Shown here: positions 1 through 64,000 of the stretch, piece by piece
How positions within the stretch are numbered: the stretch's first letter is position 1
Layout of the letters: every line of letters starts with the position of its first letter
From: Haplodiscus bocki
Taxonomy: Eukaryota
Assembly: GCA_965655095.1 (NCBI GenBank)
Contig: OZ296658.1
Span: 46,252,001 to 46,316,000, forward strand
Direction of reading: 5' to 3'
DNA length: 64,000 bases
The notes under the pieces: generated by a model
Database searches by the model: none
Told to the model about the DNA's origin: nothing
The model's input: the letters and a program-made list of their open reading frames with translations, nothing else
Program-made: the position numbers and the translations under genes

Positions 1-425
1 AAAAACGATGACTATACATGGCACTAACAAAGAGTTTTTAAAGTTTGATAGAGATCTTTTTTTCAAACAAAAGGAAACAATATACAAAAACTGAATGAAG
101 TTTTGGGAAGTTTTACAAGTGACAAGAATGTCTTAAGTAGTGGAAATTACGAAATTCATTGAAAATGTGAATGTTTTGATGGAAACACTGTAAAGAAACA
201 CGAAACTTGTTCTGAATAGACGTATTTTTAATAAATACCCTGGCCAAAAATTAAACAAAAATCCTAGATTTTAATTTCCTAAGAGAACTTGAAAAGAGAA
301 TTTCATAAGTTTGTTTTGAAGGAAAAAAATCTGACAGAGGAAGGTCAGCAAAACAAAGTGTTTTTCACTGAAGAAATTACGACTATTACCGTGTTGCTAA
401 TGGAACTCGAAATACGAAATTACTG
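1..425 (+). pseudogene. Penton/minor capsid-like gene, C-terminal remnant (first, partial copy)
   Basis: Frameshifted translation EFLKFDRDLFF...SDKNV..IH*KCECFDGNTV...NKYPGQKLNKNPR...EEGQQNKVFFTEEITTITVLLMEL resembles the Polinton penton C-terminus pattern (KCDCIxGSxVNG...PGxKIxxEP...LEDDxxxxVDFNxExxxFTxQL) as I recall it. Confidence 0.55.
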
Positions 426-689
426 ATAAGTTTTACCTATACATTATGGATAAACTAATAACCAACCGGAGATTGAAAAACCTTCCCAAAATTTGTAAAA
501 TTACTTCTTGTCATTCTTTGTTAATTTTACAGGAGAAAGATTACACTTCATAGGTTGAAGTAGGAGAAAGAATATTTCGCGTGGCTCTCCGAGCTTTTGT
601 TTGAACTGTTAGCTTGGTTAGTATTCATCCTTTACAAATAAGTGTAACTACTAAATTGATATTTCATACAACAGAAAAAAAACTGAAGA

Positions 690-945
690 CATAATAGTTT
701 TATTTAATTTAATTAAACAGTGGTTTTAAAGTTGAATAGACTGAAATGACACTGCAAGAGACATTACAACCTAAATTAGGGGAACCACGGGAGTTATTTT
801 CATTTGATGTACCTTTAGAGTTATGAGACGATTGTGCTGGTCAAGAAGATGGATATATGTTAGGACTAACTAGCTTAGACGTAAAACTTTCCGTTTCTAA
901 AAAAACTCGAGAAAAAATTTAGAATGAAACGTGTTAACCTGAAAG
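690..945 (+). pseudogene. Penton/minor capsid-like N-terminal remnant (also ~3220-3470, ~5770-6030, ~8310-8545)
   Basis: LQETLQPKLGEPRELFSFDVPLEL*...YMLGLTSLDVKLSV here; the second copy reads SWMLGLTSLDV. Matches the FxxPLxL...WxxGLxSLExYNSxFNI start of single-jelly-roll penton-like proteins of Polinton-like elements. Confidence 0.5.
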
Positions 946-1225
946 TACGCAGCGCAATAGCTAACAAACACGTCAATCATTCAAACCACGAAAAGATTTT
1001 GTTGAAAGATCAGAATAAAAGCTTGCAGAAGATGAAACAACAAGACCGGTTGTTAATTAAAAATTATTGGAACAATTTTCAAAATCCTGGCAGAGCGTAT
1101 GGTTTTTGTGCAAAATTTAATAAATCAGGAGTATCTAAAAGTTGAAGAGTAGCATTATCTACTAACTCTGATGTAATTTTTTGTCATACTGGAAACTACT
1201 AAATCTTGACGACTTTGTACTGATA
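924..1225 (+). pseudogene. Small basic virion core/membrane-active-like protein remnant (also ~3450-3745, ~6010-6310, ~8543-8845)
   Basis: ORF 924..1145 plus read-through: QNPGRAYGFCAK..SGVSKS*RVALSTNSDVIFCHTG. The fourth copy reads KNPGKAFGLCVKAGSVGVSRS*RAALSKTSDVV. Recognised only as a small gene typical of such elements; function inferred. Confidence 0.35.
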
Positions 1226-1226
1226 A

Positions 1227-1720
1227 ATGAGTACTTCTAAGTTATTTCCATCTGCACCACTAGAAACAAAAAACAATGTTGAAGAGAGGTTAGCCTATTG
1301 AAAGAACAAAATAAACCTTTTTCAAGTTTTTTCTGAAATTTTTGAAGATTTGATAACCTACTTGATACATAAAAATCGTGAATCGAAAAAGAATTATTAG
1401 AAATCTTTTCGAAAACTGGTATCGAGGTTTTGAAAATCTAATGAGTCCTATAAAAAAATTTTGCTAAAACATCTATTTGTATTTCTTTAACTGCTTTTGG
1501 ACTTGTTTTCAAAGTAATACCAATATCAATTGCAGTAGCAAGTGGATTAACAATTAGAGAGTAAAAATTGACGCAAAGCACAAAAAATGTGAAATTATAT
1601 TGAGACAAGAGAACAAACTACTATCACTTTTGATAAAGATTATAGAAAATGTTCACATGATAACACAATGGGCAGAATGAGAGCCTTATAGAACTTTTCT
1701 CTCCAAAAAAGTCGAATGTG
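1227..1720 (+). pseudogene. Putative membrane protein with N-terminal PSAP motif (copy 1)
   Basis: ATG at 1227 gives MSTSKLFPSAPLETKNNVEERL, then ITYL.HKN.ESKKNY and a hydrophobic VIPISIAVASGL segment. Multiple stops and frameshifts. Confidence 0.5.
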
Positions 1721-2344
1721 TAAAAAAAATTTCCTCAAAGTGTTTTTTATACAATTGCTTCTTGGTATTGAAGAGAAAAGTAAACCACGCAGAGGGCAAA
1801 ACTGCTTTTTGAGCCTCGATGAGAAATTTCGTACAGCTAATGCTCGAAGTGATGGCTACACTTTACCCAGAGAACAAATTAGTTTGAAAAAATATTTTCG
1901 CAGGGACTGAAAGAAAATCTTCAGATGTAAAGAGAACCTTTATTGAATAATGAAAGGATGAAAAATGGATGCCGACTCATAACAAAAAAGAACACAGAAA
2001 CTGCAGTTCGATCGATTGTGAGCTTTTTTGTGTACTTTTTGTTATTGAAAGCAGAAAGTTCTTCACGCGAACATTGTAAATCTTTTTTTTGTAGGAGTTT
2101 GATTTCAAGGCGGAGCATATTTGAAAATGAAAATTTTGAAAGTTGTTTCTCGTGGGGATGCCAACAAACTTGGCCCTTCTGCAAGTTGGGACATGGACAT
2201 ATTTGTTATTTCCATATCTTCTCAGCAGTTTGAAAGTCCTAAGAAAGTTTAAACAAAAGCGACGTGGCCCAAACAATCACTAAAAATTCGCTACCTGAAC
2301 GTTTTGCTGTATAATGTTTAGTGTAGTGATATGAAAGACATGCT

Positions 2345-4905
2345 GTAAGGATTGAAAAACAAATATATTGAATCAAAGTGTAAATTACACAAGAAGTACA
2401 TTGATACTGAAGATAAATCGTTAGGTTTCCAACTTGTAACGTATGAAGTGAGAGAAATTGGTAACACATTAAAAACAGTTTCACTTGAAAATTCTAGCGG
2501 AAGCGATGCAGGAACTGGTATAATAGCAGTTGGTTTTAAAATAAAAAAGTTATGATTACACATTGCACTCGCAAGGAGTTTCTGAAATTTGATAAAAAAC
2601 AATTTTGTATAAAAAAAACTATTTACAGAAACTGAATGAGCTTTGGGAAGTTTGACAAGTGGCAAGAACGTTATAAGGAGCAGAAAATTTAAAGTTGGTT
2701 TGAAATGTGAATGGTTTGATTGAAGCAAAGTAAAAGAAACACAAAACTTGTTTTAAAAAGACAAACTTTCCAAAAACACCCTGGCCGAAAACTAAACAGA
2801 AAAGCTAGAATTGAGGATCATAAGAGAGCATTTGTTTCTGTTTTGAAGGAAAAAAATCATTAGATGAAGAGGAGCAAAACAAACTACATTCTTTTGATGA
2901 AAATACTACCGTTACCAACTTGCTAACGAAACGCCAACTATAAAGCTATTGATAAGTATACACTTTACAGTACGTATAAACTAATATACAATCTGAGGTT
3001 GAAAGGCCTTCCCAAAATCTGTAAAAGTACTTCTTAACATGCTTTGTTGATTTTATAGGCAAATGAATAACCTTCACAGGTTGGAGAAGGTGGAAAAACC
3101 TCTTCGCGTGGCTCTCCGAGCCCGGGAACTGTTGAACTGCTAGGTTGTATAGCATTCCCTTTTTACAGTTTTGTTAAATTACTAATTTGATTTTTTCTAA
3201 AACAGAAATTGAAACTGAATAAATGATAATTTTCATTGCAATAAGCAGTGGTAATTTACATGAATAGGCTAAAACAAAACCGCAAGAGATATTAAGACCT
3301 AAAAAAGCAAGACCAAAGTATTAAATTTCTTTTGATATATCTTTAGAAACAGGAGATGATTGTGCTAGTCAAGAAGACAGTTGGATGTTAGGGCTAACTA
3401 GCTTAGATGTATAGCTAACTGTTTTTAGAAAAAAAAGAAAAAGAAAACGAAAAGTGGTAAATTAAAGGGACGAAACATTTTAGCAAACAAACCTCTCAAC
3501 CCTTCATATAACAAAAAAATGGTGATGAATAGTTAGAATAGGAAGATCTCGAAGATGAAGCAAAGTCCGGTTGTTAAGGATAAATTATTGACACAAAAGT
3601 TAAAATTATGGAAAATTGTTTGATTTGTGTGCGGAACTAGATAAAGCAGGGGTTTTAGAACTTGAAGGTTGCTTCATCTACTAGCTCTGACATAGTAACA
3701 CTCTGTCGAACTAGATTGACTTGTTTCTTGAGAACTTTGTAAAATTATACGAGTACATCTAAAATAAATCCATCTGCACGACTAGAAACAAATAGCATTG
3801 TTCACAAGAGATTAACCAGGAAAAAAACCAAACCAAAAATTTATCAAAATTCTTGAAAACTGTTAAAGAATTGATAAATTACCTGAGATATGAAAATTGT
3901 GAATCAAAAAAATTATAGGTGTAAAATTATTATAGAGTTTTCAAAAATATAATGATACTTACATAGATTTTGCTACAACACCTATCGCTTTTACACTGTC
4001 TGATATAGGAACTAGTTTCATAGTAATACCAATATCAATTGGACCAGCGCGTGGAGTTACAATTAGAAAGTTAGTAAAAACTGAACTATTTATGGAAAAA
4101 CACTATAAATGTGAAAGTATAATGAGAGATGAGAACAGACTTTTAGCTCTTCTGATAAAAGATATAGAAAATGACCACAAGATAGCACGATTGTGAGCAA
4201 AAGAACCTTAAAGATATTTTAAATATAAAATGTTGAAATGTTTAAATTAGTAATGCAATGATTTTTTGTCAAAAAACTTTTTTACAACTGCTTTTTATTT
4301 TTTAAGAAAAAATTAAACCAGGCAGGAGTCAAAATTGCTCTTTGAGCCACAATCAGAAATTTCATAGAGCTACAGCTCAAAGTGATCGCTACACTTTATC
4401 TTGAAAAAAATAGGTTTGAATATATGTTTTTGCAAGCACTGAAAGAAAAACTGAGAAGAAAAGAATTTCTATAGAAAAGACAAAAACAGATGTAAAGAGA
4501 ACCTATATTGAAAATTGAAAGGATGAAAAATGGATGCCGACTCATAACAAAGAAGAACACAGAAACGGCAATTCGATCGATTGTGAGCATTTGTGTGTGT
4601 TTTTTCCATTGAAGGCAAAAAGTTGACTACGCGACAATGTAAAACTTTTTTGTAGGACTTTTTTTTCCAGGCAAAACATATCTCAAAACAAAAATTTTGA
4701 AGATTGTTTTTGGTAGGGAGGCCAACAAACTGGGCCCTCCTGGAAGTATGGACATGGACAACTTTGTTATCGCCAGATCTTCTCAGCAATTTGAAAGTCC
4801 TAAGGAAGTTTAAACAAGGGCGAGGTGGCCCAAACAGTCACTAAATGTTCGCTACCTGAACGGTATGCTCTATTATGTAAACTGTGACGATCTGAAAGAC
4901 AAGTT
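2345..4905 (+). repeat. 2.55-kb unit, copy 2 (penton C-term, penton N-term, core-like, PSAP membrane protein, protease, ATPase N-half remnants)
   Basis: Colinear with the other copies; contains the best-preserved Walker A (VGLFFPGKTYL, 4652-4684). Confidence 0.85.
4625..4905 (+). pseudogene. N-terminal fragment of A32/FtsK-like packaging ATPase (Walker A only; also ~2065-2345, ~7165-7435)
   Basis: gga ctt ttt ttt cca ggc aaa aca (4655-4678) = GLFFPGKT, followed by YLKTKILK...FVIARSSQQF. Copy 3 reads VEFSFPGKTYL and copy 1 reads VGV*FQGGAYL. Confidence 0.7.
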
Positions 4906-7435
4906 GTAAAGAATGAAAAACAAATATGTTTAATCAAAGTGTAAAATACACAAAAAGTACAATGATACTGAACATAAATCGTTGGGTTTTCAACTTGTAA
5001 CATATGAAGTGAGGGAAGGTGGTGACACATTAGAAACAGTTCTACTGGAATTATCTAGCGTAAACGATACAAGAACTGATTTAAAAGCAATTGGTCTGAC
5101 CATAAAAAAAGTAAGGAATATACTTGGCACTAACAAAGAGTTTTTAAAGTTCGATAAAATTTTTTTTTTGTACAAAAAACGATTAGCAAAAACTGAATTA
5201 GCTTCAGGAAATTTTACAGGTGACACGAATGTTACAAGTAGTGGAAAATATAATTTTCTATTAGAATATGCATGTTTTGAGAGAAGCATAGTAAAAAACG
5301 ATAAAAACGGCTTTAGAGGGGCATATTTTCAACAAACAGCCTGGCTAAAAATTAAACAGAAAACCTAAGAATAAAATTCGCCAGAGAGCATTTAATTCTG
5401 TATTGAAAGGAAAAAAAATATTTAGGTGAAGGTGAGCAAAACAAAGTATGTTTCTTTGATGAAAATACGATCATTACCCTATTGCTAACCAACCCCGAAG
5501 TACAAAGCTACTGATAAGTATATACTTCACAATATGCATAAACTGATATACAATCTGAGATTGAAAGACCTTCCCAAATTTTGTAAAATTACTTGTTACC
5601 ATGCTTTGTTGACTTTATAGGCAGGAGAACGACCTTCACAGATTACAGATCGTGGAAAATACTTCTTGCCGTGGCTCCCCGAGCCCCTGAAGTGTTACGT
5701 TGTATAACATTCCCCCTGTACAAAAAATTTTATTCACCAATTTGAAAATTTCTACACCAAAAATTAAAACTGAAGATTTATTAGTTTTAATTGCAATGAA
5801 CAGTGGTTATTTACTTGGAAAGACTGAAACAAAACCGCAATAGACATTCAAAACCTAAATTAGCAAAACCACAGGAGCGATATTGATTTGATGGACCTTC
5901 AGAATTAAGAGACGAGTAATCTAGTCAAAAAAACAGTTGGATGATAGGACTAACTAGATTAGATAAAAAACCTTCTGGTTTCAAAAAAAAACTAAAACAA
6001 GAAATACAAAACTGAAATGTGTTAAATTAAACGGACAAAACACCTAGCAAACAGACACGTTAATATTTCATAAAACAAAAAATTGGTAATGAATAGTTAC
6101 AATACGAAGATCTAGAAGATGAAACAAAGGCCGGTTGTTAAGGATAATTTACTGGAACAAAAATAGAAATATGGAAGAGCGCTCGATTCATCTGCAAAAC
6201 TTGATAAAGCAGGGGTTTCTAGAAGTTGAAGGCCAGCTATATCTACTAGCTCTGACATAGTAACAGTTTGTCATACTAGGTTGATTTGAATCTTTTCAAC
6301 TTTTTAAAATGAAACCGAGTACTTCTATGTTATATCTATCTGGAAAATTGAACACAAATATCCTTGTTCAAGAGAGATTAGCCAGGAAAAAAACAAGAAA
6401 CGCTTTTTTCAAAATTCTTCAAAACTATCAAAGAATTGATAACTTACCTGAGATATGACAATTGTGAATCAAAAAATATTAGGAGTAAAAATATTCTTGA
6501 GCTTTTAAAAATATACTGTTACTTGCATAGTTTTTGCAACAACATCTATCTCTATTACAATGTCTGATGTAGGAACTAGTTTCACAGTAATACCAATATC
6601 AATTGGACCAGCGCGTGGAGTTACAATTAGACAGTTAGTAAAAACTGAACTATTTATGGAAAAACACTATAATTGTGAAAGTATAATGGGAGATGAGAAC
6701 AGACTTTTAGCACTTCTGATAAAAGATATAGAAAATGACCACAAGATAGCACGATTGTGAGCAAAAGAGCCTCAAAAGGATATTTATTTCAAAAAATTCA
6801 AATGAGTAATGAACTGATTTTTTGTCAAAAAACTTTTTTTACAACTGCTTTTTATTTTTTAAGAAAAATGTAAACCACGCAGGAGTCAAAATTGCTCTTT
6901 GAGCCACAATGAGAACTTTCATACAGCTACACTTTATCCTGAAAAAAATAGGTTTGAATATATGTTTTTGCAAGTACTGAAAGAAGAACTTACAAGAAAA
7001 GAATTTTTATAGAAAAGACAAAATCAGATGCAACAAGAACCTATATTCAAAATTGAATGGATGAAAATTGGATACCTACTCATGTCAAAAAAGAACACAG
7101 AAACGACATTTCGATCGATTGTGAGCATTTGCGTGTAATTTTTGCTTGTGAACTCAAAAAGTTCTCTACGCGACAACGTAAAACTTTTTTGTAGAATTTT
7201 CTTTTCCAGGCAAAACATATCTCAAAGCGAAAATTTTGAATTTTTTTGGAAGGGTTGCCAACAAATTGGGCCGTCCTCGAAGTAAGCACATGGACAAAAT
7301 TGTTATTTCCAGAACCCTGTAGCAGTTTGAAAGTCTTAGCGAAGTTTAAACCGTGGCTCAAAGGGTCAGTCAAAAGTTGGCTACACGAACGGTTTGCTGT
7401 ATCATGTATTTTGTAGCGATTGGAAAGACATGATG
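4905..7435 (+). repeat. 2.55-kb unit, copy 3
   Basis: Colinear with the other copies; ORF 6560..6760 (TSFTVIPISIGPARGVTI) is the hydrophobic part of the PSAP-type membrane gene. Confidence 0.85.
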
Positions 7436-8053
7436 TATGGATTGAAGAACAAATATATGGAATCAACATATAAAAGACACAAAAAAACATCGATACTGAA
7501 CATAACTCGTTAGGTTTCGTAATTGTAACACACGAAGAGAGAAAAGGAGAGAAACTGATAACACAATTAAAACAGTTTTACTTGGAAAAACTTCCGGAAC
7601 TGATACAAGAACTAATATAATAGCAATTGATTTTACAATGAAAGTGCTATGGTTGTACATGGCACCCACGAAGACTTTTTAAAATTTTTAAAAAAGCAGT
7701 TTCCACACAAAAATACGATTTATAGAAACTGAATGAACTTTGAGATGCTTTACAGGTGACAAGATTCTCATAGTTGTTGGAAAGTAAGAAAGTCGCTCGA
7801 AATGTGATTTCATTAGTGGAAACTTTGTAAGACAAAGACGAACACTTGTTTTGAATAGAGATACTCTTAAAAATTACCCTGGCCAAAAACTAAACAGAAA
7901 ACCTAGAATTAATAATGATTTGTTTGAAAGCATTTGCTTCTGTTTGAAGAAGAAAAAGGATTAGATGAAGATGAGCGAAACAAAGTACAATACTTTGATG
8001 AAATTACGACCGTTAGCAACTTGCTTACGAAATTCGAACTACAAAGCTACTGA
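7435..8053 (+). pseudogene. Penton/minor capsid-like gene, C-terminal remnant (copy 4)
   Basis: SKCDFISGNFVR...NYPGQKLNRKPRI...LDEDERNKVQYFDEITTVSNLLTKF across frameshifts. Confidence 0.55.
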
Positions 8054-8849
8054 TATGTATACACTTTACAATACGGACAAACTAAAATACAACCTGTGAG
8101 TTAAGGACTTTTCCAAAATTTGTAAAAGTACTTGTTACCACGCTTTGCTGATTTTATAGAAGGAAGAATTACCTTCACAGGTTGGACAAGGAGAAAATTA
8201 ATACTTCATGTGGTTATCCGAGCCCCTGAGTTGTTACGTTGTATAACCTTTATCTTGTTCAAATATTTTTAATTACTACTTTGAGTTTTTGTATACCAAA
8301 AATTAGAACTGAAGAATTAATAATTTTAATTGCAATAAACAATTGTTTTTTACTTGAATTGACTAAAACAGAACAACAAGAGACATTAAAAGCTAAATTA
8401 GCAAAAGCACGGGACTGATATTAATTTTATGTTGCTTTAGAATTAGGAGACCATTGTGCTAGTCAACAAGACGGTTGGATAATAGGATTAAACAGCTTAG
8501 ATAAAAAACTTTCTGTCTTTAAAGGAATTTAAAAAACTGCGAATGAAAAGTGTTAATATAAAGGGACGAAAGATTTTAGCGAACAAACAGGTCAATCATT
8601 CAAACAACGAACAGTTAGTTATGAATATCTAGAAGATGAAGATCTAGAAGATGAAACAATAAAACCGCTTGTTAAGGATAATTTGTTGGAAAAAAATTAA
8701 AAATCCTGGAAAAGCGTTTGGTTTGTGTGTAAAAGCTGGAAGCGTAGGGGTATCTAGAAGTTGAAGAGCAGCTTTATCTAAAACCTCTGATGTAGTCACT
8801 TTTTTGTCATACTGGAGAGGTTTTCACTTTGACAACTTTGGATAGATAA

Positions 8850-9370
8850 ACGAGTACTTCTAAGTTATATCCATCTGCTCCACTAGAAACAAATAGCTTT
8901 GTTCCCGGAACATTGGCCGGAAAAACAAACAGAATAATTTTTTTTCAATCCTCTTGAAACAAAATTAAGGAATTGACAACCTACTTGAGATATGAAAATC
9001 GTGAACCATAAAAGAAAAATTAAAAAAAGAAGCTAGTATCGAGCTTTTGAAAAACTAATGAGAAATATATAACTGTTGCTACAATATCTATCTCTATTAC
9101 ATTATCTGCTAAGGCAAATGGTTTGATGGTAATAGCTGTATCAACTGGTGCAGCAAGTGGATTGATAAATAGAAAGTTAAAAAGAGAAGAATTAGTTATG
9201 CAAAAGCTCATAAGTTGTGAAAAAAAATTGAGAGGGTACAACACACAACTCTTTCTTTTGATTAAAGATATAGAAGTGAACACAAAACAAACGATAATAC
9301 GATTGCGAGAAGACGAGCAAAAAAAGTTTGTTTTCACTTTTTTTACAAAATAGTCAAATCAGTTTAAAAT
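8850..9370 (+). pseudogene. Putative membrane protein with YPSAP motif (copy 4)
   Basis: (ACG)STSKLYPSAPLET at 8850-8891, then TTYLRYEN, then ATISISITLSAKANGLMVIAVSTGAASGLIN (overlaps ORF 9123..9353). Confidence 0.55.
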
Positions 9371-9725
9371 TAAATTTTTGTCAAGTTTTTTTTACAACTG
9401 TTTCCTATTATTTAAAAAAAGTAAACCACGCAGGGGGCAAAAGTGCTCCTTGAGCTACAATCAAAAATTTCTTACAACTAAAGCTCAAAGTGATCTCTAT
9501 AAATTACCAGAAGACAAATAGTTTTAACATAACATTTTTGCAAAGGTTGAAAATGAGCATAGAAGAAAACGACTTTTTGAGAAAAGACAAACAATTTGTA
9601 CAGGGTGCCTTTAAAGAAAACCTAAATGGATGGGAAATGGATGCCTACTCATTTTTAAAAACAACCCAAAAACAGAAATTCGATCAATTGTGGACATTTG
9701 TGTGTACTTTTTGCTACCTATGGCA
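9370..9725 (+). pseudogene. Adenain-like (clan CE) cysteine protease remnant (also ~1720-2050, ~4255-4612, ~6810-7150)
   Basis: PTHF*KQPKNRNSINCGHLCVLF at 9644-9712; copy 2 reads PTHNKEEHRNGNSIDCEHLCVFF. This fits the Q-x-x-x-x-S-x-x-CG-x-x-C catalytic-Cys motif. Upstream GQNC..ARSDGY may be decayed GxHW..FDSYG (weak). Confidence 0.55.
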
Positions 9726-9729
9726 ACAG

Positions 9730-10390
9730 TTTTCCACTTGAACGATGTAAAACTTCCTTTGTAGGAACATCTATTCCAGTTAAATTTTATCTAGAACTGA
9801 AATTTTTGAAATTTGTTTTCGGTAAGGATGCCAACAAAGTCAACCTTCCTCAAAGTAGGGACATTTTTGTTTCAGCCAGATCCCCGCAGCAGTTTGAAAG
9901 TCTTAGCGGAGTTTAATTGAAGGCAACGTGGCTGAGAGAGTCCCTAAAGTTTCTCTACCTAAACGTTTCGTTTTTAAATCTAATGTTTTACTTTTTGATG
10001 AAAAATGCTGGTATTATTGTTTTCGATGATTAGTTAGATCCTAAACAGAAGGCAAATATTCCACTTTTTAAAAAAGGAGGTCGGGAAGATTTAGATGTTT
10101 AATGTTCATCTCACGCTTATTTTGATTTTCGAGGAAAAACTGTTTTGGAAAACTTGCTGCAATTTTTTTTGAACATTTTTTAAATGACGTGGAAAACGTT
10201 TACAGAGATAATGCTGGGTTTGATATTGATTAAATTGAATTTGAGGATCTTTGTAGAGAAATAAGGAGAGGTGAAGATTATGATTACTTGGTTCTTGATC
10301 GATCTAAAAACGAAGTGATGGTAAAGAATATTTTTGTAACGAAAGCGAAGAAACATATATAGGATGTAAACCAGAAACAAATTCATTTTG
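9730..10390 (+). pseudogene. A32/FtsK-family DNA-packaging ATPase, near full-length pseudogene
   Basis: RCKTSFVGTSIPVKFYL (decayed Walker A)...RDIFVSARSPQQF...NAGIIVFDD*L (Walker B)...LFKKGGREDLDV*CSSHAYFDF (decayed RGRH / SQSYF)...LNDVENVYRDNAGFD...EFEDLCRE...YDYLVLDR...YIGCKPETNSF. Confidence 0.85.
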
Positions 10391-10409
10391 CGTGTACAAT
10401 CAAGAAGCA

Positions 10410-11480
10410 TTTTTCACTGGAAAAAGTTGGTTAAGAAATTTTGAAAGAGCTAGCAGAGTTACGACTGAAAGTGAAACAAGTGCGGGTACGAGAAACAGAG
10501 GGTTTTCATTATGTTGCAAAAGGATCATTTGAACCAATTATAAAGACAGTTAAGGAAACAAGTGAAAAAGCTGTTGTAGAATGTAAATGCACAAGTGCAA
10601 CAAACATGATTAAAATTTTAAAAATTTTCCAGGAACAAGTGTTGTTAGTGCCTTTGCTCAGACAGAAAAATTTTCTGATGAAGCATTAAAAACAAAAAAA
10701 AGAAAATGGAGCAAAACCAAGTATTTCTGGCCATTTGTTTGGAAAAATAATTGCTTTTGATACAAGAATTGTGTTACACCCAACTGCTAGATAGCAAAAA
10801 GATGGGGAACAACATTACCTACTCATTCAGAAGCATCCTGTTAAAACTGAGTGGGATAAGATTGTTTACCAAGAAGTTTATGATAAACCATTCAAGTCTT
10901 TTGATTCGCCAAGTGATCTGTTCGAAGTGATTTCCGACAGAAACTTCAAAAACAGGAAATCTGAAGCTTTTGAAGTTTTCCCCAAGTTTCAAGTTCAAAT
11001 GAGTTTCAATACTAAAAGAGATGTTAGAGCAAATGAGAGAAAATAAACGTGTAAAAAACTATGTTATTTTAGGACAAAACACTCCATTAGGTAAAGAGTA
11101 TATTGCTAACTAAACAACTTTTCCGAATGATCCTCCAGGTAGCTCAAAGACACATTATAGAACGTAGCGGAGTCAAGGAGTTTGATAGATCATCGAGGCA
11201 ATTTTCCTTCATAAGCTATGATGATGATATTGATTTTTAAACTGAAGATGAAATAAAAAGAAATAGTACTCAATCTCTCATTGGGTTAGAAATTTTTCTC
11301 TTTTTGAGAAATAGTTGAAAGAGTTTGTAATAGAAATTGCATTTAGTAAAACCAGAAAAGTAAGGCGGAAATGATAAGAAAGTTATTTGATGAAAAAAAA
11401 GAAGGATTTCATTGATGACTTCTTAGAAATCAACTGTAATGACCAATTTCAGCACAAAAAATTTTAAGCAATCGTTTTGT
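10410..11480 (+). pseudogene. Polinton-associated coiled-coil protein of unknown function, pseudogene
   Basis: ORF 10441..10689 (ELAELRLKVKQVR..GFHYVAKGSFEPIIKTVKE), a middle section LLIQKHPV..DLFEVISDRNF, and C-terminal KLHLVKPEK*GGND...IDDFLEINC..QHKKF. Lies between ATPase and MCP. Confidence 0.5.
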
Positions 11481-11489
11481 ATCATAAAA

Positions 11490-12752
11490 GTTCCCTTTAG
11501 CTCCTTATTAAGTTGTACTTAGATATCTTCCTTAAAAAAATTATCCCCGATATACTCCTGACGCATTGAACCTTGCTAATAAAGAAAATTCTCAAACTTC
11601 TATTAGAATTTCTCATGCGGTTATATAATCTATATCTTGATTTAGCAAATTTTGTGAATCAATAGACTGGCATTCTCCATTCATATTCAGGTTGGGATCA
11701 TGAATAATCAGTATTTTTAGGATCCATTGTTGTCTTCAGTAATATTATATTGACCATTAGTAATGGAAGGAAACACAAATTTTTGATATTGATCGTTTTG
11801 CATGCTCGATGTATATATCATTAACTGGTAGCAAAGGTACTTACGGTTTGTCAATCAACTTTCACCTGACAAAGAAGTACCTGGAAGAGCATTGACCAAA
11901 AATAAAAAAAACTCAAAGAAAATATCAAGTAAGAGTTTTTTTAAAGGAGTTTTTTTTGGTATTGCTGTGCAACAAGAAAAAGCTACAGATGGGTTAGGGT
12001 ATATATTAACACTGCAACGAATTAGTGATAATATTGTATGGGTCATGAGCTAGCGGCTGGTGCTGCAGCTAACGATGCTATACCTGGAGGAATTGTGATG
12101 AAGGATATTAGTTAGTACCACAGCATACTCAAAATGCTTTATGGCAAATTTTATGGATGGAATACATTGTATGCTGCAAAATATTTGATTTTTTTGATAG
12201 ATCAATTTTTACTGAAGATATTCACACTGATTTACTTTTGGTTTTTTGAGTTGAGAGTTGAAGAAAAAGTTGACGTCCCGAGTTATAATGAAGTCGCGTT
12301 TCTGCAAATGGCTCAAATAGATCTATTAGCATAAAATATCGACTCAATCTGCAGACCATCTGTTTCATGTACTCCATTTTTTTAGTTACGTCAAAAAATC
12401 TCTACAGATGAGGTAAGTTATTGTGATTAAACGATTGATAAAAATTCTCAAGCATATCAAGAGATTGTGTCCCATTTTAGACGTTTGTCGAAGGATAATT
12501 TTCTTCAATCATATAGTACGCAAAAGGTTTTTTGACAGCTTGTGTTAAGTATCCAGACGGTAGTCCTGCATACAATTTTTAATATTTTTCATATACATGT
12601 TTCAACAACAAGATTTTCTAATCCTCAATCTAAAAAAAACTGATTTCAAACCAATTGCTCTAGCTGTACCTAAATGAATTGGGTATGCTCTAGCCTTGAC
12701 TAATAAAATTTTATCAAATAGTGAATTCGGACAACAATCAATCGTCCTAAAT
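11490..12752 (+). pseudogene. Double jelly-roll major capsid protein (hexon-like), apparently full-length pseudogene (~420 codons)
   Basis: Across frameshifts: YPRYTPDALNLANKENSQ...LGSIVVFSNIILTISNGR...FGIAVQQEKATDGLGYILTLQRISDN...WFFELRVEEKVDVPSYNEVAFLQ...NSQAYQEIVSHFRRLSKDNFLQSY...GYALALTNK. The FGFxExxxKxxYGxxxxLxLxR block is characteristic of Polinton/adintovirus capsids. Confidence 0.8.
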
Positions 12753-12759
12753 CAAAACT

Positions 12760-13567
12760 TCTTTTTTTGTTCGCATTTTTACACTTTTTCAATGATATTT
12801 CCGATATATGTAGCAAAGCTTCAATAAATTTCTCGGATAATTGGTTTATTTGATAAATTAGTTTTGCAACATTAAAAATTTCTGTAAATGTATGTAACTC
12901 ATCGCACTACTTTAAAATATCACCGTTAGAAAAAAATTCTACAGTTTCAGTTGAAACACTGATTTTAAACTTTGGTTTTTTTTCTATCTAATCTCTATTA
13001 GGTTTTTGTAAACAACCTCTCCATTGTTTTTCAATTGTGTTTGGATTGGTGCTTACCTTTTGAAGAATGCCTTGAGTTGTTTTGTTTTGTTTTTCATTCA
13101 CTGAAGTTTTTTCATTTATCCCATTAGCATTTCGTTTTTCGTAAATAAGTTTTCTAAAGCAGATTTCTAATGATGATTCTGTAAAAACTTTTTGAACTGA
13201 CCTTTTTGATGTGAAGTGACTGTAACTGCTAATCATTTCATCTCCAGAAAGTCCTTGAAGCTTTTGTTGACGAACTATTTTCCATCAGAAGTCTCAATTA
13301 ATTTTAGTTTTCTTTCTGATGATATAGTATTATTTTCCATTGCATCTGTTTTGGTTTGTGCATATTGAGTTTTAGAAGCAACTGTCCATCCAAATTGATA
13401 AAACTCTCTAATACTATTAAAAAAAGTAGGAAAAAACTTTTACAATTGAGTCAAAAAAGATCCTGCTCCATTTATCATCTGTGTCAGATGCATCCGCTTC
13501 GTTGGTAGTTTGAATCTTTTAGGGGATTAGCATGACTGTCCTTTACAAAAATACTATTTTTTTTCAT
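12760..13567 (-). pseudogene. Retroviral-type (RVE, DDE) integrase of Polinton, pseudogene
   Basis: Minus strand from ATG at 13567: IFVKD...SIREFYQFGWTVASKTQYAQTKTDAMEN.TISSERK...LIETSDGK*FVNKSFKDFL...YSHFTSKRSV..FTE...NANGINE...VVYKNL...FFSNGD. These match the IDxFSKFGWxVPLK / IETDxGxEF / AERFNRT regions, all decayed. Confidence 0.82.
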
Positions 13568-13596
13568 CTAGCAACCTGAATACGTATTTCCTTCCC

Positions 13597-14800
13597 TTAA
13601 TTCAACGAATCGCTTTCAAATGCATAACCATATTTTTGTTTATCTTCAAGTTACACAATTTGTTTTCCTAGATTCCTGTATTCTTGTTACATGCATGTCA
13701 TTCCTAAAAAAAATTGTTATAAGATTTTTCTTCTTCTGTAAGTTTCCAAAAAGGCAATCACTACACTTATCAACTCCTACATTTTTAAGTGTTCCTTCGG
13801 TTACTCTTTTTGGTTCCTTTTCCACTTTGATCTTAGTTCTGTAAGCATATCCTTTTCGTTTTAATGCACAGATTTCATCTCTTGTTAATGTTTCAAGACT
13901 TTTCATTCTCCCTAACTTCAGACAAAACTCAGGACATATCCTAAGTTTTGAAGAAAAGTCAAAAGTGATGTGTTTTTTGCATTTTTCCAATTGCCAACAT
14001 TTGATCTCATTTTAGTATGCGGCTACAAGTAAAAGAATCGGTATCCTTATTTTGGAAAATTAGATTGTTTTTCGCCATGAAATAGATGTATTATACTAAA
14101 GTAACTTTCTTACACTTGTTTCTTCTGAAATTTCTAAAATTGTAAAATTTACGAAAATTTCCAATGGTATCAATTTTCTTTCCTTCCAAAGAAGCTATTT
14201 CCAAATTGCTGTTTTACACACCTTTCATATTCAATTCCAGGTACTGGTTTTTTTCTGACATCCTCCGTTTGATTTCTATATAAATGGAATTCATCTTTCC
14301 GGTATGGGTTTTCCAAAATTCAAATCTGCTTCATCTGGTGACTTAGTTTTTTTCATCTACACACTTTTCCATCCATTGTTTTTGGTAAAATCCTACAACT
14401 TTTTTTAACTTAGTAATTTTAATACCATGTCTAACACTTTATTTTCTTTTCTTGAAGGACAAAAGTTGTCTTTTTTATCCGACCAATCACGAGTATGTTT
14501 CCCTGCTAGTTTTATATTATGTAGTATAATTTTTTCCATGTAGTTTGTGAATGATGATAGATCTTCTGTTTTAGACTCTGGACAAAAAAGAATGTATTTT
14601 GTTTTGTGTTGGACTTTTCTGGGTATTTTCGATCTTTTTCTAAAAACTAACCAACTTCAGCATCTTTTGTTGTTGCAAATAATTTTTTCAATGGTATGTT
14701 TTCAATAAATTCAATCTTTGTTTATGGTAAAGCATCTGGATTGGAGCCTCCAGAAAAATTCTTTGGATCATCAATTTTTTATCATCACCCTTACCATAAT
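13597..14800 (-). pseudogene. Protein-primed family B DNA polymerase (pPolB), C-terminal half, pseudogene
   Basis: Minus strand: ALP*TKIEF...DAEVG*FLEKDRKYP...DWSDKK...VRHGIKITKLKKVVGFYQKQWMEK...NFTILEIS...KDTDSF (14031-14045)...FDFSS...LGRMK..DEICALKRKGYAY (ORF 13646..13990)...EDKQKY. Stop at 13597-13599. Confidence 0.88.
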
Positions 14801-15399
14801 TTCTGTTGCGATGTACTTTTAGTGCAATTGAGTGAGGTGGCATGCAGTTCCTTCTACTAGATTGAGGCTTGATGCAGCTAACTTTCGATAACAAAGTCTG
14901 TCATGGTTGATTGGAGTGCACTGGAGCGCGTTGTGTACGGCTTCTTGCCCATAAATTCCGAGAGGTACTATCTATCTGCTTTCGAGTGAGTTTTAATGCG
15001 ACTCTTTTCAACTAAAAGCATAAACACTGTAGTCGTTGAATGGACATGAAAAGAGATGTGGTATGGATCAATTTCGAATGATTAGAGATTGGTGGATATG
15101 ATGTTTAGCTTGACCTTCCCTGAGGTGTATGTCGAATCCTCAACTAGTTTCATAAATGTCACATATTCATTCGTATAACTGTCGGGAAGGATGTTATTTT
15201 ACAAGATGAAGTTCATGTGAGTCAAACATAATGCTTCATAACATATTATATATCACGAGCTAATAGTTAGAAATAAGGGATTCAGAAGAGGACATACGAT
15301 TAGAGTGAGTTATGTTTAGTTAAAGTTAAGAATTTTTTTCATAAGAACACGATAATAACCATTTCATTGAAACTGATTCATGGAATTGTTTTTTTTTGA

Positions 15400-16300
15400 A
15401 CGTTGACCGCTAAACGTTCTTGATCACAAGGTAAGCGGCCTAAGTTCATTAAATTGCATTTTGCATTAATTAAACTGAAAACCCACTACTACTTCAAGGT
15501 TCCGTGAGACACTTTAGACAATTCTGGTTGCTTCCAAAAGTTTTTATTGTTCAAATTTCTTGTCTTTCATGTTTTGAAAGTGGATGACAGGCCTAAAATA
15601 TCACATCCGATTTTTTTCCGTCGAGCAAAAGTTTAAAAAGGACTTTATTACTTTCAGTAGTTGATTTTTTCTCCTTTTCCTCATTTTGCACAGGATGCGC
15701 GGAATCGTCAGTAGCTTGCACGATACAAAAGGATACAATTGTTGCATGGTGCCGCGCTCAAGTAGCTCACAGGGAGTGAATTAAAATGTCGCTGTCGCCC
15801 AAGTTTCTACCTTATTCTAGACATTTGCGGACACATTCTCTTCCATAAACCGTAGAGAGCTTATGCTGAGCGGTCTCGTTTTTCTCGATCTGTCTGACGT
15901 AATAGAAACACACCGTTGTTTCTCAGAAAGTTTGAAAGTAGTGGGGAACATTTTGCGACCTTCATAAAGGATCGGAAAAATAGGGGTGGAAGTTTATGAA
16001 ATTCTCCGAAATATTATTTGTAATTGTGAGTTTTTCCCAGATTTTTCTACTGAGTTTGTTTTCACTGCTCAGTTTCTCCGCGGTCAAAAACCAAAAACTT
16101 ACTCCAGTAATTTTCCTTTTGAGGCAGTTGATTTTTTGCGATCCCCACAACCAGGGAATGCCGAAAAAACGCAATCAGTATTCAATTTCCTTGAAATTGC
16201 AAGTCATCTTCTCCAAATTTTCAAGGCTCAAACATTTCATCTGGGAGTCAGTCGTAACCCATGTTATTGTACAGTAGTTTTCACTCACAATCATTGGTTC
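15400..16300 (-). pseudogene. Possible decayed OAS-like (Pol-beta superfamily) nucleotidyltransferase
   Basis: 16222->16165 reads ENLEKMT/(+1 nt)/AISRKLNTDCVF, four G>A changes from GSLGKxTAISxKxDxDCVF. Downstream SISSLRFMEE..SLPVSYL..LLKVIKSFL only loosely resembles an OAS C-domain. Weak. Confidence 0.25.
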
Positions 16301-17513
16301 CCTTCTTTTTGTTAGAGTACTGAAAGTCGATAAGCTGGGAAAAGGTGCTTTTACTTTTGGAAGAACTAGACTTTCAAATTCTTAACATTCCGTATCTGCT
16401 AGCTTGATCTAAATCGAAAGTTTTCAAACTGTGGCGCACGATTCCGTTGGGGAACCGTCGTCTTTTTTTCTTGCACTGAAATTCCGATAGTTTTAAAATT
16501 AAAAACGGCTATTAACGTTGATTAATCTCGAAATTCAAACTCATAAATCTCCGTAACTACTGCTTCATTTCATCGAGGTTTCAAACGAAAAGTATTCATT
16601 TGTTGAGTAGGGTTTGCTTTTATGTTGGAAAACGGAAGTTGTTTCTCCAGATACAGTTGAAACTTAAGCAGTTTCGTTGGAATCTTCTGGTACTCATCAT
16701 TTTACTGCAAAACTTGTAGTCTTTTCCGTCTGACCTTCCTTCGGTAAATTTGCGCCCTTTCCTTTGTCCAAAATTTTAGTTGAAACAGTTGCCTGATTTT
16801 TGCCTCTTCGAGATGCTCAACTGCAAAACTGACTTAAAAATGTTAACGCTGAGGCTCTAAAACCTCTTCAATCCAAGCTGAAGGGATTATTTTATGTCCA
16901 ACTTTATTGCACTAGACTCACTCAAAGGACGAATTTTTCCCAATCTCAAACGGCCTCCAAGTTTTCTCTCCTACTTCTCCTATGAAGTACAAAAAAAGAC
17001 AATTCAGCTGAGCAGCGAAGTCATCTGTCAGGGTTGAAAAGGTAGATTCATGTGCTTGAAGTTATTTTTAGGCACCCGAGGGGCCTTTCCAGTCTTTGCA
17101 GTCCAATCGTATGGACTTACCGCAGGTATTGCAGGAAACACAAGCCATGTTAAGAAAAGCGAAAGATAGAGACGCGATGAAACGAGTTTTAATCTAAATC
17201 GGCCAGAAGATCACGGTAACTCACAAATTGTTCCCATACACAATGTTTCAGAATTTCCTCGATATTATTGTCTATCATGTGCACGACAGAAAAATTTGTC
17301 AGGTTGCTTCCAGAAATTATTCACTTTCTGAAAGAAAAAAGTTATCGGAGAGAAGCATGTATTATCATCAATTCATCGCCAACTTTTCAGAATTTGCCGA
17401 TTGAAATGTTTTTTTTCTGCAGTGTAAAAGTTTTGTATCGTTCTTATATTATATTGTCAGCGTCAGGGGCATACCTGGATGAAACATACATCTACTGAGC
17501 AGCTCAGTTTGCT

Positions 17514-20085
17514 GCAAAAATTTCACGCTTGAATTACTTAGGTCAAAAAGTGGACGAATCCAGACTGACTGTAACAGCTGATTCCACCTTTCGCCCACGT
17601 CTTCCCTTTATGTATCATAAGACAAAAGGAATTGGATTTGTAGTATCATTGGATCAGCAAAATTTTACGCTTGAATTTTTCAGGGAAAAAAGTAAACGAA
17701 TCCGAACTGAGTGCAACAACCGATTGCACCCTTCGCCCATGTCGTCGCTTCATGTATCAAAATTCCAAAAGAATCGGATTCAGTGTTTTATTGAATAAGC
17801 AATTTTTTAATCTTGAGTTACTTAGGTAAAAGGTAAACGAATCGAGACTGACTGTAACAACCGATTTGACCTTCTCACATGTCTTCACTTTTTGTATGAA
17901 AATTCCAAAGGAATCGGATTTAGCGTCTCGATGGATAACCGTCTTTTACCCTTCAACTATTCAGAGCAAAAAAGAAATGAATCCAGACTGACTGTATTAA
18001 TCGATTGCACCCTCCGCCCAAGTCTTACTTTTAGGTATCAAAATTCAAAAGGAAACGAAATTAGTGTTTCATTGAGAAGGCGATATTTCACTCTTGAACT
18101 ACTTAGGGCAAAAACTAAACGATTCCGGACTGACTGTAACAACCGATTGCACCGTCCACGCATGTCTTCTTTTTTAAATCAAAGTTCAAGTTCAATGGAT
18201 TTAGTGTTTCATTGAATAAGCAATATTATACAATTGAATTACTTAAAGCAGATGTAAACGAATCCAGACTGACTGTAACAGCTGATTCCACCTTTCGCCG
18301 ACGTCTTCCCTTTATGTATCATAAGACAAAAGGAATTGGATTTGTAGTATCATTGGATCAGCAAAATTTTACGCTTGAATTTTTCAGGGAAAAAAGTAAA
18401 CGAATCCGAACTGAGTGTAACAACCGATTGCACCCTTTGCTCATGTCTTCTCTTAAATATCAGAATTCAATTGATTTGGACTTAGTGTTTCATTGAATAA
18501 GCAATAATTTACTCTTGAATTACTTACAGCAAAAGCAAACGAATCCAGACTGACTGTAACAACCGATTGCAACGTGTGCTCATGTTTTCTCTTCATGTAT
18601 CAAAATTCGAATTATTTGGAATTAGTGTTTCATTGAATAAGCAATATTTTACTCTTGAACTAATAGAGCAAAAGTAAACGAATCCAGACTGACTCTAGCA
18701 ACCGACTGCACCCATCGCCCATGTCTTCTGTTTCTGTATCAAAATTCAAAACAAATCGCTTTGGGTAATTCCTCGAAAAAGCAATATTTTATTCTTCAAA
18801 TACTTGAGGCAAAAAATAAACGAATCCAGACTGACTGTAACAACCTTTTGCACCCTTCGCCAATGTGTTCTCTCTTTGCATCAAAATTCAAAGGGAATCG
18901 GATTTAGTATTTCCTTGAATAGGCAATATTTTACTCCTGAATTACTTGGGGCAAAAAGTAAACAAATCCACACTGACTGTAACAGCTGATTCCACCTTTC
19001 GCCCACGTCTTCCCTTTATGTATCATAAGACAAAAGGAATTGGATTTGGAGTATCATTGGATCAGCAAAATTTTACGCTTGAATTTTTCAGGGAAAAAGG
19101 TAAACGAATCCAGACTGAGTGTAACATCCGATTGCACCCTTCTTCATGTATCAAAATTCCAAAAGAATCGGATTCAGTGTTTTATTGAATAAGCAATTTT
19201 TTACTCTTGAGTTACTTAGGTAAAAGTAAACGAATCGAGACTGACTGTAACAACCGATTTCACCTTCGCACATGTCTTCTCTTTTTGTATGAAAATTCTA
19301 TAGGAATCGGATTCAGTGCCTCGATGGATAACCACTCTTTTACCCTTCAACTATTCAGAGCAAAGAAGAATTGAATCCAGACTGACTGTAATATCCGATT
19401 GCACCCTCCGCCCAAGTCTTACTTTAATGTATCGAAAATTAAAAGCAATCGGATTTAAAGTTTCATTAGATAAGCAAAATTTTACTCCGGAAATAATTAG
19501 AGCAAAGTAAACGAGTACAGACTGACTGTAACAACCGATTGCACCCTTCGTCCATATCTTCCTCTCGTGTATCAAAAATCAAAAGGAATCGGATTTAGTA
19601 TTTCATTGAATAGGCAAAATTTCACTAATGAATTACTTAGAGCAGAAGTGAACGAATCCAGACTGAGTGTAACAGCCGATTGCACCTTTCGCCCACGTCA
19701 TCCCTTTATGTATCATACGACAAAAGGAATTGGTTTTAGAGTATCATTGGATTAGCAAAATTTTACGCTTGAAATTTTCAGGGAAAAAAGTAAACGAATC
19801 CGAACTGAGTGTACCAACCGATTGCACCCTTCGCTCATGTCTTCTCTTTAAGTATCAGATATCAAATGATTTTGACTTAGTGTTTCATTGAATAAGCAAT
19901 CTTTTACTCTCGAAGTACTTACAGCAAAAGCAAACGAATGCAGACTGACTGTAACAACCGATTGCAACGTGTGCTCATGTTTTCTCTTCATGTATTAAAA
20001 TGCGAATTATTTGGAATTAGTGCTTCATTGAATAAGCAATATTTTACTCTTGAACTACTAGAGCAAAAGTAAACGAATCCAAATG
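17514..20085 (+). repeat. Satellite HOR domain: ~10-mer (~1400 bp) built from two related 5-mers
   Basis: TGTATCATA(A/C)GACAAAAGG at 17611, 18315, 19019 and 19709 (spacings 704, 704, 690). Alternate 5-mers are most alike (1408 and 1394 bp apart). Confidence 0.75.
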
Positions 20086-21694
20086 AACGATTCCAGAGTG
20101 ACTGTAAAAACCGATTGCACTCTTCACCATGTCGTTTCTTTATGCATCAAAATTCAAAAGGATTCCGATTTAGTACTTCCTTGAAAAAGCAATAAAGTAC
20201 TCTTGAATTACTTAGGGCAAAAATTGACGAATCCCGGCTGACTGTTACAACCGATTGCACCCTTCGCCCATGTCTTCTCCATATGTATCAAACTTCAAAA
20301 TGAATCGGATTTAGTGTTTCCTTGAATAAGCAAACTTTTACTCTTGAATTACTTAGGGCAAAAAAGAAACGAATCCAGACTGACTACATCAGCCGATTGC
20401 ACCCTTCGCCCATTTTTCCTCTTTATGTATCAAAAGTCAAAAGGAACCAGATTTAGTGTTTCATTGAATAAGCAATATTTCTCTCTTGAATTACTTGGGG
20501 CAAAAAGTAAACGAATGCAGACTGACTCTAACAACCGATTGCACCCTTCATCCATGTCCTCTCTTTTTGCATCAAGATTCAAAAGGAATCGGATTTAGTA
20601 ATACCTTGAATGGGCAATGTTTTACTCCTGAATTACTTGGGGCAAAAGGTGGACAAATCCAGACTGACTGTAACAGCTGATTCCACCTTTCGCCCACGTC
20701 TTCCCTTTATGTATCATAAGACAAAAGGAATTGGATTTGGAGTATCATTGGATCAGCAAAATTTTACGCTTGGATTTTTCAGGGGAAAAAGTAAACGAAT
20801 CCAGACTGAGTGTAACAACCGGTTGCAACCTTCGCCCATGTCGTCGCTTCATGTATCAAAATTCCAAAAGAATCGGATTCAGTGTTTTATTGAATAAGCA
20901 TTATTTTACTATTGAATTACTCAGAGCAGAAGTGAACGAATCCAGACTGACTGTAACAGCCGACTGCACCCTTCGCCCATGTCTTCCCTTGATGTATCAA
21001 AAATCAAAGGGAATCGGATTTAGTGTTTCCTTGATTAAGCAATATTTTAATATTGAAATACTTAGAGCAGAAGTAAACGAATCCAGACTGACTGTAACAG
21101 CCGCTTGCACCCTTCGACCATGTCTTCCCTTTATGTATCAAAATTCAAAAAGGTTTGGATTTATAGTATCATTGGATCAGCAATTATTTACGCCTGAATA
21201 ACTAAAAGCAAAAGTAAACGAATCCAGACTGACTGTAACAACCGATTGCACCCTTCGCCCATGTGTTCCTTTTACGTAACAAAATTCAAAAGGAATTGGA
21301 TTTAGAGTATCATTGGATCAGCAATATTTCAGGCTTGAGTTACTTAGAGCAAGAGTAAACGAACCCCGACAGACTGTTACAAGCGATTGCAACCTTCGCC
21401 CATGTCTTCTTTCAAAGTATCAAAATTCAAAAGATTTGGATTTAGTGTTTCATTGAAAAGGCGATAATTTACTCTTGAATTAGTTAGACCAAACGTAAAA
21501 AACCTCGACTGACTGTAACCGTCGACTGCACCCTTCGACCATATCTTCCCTTTATGTATCAAAATTTGAGAAGATTTGGAATTTTAGTATCCTTGGATCA
21601 GCAATTAGTTATGCCTGAATAACTAAAAGCAAAAGTAAACGAATCCAGACTGACTGTAGCAACTGATTGCAACCTTCGCCCATGTTTTTTCCAT

Positions 21695-24600
21695 GTATCA
21701 AAAATCGAAAAGAAATGCAATGAGTGTTGCATTGAATAAGAATGATTTTACTCTTGAATTACTTAGGGCGAAAATTAAATGATTCCAAACTGACTGTGAC
21801 GAACATTCGCAACCTTCGCACGTGTCTTCGCTTTTGCATCAAAATTCGAACGGAATCGGCTTTTGTGTCTCCTTCATTAAGCAATATTTTCTCTGGAATT
21901 ACTTAAGGCAAAAAAGAAACGAATCAAGACTGACTGTGACAACCGATTGCACCCTTCGACCATGTCTTCCCTTGATGTATCGAAAATCAAAAAGAATCGA
22001 ATTTAGTGTTTCCTTGAATAAGCAGTATTTTACTATTGAATTACTTAGAGCAGAAGTAAACGAATCCAGACTGACTGTAACAGCCGATTGCACCCTTCGA
22101 CCATGTCTTCCCTTTATGTATCAAATTTGAAAAGGAATTGGATTTAGAGTATCATTAGATCAGCAATATTTCAGGCTTGAGTTACTTAGAGCAAGAGTAA
22201 ACGAACCCCGACAGACTGTTACAAGCGATTGCAACCATCGCCCATGTCTTTTTTCAAAGTATCAAAATTCAAAAGATTTGGATTTAGTTTTTCATTGAAA
22301 CAGCAATACGTTCTCTTCAATTACTAAGTGCTGAAAGTAAACGATTCCAGATTGACTGTAACAATCTTTTGCATGCATCGCCCGTGTCTTCTCTTCAGGT
22401 ATCAAAAATCAAAATGAATCGGAATTAGTGTTTCATTGAAAAGGCAAATATTAACACTTGAATTACTTAGCGCAAAAAGTAAACGAGTCAAAACTGACTG
22501 TAACCACCGACTGCACCCTTCACCCATGTCTTCTCTTTAAGTATCAAAATTCAAAAAGAAATTCAATTAGGGTTTCATTGAAGAGGGATGCTTTTACTCT
22601 TGAATTACTTAGGACAAACAGAAATTGAATCCAGACCGACGGTACCAACCGATTGAACCCTTCATCTTTGTCTTCTCTTTATGTATCAAAACGCAAAAGG
22701 AATGGCATTAATAATTCATTGAATAAGCAATATTTTACTCTTCACTTACTTAGGGCAAAAAGTAAACGAATCCCGTTCGATTGTAACAACCGATTGCACC
22801 CTTCGCCCATGTCTTCCCCTAAAGCATCAAAATTCAAAACGAATCGGATTAAGTAATTCATTGAATAAGCAATGTTTTACTCCTTAATTACTTAGGGCAG
22901 AAAGTAAACGAATCTAGACTGACTGTAACAACCTTTTGCATCCATCGCCCGTGTCTTCTCTCCATGCATCAAAATCAAAAACAATCGGATTCAGTGTTTC
23001 CTTGAATAGGCAATATATTACTCTTGAATTTCTTAGGGCAAAAAATAAACGACACTCCGGTTAATTGTAAGAGCTGATTGCACCCTTCGCCAATGTCTTC
23101 TCTTCATGTATCAAAACTCAAAAGGAATGGGAATTAGTGTTTCATTGAAAAGGCAATATTTTACGCTTGAAATACTAATGGCAAAAGTAAGCGAGTCCAA
23201 ATTGACTGTAACCACCGAGTGCAACCTTCGCCTATGTCTTCTCCTAATGTATCAAAAATCAAAAAGAATTGCAATAAGTGTTTCATTGAATAAGAATGAT
23301 TTTACTCTTGAATTACTTAGGGCAAAAATTAAACGAATCCAGACTGACTGTAACAACCGATTGCACCCTTCACCCATGTCTTCTCTTTATGTATCAAAAT
23401 TCAAATGGAATCGGCTTTTGTGTTCCATTGAATAAGTAAAATTTTACACTTGAACTCCTTATGGCAAAAGTAAAGGAGTGCAAATTGACTGTAACCACCG
23501 GGTGCAACCTTCGCCCATGTCTTCTCCTAATGTATCAACAATCGAAAAGAATTGCAATGAGTGTTTCATTGAATAAGAATGATTTTACTCTTGAATTACT
23601 TAGGGCAAAAAGTAAACGATTCCAAACTGACTGTGACCAACTTTAGCAACCTTCGCACGTGTCTTCTTTTTGCATCAAAATTCAAATGGAATCGGCTTTT
23701 GTGTCTCCTTGAATAAGCAATATTTTCTCTTGAATTACTTAAGGCAAAAAAGAAACGAATCAAGACTGACTGTGACAACCGATTGCACCCTTCGACCATG
23801 TCTTCCCTTGATGTATCGAAAATCAAAAAGAATCGAATTTAGTGTTTCCTTGAACAAGCAGTATTTTACTATTGAATTACTTAGAGCAGAAGTAAACGAA
23901 TCCAGACTGACTGTAACAGCCGATTGCACCCTTCGACCATGTCTTCCCTTTATGTATCAAATTTGAAAAGGAATTGGATTTAGAGTATCATTAGATCAGC
24001 AATATTTCAGGCTTGAGTTACTTAGAGCAAGAGTAAACGAACCCCGACAGACTGTTACAAGCGATTGCAACCATCGCCCATGTCTTTTTTCAAAGTATCA
24101 AAATTCAAAAGATTTGGATTTAGTTTTTCATTGAAACAGCAATACGTTCTCTTCAATTACTAAGTGCTGAAAGTAAACGATTCCAGATTGACTGTAACAA
24201 TCTTTTGCATGCATCGCCCGTGTCTTCTCTTCAGGTATCAAAAATCAAAATGAATCGGAATTAGTGTTTCATTGAAAAGGCAAATATTAACACTTGAATT
24301 ACTTAGCGCAAAAAGTAAACGAGTCAAAACTGACTGTAACCACCGACTGCACCCTTCACCCATGTCTTCTCTTTAAGTATCAAAATTCAAAAAGAAATTC
24401 AATTAGGGTTTCATTGAAGAGGGATGCTTTTACTCTTGAATTACTTAGGACAAACAGAAATTGAATCCAGACCGACGGTACCAACCGATTGAACCCTTCA
24501 TCTTTGTCTTCTCTTTATGTATCAAAACGCAAAAGGAATGGCATTAATAATTCATTGAATAAGCAATATTTTACTCTTCACTTACTTAGGGCAAAAAGTA

Positions 24601-27075
24601 AACGAATCCCGTTCGATTGTAACAACCGATTGCACCCTTCGCCCATGTCTTCCCCTAAAGCATCAAAATTCAAAACGAATCGGATTGAGTAATTCATTGA
24701 ATAAGCAATGTTTTACTCCTTAATTACTTAGGGCAGAAAGTAAACGAATCTAGACTGACTGTAACAACCTTTTGCATCCATCGCCCGTGTCTTCTCTCCA
24801 TGCATCAAAATCAAAAACAATCGGATTCAGTGTTTCCTTGAATAGGCAATATATTACTCTTGAATTTCTTAGGGCAAAAAATAAACGACACTCCGGTTAA
24901 TTGTAAGAGCTGATTGCACCCTTCGCCAATGTCTTCTCTTCATGTATCAAAACTCAAAAGGAATGGGAATTAGTGTTTCATTGAAAAGGCAATATTTTAC
25001 GCTTGAAATACTAATGGCAAAAGTAAGCGAGTCCAAATTGACTGTAACCACCGAGTGCAACCTTCGCCCATGTCTTCTCCTAAAGTATCAAAAATCAAAA
25101 AGAATTGCAATAAGTGTTTCATTGAATAAGAATGATTTTACTCTTGAATTACTTAGGGCAAAAATTAAACGAATCCAGACTGACTGTAACAACCGATTGC
25201 ACCCTTCACCCATGTCTTCTCTTTATGTATCAAAATTCAAATGGAATCGGCTTTTGTGTTCCATTGAATAAGTAAAATTTTACACTTGAACTCCTTATGC
25301 CAAAAGTAAAGCAGTGCAAATTGACTGTAACCACCGGGTGCAACCTTCGCCCATGTCTTCTCCTAATGTATCAACAATCGAAAAGAATTGCAATGAGTGT
25401 TTCATTGAATAAGAATGATTTTACTCTTGAATTACTTAGGGCAAAAAGTAAACGATTCCAAACTGACTGTGACCAACTTTAGCAACCTTCGCACGTGTCT
25501 TCCTTTTGCATCAAAATTCAAATGGAATCGGCTTTTGTGTCTCCTTGAATAAGCAATATTTTCTCTTGAATTACTTAAGGCAAAAAAGAAATGAATCAAG
25601 ACTGACTGTGACAACCGATTGCACCCTCCGACCATGTCTTCCCTTGATGTATCGAAAATCAAAAAGAATCGAATTTAGTGTTTCCTTGAACAAGCAGTAT
25701 TTTACTATTGAATTACTTAGAGCAGAAGTAAACGAATCCAGACTGACTGTAACAGCCGATTGCACCCTTCGACCATGTCTTCCCTTTATGTATCAAATTT
25801 GAAAAGGAATTGGATTTAGAGTATCATTAGATCAGCAGTATTTCAGGCTTGAGTTACTTAGAGCAAGAGTAAACGAACCCCGACAGACTGTTACAAGCGA
25901 TTGCAACCTTCGCCTATGTCTTTTTTCAAAGTATCAAAATTCAAAAATTTGGATTTAGTTTTTCATTGAAACAGCAATACGTTCTCTTCAATTACTAAGT
26001 GCTGAAAGTAAACGATTCCAGATTGACTGTAACAATCTTTTGCATGCATCGCCCGTGTCTTCTCTTCAGGTATCAAAAATCAAAATGAATGGGAATTAGT
26101 GTTTCATTGAAAAGGCAAATATTAACACTTGAATTACTTAGCGCAAAAAGTAAACGAGTCAAAACTGACTGTAACCACCGACTGCACCCTTCACCCATGT
26201 CTTCTCTTTAAGTATCAAAATTCAAAAAGAAATTCAATTAGGGTTTCATTGAAAAGGGATGCTTTTACTCTTGAATTACTTAGGACAAACAGAAATTGAA
26301 TCCAGACCGACGGTACCAACCGATTGAACCCTTCATCTTTGTCTTCTCTTTATGTATCAAAACGCAAAAGGAATGGCATTAATAATTCATTGAATAAGCA
26401 ATATTTTACTCTTCACTTACTTAGGGCAAAAAGTAAACGAATCCCGTTCGATTGTAACAACCGGTTGCACCCTTCGCCCGTGTCTTCCCCTAAAGTATCA
26501 AAATTCAAAACGAATCGGATTAAGTAATTCATTGAATAAGCAATGTTTTACTCCTTAATTACTTAGGGCAGAAAGTAAACGAATCTAGACTGACTGTAAC
26601 AACCTTTTGCATCCATCGCCCGTGTCTTCTCTCTATGCATCAAAATCAAAAACAATCGGATTCAGTGTTTCCTTGAATAGGCAATATAATACTCTTGAAT
26701 TTCTTAGGGCAAAAAATAAACGACACTCCAGTTAATTGTTAATTGTAAGAGCTGATTGCACCCTTCGCCAATGTCTTCTCTTCATGTATCAAAACTCAAA
26801 AGGAATGGGAATTAGTGTTTCATTGAAAACGCAATATTTTACGCTTGAAATACTTATGGCAAAAGTAAACGAGTCCAAATTGACTGTAACCACCGAGTGC
26901 AACTTTCGCCCATGTCTTCTCCTAATGTATCAAAAATCAAAAGAATTGCAATAAGTGTTTCATTGAATAAGAATGACTTTACTCTTAAAATACTAAGGGC
27001 AAAATGTAAACGAATCCAGACTGACTGTAACAACCGATTGCACCCTTCACCCATGTCTTCTCTTTATGTATCAAA
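21695..27075 (+). repeat. Satellite HOR domain: 13-mer (1835-1836 bp), ~2.9 near-identical copies
   Basis: Near-identical pseudo-ORFs at 22653/24489/26324, 23106/24942, 23461/25297 and 21899/23735/25571. Confidence 0.95.
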
Positions 27076-27479
27076 AATCAAAAAGATTTGGATTTATAGT
27101 TTCATTGGATCAGCAATTATTTACCCCCAAAGAACCAAAAGCAAAATTAAACGAATTCAGACTGACTGTAACAACCGATTGCACCCTTCGACCATGTCTT
27201 CCCTTTATGTATCAAAATTCAAAAAGATTTGGATTTATAGTTTCATTGGATCAGCAATTATTTACCCCCAAAGAACCAAAAGCAAACTTAAACGAATCCA
27301 GACTGACTGTAACAACCGATTGCACCCTTCGCCCATATCTTCCTTTAACGTATCAAAAATTCAAAAGGAATTGGATTTAGAGCATCATTGGATCAGCAAT
27401 ATTTCAGGCTTGAGTTACTTAGAGCAAGAGTAAACGAACCCCGACTGACTGTTACAAGCGATTGCAACCTTCGCCCATG

Positions 27480-30160
27480 TCTTCTTTCAATGTATCAAAA
27501 ATCAAAAGATTCTGGTTTAGTGTTTCATTGAATAGGCGATATTTTACTCTTGAATTAATTAGACCAAACGTAAAAAATCTCGACTTACTGTAACCGTCGA
27601 TTGCACCCTTCGATCATATCTTCCCTTTATGTATCAAAATTCAAGATAATTTGGATTTATAGTATCATTGGATCAGCAATGATCTACGCCTGAATAACTA
27701 AAAGCAAAAGTAAACGAAACCAGACTGACTGCAACAACTGATTGCACCCTTCGCCCATATCGTATTTTTATGTATAAAAATTCAAGTGATTTGGATTTAG
27801 TGTTTCCTTAAATAGGCAAAATATTATTTTTAAATTACTTAGAGAAAAAGTAAACGAATCCAGACTGACTGTAGCAACGGATTGCAACCTTCGCCCATGT
27901 TTCTTCTTCATGTATCAAAATTCAAAGGAGTTGGATTCACTGTTTCCTTGAATGGGCGATATTTTATTCTTGAATTACGTAGGGCGAAAAGTAAACGAAT
28001 CCAGACTGACTGTAACAACTGATTGCACCCTTCGCCCAAGTCTTCCTTTTTTTAACAATTTTCAAAAGGAATGGGAAATAGAGTTTCATTGAATAAGCAA
28101 TATTTCTTACATGAATTACTTAGGGCAAAAAATAAACGATTCCAGACCGACTGTAACAACCAATTGCACCGTTCGCCCGTGTCTTCTCTTTTTGCATCAA
28201 GATTCAAAAGGAATCGGATTGAGTGTTTGCTTGAATAAGCAATTTTTTACTCTTGAAGTACTCAGGGCAAAAAAAAAGGAAACCGTTATGACTGTAACCA
28301 CCGATTGCACCCTTCGCCCATGCCTTCTCCATATAGATCAAATTTCAAAATGAATCGGATTTAGTGTTTTCTTGAATAAGCAAACTTTTACTCTTGACTT
28401 ACTTAGGGCAAAAAAGAAACGAATCCAGACTGACTACATCAACCGATTGCACCCTTCGCCCATTTTTTCTCTTTATGTATCAAAAGTCAGAAGGAACCAG
28501 ATTTAGTGTTTCATTGAATAAGCAATATTTCTCTCTTGAATTACTTGGGGCAAAAAGTGAACTAATGCAGGTTGACTGTATCAACCTACTGCACCCTTCA
28601 TCCATGTCTTCTTTCAATGTATCAAAAATCAAAAGATTTGGGTTTAGTGTTTCATTGAATAGGCGATATTTTACTGTTGAATTAGTTAGACCAAACGTAA
28701 AAAAAATCGACTGACTGTAACCGCCGATTGCACCCTTCGACCATATCTTCCCTTTATGTATCAAAAATCAAGATGATCTGGATTGATAGTATCATTGGAT
28801 CAGCAATTATTTACGCTTGAATAACTAAAAGCAAAAGTAAACGAAACCAGACTGACTGCAACAACTGATTGCACCCTTCGCCCATGTCGTATTTTTATGT
28901 ATAAAAATTCAAGCGATTTGGATTTAGTGTTTCATTAAATAGGCAATATATTATTTTTAAATTACTTAGAGAAAAAAATAAACGAATCCAGACTGACTGT
29001 AGCAAGGGATTGCAACCTTCGCCCATGTTTCTTCTTCATGTATCAAAATTCAAAGAAGTTGGATTCACTGTTTCCTTGAATGGGCGATATTTTATTCTTG
29101 AATTACGTAGGGCGAAAAGTAAACGAATCCAGACTGACTGTAACAACTGATTGCACCCTTCGCCCAAGTCTTCCTTTTTTTAACAATTATCAAAAGGAAT
29201 GGGAAATAGAGTTTCATTGAATAAGCAATATTTCTTACATGAATTACTTAGGGCAAAAAATAAACGATTCCAGACCGACTGTAACAACCAATTGCACCGT
29301 TCGCCCGTGTCTTCTCTTTTTGCATCAAGATTCAAAAGGAATCGGATTGAGTGTTTGCTTGAATAAGCAATTTTTTACTCTTGAAGTACTCAGGGCAAAA
29401 AAAAAGGAAACCGTTATGACTGTAACCACCGATTGCACCCTTCGCCCATGCCTTCTCCATATAGATCAAAATTCAAAATGAATCGGATTTAGTGTTTTCT
29501 TGAATAAGCAAACTTTTACTCTTGACTTACTTAGGGCAAAAAAGAAACGAATCCAGACTGACTACATCAACCGATTGCACCCTTCGCCCATTTTTTCTCT
29601 TTATGTATCAAAAGTCAAAAGGAACCAGATTTAGTGTTTCATTGAATAAGCAATATTTCTCTCTTGAATTACTTGGGGCAAAAAGTGAACTAATGCAGGT
29701 TGACTGTATCAACCTACTGCACCCTTCATCCATGTCTTCTTTCAATGTATCAAAAATCAAAAGATTTGGGTTTAGTGTTTCGTTGAATAGGCGATATTTT
29801 ACTGTTGAATTAGTTAGACCAAACGTAAAAAAAATCGACTGACTGTAACCGCCGATTGCACCCTTCGACCATATCTTCCCTTTATGTATCAAAAATCAAG
29901 ATGATTTGGATTGATAGTATCATTGGATCAGCAATTATTTACGCTTGAATAACTAAAAGCAAAAGTAAACGAAACCAGACTGACTGCAACAACTGATTGC
30001 ACCCTTCGCCCATGTCGTATTTTTATGTATAAAAATTCATGCGATTTGGATTCAGTGTTTCATTAAATAGGCAATATATTATTTTTAAATTACTTAGAGA
30101 AAAAGTAAACGAATCCAGACTGACTGTAGCAACGGATTGCAACCTTCGCCCATGTTTTCT
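27480..30160 (+). repeat. Satellite HOR domain: 8-mer (1128 bp), ~2.4 copies
   Basis: Pseudo-ORF pairs 28111/29239, 28394/29522 and 28480/29608; CTTCTTTCAATGTATC at ~27481, 28608 and 29736. Confidence 0.92.
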
Positions 30161-32507
30161 CCATATGTATCAAAATTCAAACAGAATCGGATTTAGTGTT
30201 TCCTTGAATAAGCAAACTTTTACTCTTGACTTACTTAGGGCAAAAAAGAAACGAATCCAGACTGACTACATCAACCGATTGCACCCTCCGCCCATGTCTT
30301 CGCCTAAAGCATCAAAATTCAAAACGAATCGGATTAAGTAATTCATTGAATAAGCAATGTTTTACTCTTTAATTACTTAGGGCAGAAAGTAAACGAATCC
30401 AGACTGACTGTAACAACCTTTGCACCATTCGCCCGTGTATTTTCTTTTCGTATCAAATTTCCAAAGGAGGGAGTTTTAGTGTTTCATCGAAAAGGCATTA
30501 TCTTACTCTTGATTTACTTAGGGCAAAAAATGAACGACTCCAGACTGACTGTAAAAACCGATTGCACTCTTCACCATGTCGTTTCTTTATGCATCAAAAT
30601 TCAAAAGGATTCCGCTTTAGTAATTCCTTGAATAAGCAATAAAGAACTCTTGAATTACTTAGGGCAAAAATTGACGAATCCAGACTGACTGTTACAACCG
30701 ATTGCACCCTTCGCCCATGTCTTCTCCATATGTATCAAACTTGAAAATGAATCGGATTTAGTGTTTCCTTGAATAAGCAAACTTTTACTCTTGAATTACT
30801 TAGGGCAAAAAGTAAACGAACCCCCTTCGATTGTAACAACCGATTGCACCCTTCGCCCATGTCTTCCCCTAAAGTATCAAAATTCAAAACGAATCGGATT
30901 ACGTAGTTCATTGAATAAGCAATGTTTTACTCTTCAATTACTTAGGGCAAAAAAGAAACGAATCCAGATTGACTACATCAACCGATTGTACCTTTCGCCC
31001 ATTTTTTCTCTTTATGTATCAAAAAACAATCTTGTCTTCTTAAGGTGCCTTCTTTTTTCTACCAAATTTCAAATTCATTGGATTTAGTCTTTAATTGAAA
31101 CAGCAATACGTTCTCTTCAATTACTAAGTGCTGAGAGTAAACGATTCCAGACTGACTGTAACAACCTTTGTATCATTCGCCCGTGTATTTTCTTTTTGTA
31201 TCAACATTCCAATGGAATCGGATTAAGTGTTTCCTTGAATAAGCAATGTTTTACTCTTCAACTACTTAGGGCAAAAAAATAATGAAATCAAACTGACTGT
31301 AACAACCTATTGCATCCATCACCCATGTCTTCTCCATATGTATCAAAATTCAAACAGAATCGGATTTAGTGTTTCCTTGAATAAGCAAACTTTTACTCTT
31401 GACTTACTTAGGGCAAAAAAGAAACGAATCCAGACTGACTACATCAACCGATTGCACCCTTCGCCCATGTCTTCGCCTAAAGCATCAAAATTCAAAACGA
31501 ATCGGATTAAGTAATTCATTGAATAAGCAATGTTTTACTCTTTAATTACTTAGGGCAGAAAGTAAACGAATCCAGACTGACTGTAACAACCTTTGCACCA
31601 TTCGCCCGTGTATTTTCTTTGCGTATCAAATTTCCAAAGGAGGGAGTTTTAGTGTTTCATCGAAAAGGCATTATCTTACTCTTGATTTACTTAGGGCAAA
31701 AAATGAACGACTCCAGATTGACTGTAAAAACCGATTGCACTCTTCACCATGTCGTTTCTTTATGCATCAAATTTCAAAAGGATTCCGCTTTAGTAATTCC
31801 TTGAATAAGCAATAAAGAACTCTTGAATTACTTAGGGCAAAAATTGACGAATCCAGACTGACTGTTACAACCGATTGCACCCTTCGCCCATGTCTTCTCC
31901 ATATGTATCAAACTTGAAAATGAATCGGATTTAGTGTTTCCTTGAATAAGCAAACTTTTACTCTTGAATTACTTAGGGCAAAAAGTAAACGAACCCCGTT
32001 CGATTGTAACAACCGATTGCACCCTTCGCCCATGTCTTCCCCTAAAGTATCAAAATTCAAAACGAATCGGATTACGTAGTTCATTGAATAAGCAATGTTT
32101 TACTCTTCAATTACTTAGGGCAAAAAAGAAACGAATCCAGATTGACTACATCAACCGATTGTACCTTTCGCCCATTTTTTCTCTTTATGTATCAAAAAAC
32201 AATCTTGTCTTCTTAAGATGCCTTCTTTTTTTCTACCAAATTTCAAATTCATTGGATTTAGTCTTTAATTGAAACAGCAATACGTTCTCTTCAATTACTA
32301 AGTGCTGAGAGTAAACGATTCCAGACTGACTGTAACAACCTTTGCATCTTTCGCCCGTGTATTTTCTTTTTGTATCAAATTTCCAATGGAATCGGATTAA
32401 GTGTTTCCTTGAATAAGCAATGTTTTACTCTTCAACTACTTAGGGCAAAAAAATAATGAAATCAAACTGACTGTAACAACCTATTGCATCCATCACCCGT
32501 GTCTTCT
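30161..32507 (+). repeat. Satellite HOR domain: 1173-bp unit (8 monomers plus a ~43-bp aberrant fragment), 2 copies
   Basis: CCATATGTATCAAAATTCAAACAGAATCGG at 30161 and 31334; pseudo-ORFs at 30791/31964. Confidence 0.9.
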
Positions 32508-35500
32508 CTTTATGTATCAAAATTCAAAAAGAAATTTAATTAGCGTTTCATTGAATAGGGATGAGTTTACTCTTGACTTACTTAGGGCAAAAAGAAACTG
32601 AATGCAGACCGACGGTACCAACCGATTGAACCCTTCATCTATGTCTTCTCTTTATGTATCAAAACTCAATAGGAATGGCATTAATAATTCATTGAATAAG
32701 CAATATTTGATTCTTCATTTACTTAGGGCAAAAAGTAAACGAACCCCGTTCGATTGTAACAACCGATTGCACCTTTTGCCCATGTCTTCCCTAAAGTATC
32801 AAAATTCAAAACGAATCGGATTATGTAATTCATTGAATCAGTAATGTTTTACTCTTCAATTACTTAGAGCAAAAAGAAACGATTCCAGACTGACTGTAAC
32901 AACCTTTTTCAATCATCGCCCGTGTATTTTCTTTTTGTGTCAAAAATCAAAAGGAATCGGATTTAGTGTTTCATTGAATAAGTAACGTTTTACTCTTGAT
33001 TTATTTGGGTCAGAAAGAAAAGGATTCCACACTGACTGTAAAAGCCAATTGCACCCTTCGCCCATGACTTCCCTCTCAAGGTATCAAAATTCGAAACGAC
33101 TGGGATTAAGTAATTCATTGAATAATCAATATTTTTATATTTAATTACTTAGGGCAGAAAGTGATTGAATCCAGACTGACTGTAACAACCCTTTGCATCC
33201 ATCGCCCGTGTCTTCTCTCTATGCATCAAAATCAAAGTGAATCGGATTCAGTGTTTCCTTGAAAAAGCAATATTTTACTCTTGAATTTCTTAGGGCAAAA
33301 CAAAAACGACACCCCGGTTAACTGTAGGAACTGATTGCACCCTTCGCCAATGTCTTCTCTTCATATATCAAAACTCAAAAGGAATGGGAATTAGTGTTTC
33401 ATTGAAGAGGCAGTATTTTACACTTGAATTACATATGGCAAAAGTAAACGAGTCCAAATTGACTGTAACCACCGAGTGCAACTTTTGCCCATTTCTTTTC
33501 CTTGTGTATCAAAATTCAAAAAGAATTGCAACAAGTGTTTCATTGAAAAAGAATGATTTTAGTGTTGAATTACTTAGGGCAAAAAGAAAAAGAATCCAGA
33601 CTGACTACATCAGCCGATTGCACCCTTCGCCCATTTTTCCTCTTTATGTATCAAAAGTCAAAAGGAACCAGATTTAGTGTTTCATTGAATAAGCAATATT
33701 TCTCTCTTGAATTACTTGGGGCAGAAAGTAAACGAATGCAGACTGACTGTAACAACCGATTGCACCCTTCATCCATGTCTTCTCTTTTTGCATCAAGATT
33801 CAAAAGCAATCGGATTTAGTGTTTGCTTGAATAAGCAATTTTTTACTCTTGAAGTACTCAGGGCAAAAAAAAAACGAATCCGTTATGACTGTAAACACCG
33901 ATTGCACCCTTCGCCCATGTCTTCTCTTTATGTATCAAAATTCAAAAAGAAATTCAATTAGTGTTTCATTGAATAGTGATGATTTTACTCTTGAATTACT
34001 TAGGGCAAAAAGAAATTGAATCCAGACCGACGGTACCAACCGATTGAACCCTTCATCTATGTCTTCTCTTTATGTTTCAAATCTCAAAAGGAATGGCATT
34101 AATAGTTCATCGAATAAGCAAAATTTTACTCTTCACTTACTTAGGGCAAAAAGTAAATGAGCCCCGTTCGATTGTAACAACCGATTGCACCCTTCGCCCA
34201 TGTCTTCCCCTAAAGTATCAAAATTCAAAACGAATCGGATTACGTAATTCATTGAATAAGCAATGTTTTACTCTTCAATTACTTAGAGCAAAAAGAAACG
34301 ATTCCAGACTGACTGTAACGACCTTTTTCAATCATCGCCCGTGTATTTTCTTTTTGTGTCAAAAATCAAAAGGAATCGGATTTAGTGTTTCCTTGAATAA
34401 GCAAACTTTTACTCTTGACTTACTTAGGGCAAAAAAGAAACGAATCCAGACTGACTACATCAACCGATTGTATTTTCGCCCATTTTTTCTCTTTATGTAT
34501 CAAAAAACAATCTTGTCTTCTTAAGATGCCTTCTTTTTTTCTACCAAATTTCAAATTCATTGGATTTAGTCTTTATTTGAAACAGCAATACGTTCTTTTC
34601 AATTACTAAGTGCTGAGAGTAAACGATTCCAGACTGACTGTAACAACCTTTGCATCATTCGCCCGTGTATTTTCTTTTTGTATCAAATTTCCAATGGAAT
34701 CGGATTAAGTGTTTCCTTGAATAAGCAATGTTTTACTTTTCAACTACTTAGGGCAAAAAAATAACGAAATCAAACTGACTGTAACAACCTATTGCATCCA
34801 TCACCCGTGTCTTCTCTTCATGTATCAAAAATCAAAATGAATGGGAATTAGTGTGTCATTGAAAAGGCAAATAATAGCACTTGAATTACTGAGGGCAAAA
34901 AGTAAATGAGCCCCGTTCGATTGTAACAACCGATTGCACCCTTCGCCCATGTCTTCCCCTAAAGTATCAAAATTCAAAACGAATCGGATTACGTAGTTCA
35001 TTGAATAAGCAATGTTTTACTCTTCAATTACTTAGAGCAAAAAGAAACGATTCCAGACTGACTGTAACAACCTTTTGCATCCATCGCCCGTGTCTTCTCT
35101 CTATGCATCAAAATCAAAGTGAATCGGTTTCAGTGTTTCTTTGAAAAAGCAATATTTTACTCTTGAATTTCTTAGGGCAAAACAAAAACGACACCCCGGT
35201 TAATTGTAAGAACTGATTGCACCCTTCACCAATGTCTTCTCTTCATATATCAAAACTCAAAAGGAATGGGAAATAGTGTTTCATTGAAGAGGCAGTATTT
35301 TACACTTGAATCACTAATGGCAAAAGTAAACGAGTTCAAATTGACTGTAACCACCGAGTGCAACTTTTGCCCATTTCTTCTCCTTATGTATCAAAATTCA
35401 AAAAGAATTGCAACAAGTGTTTCATTGAAAAAGAGTGATTTTAGTGTTGAAGTACTTAGGGCAAAAAGAAAAAAAATCCAGACTGACGGTACCAACCGAT

Positions 35501-36429
35501 TGCACCCTCCGTCTATGTCTCCTCTCTACGTATCAAAACTCAAAAGGAATGGGATTAAGTATTTCCTTGAATAAGCAATGTTTTACTCTTCAACTTCTTA
35601 GGGCAAAAAAATAACGAAATCAAACTGACTGTAACAACCTATTGCATCCATCACCCGTGTCTTCTCTTCATGTATCAAAAATCAAAATGAATGGGAATTA
35701 GTGTGCCATTGAAAAGGCAAATAATAACACTTGAATTACTTAGGGCAAAAAGTAAACGAGTCAAAATTGACTGTAACCACTGCGTGCAACTTTCGCCCAT
35801 GTCTTTTCTTTATGTATCAAAGTTCAAAAAGAAATTTAATTAGTGTTTCATTGAGTAGGGATGATTTTACTCTTGAATTACTTAGTGCAAAAAGTAAACG
35901 AATCCAGACTGACTGTAACAACCGATTGCACCCTTCACCCATGTCTTCTCTCTATGTATAAATATTCAAAAAGAAATGCAAGTAGTGTTTCATTGAAAAA
36001 GGATGATTTTACTCTTGAATTACACAGGGCAAACAGAATTTTAATCCAGACCGACGGTACCAACCGATTGCACCCTTCATTTATGTCTTCTCCCTATGTA
36101 TCAAAACTCAATAGGAATGGCATTAATAGTTCATCGAATTAGCAATATTTTACTCTTCATTTACTTAGGGCAAAAAGTAAACGAATCCCGTTCGATTGTA
36201 ACAACCGATTGCACCCTTCGCCCATGTCTTCCTCTAAGGTATCCAAATTCAAAACGAATCGGATAAAGTAATTCATTGAATAAGCAGTGTTTTACTCTTC
36301 AACTACTTAGGGCAAAATTAAACGATTCCAGACTGACTGTAACAACCTTTTGCATCCATCGCCCGTGTATTTTCTTTATGTGTCAAAAATCAAAAGGAAT
36401 CGGATTTAGTGTTCCATTGAATAAGTAAT

Positions 36430-39400
36430 ATTTTTTTCTTGAACTACTTCGGACAAAAAGGAAAGGAATCCACACTGACTGTAGAAGCCGATTGCACCCT
36501 TCGCCCATGTCTTCCTTAATAAGGTATCAAAATTCAAAACGACTGGGTTTAAGTAATTCATTGAATAAGCAATGTTTTACTCTTTAATTACTTAGGGCAT
36601 AAAGTAAACGGATCCAGACTGACTGTAACAACCTTTTGCATCCATCGCCCGTGTCTTCTCTCTGTGCATCAAAATCAAAGAGAATCGGATTTAGTGTTTC
36701 CTTGAATAAGCAACACTTCACTCTTGAATTACTTAGATCAAAAAGTAAACGAAACCGGACTGACTGTAACAACCGATTGCACCGTCCACGCATTTCTTCT
36801 TTTTTTATATCAAAACTCAAATTCAATGGATTTAATGTTTCATTGAATAAGCAGTAATATACATTCGAATTACTTAAAGCAGATGTAAACGAATACAGAC
36901 TGACTGCAACAACCGATTGCACTCTTCGAGCAAGTCTTCTCTTCATGAATCAAATATCGAGTGGGATTGCGATTCAATGTTTCGTTGAATAAGCTATATT
37001 CTACTCTTTGTATACTTAGGGCAAAAACTAAACGATTCCAGACTGACTGCATTAACCGATTGCACCCTTAGCCGATGTCTTCTCTCTGTATCAAAAATCC
37101 AAAGGAATCGGATTGCGTGTTTCATAGAATAGGCCATGTTTTACTCTTGAATAAAATTGGGCAAAAGTAAACGACTCCAGACTAACTGTAACAACCAATT
37201 GCGCCCGTTGCCCATGTCTTCTCTTTGTGTATCAAAATTCAGAAGGACTCGAAATTAGTGTTTCCTTGAAAAGGCAATACTTTATTCTTGAAATACTTAG
37301 GGCAAAAAAAAACGATTCCAGACTGACTGTAACATGCGACTGCTACTTCGCTCATGTCTTTTCTTTTTTTATCCAAATTCAAAAGGAATCGGATTTAGTG
37401 TATCTTTTTTGAAGCAATTTGTTACTCCTGAATTACTTAGGGCAAAAGTAAACGATTCCGGACTGACTGTAATAACCGATTGCACCGTCCACGCATGTCT
37501 TCTGTTTTATATCAAAATTCAAGTTCAATGGATTTAATGTTTCATTGAATAAGCAATGTTATACAATTGAATTACTTAAAGCAGATGTAAACGAATACAG
37601 ACTGACTGCAACAACCGATTGCACCCTTCACCCTGTCTTCTCTCTATTTTTCAAAATTAAAAAAAAATGCAAATAGTGTTTAATTGAGTAAGGATGATTT
37701 TACTCTTGAATTACTTAGGGCAAAAAGAAACTGAATCCAGACCGACGGGACCAACCGATTGCACCCTTCATCTGTGTCTGCTCTTTATGTATCAAAACTC
37801 AAAAGGAATGTCATTAATATTTCATTGAATAAGCAATGTTATACAATTGAATTACTTAAAGCAGATGTGAACGAATACAGATTGACTGCAACAACCGATT
37901 GCACCCTTCACCATGTCTTCTCTCTATTTTTCAAAATTAAAAAAAAGCAAATAGTGTTTCATTGAGTAAGGATGATTTTACCCTTGAATTACTTAGGGCA
38001 AAGAGAAACTGAATCCAGACCGACGGTACCAACCGATTGCACCCTTCATCTGTGTCTTCTCTTTATGTATCAAAACTCAAAAGGAGTGTCATTTCATTGA
38101 ATAAGCAAAATTTTGTTCTTCACTTCCTTAGGGCAAAAAGTAAACGAATCCCGTTCGATTGCAACAACCGATTGCAATCATCGCCCATGTCTTCCTTCTT
38201 ACGGTATCAAATGTCAAAACGACTGGGTTTAAGTAATTCTATGAATAAGCAATGTTTTACTCTTTAATTACTTCGGGCAGGAAGTAAACGGATCCAGAGT
38301 GTTTGTAACAACCTTTTGCATCCATCGCCCGTGTCTTCTCTCTATGCATCAAAATCAAAAAGAATCGGATTTAGTGTTTCCTTGAATAAGCAATATTTCA
38401 CTCTTGAATTACTCAGATCAAAAAGTAAACGAATCCGGACTGACTGTAACAACCGATTGCACCGTCCACGCATGTCTTCTGTTTTATATCAAAATTCAAG
38501 TTCAATAGATTTAGTGTTTCATTGAATAAGCATTACTTTACTCTTGGAATACTCAGGGCAAAAAGTAAACGAATCCAGATTGACTGTAACAACCGATTGC
38601 ACTCTTCAAGCAAGTCTTCTCTTCATGAATCAAATATCGAAAGGAATGCGATTCAATGTTTCGTTGAATAAGCTATACTCTACTCTTTATTTACTTAGGA
38701 CAAAAAGTAAACGATTCCAGACTGACTGCATTAACCGATTGCACCCTTCGCCGATGTCTTCCTTTTGTATCAAAAATCAAAAGTAATCGGATTGAGTGTT
38801 TCATAAAATAGGCAATATTTTACTCTTGAATAAAATAGGGCAAAAAGTAAACGACTCCAGACTGACTGTAACAACAAATTGCGCCCGTTGCCCATGTCTT
38901 CTCTTTGTGTATCAAAATTCAGAAGGACTCGAAATTAGTGTTTCCTTGAGAAGGCAATATTTTATTCTTGAAATACTTAGGGCAGAAAAAACGATTCCAG
39001 ACTGACTGTAACATGCGACTGCTACTTCGCTCATGTTTTCTCTTCAGGTATCAAAAATCAAAAGGAATGGGACTTACTGTTTCATTGATTAGGCAAAAAT
39101 TTATTCTTGAAATATTTAGGGCAAAAAAAACGATTCCAGACTGACTGTAACATGCAACTGCTACTTCGCTCATGTCTTATCTTTTTTTATCCAAAGTCAA
39201 AAGGAATCGGATTTAGTGTATCTTTTTTGAAGCAATTTGTTACTCCTGAATTACTTAGGGCAAAAGTAAACGATTCCGGACTGACTGTAATAACCGATTG
39301 CACCGTCCACGCATGTCTTCTGTTTTATATCAAAATTCAAGTTCAATGGATTTAGTGTTTCTTTGAATAAGCAATGTTATACAATTGAATTACTTAAAGC

Positions 39401-42400
39401 AGATGTAAACGAATACAGACTGACTGCAACAACCGATTGCACCCTTCACCATGTCTTCTCTCTGTTTTTCAAAATTAAAAAAAAGCAAATAGTGTTTCAT
39501 TGAGTAAGGATGATTTTACTCTTGAATTACTTAGGGCAAAGAGAAACTGAATCCAGACCGACGGTACCAACCGATTGCACCCTTCATCTGTGTCTTCTCT
39601 TTATGTATCAAAACTCAAAAGGAATGTCATTAATGTTTCATTGAATAGGCAATATTTTGTTCTTCACTTCCTTAGGGCAAAAGTAAACGAATCCCGTTCG
39701 ATTGCAACAACCGATTGCAATCTTCGCCCATGTCTTCCTTCTTACGGTATCAAATGTCAAAACGACTGGGTTTAAGTAATTCTATGAATAAGCAATGTTT
39801 TACTCTTTAATTACTTAGGGCAGGAAGTAAACGGATCCAGAGTGTTTGTAACAACCTTTTGCATCCATCGCCCGTGTCTTCTCTCTATGCATCAAAATCA
39901 AAAAGAATCGGATTTAGTGTTTCCTTGAATAAGCAATATTTCACTCTTGAATTACTTCGGACAAAAAGGAAAGGAATCCACACTGACTGTAGAAGCCGAT
40001 TGCACCCTTCGCCCATGTCTTCCTTAATAAGGTATCAAAATTCAAAACGACTGGGTTTAAGTAATTCATTGAATAAGCAATGTTTTACTCTTTAATTACT
40101 TAGGGCATAAAGTAAACGGATCCAGACTGACTGTAACAACCCTTTGCATCCATCGCCCTTGTCTTCTCTCTGTGCATCAAAATCAAAGAGAATCGGATTT
40201 AGTGTTTCCTTGAATAAGCAATATTTCACTCTTGAATTACTTAGATCAAAAAGTAAACGAAACCGGACTGACTGTAACAACCGATTGCACCGTCCACGCA
40301 TGTCTTCTTTTTTTTATATCAAAATTCAAATTCAATGGATTTAGTGTTTCATTGAATAAGCAATACTTTACTCTTGGAATACTCAGGGCAAAAAGTAAAC
40401 GAATCCAGATTGACTGTAACAACCGATTGCACTCTTCAAGCAAGTCTTCTCTTCATGAATCAAATATCGAGTGGGATTGCGATTCAATGTTTCGTTGAAT
40501 AAGCTATATTCTACTCTTTGTATACTTAGGGCAAAAACTAAACGATTCCAGACTGACTGCATTAACCGATTGCACCCTTAGCCGATGTCTTCTCTCTGTA
40601 TCAAATATCCAAAGGAATCGGATTGCGTGTTTCAAAGAATAGGCCATGTTTTACTCTTGAATAAAATTGGGCAAAAGTAAACGACTCCAGACTGACTGTA
40701 ACAACCAATTGCGCCCGTTGCCCATGTCTTCTCTTTGTGTATCAAAATTCAGAAGGACTCGAAATTAGTGTTTCCTTGAGAAGGCAATATTTTATTCTTG
40801 AAATACTTAGGGCAGAAAAAACGAATCCAGACTGACCGTAACATGCGACTGCTACTTCGCTCATGTTTTCTCTTCAGGTATCAAAAATCAAAAGGAATGG
40901 GATTTACTGTTTCATTGATTAGGCAAAAATTTATTCTTGAAATACTTAGGGCAAAAAAAACGATTCCAGACTGACTGTAAAATGCGACTGCTACTTCGCT
41001 CATGTTTTCTCTTCAGGTATCAAAAATCAAAAGGAATTGGATTTACTGTTTCATTGATTAGGCAAAAATTTATTCTTGAAATACTTAGGGCAAAAAAAAA
41101 CGATTCCAGACTGACTGTAAAATGCGACTGCTACTTCGCTCATGTTTTCTCTTCAGGTATCAAAAATCAAAAGGAATGGGATTTACTGTTTCATTGATAA
41201 GGCAAAAATTTATTCTTGAAATACTTAGGGCAAAAAAAAACGATTCCAGACTGACTGTAACATGCGACTGCTACTTCGCTCATGTCTTTTCTTTTTTTAT
41301 CCTAATTCAAAAGGAATCGGATTTAGTATATCATTTTTGAAGCAATTTGTTACTCCTGAATTACTTAGGGCAAAAGTAAACGATTCCGGACTGACTGTAA
41401 TAACCGATTGCACCGTCCACGCATGTCTTCTGTTTTATATCAAAATTCAAGTTCAATGGATTTAGTGTTTCTTTGAATAAGCAATGTTATACAATTGAAT
41501 TACTTAAAGCAGATGTAAACGAATACAGACTGACTGCAACAACCGATTGCACCCTTCACCATGTCTTCTCTCTATTTTTCAAAATTAAAAAAAAATGCAA
41601 ATAGTGTTTCATTGAGTAAGGATGATTTTACTCTTGAATTACTTAGGGCAAAAAGAAACTGAATCCAGACCGACGGGACCAACCGATTGCACCCTTCATC
41701 TGTGTCTTCTCTTTATGTATCAAAACTCAAAAGGAATGTCATTAATATTTCATTGAATAAGCAATATATTGTTCTTCACTTCCTTAGGGCAAAAAGTAAA
41801 CGAATCCCGTTCGATTGCAACAACCGATTGCAATCTTCGCCCATGTCTTCCTTCTTACGGTATCAAATGTCAAAACGACTGGGTTTAAGTAATTCTATGA
41901 ATAAGCAATGTTTTACTCTTTAATTACTTCGGGCAGGAATTAAACGGATCCAGAGTGTTTGTAACAACCTTTTGCATCCATCGCCCGTGTCTTCTCTCTA
42001 TGCATCAAAATCAAAAAGAATCGGACTTAGTGTTTCCTTGAATAAGCAATATTTCACTCTTGAATTACTCAGATCAAAAAGTAAACGAATCCGGACTGAC
42101 TGTAACAACCGATTGCACCGTCCATGCATGTCTTCTTTTTTATATCAAAATTCAAGTTCAATGAATTTAGTGTTTCATTGAATAAGCAATACTTTACTCT
42201 TGGAATACTCAGGGCAAAAAGTAAACGAATCCAGATTGACTGTAACAACCGATTGCACTCTTCAAGCAAGTCTTCTCTTCATGAATCGAATATCGAAAGG
42301 AATGCGATTCAATGTTTCGTTGAATAAGCTATATTCTACTTTTTTTTTATTTAGGTCAAAAAGTAAACGATTCCAGACTGACTGTAACAACCGATTGCAC

Positions 42401-45400
42401 CGTCCACGCATGTCTTCTTTTTTATAACAAAATTCAAGTTCAATGGATTTAGTCTTTCATTGAATAAGCAATACTTTACTCTTGGAATACTCAGGGCAAA
42501 AAGTAAACGAATCCAGATTGACTGTAACAACCGATTGCACTCTTCAAGCAAGTCTTCTCTTCATGAATCGAATATCGAAAGGAACGCGATTCAATGTTTC
42601 GTTGATTAAGCTATCTTCTACTCTCTGTATACTTAGGGCAAAAACTAAACGATTCCAGACTGACTGCATTAACCGATTGCACCTTTCGCCGATGTCTTCT
42701 CCTTTTGTATCAAAATTCAGAAGGACTCGAAATTAGTGTTTCTTTGAGAAGGCGATATTTTTTTCTTGAATTACTCAGGGAAAAAGTAAACGAATCAAGA
42801 CGGACTGCAACAACCGATTGCATCCTCCACCCATGTTTTCTCTTCAGGTATCAAAAATCAAAAGGAATGGGATTTACTGTTTCAATGAATAGTCAAAAGC
42901 TTATTCTTGAAATATTTAGGGCAAAAAGAAAACGATTCCAGACTGACTGTAACTTGCGACTGCTATTTCGCTCATGTCTTTTCTTTTTTTATCCAAATTC
43001 AAAAGGAATCGGATTTAGTGTTTCATTGCTTAAGCAATTTCTTACTCCTGAATTACTTAGGGCAAAAAGTAAGCAATTCCGGACTGTCTGTATCAACGCA
43101 TTGCATATTTCAAGCAAGTCTTCTCTTCATGAATCAAATATCGAAAGGAATGCGATTCAATGTTTCGTTGAATAAGCTATACTCTACTCTTTATTTACTT
43201 AGGACAAAAAGTAAACGATTCCAGACTGACTGCATTAACCGATTGCACCCTTCGCCGATGTCTTCCTTTTGTATCAAAAATCAAAAGTAATCGGATTGAG
43301 TGTTTCATAAAATCGGCAATATTTTACTCTTGAATAAAATAGGGCAAAAGTAAACGACTTCAGACCGACTGTAACAACCAATTGCGCCCTTCGCCCATGT
43401 CTTTTCTTTGTGTATCAAAATTCAGAAGGACTGGAAATTAGTGTTTCTTTGAGAAGGCGATATTTTACTCTTGAATTGCTCAGGGAATAAAGTAAACGAA
43501 TCAAGACGGACTGTAACAACCGATTGCATCCTCCGCCCATGTTTTCTCTTCAGGTATCAAAAGTCAAAAGGAATGGGATTTACTGTTTCATTGAATGGGC
43601 AAAAGTTTATTTCTTGGAATACTTAGGTAAAAAAAAATGATTCCACACTGACTGTAACATGCGACTGCTAATTCGCTCATGTCTTTTCTTTTTTATTCCA
43701 AATTCAAAAGGAATCGGATTTAGTGTTTCACTGTTTAAGCAGTTTTTTCTCCTGAATTACTTAGGGCAAAAAGTAAACGATTCCGGACTGACTGTATCAA
43801 CGCAATGCATACTTCAAGCAAGTCTTCTCTTCATGAATCAAATATCGGAAGGAATGCGATTCAATGTTTCTTTGAATAAGCTATATTCTACTCTTTATTC
43901 ACTTAGGGCAAAAAGTAAACGATTCCAGACTGACTGCATTAACCGATTGCACCCTTCGCCGATGTCTTCCCTTTGTATCAAAAATCAAAATTAATCGGAT
44001 TGAGTGTTTCATAGAATAGGCAAAATTTTACTCTTGAATAAAATAGGGCAAAAGTAAACGACTCCAGACTGACTGTAACAACCAATTGCTCCCTTCGCCC
44101 ATGTCTTCTCTTTGTGTATCAAAATTCAGGAGGACTCGAAATTAGTGTTTCTTTGAGAAGGCGATATTTTACTCTTGAATTACTCAGGGAATAAAGTAAA
44201 CGAATCAAGACGGACTGTAACAACCGATTGCATCCTCCGCCCATGTTTTCGCTTCAGGTATCAAAAATCAAAAGGAATGGGATTTACTGTTTCATTGAAT
44301 CGGCAAAAAGTTATTTCTTGAATTACTTAGGTCAAAAAGAAAATGATTCCACACTGACTGTAACATACGACTGCTACTTCGCTCATGTCTTTTCTTTTTT
44401 AATCCAAATTCAAAAGGAATCGGTTTTAGTGTTTCATTGTTTAAGCAATTTTTTACTCCTGAATTACTTTGGGCAAAAAGTAAACGATTCCGGACTGACT
44501 GTAACAACCGATTGCACCGTCCACGCATGTCTTCTTTTTTCTCTCAAAATTCAAGTTCAATGAATTTAATGTTTCATTGAATAAGCAATCTTATACAATT
44601 GAACTACTTAAAGCAGATGTAAACGAATACAGACTGACTGCAACAACCGATTGCACCTTTCGCCCATGTCTTCCCTTTAGGTATCAAAATACAAAAGGAA
44701 ACGAATTTAGTGTTTCATTGAGAAGGCGTTATTTCACTCTTGAATTACTTAGGGCAAAAAGCAAACGAATCCAGACTGAGTGTAACAACCCCTTGCATAC
44801 TTCAAGCAAGTCTTCTCTTCATGAATCAAATATCGAAAGGAATGCGGTTCAATGCTTCGTTGAATAAGCTATATTCTACTCTTTATTCACTTAGGGCAAA
44901 AAGTAAACGATTCCAGACTGACTGCATTAACCGATTGCACCCTTCGCCGATGTCTTCCCTTTGTATCAAAAATCAAAAGTAATCGGATTGAGTGTTTCAT
45001 AGAATAGGCAAAATTTTACTCTTGAATAAAATAGGGCAAAAGTAAACGACTCCAGACTGACTGTAACAACCAATTGCGCCCTTCGCCCATGTCTTCTCTT
45101 TGTGTATCAAAATTCAGGAGGACTCGAAATTAGTGTTTCTTTGAGAAGGCGATATTTTACTCTTGAATTACTCAGGGAAGAAAGTAAACGAATCAAGACG
45201 GACTGTAACAACCGATTGCATCCTCCGCCCATGTTTTCGCTTCAGGTATCAAAAATCAAAAGGAATGGGATTTACTGTTTCATTGAATCGGCAAAAAGTT
45301 ATTTCTTGAATTACTTAGGTCAAAAAGAAAATGATTCCACACTGACTGTAACATACGACTGCTACTTCGCTCATGTCTTTTTTTTTAATCCAAATTCAAA

Positions 45401-48400
45401 AGGAATCGGTTTTAGTGTTTCATTGTTTAAGCAATTTTTTACTCCTGAATTACTTAGGGCAAAAAGTAAACGATTCCGGACTGACTGTAACAACCGATTG
45501 CACCGTCCACGCATGTCTTCTTTTTTCTCTCAAAATTCAAGTTCAATGAATTTAATGTTTCATTGAATAAGCAATCTTATACAATTGAACTACTTAAAGC
45601 AGATGTAAACGAATACAGACTGACGGCAACAACCGATTGCACCTTTCGCCCATGTCTTCCCTTTAGGTATCAAAATACAAAAGGAAACGAATTTAGTGTT
45701 TCATTGAGAAGGCGTTATTTCACTCTTGAATTACTTAGGGCAAAAAGCAAACGAATCCAGACTGACTGTAACAACCCCTTGCATACTTCAAGCAAGTCTT
45801 CTCTTCATGAATCAAATATCGAAAGGAATGCGGTTCAATGCTTCGTTGAATAAGCTATATTCTACTCTTTATTTACTTAGGGCAAAAAGTAAACGATTCC
45901 AGACTGACAGCACTAACCAATTGCACGCTTCGCCGATGTCTTCTCTTTGTATCAAAAATCAAAATTAATCGGATTGAGTGTTTCATAGAATAGGCAATAT
46001 CTTACTCTTCAATAAAATAGGGCAAAAGTAAACGACTCCAGACTGACTGTAACAACCAATTGCGCCCTCGCCCATGTCTTCTCTTTGTGTTTCAAAAATA
46101 AAAAAAATGCAAATAGTGTTTCATTGAGTAAGGATGATTTTACTCTTGAATTACTTAGGGCAAAGAGAAACTGAATCCAGACCGACGGTACCAACCGATT
46201 GCACCCTTCATCTGTGTCTTCTCTTTTTGTATCAAAGCTCAAAAGGAATGGCATCAATTTTTCATTGAATAAGCAATATTTTGTTCTTCACGTACTTAGG
46301 GCAAAAAGTAAACGAATCCCGTTCGATTGCAACAACCGATTGCAATCTTCGCCCATGTCTTCCTTCTTACGGTGTCAAATGTCAAAACGACTGGGTTTAA
46401 GTAATTCTATGAATAAGCAATGTTTTACTCTTTAATTACTTCGGGCAGGAAGTAAACGGATCCAGACTGACTGTAACAACCTTTTGCATCCATCGCTCGT
46501 GTCTTCCCTCTATGCATCAAAATCAAAAAGAATCGGATTTAGTGTTTCCTTGAATAAGCAATATTTCACTCTTGAATTACTCAGGGCAAAAAGTAAACGA
46601 ATCCAGATTGACTGTAACAACCGATTGCACTCTTCAAGCAGATCTTCTCTTCATGAATCGAATATCGAAAGGAATGCGATTCAATGTTTCGTTGAAAAAG
46701 CTTTATTCTACTTTTTTTTACTTAGGTCAAAAAGTAAACGATTGCAGACTGACTGTAACAACCGATTGCACCGTCCACGCATGTCTTCTTTTTTATATGA
46801 AAATTCAAGTTCAATGGATTTAGTGTTTCATTGAATAAGCAATACTTTACTCTTGGAATACTCAGGGCAAAAAGTAAACGAATCCAGATTGACTGTAACA
46901 ACCGATTGCACTCTTCAAGCAAGTCTTCTCTTCATGAATCGAATATCGAAAGGAATGCGATTCAATGTTTCGTTGATTAAGCTATATTCTACTCTTTGTA
47001 TACTTAGGGCAAAAACTAAACGATTCCTGACTGACTGCATTAACCGATTGCACCCTTCGCCGATGTCTTCTCCTTGTGTATCAAAATTCAGAAGGACTCG
47101 AATTTAGTGTTTCTTTGAGAAGGCGATATTTTACTCTTGAATTACTCAGGAAAAAAGTAAACGAATCAAGACGGACTGCAACAACCGATTGCATCCTCCA
47201 CCCTTGTTTTCTCTTCAGGTATCAAAAATCAAAAGGAATGGGATTTACTGTTTCAATGAATAGGCAAAATCTTATTCTTGAAATATTTAGGGCAAAAAGA
47301 AAACGATTCCAGACTGACTGTGACATGCGACTGCTATTTCGCTCATGTCTTTTCTTTTTTTATCCAAATTCAAAAGGAATCGGATTTAGTGTTTCATTGC
47401 TTAAGCAATTTTTTACTCCTGAATTACTTAGGGCAAAAAGTAAACGATTCCGGACTGACTGTATCAACGCATTGCATACTTCAAGCAAGTCTTCTCTTCA
47501 TGAATCAAATATCGAAAGGAATGCGATTCAATGTTTCGTTGAGTAGGCTATATTCTACTCTTTGTTTACTTCGGGCAAAAAGTAAACGATTCCAGACTGA
47601 CTGCATTAACCGATTGCACCCTTCACCGATGTCTTCCCTTTGTATCAAAAATCAAAAGTAATCGGATTGAGTGTTTCATAGAATAGGCAATATTTTACTC
47701 TTGAATAAAATAGGGCAAAAGTAAACGACTCCAGACCGACTGTAACAACCAATTGCGCCCTTCGCCCATGTCTTCTTTTTGTGTATCAAAATTCAGAAGG
47801 ACTCGAATTTAGTGTTTCTTTGAGAAGGCGATATTTTACTCTTGAATTACTCAGGGAATAAAGTAAACGAATCAAGACGGACTGTAACAACCGATTGCAT
47901 CCTCCGCCCATGTTTTCTCTTCAGGTATCAAAAATCAAAAGGAATGCGATTCACTGTTTCATTGAATAGGCACAAGTTTATTTCTTGGAATATTTAGGTC
48001 AAAAAAAATGATTCCACACTGACTGTAACATGCGACTGCTACTTCGCTCATGTCTTTTCTTTTTTATTCCAAATTCAAAAGGAATCGGATTTAGTGTTTC
48101 ACACTTTAGGCAATTTTTTACTCTTGAATTACTTAGGGCAAAAAGTAAACGATTCCGGACTGACTGTATCAACGCATTGCATACTTCAAGCAAGTCTTCT
48201 CTTCACGAATCAAATATCGAAAGGAATGCGATTCCTTGTTTCGTTGAATAAGCAATATTCTACTCTTTATTTAATTCGGACAAAAAGTAAACGATTCCAG
48301 ACTGACTGCATTAACCGATTGCACCCTTCACCGATGTCTTCCCTTTGTATCAAAAATCAAAAGTAATCGGATTGAGTGTTTCATAGAATAGGCAATATTT

Positions 48401-51200
48401 TACTCTTGAATAAAATAGGGCAAAAGTAAACGACTCCAGACCGACTGTAACAACCAATTGCGCCCTTCGCCCATGTCTTCTCTTTGTGTATCAAAATTCA
48501 GAAGGACTCGAAATTAGTGTTTCTTTGAGAAGGCGATATTTCACTCTTGAATTACTCAGGGAATAAAGTAAACGAATCAAGAAGGACTCTAACAACCGAT
48601 TGCATCCTCCGCCCATGTTTTTTCTTCAGGTATCAAAAATCAGAAGGAATGGGATTTACTGTTTCCGTGAATAGGCAAAAGTTTATTTCTTGAAATACTT
48701 AGGTCAAAAAGAAAATGATTCCACACTCACTGACTGTAGCATGCGACTGCTACTTCGCAAATGTCTTTTCTTTTTTAATCCAAATTCAAAAGGAATCGGA
48801 TTTAGTGTTGCATTGTTTAAGCAATTTTTTTACTCCGGAATTACTTAGGGCAAAAAGTAAACGATTCCGGACTGACTGTAACAACCGATTGCACCGTCCA
48901 CGCATGTCTTCTTTTTTCTCTCAAAATTCAAGTTCAATGAATTTAATGTTTCATTGAATAGGCAATCTTATACAATTGAACTACTTAAAGCAGATGTAAA
49001 CGAATACAGATTGACTGCAACAACCGATTGCACCTTTTGCCCATTTCTTCCCTTTAGGTATCAAAATTCAAAAGGAAACTAATTTAGTGTTTCATTGAGA
49101 AGGCGTTATTTCATTCTTGAATTAATTAGGGCAAAAAGCAAACGAATCCAGACTGACTGTAACAACCCCTTGCATACTTCAAGCAAGTCTTCTCTTCATG
49201 AATCGAATATCGAAAGGAATGCGATTCAATGTTTCGTTGATTAAGCTATATTCTACTCTTTGTATACTTAGGGCAAAAACTAAACGATTCCTGACTGACT
49301 GCATTAACCGATTGCACCCTTCGCCGATGTCTTCTCCTTGTGTATCAAAAATCAGAAGGACTCAAGTTTAGTGTTTCCTTGAGAAGGCGATATTTCACTC
49401 TTGAATTACTCAGGGAAAAAAGTAAACGAATCAAGACGGACTGTAACAACCGATTGCATCCTCCGCTCATGTTTTCTCTTCAGGTATCAAAAATCAAAAG
49501 GAATGGGATTTACTGTTTCATTGATTAGGCAAAAATTTATTCTTGAAATACTTAGGGCAAAAAGAAAACGATTCCACACTGACTGTAGCATGCGACTGCT
49601 ACTTCGCTCATGTCTTTTCCTTTTTAATCCAAATTCAAAAGGAATCGGATTTAGTGTTTCATTGTTTAAGCAATTTTTTACTCCTGAATTACTTAGGGAA
49701 AAAATTAAACGATTCCGGACTGACTGCAACAACCGATTGCACCGCCCACGCATGTCTTCTTTTTTAAATCAAAGTTCAAGTTCAATGGATTTAGTGTTTC
49801 AATGAATAAGCAATACAATTGAATTACTTAAAGCAGATGTAAACGAATACCGAGTGACTGCAACAACCGATTGCACCTTTCGCCCATGTCTTCCTTTTGT
49901 GTATCAAAATTCAAAAGGAAACGGATTTAGTGTTTCATTGAATAAGCAATACTTTACTCTTGGAATACTCAGGGCAAAAAGTAAACGAATCCCGATTGAC
50001 TGTAACAACCGATTGCACTCTTCAAGCAAGTCTTCTCTTCTTGAATCAAATATCGAAAGGAATGCGATTCAATGTTTCGTTGTATAAGCTATATTCTACT
50101 TTTTATTCACTCAGGGCAAAACTTAAACGATTCCAGACTGACTGCATTAACCGATTGCACCCTTCGCCGATGTCATCTCTTTTTATCAAAAATCAAAAGT
50201 AATCGGATTGAGTGTTTCATAGAATAGGTAATATTTTACCCTTGAAAAAAATAGGGCAAAAGTAAACGACTCCAGACTGTTTGTAACAACCAATTGCGCC
50301 CATCGCCCATGTCTTCTCTTTGTGTATCAAAATTCAGAAGGACTCGAAATTAGTGTTTCTTCGAGAAGGCGATATTTTACTCTTGAATTACTCAGGGAAA
50401 AAAGTAAACGAGTAAAGACGGACTGTAACAACCGATTGCATCCTCCGCCCATGTTTTCTCTTCAGGTATCAAAAATCAAAAGGAACGGGATTTACTGTTT
50501 CATTGAATAGGCAAAAGTTTATTTCTTGAAATACTTAGGTCAAAAAGAAAATGACTCCACACTGACTGTAACATGCGACTGCTACTTCGTTCATGTCTTT
50601 TCTTTTTTTATCCAAATTCAAAAGGAATCGGATCTAGTGTTTCATTCTTTGAGCAATTTTTTGCTCCTAAATTACTTAGGGCAAAAAATAAACGATTCCG
50701 GACTGACTGTAACAACCGATTGCACCGTCCACGCATGTCTTCTTTTTTAAATCAAAGTTCAATTTTATTGGATTTAGTGTTTCATTGACTAAGCAATATT
50801 ATACAATTGAATTACTTAAAGCAGATGTAAACGAATACATACTTACTGCAACAACCGATTGCACCTTTCGCCCATGTCTTCCCTTTAGGTATCAAAATTC
50901 AAAAGGAACCGAACTTAGTGTTTCATTGAACGAGCAAAACTTTACTCTTGAATTACTTAGGGTAAAAAATAAACGAATCCAGATTGACTGTAACAACCGA
51001 TTGCTCCCTTTGCCCATGTGTTCTGTTTGTGTATCAAAAATCAGAAGGACTCGAATTTAGTGTTTCCTTGAGAAGGCGATATTTCACTCTTGATTTATTT
51101 AGGGCAAAAAGTAAACGAATCCAGACTGACTGTAACAACCTATTGCATACTTCGCCCATGTCTTGTCTTCCTGTATCAAAATTCAAAAGGAAACGGATTT
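36430..51200 (+). repeat. Satellite domain with its own monomer set, a nested 7-mer (986 bp) and a ~31-mer (4371 bp) duplication
   Basis: Diagnostic monomers CACCGTCCACGCATG, CATGCGACTGCTACTTCGC and CTTCAAGCAAGTC. Offsets 44577/45563 (986) and 42482/46853, 42705/47076, 42907/47278, 43659/48030 (4371). Confidence 0.88.
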
Positions 51201-53049
51201 AGTGTTTCGTTGAATAAGCAATACTTTACTCTTGGATTACTCAGGGCAGGAAGTAAACGAATCTAGACTGACTGTATCAACCGAATGCACCCTTCAGTCA
51301 TTTCTTCTCTTAATGTGTCAAAAACCAAAAATTTGGAATCAGTGTTTCATTGAAGAAGCAATATTTTTTTCTTGAACTACTTAGGGCAAAAAGTGAACGA
51401 ATCCAGACTGACTGTAACACCCGATTGCACCCTTGGCCCATGTTTTCTCTTTATGTAACAAAATCCAAAAGGAACACGATTTAGTGTTTCCTTGAATAAG
51501 CAATATTTTCTCCTTGGATTACGTCGGGCACAAAGTAAACGATTCCAGCTTGACCGTAACAACCGATTGTCCCCTTGCCTCATGTTCTCTCTTTATGTAT
51601 CAAATATCAAACGGAATCGGATTTACTGTTTCATTGAAAAGGCAATATTTTATTCTTGAAAAAATTAGTCAAACAGTAAAAGAATCCAGACTGACTGTAA
51701 CCACTGACTGCACCCTTCGCCCACGTCTTCCCTTTTTGTATCAAAGTTCAGAAGGACTGGAAAATAGTGTTGCATTGAATAAGCTATATTTTACACTTGA
51801 ATTATTTAGGACAGAAAGTGAAGGAATCCAGACTGACTGTAACAACCGATTGCACCCTTGGCCCATGTCTTCTCTTTATGTATCAAAATCCAAAAAGAAA
51901 GTGGTTTAGTGTTTCAATGATTGAGCAATATTTTACTCTTTAATTACTTCGGGCACAAAGTAGACTTTTCCAGATATTGACCGTAACAAAGGTTTGCACC
52001 CTTCGTCATGTCTTTTGTTCATGTATCAAAATTAAAAATTAACTATAATTAGTGTTTCATTGAAGAAGCAATAATTTACTCTTGAATTACTTAGGGCAAA
52101 AAAGAAACGAATCCATTCCGACTAGCAACCGATCGCACCCTTTGCCCACGTCCTATCTTTATGTATCAAAAATGAGAAGGAATGGGATTTAGTGTTTCAT
52201 ATAACAGACAAAATTTTACTCATGAACTACTTAGTGCAAAAAGTAGAGGAATCCAGACTGACTGTAACAACCGATTTCACCCTTCTCCCATGTCTTCTCT
52301 TTATGTATCAACATTCAAAAGGAATTGGGTTTAGTGTTTCAGCTGAATAGGCAATCCTTTACTCTTGAACTACTTGGGACAAAAAGTAAACGAATCCAGA
52401 ATGACTGTAACAACCGATTGCACCCTTGGGCCATGTCTTCTTTTTATGTAGCAAAATCCAAAAGTAACAAGATTTAGTGTTTCCTTGAATAAGCAATATT
52501 TTCTTCTTGATTTACGTCGGGCACAAAGTAAACGATTCCAGCTTGACCGTAACAACCGATTGTACCCTTGGCTCATGTTCTCTCTTTATGTATCAAATAT
52601 CAAGCTGAATCGGGCTTACTGTTTCATTGAATAAGCAATATTTTACTCTTGAAATATTTAGTCAAACAGTAAAAAATCCAGACTGAGTGTAACCACTGAC
52701 TGCACCCTTCGCCCACGTGTTCCCTCTTTTTATCAAAGTTCACAAGGAATGGAAAATAGTGTTTCATTGAATAAGCTATATTTTACACATGAATTTTTTA
52801 GGGCAGAAAGTGAAGGAATCCAGACTGACTGTAACAACCGATTGCACCCTTGGCCCATGTCTTCTCTTTATGTATCAAAATCCAAAAAGAAAGTGGTTTA
52901 GTGTTTCATTGATTAGGCAGTAGTTTACTCTTTAATTACTTCGGGCACAAAGTAGACGTCTCCAGATATTGACCGTAACAGCCCTGTCTTTTGCTTATGT
53001 ATCAAAATTAAAAATTAACCGTATTTAGTGTTTCATTGAAGAAGCAATA

Positions 53050-56000
53050 ATTTACTCTTGAATTACTTAGGGCGAAAAAGAAACGATTCCAGATTGACTG
53101 TAACAAACGATTGCACCCTTCGCCCATGTCTTCGCTTAATATGTCAAATTTCAAAAGGAATCGGTTTTACTGTTTCATTGAAAAAGCAATATTTTATTCC
53201 TGAATTACTCAGTCAAACAGTAAACGAATCCAGACTGACTGCAACAAACGATTGCACACTTCGCCCATGACTTCTCTTCATGTATCAAAATTCAAAATGA
53301 TTGGGATTCAGTGTTTCATTGAAGAAGCAAAATTTTACTCTTGAGTTACTTAAATCGAAAAGTAAACGAATCCACACTGACTGTAACAATGGGTTGCACC
53401 CATTGCCCATGTCTTCTTTATGTGTCAAAATTCGAAAGGAATCGGATTTAGTGTTTCAATAAACATGGAATTTTTTTTCTTGGCTTACTGAAGGCAAACA
53501 GTAAAGGATTCTTTTCGGACTGTAACAACCAATTGCACCCTTCGCCCATGTCTTCTCTTTATGCATCAAAATTCAAAAGGTATGGGATTTAGTGTTTCCT
53601 TGAACAAGCAAAAATTCACTCTTGAATTACTTAGAGCAAAAATGAAACGAATCCAATCTGACTGTAAGAACCGTTTGCACCTTTCGCCCATGTCTTCTCT
53701 TTATGTATCAAAATCGAAAGGGAATGGGAATTAGTGTTTCATTGGATAGGCATTTTTTTACTCTTGAAGTACTTAGAGCAAAAAGTAACCGAATCCAGAC
53801 TGACTGTAACAACCGATTGCACTCTTGGCCCATGTCTTTTCTTTATGTATCGAAATTCAAAATGAATGGGGTTTAGTGTTTCATTGAACAAGCATTATTT
53901 TCTCTTGAATTACTTAGGGCAAAAATTATAAAAATCCAGACTGTCTGTAACAATTGATTGCTCCTTTTGTCTATTTCTTCTATTTGTGTATCGAAATTCA
54001 AACGGAATCGGATTCAGTGTGTCATTGAATAAACAATATTTTACCCTTGAGTTACTCAGGGCAAAAAGTGGACAAATCCACATTGACTGCAACAACCGAT
54101 TTCACACTTCGCCCACCTCTTCTTTTTTTGTATCAAAATTCAAAACAAATGGGGTTTAGTGTTTCATTGAAAAAACAATAATTCACTCTTGAACTTCTTA
54201 GGGCAAAAGGTACACGATTCCAGAGTGACAGTAACAACCGATTTCACACTTCGACCTTGTCTTCTCTTTATGTATCAAATTTCAAAAAGAAAGGGAAATA
54301 GTGATTCAATGAACAAGCAAGATTTTACTTTTGAAATACTTAGGGCAAAAAAGAAACGAATCCAGACTGACTGTAACAATTGCACCTTTCGCCTATGTCT
54401 TCTCTTTATGTATAAAATTCAAATGTATGGGATTTAGTGTTTCATTGATTAAACAGTATTTTACTTTTGAATTCATTACGGCAAAAACGAAATGATTCCG
54501 TTGAGACTGTAACAACCGTTTGCACCTTTCGCCCATGTCTTCTCTTTTTGTATCAAACTTCAAAAGGATTGGGATTGAGTGCTTCATTGAAAAAACATTA
54601 TTTTACCCTTGAATTACTCAGTCATACACTAAACGAATCCAAACTGACTGTAACAAACGATTGCACCCTTCGCCCATGTCTTCTCTTTATGCATCAAAAT
54701 TCAAAACGAACCGGATATAGTGTTTCCTTGAATAAGCAAAACTTCACCCTCGATCTATATAGACCAAATTTAATCAAGTCCAGATCGACAGGAACAACCC
54801 ACTGCACCCTTCGCCCATGTCTTCTCTTTATGCATCAAAATTCAAAACGAACCGGATATAGTGTTTCCTTGAATAAGCAAAACTTCACCCTCGATCTATA
54901 TAGACCAAATTTAATCAAGTCCAGATCGACAGGAACAACCCACTGCACCCTTCGCCCATGTCTTCTCTTTTTGTATCAAAATCAAAAGAATCAAATTTCG
55001 TGTTTCATTGAATAAGCAAAATTTTACTCTTGAACCACTTAGGGCAAAAGCAGGCAAATCCAGACTGTCTGTAACAATCGATGGCTCCTTTCGCCCATGT
55101 CTTCTCTTTATGCATCAAAATTCAAAAGGTATGGGATTTAGTGTTTCCTTGAACAAGCAAAAATTCACTCTTGAATTACTTAGAGCAAAAATGAAACGAA
55201 TCCAATCTGACTGTAAGAACCGTTTGCACCTTTCGCCCATGTCTTCTCTTTATGTATCAAAATCGAAAGGGAATGGGAATTAGTGTTTCATTGGATAGGC
55301 ATTTTTTTACTCTTGAAGTACTTAGAGCAAAAACTAACCGAATCCAGACTGACTGTAACAACCGATTGCACTCTTGGCCCATGTCTTTTCTTTATGTATC
55401 GAAATTCAAAATGAATGGGGTTTAGTGTTTCATTGAACAAGCATTATTTTCTCTTGAATTACTTAGGGCAATAATTATAAAAATCCAGACTGTCTGTAAC
55501 AATTGATTGCTCCTTTTGTCTATTTCTTCTATTTGTGTATCGAAATTCAAACGGAATCGGATTCAGTGTGTCATTGAATAAACAATATTTTACCCTTGAG
55601 TTACTCAGGGCAAAAAGTGGACAAATCCACATTGACTGCAACAACCGATTTCACACTTCGCCCACCTCTTCTTTTTTTGTATCAAAATTCAAAACAAATG
55701 GGGTTTAGTGTTTCATTGAAAAAACAATAATTCACTCTTGAACTTCTTAGGGCAAAAGGTACACGATTCCAGAGTGACAGTAACAACCGATTTCACACTT
55801 CGACCTTGTCTTCTCTTTATGTATCAAATTTCAAAAAGAAAGGGAAATAGTGATTCAATGAACAAGCAAGATTTTACTTTTGAAATACTTAGGGCAAAAA
55901 AGAAACGAATCCAGACTGACTGTAACAATTGCACCTTTCGCCTATGTCTTCTCTTTATGTATAAAATTCAAAAGGTATGGGATTTAGTGTTTCATTGATT

Positions 56001-59000
56001 AAACAGTATTTTACTTTTGAATTCATTACGGCAAAAACGAAATGATTCCGTTGAGACTGTAACAACCGTTTGCACCTTTCGCCCATGTCTTCTCTTTTTG
56101 TATCAAACTTCAAAAGGATTGGGATTGAGTGCTTCATTGAAAAAACATTATTTTACCCTTGAATTACTCAGTCAAACACTAAACGAATCCAAACTGACTG
56201 TAACAAACGATTGCACCCTTCGCCCATGTCTTCTCTTTTTGTATCAAAATCAAAAGAATCAAATTTCGTGTTTCATTGAATAAGCAAAATTTTACTCTTG
56301 AACCACTTAGGGCAAAAGCAGGCAAATCCAGACTGTCTGTAACAATCGATGGCTCCTTTCGCCCATTTCTTCTATTTATGTATCAAAATTCAAAAGGATT
56401 GGGATTGAGTGTTTCAGTGAATTTGCAATATTTTTTTCTTGAAATACTTAGGGCAAACAGTCAATGAATCTTTTCTGACTGTAACAACCAATTGCACCCT
56501 TCGCCCATGTCTTCTCTTTATGTATCAAAGTCGAAAGGGAATGGGAATTAGTGTTTCATTGGATAGGCATTTTTTTACTCTTGAAGTACTTAGAGCAAAA
56601 AGTAACCGAATCCAGACTGACTGTAACAACCGATTGCACTCTTGGCCCATGTCTTTTCTTTATGTATCGAAATTCAAAAAGAATGGGGTTTAGTGTTTCA
56701 TTGAACAAGCATTATTTTCTCTTGAATTACTTAGGGCAATAATTATAAAAATCCAGACTGTCTGTAACAATTGATTGCTCCTTTTGTCTATTTCTTCTAT
56801 TTGTGTATCGAAAATCAAACGGAATCGGATTCAGTGTGTCATTGAATAAACAATATTTTACCCTTGAGTTACTCAGGGCAAAAAGTGGACAAATCCACAT
56901 TGACTGCAACAACCGATTTCACACTTCGCCCACCTCTTCTTTTTTTGTATCAAAATTCAAAACAAATGGGGTTTAGTGTTTCATTGAAAAAACAATAATT
57001 CACTCTTGAACTTCTTAGGGCAAAAGGTACACGATTCCAGAGTGACAGTAACAACCGATTTCACACTTCGACCATCTCTTCTCTTTATGTATCAAATTTC
57101 AAAAGGAAAGGGAATTAGTGATTCAATGAACAAGCAAGATTTTACTTTTGGAATACTTAGGGCAAAAAAGAAACGAATCCAGACTGACTGTAACAATTGC
57201 ACCTTTCGCCTATGTCTTCTCTTTATGTATAAAATTCAAAAGGTATGGGATTTAGTGTTTCATTGATTAAACAGTATTTTACTTTTGAATTCATTACGGA
57301 AAAAACGAAAAGATTCCGTTGAGACTGTAACAACCGTTTGCACCTTTCGCCCATGTCTTCTCTTTTTGTATCAAACTTCAAAAGGATTGGGATTGAGTGC
57401 TTCATTGAAAAAACATTATTTTACCCTTGAATTACTCAGTCAAACACTAAACGAATCCAAACTGACTTTGACAACCGATTGCACCTTTCGCCCATGTCTT
57501 CTCTTTATGTATCAAAGTCGAAAGGGAATGGGAATTAGTGTTTCATTGGATAGGCATTTTTTTACTCTTGAAGTACTTAGAGCAAAAAGTAACCGAATCC
57601 AGACTGACTGTAACAACCGATTGCACTCTTGGCCCATGTCTTTTCTTTATGTATCGAAATTCAAAATGAATGGGGTTTAGTGTTTCATTGAACAAGCATT
57701 ATTTTCTCTTGAAATACTTAGGGCAATAATTATAAAAATCCAGACTGTCTGTAACAATTGATTGCTCCTTTTGTCTATTTCTTCTATTTGTGTATCGAAA
57801 TTCAAACGGAATCGGATTCAGTGTGTCATTGAATAAACAATATTTTACCCTTGAGTTACTCAGGGCAAAAAGTGGACAAATCCACATTGACTGCAACAAC
57901 CGATTTCACACTTCGCCCACCTCTTCTTTTTTTGTATCAAAATTCAAAACAAATGGGGTTTAGTGTTTCATTGAAAAAACAATAATTCACTCTTGAACTT
58001 CTTAGGGCAAAAGGTACACGATTCCAGAGTGACAGTAACAACCGATTTCACACTTCGACCATGTCTTCTCTTTATGTATCAAATTTCAAAAAGAAAGGGA
58101 AATAGTGATTCAATGAACAAGCAAGATTTTACTTTTGAAATACTTAGGGCAAAAAAGAAACGAATCCAGACTGACTGTAACAATTGCACCTTTCGCCCAT
58201 GTCTTCTCTTTTTGTATCAAACTTCAAAAGGATTGGGATTGAGTGCTTCATTGAAAAAACATTATTTTACCCTTGAATTACTCAGTCAAACACTAAACGA
58301 ATCCAAACTGACTGTAACAAACGATTGCACCCTTCGCCCATGTCTTCTCTTTATGCATCAAAATTCAAAACGAACCGGATATAGTGTTTCCTTGAATAAG
58401 CAAAACTTCACCCTCGATCTATATAGACAAAATTTAATCAAGTCCAGATCGACAGGAACAACCCACTGCACCCTTCGCCCATGTCTTCTCTTTTTGTATC
58501 AAAATCGAAAGAATCAAATTTCGTGTTCCATTGAATAAGCAAAATTTTACTCTTGAAGCACTTAGGGCAAAAGCAGGCAAATCCAGACTGTCTGTAACAA
58601 TCGATGGCTCCTTTCGCCCATTTCTTCTATTTATGTATCAAAATTCAAAAGGATTGGGATTGAGTGTTTCAGTGAATTTGCAATATTTTTTTCTTGAAAT
58701 ACTTAAGGCAAACAGTCAATGAATCTTTTCTGACTGTAACAACCAATTGCACCCTTCGCCCATGTCTTCTCTTTATGTATCAAAGTCGAAAGGGAATGGG
58801 AATTAGTGTTTCATTGGATAGGCATTTTTTTACTCTTGAAGTACTTAGAGCAAAAAGTAACCGAATCCAGACTGACTGTAACAACCGATTGCACTCTTGG
58901 CCCATGTCTTTTCTTTATGTATCGAAATTCAAAAAGAATGGGGTTTAGTGTTTCATTGAACAAGCATTATTTTCTCTTGAATTACTTAGGGCAATAATTA

Positions 59001-62000
59001 TAAAAATCCAGACTGTCTGTAACAATTGATTGCTCCTTTTGTCTATTTCTTCTATTTGTGTATCGAAAATCAAACGGAATCGGATTCAGTGTGTCATTGA
59101 ATAAACAATATTTTACCCTTGAGTTACTCAGGGCAAAAAGTGGACAAATCCACATTGACTGCAACAACCGATTTCACACTTCGCCCACCTCTTCTTTTTT
59201 TGTATCAAAATTCAAAACAAATGGGGTTTAGTGTTTCATTGAAAAAACAATAATTCACTCTTGAACTTCTTAGGGCAAAAGGTACACGATTCCAGAGTGA
59301 CAGTAACAACCGATTTCACACTTCGACCATCTCTTCTCTTTATGTATCAAATTTCAAAAGGAAAGGGAATTAGTGATTCAATGAACAAGCAAGATTTTAC
59401 TTTTGAAATACTTAGGGCAAAAAAGAAACGAATCCAGACTGACTGTAACAATTGCACTTTTCGCCTATGTCTTCTCTTTATGTATAAAATTCAAAAGGTA
59501 TGGGATTTAGTGTTTCATTGACTAAACAGTATTTTACTTTTGAATTGATTACGGCAAAAACGAAATGATTCCATTGAGACTGTAACAACCGTTTGCACCT
59601 TTCGCCCATGTCTTCTCTTTTTGTATCAAACTTCAAAAGGATTGGGATTGAGTGCTTCATTGAAAAAACATTATTTTACCCTTGAATTACTCAGTCAAAC
59701 ACTAAACGAATCCAAACTGACTTTGACAACCGATTGCAACCTTCGGCTTTATCTTCGCTTTATATATCAAAAATGAAAAAGAATGGGAATCAGTGTTTCG
59801 TTGAAAAAGCAATATTTACCTTGGACTTACTTAGGGCAAAAAGTAAACAAACCCAGACTGACAGTAACAACCGATTGCAACATTTGTCTCCTCTTTATGT
59901 GTCGAAATTCAAAATGAATCGGATTTAGTGTTTCATTGAATAAGCCTTATTTCACTCTTGAATAACATGGAGCAAGAGTAAACGAAATCAAGACCGACTG
60001 TAACAACCGGTTTTACCCTTCGCCATGTCTTCTCTTTATGTATCAACATTCATATGAATGGGATTTACTGTTTCCTTGAGAAAGCAAACCTTTCCTCTTG
60101 AATTACTCAGAGCAAAAGTAAACGAATCCAGACACTGTAACAACCGATTGCACCCTTCGCCCAGGTCGTCTCTTTTTGTATCAGAATTCAAATAGAATCA
60201 GATTTGGTTTTCGATTGAATAAGCAGAACTTTACTCTTGAATTACTTGGGGCAAAAAGTAAACGATTCTAGACTGGCAGTGACAACCCATTGCACCATTT
60301 TTTCCTCTTTAAGTGTTGAACTTCAAAAGGAATCGGATTTACTGTTTCATTGAAAAAGCAATATTTTATTCCTGAATTACTCAGTCAAACAGTAAACGAA
60401 TCCAGACTGACTGCAACAAACGATTGCACACTTCGCCCATGTCTTCTCTTTATGCATCAAAATTCAAAAGGAACCGGATATAGTGTTTCCTTGAATAAGC
60501 AAAACTTCAACCTCGATCTATTTAGACCAAATTTAATCAAGTCCAGATCGACAGGAACAACCCACTGCACCCTTCGCCCATGTCTTCTCTTTTTGTATCA
60601 AAATCAAAAGAATCAGATTTCGTGTTTCATTGAATAAGCAAAATTTTACTGTTGAACCACTTAGGGCAAAAGCAGGCAAATCCAGACTGTCTGTAACAAT
60701 CGATTGCTCCTTTCGCCCATTTCTTCTATTTATGTATCAAAATTCAAAAGGATTGGGATTGAGTGTTTCATTGAATTTGCAATATTTTTTTCTTGAAATA
60801 CTTAGGGCAAACAGTTAATGAATCTTTTCTGACTGTAACAACCAATTGCACCCTTCGCCCATGTCTTCTCTTTATGTATCAAAATCGAAAGGGAATGGAA
60901 ATTAGTGTGTCATTGAATAAACAATATTTTACCCTTGAGTTACTCAGGGCAAAAAGTGGACAAATCCACATTGACTGCAACAACCGATTTCACACTTCGC
61001 CCACCTCTTCTTTTTTTGTATCAAAATTCAAAACAAATGGGGTTTAGTGTTTCATTGAAAAAACAATAATTCGCTCTTGAACTTCTTAGGGCAAAAGGTA
61101 CACGATTCCAGAGTGACAGTAACAACCGATTTCACACTTCGACCATCTCTTCTCTTTATGTATCAAATTTCAAAAGGAAAGGGAATTAGTGATTCAATGA
61201 ACAAGCAAGATTTTACTTTTGAAATACTTAGGGCAAAAAAGAAACGAATCCAGACTGACTGTAACAATTGCACCTTTCGCCTATGTCTTCTCTTTATGTA
61301 TAAAATTCAAAAGGTATGGGATTTAGTGTTTCATTGACTAAACAGTATTTTACTTTTGAATTGATTACGGCAAAAACGAAATGATTCCATTGAGACTGTA
61401 ACAACCGTTTGCACCTTTCGCCCATGTCTTCTCCTTTTGTATCAAACTTCAAAAGGATTGGGATTGAGTGCTTCATCGAAAAAACATTATTTTAACCTTG
61501 AATTACTCAGTCAAACACTAAACGAATCCAAACTGACTTTGACAACCGATTGCACCCTTCGGCTTTATCTTCGCTTTATGTATCAAAAATGAAAAAGAAT
61601 GGGAATCAGTGTTTCGTTGAAAAAGCAATATTTACCTGGGACTTACTTAGGGCAAAAAGTAAACAAACCCAGACTGACAGTAACAACCGATTGCACCATT
61701 TGTCTCCTCTTTATGTGTCAAAATTCAAAATGAATCGGATTTAGTGTTTCATTGAATAAGCCTTATTTCACTCTTGAATAACATGGAGCAAGAGTAAACG
61801 AAATCAAGACCGACTGTAACAACCGGTTTTACCCTTCGCCATGTCTTCTCTTTATGTATCAACATTCATATGAATGGGATTTACTGTTTCCTTGAGAAAG
61901 CAAACCTTTCCTCTTGAATTACTCAGAGCAAAAGTAAACGAATCCAGACACTGTAACAACCGATTGCACCCTTCGCCCAGGTCGTCTCTTTTTGTATCAG

Positions 62001-64000
62001 AATTCAAATAGAATCAGATTTGGTTTTCGATTGAATAAGCAGAACTTTACTCTTGAATTACTTGGGGCAAAAAGTAAACGATTCTAGACTGGCAGTGACA
62101 ACCCATTGCACCATTTTTTTCTCTTTAAGTGTTGAACTTCAAAAGGAATCGGATTTACTGTTTCATTGAAAAAGCAATATTTTATTCCTGAATTACTCAG
62201 TCAAACAGTAAACGAATCCAGACTGACTGCAACAAACGATTGCACACTTCGCCCATGACTTCTCTTCATGTATCAAATTTCAAAAGGATTGGGATTCAGT
62301 GTTTCATTGAAGAAGCAATATTTTACTCTTGAGTTACTTAAATCGAAAAGTAAACGAATCCACACTGACTGTAACAACGGGTTGCACCCATTGCCGATGT
62401 CTTCCTTTATGTGTCAAAATTCGAAAGGAATCGGATTTAGTGTTTCAATAAACATGCAAATTTTTTTCTTGGATTACTTGGGGCAAACAGTAAACGAATC
62501 TTTTCTGACTGTAACCACCAATTGCACCCTTCGCCCATGTCTTCTCTTTATGTATCGAAATTCAAAATGAATGGGGTTTAGTGTTTCATTGAACAAGCAT
62601 TATTTTCTCTTGAATTACTTAGGGCAATAATTATAAAAGTTTAGACTGTCTGTAACAATTGATTGCTCCCTTTGTCTATTTCTTCTATTTGTGTATCGAA
62701 ATTCAAACGGAATCGGATTCAGTGTGTCATTGAATAAACAATATTTTACCCTTGAGTGACTCAGGGCAAAAAGTGGACAATTCCACCTTGACTGCAACAA
62801 TCGATTTCACACTTCGCCCACCTCTTCTTTTTTTGTATCAAAATTCAAAACAAATGGGGTTTAGTGTTTCATTGAAAAAACATTAATTCACTCTTGAACT
62901 TCTTAGGGCAAAAGGTACACGATTCCAGAGTGACAGTAACAGCCGATTTTGCCTTTGTCTGCTCTTCTTGTGTCAAAATTCAAAAGGAATCGGATTTAGT
63001 GTTTCATCGAATTTGCAATATTATTTTTTGAATTACTTAGGGCAAACAGTAAACAAATCTTTTCTGTCTGTAACAAACAATTGCACCCCTCGCCCATGTC
63101 TTACCTTTATGTATCAAAATTCAAAAGGTATGGGATTTAGTGTTTCCTTGAACAAGCACAAATTGACTCCTGAATTACTTAGTGCAAAAATGAAACGAAT
63201 CCATTCTGACTGTAACAACCGTTTGCACCTTTCGCCCATATCTTTTGTTTATGTATCAAAATCGAAAGGGAGTGGGAATTAGTGTTTCATTGGATAGGCA
63301 TTTTTTTACTCTTGAAGTACTTAGAGCAAAAAGTAACCGAATCCAGACTGACTGTAACAACCGATTGCACTCTTGGCCCATGTCTTCTCTTTATGTATCG
63401 AAAATCAAAATGAATGGGGTTTAGTGTTTCATTGAACAAGCATTATTTTCTCTTGAATTACTTAGGGCAATAATTATAAAAGTTTAGACTGTCTGTAACA
63501 ATTGATTGCTCCCTTTGTCTATTTCTTCTATTTGTGTATCGAAATTCAAACGGAATCGGATTCAGTGTGTCATTGAATAAACAATATTTTACCCTTGAGT
63601 GACTCAGGGCAAAAAGTGGACAATTCCACCTTGACTGCAACAACCGATTTCACACTTCGCCCACCTCTTCTTTTTTTGTATCAAAATTCAAAACAAATGG
63701 GGTTTAGTGTTTCATTGAAAAAACATTAATTCACTCTTGAACTTCTTAGGGCAAAAGGTACACGATTCCAGAGTGACAGTAACAGCCGATTTTGCCTTTG
63801 TCTGCTCTTCTTGTGTCAAAATTCAAAAGGAATCGGATTTAGTGTTTCATCGAATTTGCAATATTATTTTTTGAATTACTTAGGGCAAACAGTAAACAAA
63901 TCTTTTCTGTCTGTAACAAACAATTGCACCCCTCGCCCATGTCTTACCTTTATGTATCAAAATTCAAAAGGTATGGGATTTAGTGTTTCCTTGAACAAGC
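53050..64000 (+). repeat. Satellite domain with variable-length HORs (11-, 9-, 7-, 9-, 13-, 13-, 6-mer)
   Basis: Marker GGGCAA(A/T)AATTATAAAA at 53917, 55466, 56734, 57721, 58989, 62622 and 63465 (spacings 1549, 1268, 987, 1268, 3633, 843). 1816-bp repeat at 59261/61077 and 59734/61550. Confidence 0.9.

Follow-up and report, generated by a model that had tools for sequence, protein, structure and literature searches.

A decayed Polinton in the Haplodiscus bocki genome with an internal segment in five diverged head-to-tail copies

Analysis of the first 14,800 bases of a 64,000-nucleotide stretch of the Haplodiscus bocki genome (contig OZ296658.1, positions 46,252,001 to 46,316,000; hereafter the window) is best explained by a dead Polinton whose internal segment stands in five diverged head-to-tail copies, and we hold with considerable confidence that these were likely multiplied after integration by host recombination or slippage. 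Polintons are self-copying, virus-like transposons. Judged by the homology of the remnants to intact copies in the same genome, bases 1-14,800 read as a badly decayed member of a Polinton family that is very common in this genome. The features identified are listed in Table 1.

Table 1. Features of the window, with frameshift-aware alignment scores against reversed-DNA controls
Feature	Position	Strand	Content and evidence
Unit U1	1..2328	+	Self-alignment, unit boundaries and gene mapping; start 212 bp upstream of the window; penton 1 (ORF355) 3' part, penton 2 5' part 655-913, ORF137 tail 1071-1193, ORF177 1233-1676, ATPase 5' half
Unit U2	2329..4889	+	As U1; penton 2 3184-3426, ORF177 3755-4192, Walker A-like ~4649-4702
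Unit U3	4890..7418	+	As U1; penton 1 4892-5472, penton 2 5739-5964, ORF177 6309-6756
Unit U4	7419..9985	+	As U1; penton 2 8296-8679, ORF137 tail 8696-8839, ORF177 8856-9342
Packaging ATPase pseudogene	9540..10388	+	Start approximate; 3' half single-copy at 10013-10388; score 181 vs 34-39 (aa 123-249)
Coiled-coil ORF remnant	10433..11303	+	Relative of a 281-aa ORF in young copies; score only 61 vs 37
Major capsid protein (MCP) pseudogene (double jelly roll)	11539..12749	+	Score 252 vs 30
rve integrase pseudogene	12763..13564	-	Score 271 vs 32
Protein-primed PolB (pPolB) pseudogene, C-terminal third	13612..14772	-	Score 278 vs 44; second reference 179 vs 44
142-bp satellite array	17520..64000		329 copies in the window

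The original prediction, of a capsid-encoding Polinton/Maverick fossil visible only as short open reading frames, held in both respects. The longest stop-to-stop frame in positions 1-16000 is 165 aa (92 frames of at least 50 aa), and frameshift-aware alignment to intact ORFs of the same genome recovered remnants of MCP, penton, ATPase, integrase and pPolB, as well as ORF177 (scores 164-205), while reversed DNA gave 30-46. The penton pieces scored 69-99 (reversed 33-44). The MCP pseudogene carries 7 frameshifts and 7 stops over 390 aligned codons, the integrase 7 and 5 over 266, and the pPolB 8 and 7 over 383; lesion density is similar in single-copy and repeated genes, at about 3-5 per 100 codons. 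The coiled-coil remnant also showed DNA matches to older copies (E 3e-49 and 7e-42). The ORFs of young relatives score as double jelly-roll (DJR) capsid, rve integrase, pPolB and A32 ATPase: an intact MCP relative matches PF21738 (DJR, E 1.9e-8), all seven intact integrase relatives contain PF00665, and the intact pPolB relatives match PF03175 (E 4.9e-14 for the reference ORF used for the window). Pox_A32 was above the cut-off in two of four intact ATPases, the other two giving weak P-loop matches. The profile check proposed for the window fragments themselves was negative, the expected Pfam families being found in 0 of 14 and 0 of 10 single-frame segments because these are too short and too worn.

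An intact 364-aa relative from the young copies is predicted to fold as a penton. Its model, built from a deeper alignment (mean pLDDT 78.8), matched the mavirus penton (Foldseek E 8.2e-8; Z 11.8, rmsd 10.8, 231 aligned) and PBCV-1 chain 6ncl_a6 (Z 11.5, rmsd 3.1, 126 aligned); a model made earlier with a shallow alignment (pLDDT 44) could not be used and did not enter the structure search. PDB sequence searches gave no match for the MCP, the ATPase alignment or the protease-like alignment described below. Atlas look-ups of ORF177 (best 0.88) and ORF137 (0.78) returned only unnamed Preplasmiviricota-rich clusters, below threshold. By eye, the cationic helix of ORF137 resembles the cupiennin-like class named in the available part of PMC8502044.

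The predicted convergence of the MCP on the integrase and pPolB was found here and also in a young copy with terminal inverted repeats (TIRs) 98.7% identical. Both GC and AT skew change sign, from positive values as far as about 12 kb to negative ones between 12.5 and 14.5 kb, which confirms the strand-skew flip given at about 12755; the cumulative maxima (11461 for AT, 12181 for purine, 12563 for GC) lie close to the MCP/integrase convergence at 12749/12763. The element is less complete than the "nearly complete" gene set that had been announced. In the window the pentons and ORF137 are partial, about two-thirds of the pPolB is absent and unrelated repeats adjoin it, and no terminal inverted repeat was found from 20 kb upstream to base 17500, which gave neither a match to 17 TIR arms nor a self-inverted repeat, a loss that is expected of a truncated fossil. 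Positions 14800-17500 showed no match to the fetched Polinton loci. The satellite beyond was considered as a Polinton derivative and rejected, since three of its units, compared by blastn with the element and with the fetched loci, produced a single 20-bp match. The assembly has a gap 7.0-7.2 kb upstream of the window.

Self-alignment revealed that positions 1-9985 form an array whose head-to-tail units recur about every 2,545 bp (1-7349 against 2545-9916 at 73.6% identity): four 2.54-kb units lie in the window (U1-U4) and a fifth upstream (U0). Every unit contains damaged remains of two pentons, of ORF137, of the LYPSAP membrane ORF (ORF177) and of half an ATPase. The unit edges cut genes, starting in the middle of penton 1 and ending in the middle of the ATPase, and ORF177 is the sole gene that is whole in every unit; the ATPase half of U4 continues into the single-copy 3' half. 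U1-U4 have in common a deletion of 936 bp, a multiple of three, which took away the final portion of penton 2 with the initial portion of ORF137; most of both is missing from these units. U0 is unbroken at this site. U3 and U2 are 81% identical overall and about 90% over some 800 columns. An assembly artefact was rejected: contigs of two runs cover 30 of 30 bins and single contigs span the three unit junctions in the window.

The array also bears on the original prediction that this stretch is a single ordered gene set, with a protease following the LYPSAP gene and preceding the ATPase. From U4 onward the order of penton, ORF137, ORF177, ATPase, coiled-coil, MCP, integrase and pPolB is real, and a C-G-x-x-C motif near 9690 resembles an adenain active site; positions 1-7418 repeat the genes of the U4 segment, which that prediction had missed. 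The motif reads C-E in three of the other units of the window, and the five units score 26-38 as protease against 30-42 for reversed controls. The supposed protease is instead the zinc-finger N-terminus of the ATPase, which precedes Walker A-like and Walker B-like motifs and weakly matches the ATPases of other copies (E 3e-7 to 1e-3). Among young loci, 19 of 20 carry a protease-like ORF upstream of their pentons, and a remnant of it was located 4.3 kb upstream of the window (G000:C11:46247524-46247767; score 117 against 28). We regard the single ordered set with its internal protease as highly improbable.

The protease-like ORF (133-140 aa) shows H-W, D, Q and C motifs by eye, in what we take to be the adenain order. 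Peptidase_C5 was found in none of its 21 members, and a profile comparison with a C5-positive protease gave a probability of 9.9% (E 0.003). A genome-wide Peptidase_C5 search returned two matches, both in another Polinton lineage.

Phylogenetic analysis of 20 copies placed the five units in one clade (bootstrap 100), within which U1-U4 (88) and U2+U3 (100) were recovered on a near-star tree. The dN/dS between units is 0.98 (95% bootstrap 0.81-1.20), against 0.45 (0.40-0.50) among the other fossils and 0.24 (0.21-0.29) among intact copies, with the same outcome on the identical 411 codon columns; third positions are not raised, private changes falling 102/100/107 on codon positions 1/2/3. A stop codon in ORF137 is present in four of the five units and in none of 13 other copies. 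The five units derive from one element, differ neutrally and, in four of the five, carry a stop codon absent from the other copies. The 38 stop positions comprise 30 found in one unit, seven in two and one in four; with 30 private to one unit, most of the decay therefore postdates the duplication. Stem changes common to all units (10 synonymous, 15 non-synonymous) did not differ significantly from private ones (22 against 73; p = 0.13). Codons were mapped through references just 22-54% identical, so some lesions scored as shared or private may be alignment errors.

Neutral divergence, the shared stop and the shared deletion together make it likely that the amplification came after inactivation, rather than being an expansion of viral genes. 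The contrary proposal is a functional gene accordion, in which the penton and membrane-entry genes were multiplied while the virus was active, their copies diverging under selection before the death of the element. The repeated segment does hold capsid-vertex and candidate membrane-active genes, the family already possesses two penton paralogues (about 40% identical), and the deletion is divisible by three. The neutral dN/dS, with third positions not raised, largely refutes it, and the gene-cutting unit edges, the loss of most of penton 2 and ORF137 from U1-U4 and the stop common to four units also speak against it; we consider such an accordion very improbable. A poxvirus-type accordion would keep whole genes under purifying selection, unlike these units with their dN/dS of 0.98 and their edges that cut through genes at both ends.

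A second alternative, which we think unlikely, is that the array formed by template switching, as in defective-interfering genomes, during pPolB strand-displacement replication of a defective, helper-dependent Polinton that integrated already amplified. The near-star tree and the mostly private lesions indicate that amplification was fast and early, in keeping with such an origin, and the shared stop and deletion would also suit a non-autonomous genome. Other copies have internal arrays as well: at C5:115.89 Mb a 1.5-kb unit stands about 11 times (94-99% identical), and at C5:95.47 Mb a 3.18-kb unit about 2.5 times (98-99%). Against this, tandem duplications of at least 400 bp were found at one of 20 young Polinton loci (two with a further 11.5-kb duplication counted in) and in six of 20 random 20-kb windows, so there is no Polinton excess; the idea that Polintons are specially duplication-prone is unsupported. 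Among the matches listed, close matches (at least 70% over long stretches) to three parts of the array occur at this locus only, and five units would add about 10 kb to an element that measures 17-19 kb in young copies.

The preferred reading is amplification in the host genome, by unequal recombination or replication slippage, after integration and the onset of decay. The element would have integrated through its rve integrase and acquired its first inactivating lesions, after which a 3.4-kb stretch from mid-penton 1 to mid-ATPase would have been duplicated, with junction microhomology of at most a few bases. The 936-bp deletion would then have arisen within the duplicate, and the shortened 2.54-kb unit would have expanded quickly to four copies. 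Long neutral decay (11-16% per unit) and a later partial homogenisation of U2 and U3 may have followed, and the right arm and both termini would have been lost at some point. The recombination mechanism is inferred; as for timing relative to integration, duplication in a copy already defective yet still mobile would look alike. The locus likely encodes nothing today; two-thirds of the 14.8 kb being four copies of one piece, likely amplified after the element's death, it is mostly ordinary genomic debris.

Transposon-derived tandem arrays and macrosatellites offer a parallel: part of the interior of a dead element is amplified head-to-tail and then decays neutrally, with patchy homogenisation of neighbours. 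The unit here differs in being 2.5 kb of former virion genes. In a partial literature search, of titles only, none reported an array of this kind from a Polinton.

The fossil, presented originally as hidden, belongs to a family with 24,568 first-look MCP candidates in the genome; each of the best 100 reaches at least 90% identity, and most of these are open. The family makes up about 6-7% of a 400-kb sample, which is a sample and not a full annotation. The 10-base terminal motif occurs 4,966 times against 3,720 for the control, too close for a copy number. The intact relatives with TIRs and with target-site duplications of 6 bp that had been anticipated were recovered: 15 of 20 young loci have an inverted terminal pair 17-19 kb apart, and nine of 12 young copies tested have the duplication, with offsets of up to 5 bp allowed. 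Two dissimilar pPolB types occur under one capsid module, in 10 young loci each. None of 120 cluster members was a named relative, and BLASTP found no similarity between the MCP and the capsid of the genome's second Polinton lineage (best E 0.18).

The gene content, with pPolB, rve integrase, A32-type ATPase, DJR MCP and penton, is that of Polintons/Mavericks (class Polintoviricetes), from which this copy differs in its five-unit array, its lack of detectable termini and its pPolB reduced to the last third, and the family in its two penton paralogues and 283-aa integrase (283-286 aa in intact copies). Degradation is common in that group, 96% of 3,511 vertebrate Maverick loci being degraded according to the available part of PMC8097293. 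With adintoviruses, as described in the accessible portions of the reports, the family has in common a PF03175-type PolB, hexon, penton, packaging ATPase, integrase and small candidate membrane-active ORFs, and degraded endogenous relics and duplicate pentons have been reported there (Starrett et al. 2021, PMC8502044; Buck et al., PMC11071296). The predicted adintovirus label failed one test: no Chromo family was found in the seven intact integrases (of 19 found). Three PolB ORFs (two full-length, one partial) carry an endonuclease VII (HNH) domain instead of an OTU domain, which Pfam detected in none of them; Pfam may miss viral OTU domains, which the available part of PMC11071308 detects by structure comparison. 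The nematode Polintons, in the portion available of 10.1101/2023.08.22.554363, show the same pairing of one capsid module with either of two dissimilar pPolBs, and an HNH-type domain inside one pPolB type in both. In stony corals, the accessible text of PMC11131425 gives polintoviruses as about 7.8% of C. gracilis, with up to 1,724 regions and 2,802 MCP hits, described there as the highest count on record for metazoans; the two cases are alike in massive proliferation within a large genome, the figure of 6-7% here coming from the 400-kb sample.

Tentatively, and with rather less than even confidence, the fossil may be the old layer of a Polinton lineage, undescribed and probably still active, that would occupy 6-7% of the 1.5-Gb genome with thousands of copies and would equal or exceed the metazoan maximum published so far. 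It would have two fixed penton paralogues, no integrase chromodomain and two dissimilar pPolBs swapped under one capsid module, and its arrays of 99% down to 70% identity would form a time series from virus to macrosatellite. The locus itself is of little weight, since fossils of this kind are very numerous. It does offer a clean example of how a dead virus-like element becomes a tandem array of large units, in which shared lesions allow the sequence of events to be read, and it cautions that repeats may be mistaken for an ordered gene set. Its value lies in the family, whose Polintons of many ages make polymerase swapping, penton duplication and decay rates measurable on natural copies.

The window corresponds to G000:C11:46252001-46316000. 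Analysis of window bases 1-16000 revealed 92 stop-to-stop frames of at least 50 aa, the longest being 165 aa. Both GC and AT skew were positive over the first ~12 kb and had turned negative between 12.5 and 14.5 kb, with cumulative maxima between 11461 and 12563. Self-alignment indicated that nucleotides 1-7349 aligned with 2545-9916 (73.6% identity), 1-4895 with 5107-9998 (70.3%) and 8-2315 with 7649-9979 (68.4%); window bases 1-9985 therefore consist of four copies (U1-U4) of a 2.54-kb unit. The original prediction had described a single ordered gene run here and had overlooked this repeat. Contigs from two runs of one study, one of which may be the assembled sample itself, span the array stretch and cross all three in-window unit junctions. 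The satellite found further downstream is organized in higher-order blocks, with near-identical copies 1,836 bp apart, and is possibly a marker of heterochromatin or of a centromere.

A genome search with the array unit returned many relatives, and the loci around them carry long ORFs. ORFs of these intact loci matched the Pfam families DJR capsid (E 1.9e-8), rve (5.4e-12) and DNA_pol_B_2 (4.9e-14), while Pox_A32 was matched by two of four intact ATPases. The 364-aa ORF (penton 2) gave no match in Pfam; its predicted model (133-sequence alignment, pLDDT 78.8) best matched the mavirus penton, with further matches to adenovirus and Sputnik capsid entries and to viral minor capsid proteins. The 355-aa ORF directly before it (penton 1) is a paralogue, ~40% identical. 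The window was mapped by tblastn followed by frameshift-aware alignment to the natural ORFs, with one reversed-DNA control each, and the single-copy ATPase half, MCP, integrase and pPolB scored 181-278 vs 30-44 for reversed DNA. Pfam profiles applied to the window translations found the expected families in 0 of 14 and 0 of 10 fragments, so the identification runs through the intact copies. The first part of the window is a real Polinton fossil of known type, as had been predicted, but its anatomy had been misread with respect to the repeat array and the position of the protease.

Features of the window element and related loci (coordinates are those of the window unless a contig or locus is named)
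Feature	Coordinates	Strand	Remarks
U0, fifth unit	G000:C11:46248360-46251787		3,428 bp, upstream of window
Content of each unit			penton 1 3' part; penton 2 5' part; ORF137 tail; ORF177 with LYPSAP; ATPase 5' half
ATPase 3' half	10013-10388	+	frameshift-aware alignment
Coiled-coil	from 10441	+	weak protein score (61 vs 37 control); rests on DNA matches
MCP	11539-12749	+	frameshift-aware alignment
Integrase	13564-12763	-	frameshift-aware alignment
pPolB, last third	14769-13612	-	frameshift-aware alignment
142-bp satellite	17520 to end (64000)		329 copies
pPolB examples	L017:5260-8652; L028:1743-4439		fetched loci of the same genome

The protease had been placed between the PSAP gene and the ATPase. 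The protease-like ORF of the family scored 26-38 in the five units, which is control level, while a protease-like remnant 4.2-4.5 kb upstream of the window scored 117 vs 28 for its control; in 19 of 20 young loci, too, this ORF precedes the pentons on their upstream side. The stretch 3' of ORF177, with a cysteine motif near 9690, weakly matches the zinc-finger N-terminus of the ATPases of older copies (E 3e-7 to 1e-3) and runs into a Walker A-like motif; a protease after ORF177 was thus rejected. The upstream protease-like ORF is a putative adenain, based on motifs judged by eye; 0 of 21 members matched Peptidase_C5 in Pfam, a PDB search returned no match, and profile comparison with a C5-positive protease gave a probability of 9.9% (E 0.003).

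Leftward homology to other copies extends ~6.4 kb upstream of the window, close to an assembly gap, and on the right side pPolB ends near 14770 and is followed by dispersed repeats. No TIR was found at the window locus between 20 kb upstream and base 17500. Inverted pairs 17-19 kb apart were present in 15 of 20 young loci, a sixteenth (a 72-bp internal repeat) being excluded, and 6-bp duplications in 9 of the 12 young copies tested. The orientation of pPolB varies among young copies; in one of them, L086, integrase and pPolB are both opposite to MCP, as in the window element.

In a midpoint-rooted tree of the ORF137-tail/ORF177 stretch that also included 15 other copies, the five units formed one clade (bootstrap 100), within which U0 split first, followed by U4, U1 and U2+U3. 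Unit-to-unit identity was 70-74% (81% for U2/U3). A 936-bp deletion is common to U1-U4, the corresponding U0 stretch aligning with penton 2 and ORF137, and all five units lack one base in the region of the ORF137 tail. Among 38 stop positions, 30 occurred in a single unit (5 of these where only U0 has sequence), seven in two and one in four, the last being found in 0 of 13 other copies. The dN/dS was 0.98 (0.81-1.20) between units, whereas eight other fossils gave 0.45 and four intact copies 0.24; this contrast also held on identical codon columns, and alternative handling of stops gave 0.90, 0.42 and 0.24, respectively. Each unit diverged by 11-16% from the column-wise commonest letter, and repeated and single-copy genes had a similar lesion density of ~3-5 per 100 codons. 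Taken together, the shared lesions, mostly private stops, neutral dN/dS, divergence and lesion density argue that duplication of the segment took place in an element that had already been inactivated, and that most decay came afterwards. Stem changes (10 synonymous, 15 not) and private changes (22 and 73) did not differ significantly (p = 0.13), so the lag before duplication is not measurable.

Over ~800 columns (window 3900-4900 and 6470-7400), U2 and U3 are ~90% identical, against 72-85% elsewhere, which points to a late exchange between these adjacent units by gene conversion or unequal crossing-over. In 1-9985 the decay of CpG sites was little higher than that of other C/G sites (0.103 vs 0.087), and the transition to transversion ratio was 0.76-0.89; both values suggest that the array locus has undergone little CpG methylation.

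Internal arrays also occur in several Polinton loci picked by similarity, such as one of ~11 x 1.5 kb and another of 2.5 x 3.18 kb. A fairer sample was drawn by taking every fifth of the best 100 MCP matches: one of these 20 young loci carried a tandem duplication (offset of at least 400 bp, aligned over 70% of the offset), and one further locus has an 11.5-kb duplication that escapes this definition. By the same definition, 6 of 20 windows at round coordinates carried a tandem duplication, counting large-unit satellites. Since such duplications are common in random windows, they look like a habit of this genome in these small samples (20 + 20), favouring host recombination. The array of ~11 x 1.5 kb, in the Polinton at G000:C5:115886000-115903000 (L031-L033), is built of a coiled-coil/MCP segment whose copies are 94-99% identical and come in variants that alternate; it is a younger counterpart of the window array. 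A literature search of partial coverage, largely by titles, returned no report of a Polinton with such an internal array. Several other traits are already known: most Mavericks are degraded (96% of vertebrate loci; PMC8097293), and relic adintoviruses and duplicate pentons (PMC8502044, PMC11071296), pPolB exchange (10.1101/2023.08.22.554363) and endonuclease insertions within pPolB (PMC11071308) have been described.

Adjacent penton paralogues, ~40% identical, were present in all 20 young loci (for example L016:7045-8109 and L016:8273-9364), and in the folded penton the predicted jelly roll is interrupted by a large insertion of helical and beta structure. Under the same capsid module, the 20 young loci (L058-L097) carry either one pPolB type (10 loci) or another (10 loci); BLASTP between the two found no similarity (best E 0.56), and both matched PF03175. 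A second Polinton lineage in the genome differs in its capsid and encodes a Peptidase_C5 protease (L050:1585-3298; L051:1342-3248; L118-L123). A remnant similar to an ORF of L122, and penton-like, lies 7.2-8.0 kb upstream of the window, just past the assembly gap (L011).

A first look at the MCP gave 24,568 candidates in the genome, the best 100 of them 90-100% identical, and public collections held 2,638 relatives of MCP and 2,826 of penton 2. Across the twenty 20-kb windows placed at round coordinates (L098-L137), family-protein matches covered 23,788 of 400,000 bases (nine windows, including two with integrase-only matches, possibly retroelements), and DNA matches to at least three TIR-bound copies covered 28,608 bases (seven windows, one alone giving 12,795). 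In G000:C1:1-30000000, the matches listed for a terminal motif of 10 bases include 14 pairs, counted by eye, that face inward at a distance of 17-20 kb, or ~1 TIR-bound copy with this type of terminus every 2 Mb. Family DNA makes up ~6-7% of the sample, which would extrapolate to ~100 Mb of the 1.5-Gb genome and thousands of copies. This load, taken from a 400-kb sample, is comparable to the highest reported for corals (~7.8% in a coral genome; PMC11131425). Compared with this abundant family, which is the more promising lead, the neutral five-unit array is a modest variation.

What the first reader, a model, noticed from the sequence alone, without database searches (positions are those of the whole stretch)
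1..10010. A macrosatellite made from viral structural genes: 2.55-kb tandem amplification with its breakpoint between ATPase Walker A and Walker B
Seen: four colinear units. Each of the first three ends just after the ATPase N-half (Walker A) and jumps back into the middle of a penton-like gene. Only the last copy continues into IIVFDD and the rest of the ATPase (~10010 onward). Inference: one internal duplication of the provirus was expanded by unequal crossover or rolling-circle amplification, turning a virion module into a satellite-like array next to a true satellite. This predicts that the leftmost unit, outside the window, is preceded by the missing 5' half of the penton-like gene.
Basis: partly seen in the sequence, partly recalled or inferred. 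Interest (0 to 1): 0.8.

Follow-up and report, generated by a model that had tools for sequence, protein, structure and literature searches.

The report
Decayed 2.55-kb tandem repeat array
A 2.55-kb stretch of DNA was copied head-to-tail into five now heavily mutated copies beside a large satellite block; the array is real but ordinary, and no test available here shows that it was made from virus genes.

Summary
The repeat is real. Window 1-~10005 holds four colinear units of 2.53-2.57 kb. The public contig that carries the window (ENA ERZ26859043, ctg81241, 97 kb) shows a fifth, leftmost unit and the start of the array. All four internal junctions lie at the same aligned place, and the last unit runs on into unique sequence. 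The copies are old (K2P 0.22-0.40) and diverged with no codon-phase bias.

The viral reading is not supported. Each of the six reading frames carries 33-55 stops shared by at least three copies, as many as a random ancestor would give. So the unit was already non-coding in the copies' last common ancestor. Ninety-nine stop-free pieces gave no hit better than E = 0.014 in Pfam. PHROGs and NCBIfam gave nothing consistent, PDB and three 5.8-billion-protein searches gave no relatives, and a profile search of 1.84 billion proteins gave one spurious repeat.

What remains is one strict Walker-A-like motif, in one copy, and a Walker-B-like hexamer at the right edge. A decayed virus origin stays possible (about 0.2) but unproven.

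The parts
1..2340 (.). Array copy X1. Its first ~184 nt lie left of the window, on L002 7267-7450. The right bound is the junction zone, +/-25 nt.
2341..4900 (.). Array copy X2
   Evidence: closest to X3 (K2P 0.22)
4901..7430 (.). Array copy X3
7431..10005 (.). Array copy X4, the last and most diverged (K2P 0.36-0.40). It runs on into the unique right flank.
2312..2360 (.). Junction zone X1/X2. The same aligned position is found at 4873-4921, at 7404-7452 and at L002 ~7220-7266.
9981..10022 (.). Right breakpoint zone, where homology of X4 to the other copies ends
4655..4678 (+). The only strict Walker-A-like pattern in 1-12000, present in X2 alone
   Evidence: copies compared
10013..10030 (+). 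Walker-B-like hexamer (four hydrophobic residues, then DD) at the right breakpoint
9659..10359 (+). It is unverified. It is broken by several stops and at least one frame change, and is given here as one part.
   Evidence: no family, structure or protein hit
10023..17519 (.). Unique spacer between the array and the satellite. It has no similarity to the array and no domain hit. The strand skew flips near 12000.
17520..64000 (.). 142-bp satellite with a 283-bp dimer period and 72-74% matches. It runs off the window end.

Best explanation
This is an old, neutrally decaying five-copy tandem array (a small macrosatellite) in gene-poor, AT-rich DNA 7.5 kb from a large 142-bp satellite. The host is an unidentified eukaryote assembled from a metagenome.

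Inferred history:
- One duplication joined the right end of a 2.55-kb segment to its left end.
- Unequal crossing-over between the copies, or a single burst, then raised the number to five at roughly one time.
- Later, copies X2 and X3 exchanged about 1 kb by gene conversion.
- The leftmost copy took up a ~930-bp insertion.

The segment had no long reading frame in the copies' last common ancestor, and it has drifted without selection since. The array therefore most likely does nothing as a coding unit. The origin of the segment is unresolved. It shows faint signs of a coding past on the A-rich strand, but nothing ties it to virus genes.

Shown: the structure, the single junction, the divergence, the shared stops and the absence of homologues. 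Inferred: the recombination mechanism, the order of events and the lack of function.
For: - Four units in the window, plus a fifth unit and the array start on the public contig.
- Four junctions colinear at one position.
- K2P is 0.32-0.40 between most pairs, which is near star-like. X2-X3 is 0.22 overall and 0.10-0.15 in the 3' kilobase.
- ts/tv is 0.86, so there is no RIP-like bias.
- Substitutions show no codon-phase bias: 1 of 115 windows had p < 0.05.
- There are 45-55 shared stops per + frame and 33-34 per - frame. The longest run free of shared stops is 109 codons on + and 123 on -.
- The total of shared stops is 148 on + against 154.8 +/- 9.6 in a random-ancestor simulation, and 100 on - against 111.3 +/- 9.5.
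- No alternative genetic code opens the frames.
- Ninety-nine stop-free pieces were scanned against Pfam. The best E-value was 0.014, which is the chance level for that many queries.
- No relatives turned up in 5.8 billion protein clusters apart from gene calls on this same contig.
- The independent public record has the same structure at 99.89% identity.
Against: - Weak signs of a coding past remain. Period-3 power exceeds the 95% null in 29% of array windows. In the middle of the unit the three + frames carry 40, 19 and 20 shared stops. The + strand is purine-rich from L002 ~1500 to window ~12000.
- A Walker-A-like and a Walker-B-like motif lie about 83 codons apart in homologous coordinates. 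A pairing like that arose in at most 1% of shuffles.
- Each copy has accumulated roughly 0.17 substitutions per site plus indels, and searching was restricted to short stop-free pieces. The homology searches therefore had low power, and their silence does not exclude an old coding or viral origin.
- Absence of function is inferred; no expression or chromatin data were available.
Confidence: 0.7

Rival explanations
1. The unit is a relic of a provirus with a double-jelly-roll capsid (Polinton/Maverick-like or similar). It would hold the 3' part of a penton-like gene, further genes and the N-half of an A32/FtsK-HerA-type packaging ATPase. The duplication breakpoint would lie between Walker A and Walker B.
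For: - A Walker-A-like pattern lies in X2 at 4655, flanked by hydrophobic residues. IIVFDD lies at 10013 in the last copy's continuation, about 83 codons downstream in homologous coordinates. Such a pair arose in 0 of 300 shuffles of 4.6 kb and in 1% of shuffles of 12 kb.
- The + strand is purine-rich and has a weak period-3 signal, strongest at 10200-10900.
- The stretch after the Walker-B-like motif reminded me of the post-Walker-B region of A32-like ATPases. That is recollection only, not a test.
Against: - The motif pair was picked after the fact.
- Strict Walker A is present in 1 of 5 copies and partly in its nearest relative.
- A profile of the four Walker-A pieces found no P-loop protein in PDB at E <= 10. 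In 1.84 billion representatives it found only one spurious repeat. The single intact piece found no P-loop protein in PDB either.
- Pfam, PHROGs and NCBIfam were silent on all the ATPase pieces.
- The claimed C-half consists of five pieces of 22-42 codons, about what random sequence gives.
- The claimed N-half carries 6-7 shared stops in every + frame.
- No polymerase, integrase, protease or capsid domain was found in 3.8 kb of left flank or 7.5 kb of right flank.
- No TIRs were found.
- The AF2 model of the 144-residue 'penton-like' piece was unusable, with pLDDT 48.
- For: a significant score for the ATPase spanning the right breakpoint, or a less decayed relative of the locus that carries recognisable capsid and ATPase genes in the same order.
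Confidence: 0.2
2. The unit is a relic of some other coding sequence, such as a non-viral mobile element or a host gene fragment. It died long before it was amplified.
For: - Weak period-3 signal, unequal shared-stop counts between frames, and purine skew over about 6.9 kb of parental sequence.
- Location in repeat-rich DNA next to a satellite.
Against: - No reverse transcriptase, transposase, integrase or other domain in 99 pieces.
- No other copies of the unit among 5.8 billion protein clusters, which include the same assembly.
- The open-stretch statistic also deviates in the satellite and in the flanks, so it is not specific to coding relics.
Confidence: 0.25
3. The array is an assembly artefact: a collapsed or falsely expanded repeat.
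For: - The contig comes from a metagenome assembly.
- All 19 differences between the window and the public record fall inside the array.
Against: - The units differ by 20-32%, far too much for an assembler to confuse them.
- Each junction has its own private substitutions.
- Two versions of the sequence agree on the structure.
Confidence: 0.03

Closest known systems
Macrosatellites, i.e. kilobase-unit tandem arrays (my own knowledge: for example human D4Z4, DXZ4, RS447)
   Same: The units are a few kb long and lie head to tail. They arose from one segment and are shaped by unequal crossing-over and gene conversion. They often sit near satellite-rich heterochromatin.
   Different: There are only five copies, and they are 20-32% diverged rather than homogenised. 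No unit has an open reading frame. Copy-number polymorphism and chromatin state are unknown.
Tandem arrays derived from mobile elements or endogenous viruses (my own knowledge: for example satellites derived from transposons, and endogenous pararetrovirus arrays in plant pericentromeres)
   Same: A fragment of a longer element is repeated with one fixed internal junction beside true satellite DNA.
   Different: Here the source element cannot be identified. No virus or transposon domain was detected.
Polinton/Maverick proviruses and polinton-like viruses (PMC4028283, PMC8097293, PMC11161782)
   Same: Only a motif-level likeness: a Walker-A-like and a Walker-B-like pattern at a spacing usual for P-loop ATPases.
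   Different: No polymerase, integrase, protease or capsid proteins, no terminal inverted repeats, no significant ATPase match, and no long frames even in the copies' common ancestor.

Membership tests
Kilobase-unit tandem repeat (macrosatellite) | Units of 1 kb or more, head to tail, in one orientation | tested here: met
   Five units of 2.53-2.57 kb. Spacing is 2509-2569 bp and no inverted copies were found.
Kilobase-unit tandem repeat (macrosatellite) | All units share one junction, meaning a single origin rather than separate insertions | tested here: met
   The four junctions are colinear in one alignment, and no unit has its own TIR or TSD.
Kilobase-unit tandem repeat (macrosatellite) | Copy number varies between individuals | not testable with these tools
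   Only one assembly is available, in two near-identical versions.
P-loop NTPase, A32/FtsK-HerA-type packaging ATPase | Walker A motif conserved in the copies | tested here: inconclusive
   The strict pattern is present in 1 of 5 copies (4655-4678). It is partial in one copy, altered in two and deleted in one.
P-loop NTPase, A32/FtsK-HerA-type packaging ATPase | Significant sequence match to the family or to any P-loop protein | tested here: not met
   Pfam, PHROGs and NCBIfam: none. PDB: none at E <= 10. 1.84 billion representatives: one spurious repeat only. Power is low on short decayed pieces.
Polinton/Maverick provirus | [quoted passage not shown] | tested here: not met
   No DNA_pol_B_2 or rve hit, nor any other, in the 99 stop-free pieces scanned (the longer ones from the 25 kb). 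These cover the array, 3.8 kb of left flank and 7.5 kb of right flank.
Polinton/Maverick provirus | Double-jelly-roll major capsid protein, penton protein and adenain-like protease | tested here: inconclusive
   No family or protein hit. The AF2 model of the 144-residue piece had pLDDT 48, so no fold search was run. Pfam covers these capsid families poorly.
Polinton/Maverick provirus | Terminal inverted repeats with a target-site duplication | tested here: not met
   No inverted repeat of 40 nt or more in window 1-17600. BLAST of the left flank against window 10001-20000, both strands, also found none. The element's ends, if there are any, may lie beyond the sequence held.

The most novel reading that the evidence does not exclude
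The 2.55-kb unit is the last trace of the virion-assembly module of a Polinton/Maverick-like or other double-jelly-roll virus. That module would have integrated next to a centromere-type satellite, died, and then been amplified across a breakpoint inside its packaging ATPase. That would make it a virus-derived macrosatellite.
Probability: 0.2. Interest if true: 0.45.

Novelty: new member of a known kind. Interest (0 to 1): 0.15.

Why it matters
As it stands, this is one more kilobase-scale tandem duplication in satellite-flanking DNA. It is useful mainly as a clean example:
- a single founding junction;
- near-simultaneous expansion to five copies;
- later local gene conversion;
- a way to read the coding state of the ancestral unit from stops shared among copies, without rebuilding any sequence.

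If a virus origin were shown, it would document how dead proviral fragments can seed satellite-like arrays at heterochromatin borders. Because the unit was already non-coding when it was amplified, no function or revival question attaches to it.

The work also shows that the public protein collection holds spurious 'proteins' called from this contig with TGA read through.

Tried and rejected
- **Family scans.** Pfam on 99 stop-free pieces from both strands of the array, both flanks and the nested insertion gave only chance-level E-values of 0.014 or worse. PHROGs gave no hit, and NCBIfam gave only far-sub-threshold hits (best E = 0.0023, 17 bits against a cut-off of 750).
- **Large protein searches.** Three searches of 5.8 billion clusters returned only gene calls from this same contig.
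- **Profile search.** The profile of the four Walker-A pieces found nothing in PDB. In 1.84 billion representatives it found one repetitive false hit, P0001.
- **Single pieces.** Searches against PDB and against phage genomes returned noise.
- **Structure.** The AF2 model of the 144-residue piece had pLDDT 48. No fold search was run, because it would be meaningless.
- **Alternative genetic codes.** None opens the frames.
- **RIP-like mutation.** Rejected; ts/tv is 0.86.
- **A gene on the - strand.** The longest open frames, 165 and 144 codons, have no relatives and fit the ordinary antisense shadow of an A-rich strand.
- **RNA genes.** None.
- **Naming the host.** Satellite words were not found in papers or in JGI metagenomes. 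The ENA accession is not in the paper library.
- **Extending right of the window.** Exact look-up failed.
- **Virophage comparators.** Accessions taken from papers (KT894027, OR738444) are not in the collections that can be fetched.
- **Microhomology at the breakpoints.** The left and right edges are 44-60% alike over about 45 nt. That is too decayed to call.
- **The 'fewest open stretches' statistic.** It looked promising on the + strand (19 against 28.5 +/- 2.9). It was rejected as evidence of coding because the satellite and the flanks deviate in the same way.

- One search printed long raw lists of positions at which paralogous units differ. They were not labelled as gene breaks and were not used.
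- In some searches the two pieces of the leftmost unit shared one counting row, in memory only. The counts were redone with the pieces kept apart and came out the same.
- Searches printed consensus lines or units of their own accord. I used none of them.
Full report
**1. The observation**

A direct-repeat scan of window 1-17600 finds families with four copies at spacings of 2509-2569 bp, and no inverted repeats. A MAFFT alignment of the four units gives 68-80% pairwise identity over about 2.5 kb. The unit nearest the satellite loses all similarity to the others near 9975-10020.

From 17520 to the end of the window lies a 142-bp satellite with a 283-bp dimer period and 72-74% matches. The 7.5 kb between array and satellite is unique. 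There are no Ns in the window. Nothing suggests the contig is human: it has 31-38% G+C, a 142-bp satellite and a metagenome source.

**2. Source and leftward extension**

A protein search with the longest open frame (7083-7577, - strand) returned only a gene call made on the window's own DNA (P0002). Looking that call up led to ENA metagenome assembly ERZ26859043, contig ctg81241_74.49x_l, 97,112 bp (L001). A second such call (P0003) gave L002, which is record 1-18653. Window base 1 corresponds to L002 7451.

The record and the window are 99.89% identical. To the left of the window lies a fifth unit. It runs from L002 ~3802-3850 to ~7266 and is interrupted by a ~930-bp insertion at L002 ~5078-6010, which has no TIR or TSD. 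L002 1-3800 has no similarity to the unit, to the right flank or to the satellite.

The array therefore has five units and begins at the phase that follows the junction in the other units. The organism stays unknown.

**3. Junctions**

The four internal junctions align colinearly, at L002 ~7220-7266 and at window 2312-2360, 4873-4921 and 7404-7452. The left edge resembles the junction sequence on its right side, and the right edge resembles it on its left side.

Decay limits the resolution to about +/-25 nt. Within that zone the two edges are only 44-60% alike, so microhomology can be neither shown nor excluded. The Walker-B-like hexamer at 10013-10030 lies in or just past the right breakpoint zone.

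**4. Age and mode of evolution**

- K2P distances are 0.32-0.40 for most pairs, so the tree is close to a star. X2-X3 is 0.22 overall, falling to 0.10-0.15 over the 3' kilobase of the unit. That pattern marks a later exchange between neighbours.
- ts/tv is 0.86, and each pair differs by 21-31 indel events.
- Substitutions between units fall equally on the three codon phases: 1 of 115 windows had p < 0.05. No reading frame has been under selection since the copies split.

**5. Coding state of the unit**

- No frame is open for more than 165 codons. No alternative genetic code does better than shuffled sequence.
- I counted stops that sit at the same aligned codon in at least three copies, without building any consensus sequence. 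Each + frame has 45-55 and each - frame 33-34. The longest stretch without one is 109 codons on + and 123 on -.
- The totals equal those of a simulated random ancestor: 148 against 154.8 +/- 9.6 on +, and 100 against 111.3 +/- 9.5 on -.
- In the last 500 nt of the unit, the claimed ATPase N-half, every + frame carries 6-7 shared stops.

The last common ancestor of the five copies was thus already non-coding. Because arrays can homogenise, this describes that ancestor and not necessarily the very first duplication.

Faint traces of a coding past remain:
- period-3 power above the 95% null in 29% of array windows, strongest at 10200-10900;
- unequal shared-stop counts between frames in the middle of the unit, 40 against 19 and 20;
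- a purine-rich + strand from L002 ~1500 to window ~12000.

A statistic counting the fewest open stretches needed to cross the unit looked non-random on the + strand. The satellite and the flanks deviate in the same way, so I do not count it.

**6. Tests of the viral reading**

- Pfam on 99 pieces from both strands of the array, both flanks and the insertion gave nothing better than E = 0.014, the chance level for that number of queries.
- PHROGs gave no hit, and NCBIfam only far-sub-threshold ones.
- The 30 public gene calls on L001 and L002 carry no Pfam hit, and they read through TGA.
Its AF2 model is unusable, with pLDDT 48.
- An alignment of the four Walker-A pieces (A1) matched nothing in PDB at E <= 10. 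In 1.84 billion representatives it matched only a repetitive false positive.
- The one piece with an intact GK[ST] found no P-loop protein in PDB.
- The pieces after the Walker-B-like hexamer found nothing.

In favour of the reading, a strict Walker A followed 50-120 codons later by a Walker B occurred in 0 of 300 shuffles of 4.6 kb and in 1% of shuffles of 12 kb. However:
- the pair was noticed after the fact;
- it needs coordinates carried over from one copy to another;
- the strict Walker A exists in one copy of five.

The stretch after the hexamer reminded me of A32-like ATPases. I could not fetch a comparator to test this: virophage accessions shown by papers are not in the collections that can be fetched. 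I wrote out no letters from memory.

With about 0.17 substitutions per site and a dozen indels per copy lineage, the searches had low power. I therefore rate the viral reading at about 0.2 rather than zero.

**7. Verdict**

The finding is a real but ordinary structure: an old five-copy tandem array made by one duplication and its expansion, decaying neutrally beside a satellite. The title claim, that it was made from viral structural genes with the breakpoint inside an ATPase, rests on two short motifs and is not supported by any search. If the segment ever was viral, it was dead before it was amplified.

Noticed in passing
window 17520-64000: A 142-bp satellite with a 283-bp dimer period and only 72-74% matches between copies. 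It keeps one orientation throughout and runs off the window end. A 127-bp variant pair lies at 52853-53105.
   Followed up: partly
window 12928-12980: A 54-bp fragment that resembles the satellite in inverted orientation (78% identity, E = 0.001). It lies inside the otherwise unique spacer.
   Followed up: no
L002 5078-6010 (left of the window): A ~930-bp insertion nested in the leftmost unit of the array. It has no terminal repeats, no target duplication and no domain hit, and its origin is unknown.
   Followed up: partly
L001 and L002 (ENA ERZ26859043, ctg81241): The public gene calls on this eukaryote-like contig read through TGA, as if a bacterial code 4 had been used. This puts spurious proteins such as P0002 and P0003 into the protein collection. 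None of the 30 calls has a Pfam hit.
   Followed up: yes
window 202-9135: All 19 differences between the window and the public record (15 substitutions and 4 one-base indels) fall inside the array. None falls in the next 8.3 kb. This could be allelic variation or polishing noise in paralogous repeats; it was not resolved.
   Followed up: partly
window ~12000: The strand composition flips. A exceeds T on the + strand from L002 ~1500 to window ~12000, and T exceeds A from 12000 to 16000. This suggests two old units of opposite orientation.
   Followed up: no
window 8621-8655: A 15-bp motif repeated 2.3 times, present only in the last unit.
   Followed up: no

What the first reader, a model, noticed from the sequence alone, without database searches (positions are those of the whole stretch)
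17514..64000. Candidate centromeric 142-bp satellite with layered, alpha-satellite-like higher-order structure
Seen: >46 kb of head-to-tail monomers with no inversion or TE insertion that I could find. Neighbouring monomers are clearly diverged, while blocks 6-31 monomers apart are near-identical, and the HOR period changes by domain (10, 13, 8, 8+, 7/31, 7, 11/9/7/13/6). Established: roughly nucleosome-sized monomers with HORs typify centromeric satellites. Inference: an apparently uncharacterised (peri)centromeric satellite in which HORs arise locally but reach only 2-3 copies before being replaced.
Basis: partly seen in the sequence, partly recalled or inferred. Interest (0 to 1): 0.7.

Follow-up and report, generated by a model that had tools for sequence, protein, structure and literature searches.

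The report
Single-locus 142-bp satellite array
This is a real 49-kb block of non-coding 142-base tandem repeats, re-copied locally in blocks of several units, but it occurs at only one place in a 1.5-Gb animal (probably acoel worm) genome, and nothing found here shows that it acts as a centromere.

Summary
The array holds about 350 head-to-tail 142-bp monomers, all on the + strand, with no inversion or transposon insertion. It runs from window 17514 past the window end to G000:C11:46,318,887, about 49.4 kb in total.

- **Two age layers.** Monomers are about 73.5% identical whether adjacent or far apart.
- **Not an artefact.** A second assembly record of the same organism matches 20.6 kb of the array, apart from one homopolymer base. 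Its contig depth (74x) matches its neighbours (68x, 78x).
- **Single locus.** Four genome-wide searches, down to about 72% identity, find the repeat only at this locus. It is therefore not a satellite shared by all centromeres.
- **Centromere role untested.** The array lies at 50.4% of a 91.8-Mb scaffold, in a neighbourhood rich in repeats and transposons. It is small, shows no excess of dyad symmetry, and has a host gene 94 kb away.
- **Other origins rejected.** No coding, RNA-gene or transposon origin was found.
- **Seen before.** The scan has already noted many similar layered, locus-specific satellites elsewhere in this genome.
- **Extra finding.** Breakpoints of the young duplications cluster in the middle third of the monomer.

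Verdict: an ordinary, previously undescribed, locus-specific satellite.

The parts
17514..64000 (+). Window part of the 142-bp satellite array. The whole array is C11:46,269,520-46,318,887 and ends at L001:2887 in a truncated monomer.
   Evidence: TRF; HMM tiling, all + strand and uninterrupted.
17367..17510 (+). Left junction. The last 144 bp of unique flank has one 73% non-coding paralogue at C11:59,524,565. The homology stops where the array starts.
17514..21667 (+). Old left-edge domain. Best partners are only about 90% identical, mostly at an offset of 10 monomers.
21668..27076 (+). 13-monomer block (1,835 bp) in 2.94 copies, 98.5-98.8% identical.
   Evidence: Reproduced in the ENA contig.
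27475..30157 (+). 8-monomer block (1,127 bp) in 2.38 copies, about 98-99% identical.
30157..32498 (+). Second 8-monomer block (1,173 bp) in 2.0 copies, 98.9% identical. Each copy holds a 183-bp variant monomer, at about 30930-31111 and 32103-32285. A third such variant lies at about 34412-34593.
36445..42384 (+). Mosaic domain. Short runs of 3-7 monomers are repeated at offsets of 11, 13, 15, 25, 26 and 28 monomers, at 94-98% identity.
42206..49354 (+). Older 31-monomer duplication (95.5% identity, lag 4,372 bp). It holds nested 5-monomer blocks and a younger 7-monomer block in 2.3 copies at 43806-46090.
53541..62257 (+). Youngest, interrelated blocks at offsets of 11, 9, 7, 16 and 13 monomers, 98-99.6% identical.
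62533..64000 (+). 6-monomer block (843 bp) in 3.2 copies. It runs on to L001:1245. The last ~10 monomers before the right edge are old (best partner 83%).

Best explanation
This is a locus-specific, non-coding satellite, most likely in an acoel genome.

An old array of roughly 100 monomers of 142 bp diverged without homogenisation. Pairwise distance between monomers is about 0.33 substitutions per site, and there is no decay with distance along the array.

The array then roughly tripled to 350 monomers, about 49 kb. It did so through a series of local duplications in monomer register, of 5 to 31 monomers each, with distances of 0.004-0.046.

The likely mechanism is unequal sister-chromatid or homologue exchange, or replication template switching between misaligned monomers. 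Exchanges seem to favour the pyrimidine-rich middle third of the monomer. Array edges take part least and so stay oldest.

I see no sequence-encoded function, and I read it as neutral or selfish tandem DNA, probably packaged as heterochromatin.

- **Shown:** the anatomy, the two age classes, the single-locus distribution, the non-coding nature and the normal read depth.
- **Inferred:** the exchange mechanism, the breakpoint preference and the lack of function.
For: - **Anatomy and identity layers:**
  - 113 clusters at 90% identity among 350 monomers.
  - 122 monomers have a partner at 99% or more.
  - Identity to the consensus is flat at about 0.85 along the array.
  - Edge monomers have the weakest partners (0.90 at the left, 0.83 at the right).
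- **No decay with distance** once recent copies are removed: 0.734 for adjacent monomers, 0.727 at more than 160 monomers apart.
- **Single locus:**
  - 42 of 42 exact 20-mer hits lie in this array.
  - A 33-mer with up to 3 mismatches gives 127 hits genome-wide, equal to the local count.
  - A 39-mer from another part of the monomer gives 54 of 54 hits here.
  - BLAST of one edge monomer gives 93 matches down to 72% identity, all here.
- **Non-coding:**
  - no Rfam family and no tRNA;
  - no codon periodicity, and stops in all frames across a three-monomer read;
  - only sub-threshold, inconsistent Pfam noise.
- **Not transposon-derived by the tests run:** no monomer-like sequence within 100 kb on either side, and no homology between the two flanks.
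- **Assembly:** the ENA contig ctg81241 matches 20,612 bp of the array except for one homopolymer base. Its name gives 74.5x, against 68.2x and 78.3x for neighbouring contigs.
- **Breakpoints:** 16 of 20 boundaries of the ten youngest events fall at consensus positions 55-100. A simulation with uniform breakpoints and the same estimator gives about 31%.
Against: - The array lies at 50.4% of a 91.8-Mb scaffold.
- It sits in a cluster of other tandem arrays and mobile elements:
  - a 13-kb array of 708-bp units 45 kb upstream;
  - a 2.55-kb macrosatellite in window 1-9965;
  - a Polinton-like element;
  - an LTR retroelement.
  This context is compatible with a centromere.
- Site-to-site conservation is four times more uneven than binomial. 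This could reflect a bound factor, or only shared ancestry.
- There is no transposon insertion in 49 kb of a transposon-rich genome. This hints at ongoing turnover or selection.
- The phase window for the breakpoint clustering was chosen after seeing the data, and the events number only about ten.
- Function cannot be excluded from sequence alone.
Confidence: 0.72

Rival explanations
1. The array is the functional centromere, or its core, of this one chromosome. Each chromosome of the species would then carry its own private satellite.
For: - Mid-scaffold position, at 50.4%.
- A 142-bp monomer close to nucleosome core size, and low-copy higher-order-like blocks.
- A neighbourhood rich in repeats and mobile elements, with four assembly gaps within 264 kb.
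- Uneven conservation along the monomer.
- Earlier scan notes report different satellites on other scaffolds.
Against: - Only about 49 kb on a 92-Mb chromosome, at ordinary depth.
- Family unique to one locus.
- No homogenised many-copy higher-order core. The largest block has 3.2 copies.
- No excess dyad symmetry: fold z-scores run from +0.5 to +1.6.
- A host gene (ARL2BP) lies 94 kb away.
- Scan notes report many similar arrays in this genome, one of them 28.7 Mb away on this same scaffold and several inside introns. The prior for any one array is therefore low (second-hand).
Confidence: 0.12
2. The array grew from an internal or terminal tandem repeat of a mobile element, for example the neighbouring Polinton/Maverick-like remnant, as reported for other arrays in this genome.
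For: - Scan notes describe arrays grown from Maverick ends elsewhere in this genome.
- Window 1-14800 is noted as Polinton-like.
- A Polinton-like capsid and integrase lie 100 kb to the left, and an LTR element 9 kb to the right.
Against: - No monomer-like sequence anywhere else in the genome, or within 100 kb on either side. A multi-copy element should have left solo copies.
- No terminal inverted or direct repeats bracket the array.
- 2.7 kb of unrelated sequence lies between the noted viral remnant and the array.
Confidence: 0.07
3. The block copies are assembly artefacts, or the array is a collapsed stand-in for a much larger satellite.
For: - Some blocks are 99.2-99.6% identical.
- The region is scaffolded from contigs of 50-125 kb.
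Against: - Copies differ by 0.4-4.5%. They are not identical.
- A second assembly record agrees over 20.6 kb, including the 13-monomer and 8-monomer blocks.
- Contig depth is 74x, against 68x and 78x for neighbours.
- Unique flanks lie on both sides within one contig.
Confidence: 0.03
4. The array is a run of decayed coding repeats or small-RNA genes.
For: - One frame of the consensus is open across a whole monomer.
- Runs of 141-bp monomers give stop-free stretches of 170-194 codons on the + strand only.
- This genome does hold tRNA and snoRNA arrays, according to scan notes.
Against: - The modal length of 142 bp is not a multiple of three.
- Conservation shows no three-base periodicity.
- Pfam gives only noise.
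- No Rfam or tRNA match.
- A protein word search found only ORFs from this same contig.
Confidence: 0.02

Closest known systems
Primate alpha satellite (171-bp monomers in higher-order repeats)
   Same: - Head-to-tail monomers of roughly nucleosome size that differ by about 25-30%.
- Multi-monomer units copied in register.
- Older, more diverged monomers at the array edges.
- Exchange breakpoints that appear non-random within the monomer. That alpha satellite shows this is my own recollection, not checked here.
   Different: - Alpha satellite higher-order repeats reach hundreds to thousands of copies over megabases, at 95-100% identity, on every chromosome, and they bind CENP-A.
- Here the blocks reach 1.6-3.2 copies, the whole array is 49 kb, and it is a single locus genome-wide.
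- No binding data exist here, and no CENP-B-box-like element or dyad symmetry was found.
Locus-specific satellites and macrosatellites shaped by unequal crossing-over (Smith 1976 model; my own knowledge)
   Same: - A single locus and non-coding sequence.
- Local in-register duplications.
- Edges that escape exchange.
- Block ages that vary by domain.
   Different: - Base-layer divergence is unusually high (about 26%), with almost no homogenisation.
- About two thirds of the present length comes from recent low-copy block duplications.
Other layered satellites noted by this scan in the same genome (monomers of about 175, 180, 525, 979, 1063, 1130 and 1530 bp)
   Same: Arrays of the same size class (30-120 kb), with the same layered build and the same single-locus habit, according to the earlier notes.
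   Different: - The monomer here is unrelated to any other sequence in the genome.
- No transposon, virus or gene origin was found for this one.
- I did not examine those other loci myself.

Membership tests
Centromeric satellite (alpha-satellite-like) | Long head-to-tail array of monomers of about nucleosome size | tested here: met
   350 monomers of 142 bp, all on the + strand.
Centromeric satellite (alpha-satellite-like) | Homogenised higher-order repeat core with many copies | tested here: not met
   Blocks reach only 1.6-3.2 copies. There is no dominant period across the array.
Centromeric satellite (alpha-satellite-like) | Family present at the centromere of all or most chromosomes | tested here: not met
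   All pattern and BLAST matches in 1.5 Gb fall in this one locus.
Centromeric satellite (alpha-satellite-like) | Bound by CENH3/CENP-A, or lies at the primary constriction | not testable with these tools
   No ChIP, FISH or Hi-C data. The only hint is the position at 50.4% of the scaffold.
Centromeric satellite (alpha-satellite-like) | CENP-B-box-like motif or enriched dyad symmetry / non-B DNA | tested here: not met
   Six monomers fold no better than shuffled sequence, z = +0.5 to +1.6. A binding motif cannot be ruled out, because site conservation is uneven.
Generic locus-specific satellite DNA | Non-coding tandem repeat at one locus, with no gene or transposon homology | tested here: met
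Transposon-derived satellite | Monomer homologous to part of a dispersed element | tested here: not met
   No copy outside the array. A weak, ancient origin cannot be excluded: the profile search scored only the top 150 of its candidates.
Tandem RNA-gene array (tRNA, snoRNA, 5S) | Monomer matches an RNA family | tested here: not met
   No Rfam match at E <= 1, and no tRNA.

The most novel reading that the evidence does not exclude
The 49-kb array is the centromere of this chromosome. Acoel chromosomes would each carry a small private satellite as centromere, turning over through short-lived 2-3-copy blocks. This would be the first centromere sequence described for Xenacoelomorpha.
Probability: 0.1. 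Interest if true: 0.6.

Novelty: new member of a known kind. Interest (0 to 1): 0.25.

Why it matters
As it stands, this is one more undescribed, species-specific satellite in a genome that seems full of them, so it is ordinary.

It has some value as a clean, fully assembled example of an array that expands by low-copy block duplication without homogenisation. It also hints at a preferred exchange zone inside the monomer. Both could inform models of satellite turnover.

It would matter more if CENH3 mapping placed the centromere here. In the paper library searched I found nothing on centromeres or satellites of acoels.

Tried and rejected
- **Genome-wide DNA search with four monomers:** not scored because there were too many candidates.
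- **Sequence-only covariance model R1 against the genome:** only the top 150 of about 732,000 rough candidates were scored, and all lie in the array. This says nothing about weak copies elsewhere.
- **Dimer structure suggested by TRF's 283-bp row:** rejected. Offset-2 identity (0.739) equals offset-1 identity (0.738).
- **Second locus at C11:59.52 Mb:** not a satellite. It is a 144-bp non-coding paralogue of the left flank.
- **CpG decay as a sign of methylation:** CpG observed/expected is 0.88 in the array and 0.73-0.82 in the flanks. Consensus CpG sites are only slightly less conserved, so this is uninformative.
- **Pfam on 20 flank ORFs without hits:** nothing learned.
The claim that such arrays are common in this genome therefore rests on earlier scan notes only.
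- **Presence in the related species (ENA ERZ25074608):** could not be tested directly. The only hint is that the protein word search with an array ORF returned no ORFs from it.
Full report
**1. The observation**

TRF finds a single array at 17520-64000 with period 142, 329 copies and 72% matches. The window holds no N.

A profile HMM built from the monomers tiles the stretch with 332 hits, all on the + strand. No gap exceeds 19 bp and there is no foreign insert. The only oddities are three 183-bp variant monomers that carry a short internal duplication.

The window is G000:C11:46,252,001-46,316,000, on a 91.8-Mb scaffold of a 1.50-Gb assembly. The array runs 2,887 bp further into L001 and ends in a truncated monomer. 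The whole array is therefore C11:46,269,520-46,318,887. That is about 49.4 kb and 350 monomers.

The left edge is sharp. Homology of the flank to its one paralogue stops at window 17510, and monomer sequence begins at about 17514.

**2. Internal structure**

Mean pairwise identity between monomers is 0.735, and 0.738 for neighbours. Once recent copies are set aside there is almost no decay with distance: 0.734 for adjacent monomers and 0.727 beyond 160 monomers. Identity to the consensus is flat at about 0.85 along the array. The base layer is therefore old, with a distance of about 0.33, and is not homogenised.

Blocks of 5 to 31 monomers recur on top of this layer at whole-monomer offsets:

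| Block | Copies | Identity | Window coordinates |
|---|---|---|---|
| 10 monomers | – | about 90% | 17.5-21.7 kb |
| 13 monomers | 2.94 | 98.5% | 21668-27076 |
| 8 monomers | 2.38 | about 98-99% | 27475-30157 |
| 8 monomers | 2.0 | 98.9% | 30157-32498 |
| mosaic of short runs | – | 94-98% | 36.4-42.4 kb |
| 31-monomer duplication, with nested 5- and 7-monomer blocks | 1.6 | 95.5% | 42206-49354 |
| interrelated 11, 9, 7, 16 and 13 monomers | – | 98-99.6% | 53.5-62.3 kb |
| 6 monomers | 3.2 | 98-98.5% | from 62533 |

Clustering at 90% identity leaves 113 groups. About two thirds of today's length therefore comes from recent block copying. The left 30 monomers and the last 10 monomers have the weakest partners, at 0.90 and 0.83. 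This is what is expected if exchange is rarest at array ends.

**3. Is it an artefact?**

A protein word search with an array ORF returned ORFs from a 97,112-bp ENA contig. That contig, ERZ26859043:ctg81241, covers window 20530-41140. It differs from the window by one homopolymer base in 20,612 bp, so the 13-monomer and 8-monomer blocks are reproduced.

I take the figure in each contig name to be assembler read depth. It is 74.5x for this contig. The neighbouring contigs give 68.2x and 78.3x, and a more distant one, probably a single haplotype, gives 36.2x. This leaves no sign of large-scale collapse. Both records probably derive from the same reads, so this check is not fully independent.

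**4. Distribution**

All four genome-wide searches point to a single locus:

- An exact 20-mer from the conserved core occurs 42 times in 1.5 Gb, every time in this array.
- A 33-mer with up to 3 mismatches gives 127 hits, exactly the number I count locally.
- A 39-mer from another part of the monomer gives 54 hits, all here.
- BLAST with one diverged edge monomer gives 93 matches down to 72% identity, all here.

About a third of the array's own monomers pass the 33-mer test. A second array of the same family would therefore have been seen.

**5. What it is not**

- It is not an RNA gene array. There is no Rfam family at E <= 1 and no tRNA.
- It is not coding.
  - One frame of the consensus is open across a monomer, which explains stop-free runs of 170-194 codons where 141-bp monomers follow each other.
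  - The modal length is 142 bp, conservation shows no three-base periodicity, and Pfam gives only noise.
- It shows no transposon origin. No monomer-like sequence lies within 100 kb on either side, and the two flanks share nothing that could be terminal repeats.
- It shows no excess of dyad symmetry.

**6. Surroundings**

Within 264 kb I found the following:

- a 13-kb array of 708-bp units and small arrays of 172-179-bp units, 40-57 kb to the left;
- a 2.55-kb macrosatellite at window 1-9965, 71-76% identical between copies;
- a Polinton-like capsid and integrase about 100 kb to the left, and an LTR retroelement with gag, protease, reverse transcriptase, RNase H and integrase 9 kb to the right;
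- four 200-N gaps;
- a complete single-exon ARL2BP gene 94 kb to the right.

The best named full-length relative of that ARL2BP protein is from the acoel Convolutriloba macropyga, at 55% identity. The host is therefore most likely an acoel. This agrees with some earlier scan notes and not with those that say coral.

**7. Centromere or not?**

For a centromere:

- the array centre lies at 50.4% of the scaffold;
- the monomer is near nucleosome core length;
- the neighbourhood is rich in repeats.

Against a centromere:

- the small size and normal depth;
- the single locus;
- the lack of a homogenised core;
- the lack of dyad symmetry;
- the nearby host gene;
- the many comparable layered arrays in this genome that earlier scan notes describe, including a 60-kb tRNA array on this same scaffold and arrays inside introns.

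I put a private centromere at about 0.1. Papers searched hold nothing on acoel centromeres or satellites.

**8. Mechanism**

All block offsets are whole numbers of monomers. This fits unequal exchange or template switching between misaligned monomers.

I mapped breakpoints by a maximum-likelihood change-point on block alignments. For the ten youngest events, 16 of 20 boundaries fall at consensus positions 55-100, the pyrimidine-rich middle of the monomer. Left boundaries of five independent tandem events fall at positions 59-78.

I then simulated uniform breakpoints on arrays built from real monomers. The estimator has a median error of 2 bp and puts 30-33% of boundaries in positions 55-100. 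The nominal binomial P is 1e-5 for the ten youngest events and 0.009 for all 32 boundaries.

The phase window was chosen after seeing the data, and older events do not follow it. I therefore treat this as suggestive only.

**9. Verdict**

It does not hold for 'centromeric'. This is a new member of a known kind and of low interest, unless CENH3 mapping says otherwise.

Noticed in passing
window 1-9965: At least four tandem copies of a unit of about 2.55 kb, 71-76% identical (self-BLAST). The scan has already noted this as a macrosatellite made from Polinton-like genes. The ORFs I tried from it gave no Pfam hit.
   Followed up: partly
C11:46,212,308-46,225,258 (L012-L013) and 46,228,182-46,229,337 (L013): A separate 13-kb array of units of about 708 bp (77% matches) and small arrays of 172-179-bp units, 40-57 kb left of the 142-bp array. 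They are unrelated to it by HMM.
   Followed up: partly
L007:1947-9616 (C11:46.164-46.172 Mb): A cluster of long ORFs in 27% GC DNA. It includes a double-jelly-roll capsid-like protein (416 aa) and an rve integrase (285 aa). This is a Polinton/Maverick-like element.
   Followed up: no
L015:1867-8329 (-) (C11:46,327,867-46,334,329): An LTR retroelement with four long ORFs: gag (DUF1759), protease, RT with RNase H, and integrase. It lies in 46% GC DNA, 9 kb right of the array.
   Followed up: no
L023:6769-7506 (+) (C11:46,412,769): An intact single-exon ARL2BP (BART domain) gene of 245 aa. The closest named relative is from Convolutriloba macropyga (55% identity). Relatives at 82-83% identity occur in a different ENA sample, ERZ25074608, which is evidently a related acoel.
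   Followed up: partly
window 17367-17510 and L003:5565-5705: The last 144 bp before the array has a single 73% non-coding paralogue 13 Mb away on the same scaffold. The homology ends where the array begins.
   Followed up: partly
L001:3185-3661 (C11:46,319,185-46,319,661): The right flank carries two short dispersed repeats, of about 125 bp and about 250 bp. Copies at 70-87% identity occur on at least 12 large scaffolds.
   Followed up: no
ENA ERZ26859043 contig names: Neighbouring contigs show about 68-78x depth, but the 283-kb ARL2BP contig shows 36x. This suggests that the stretch is haplotype-resolved in that assembly.
   Followed up: no
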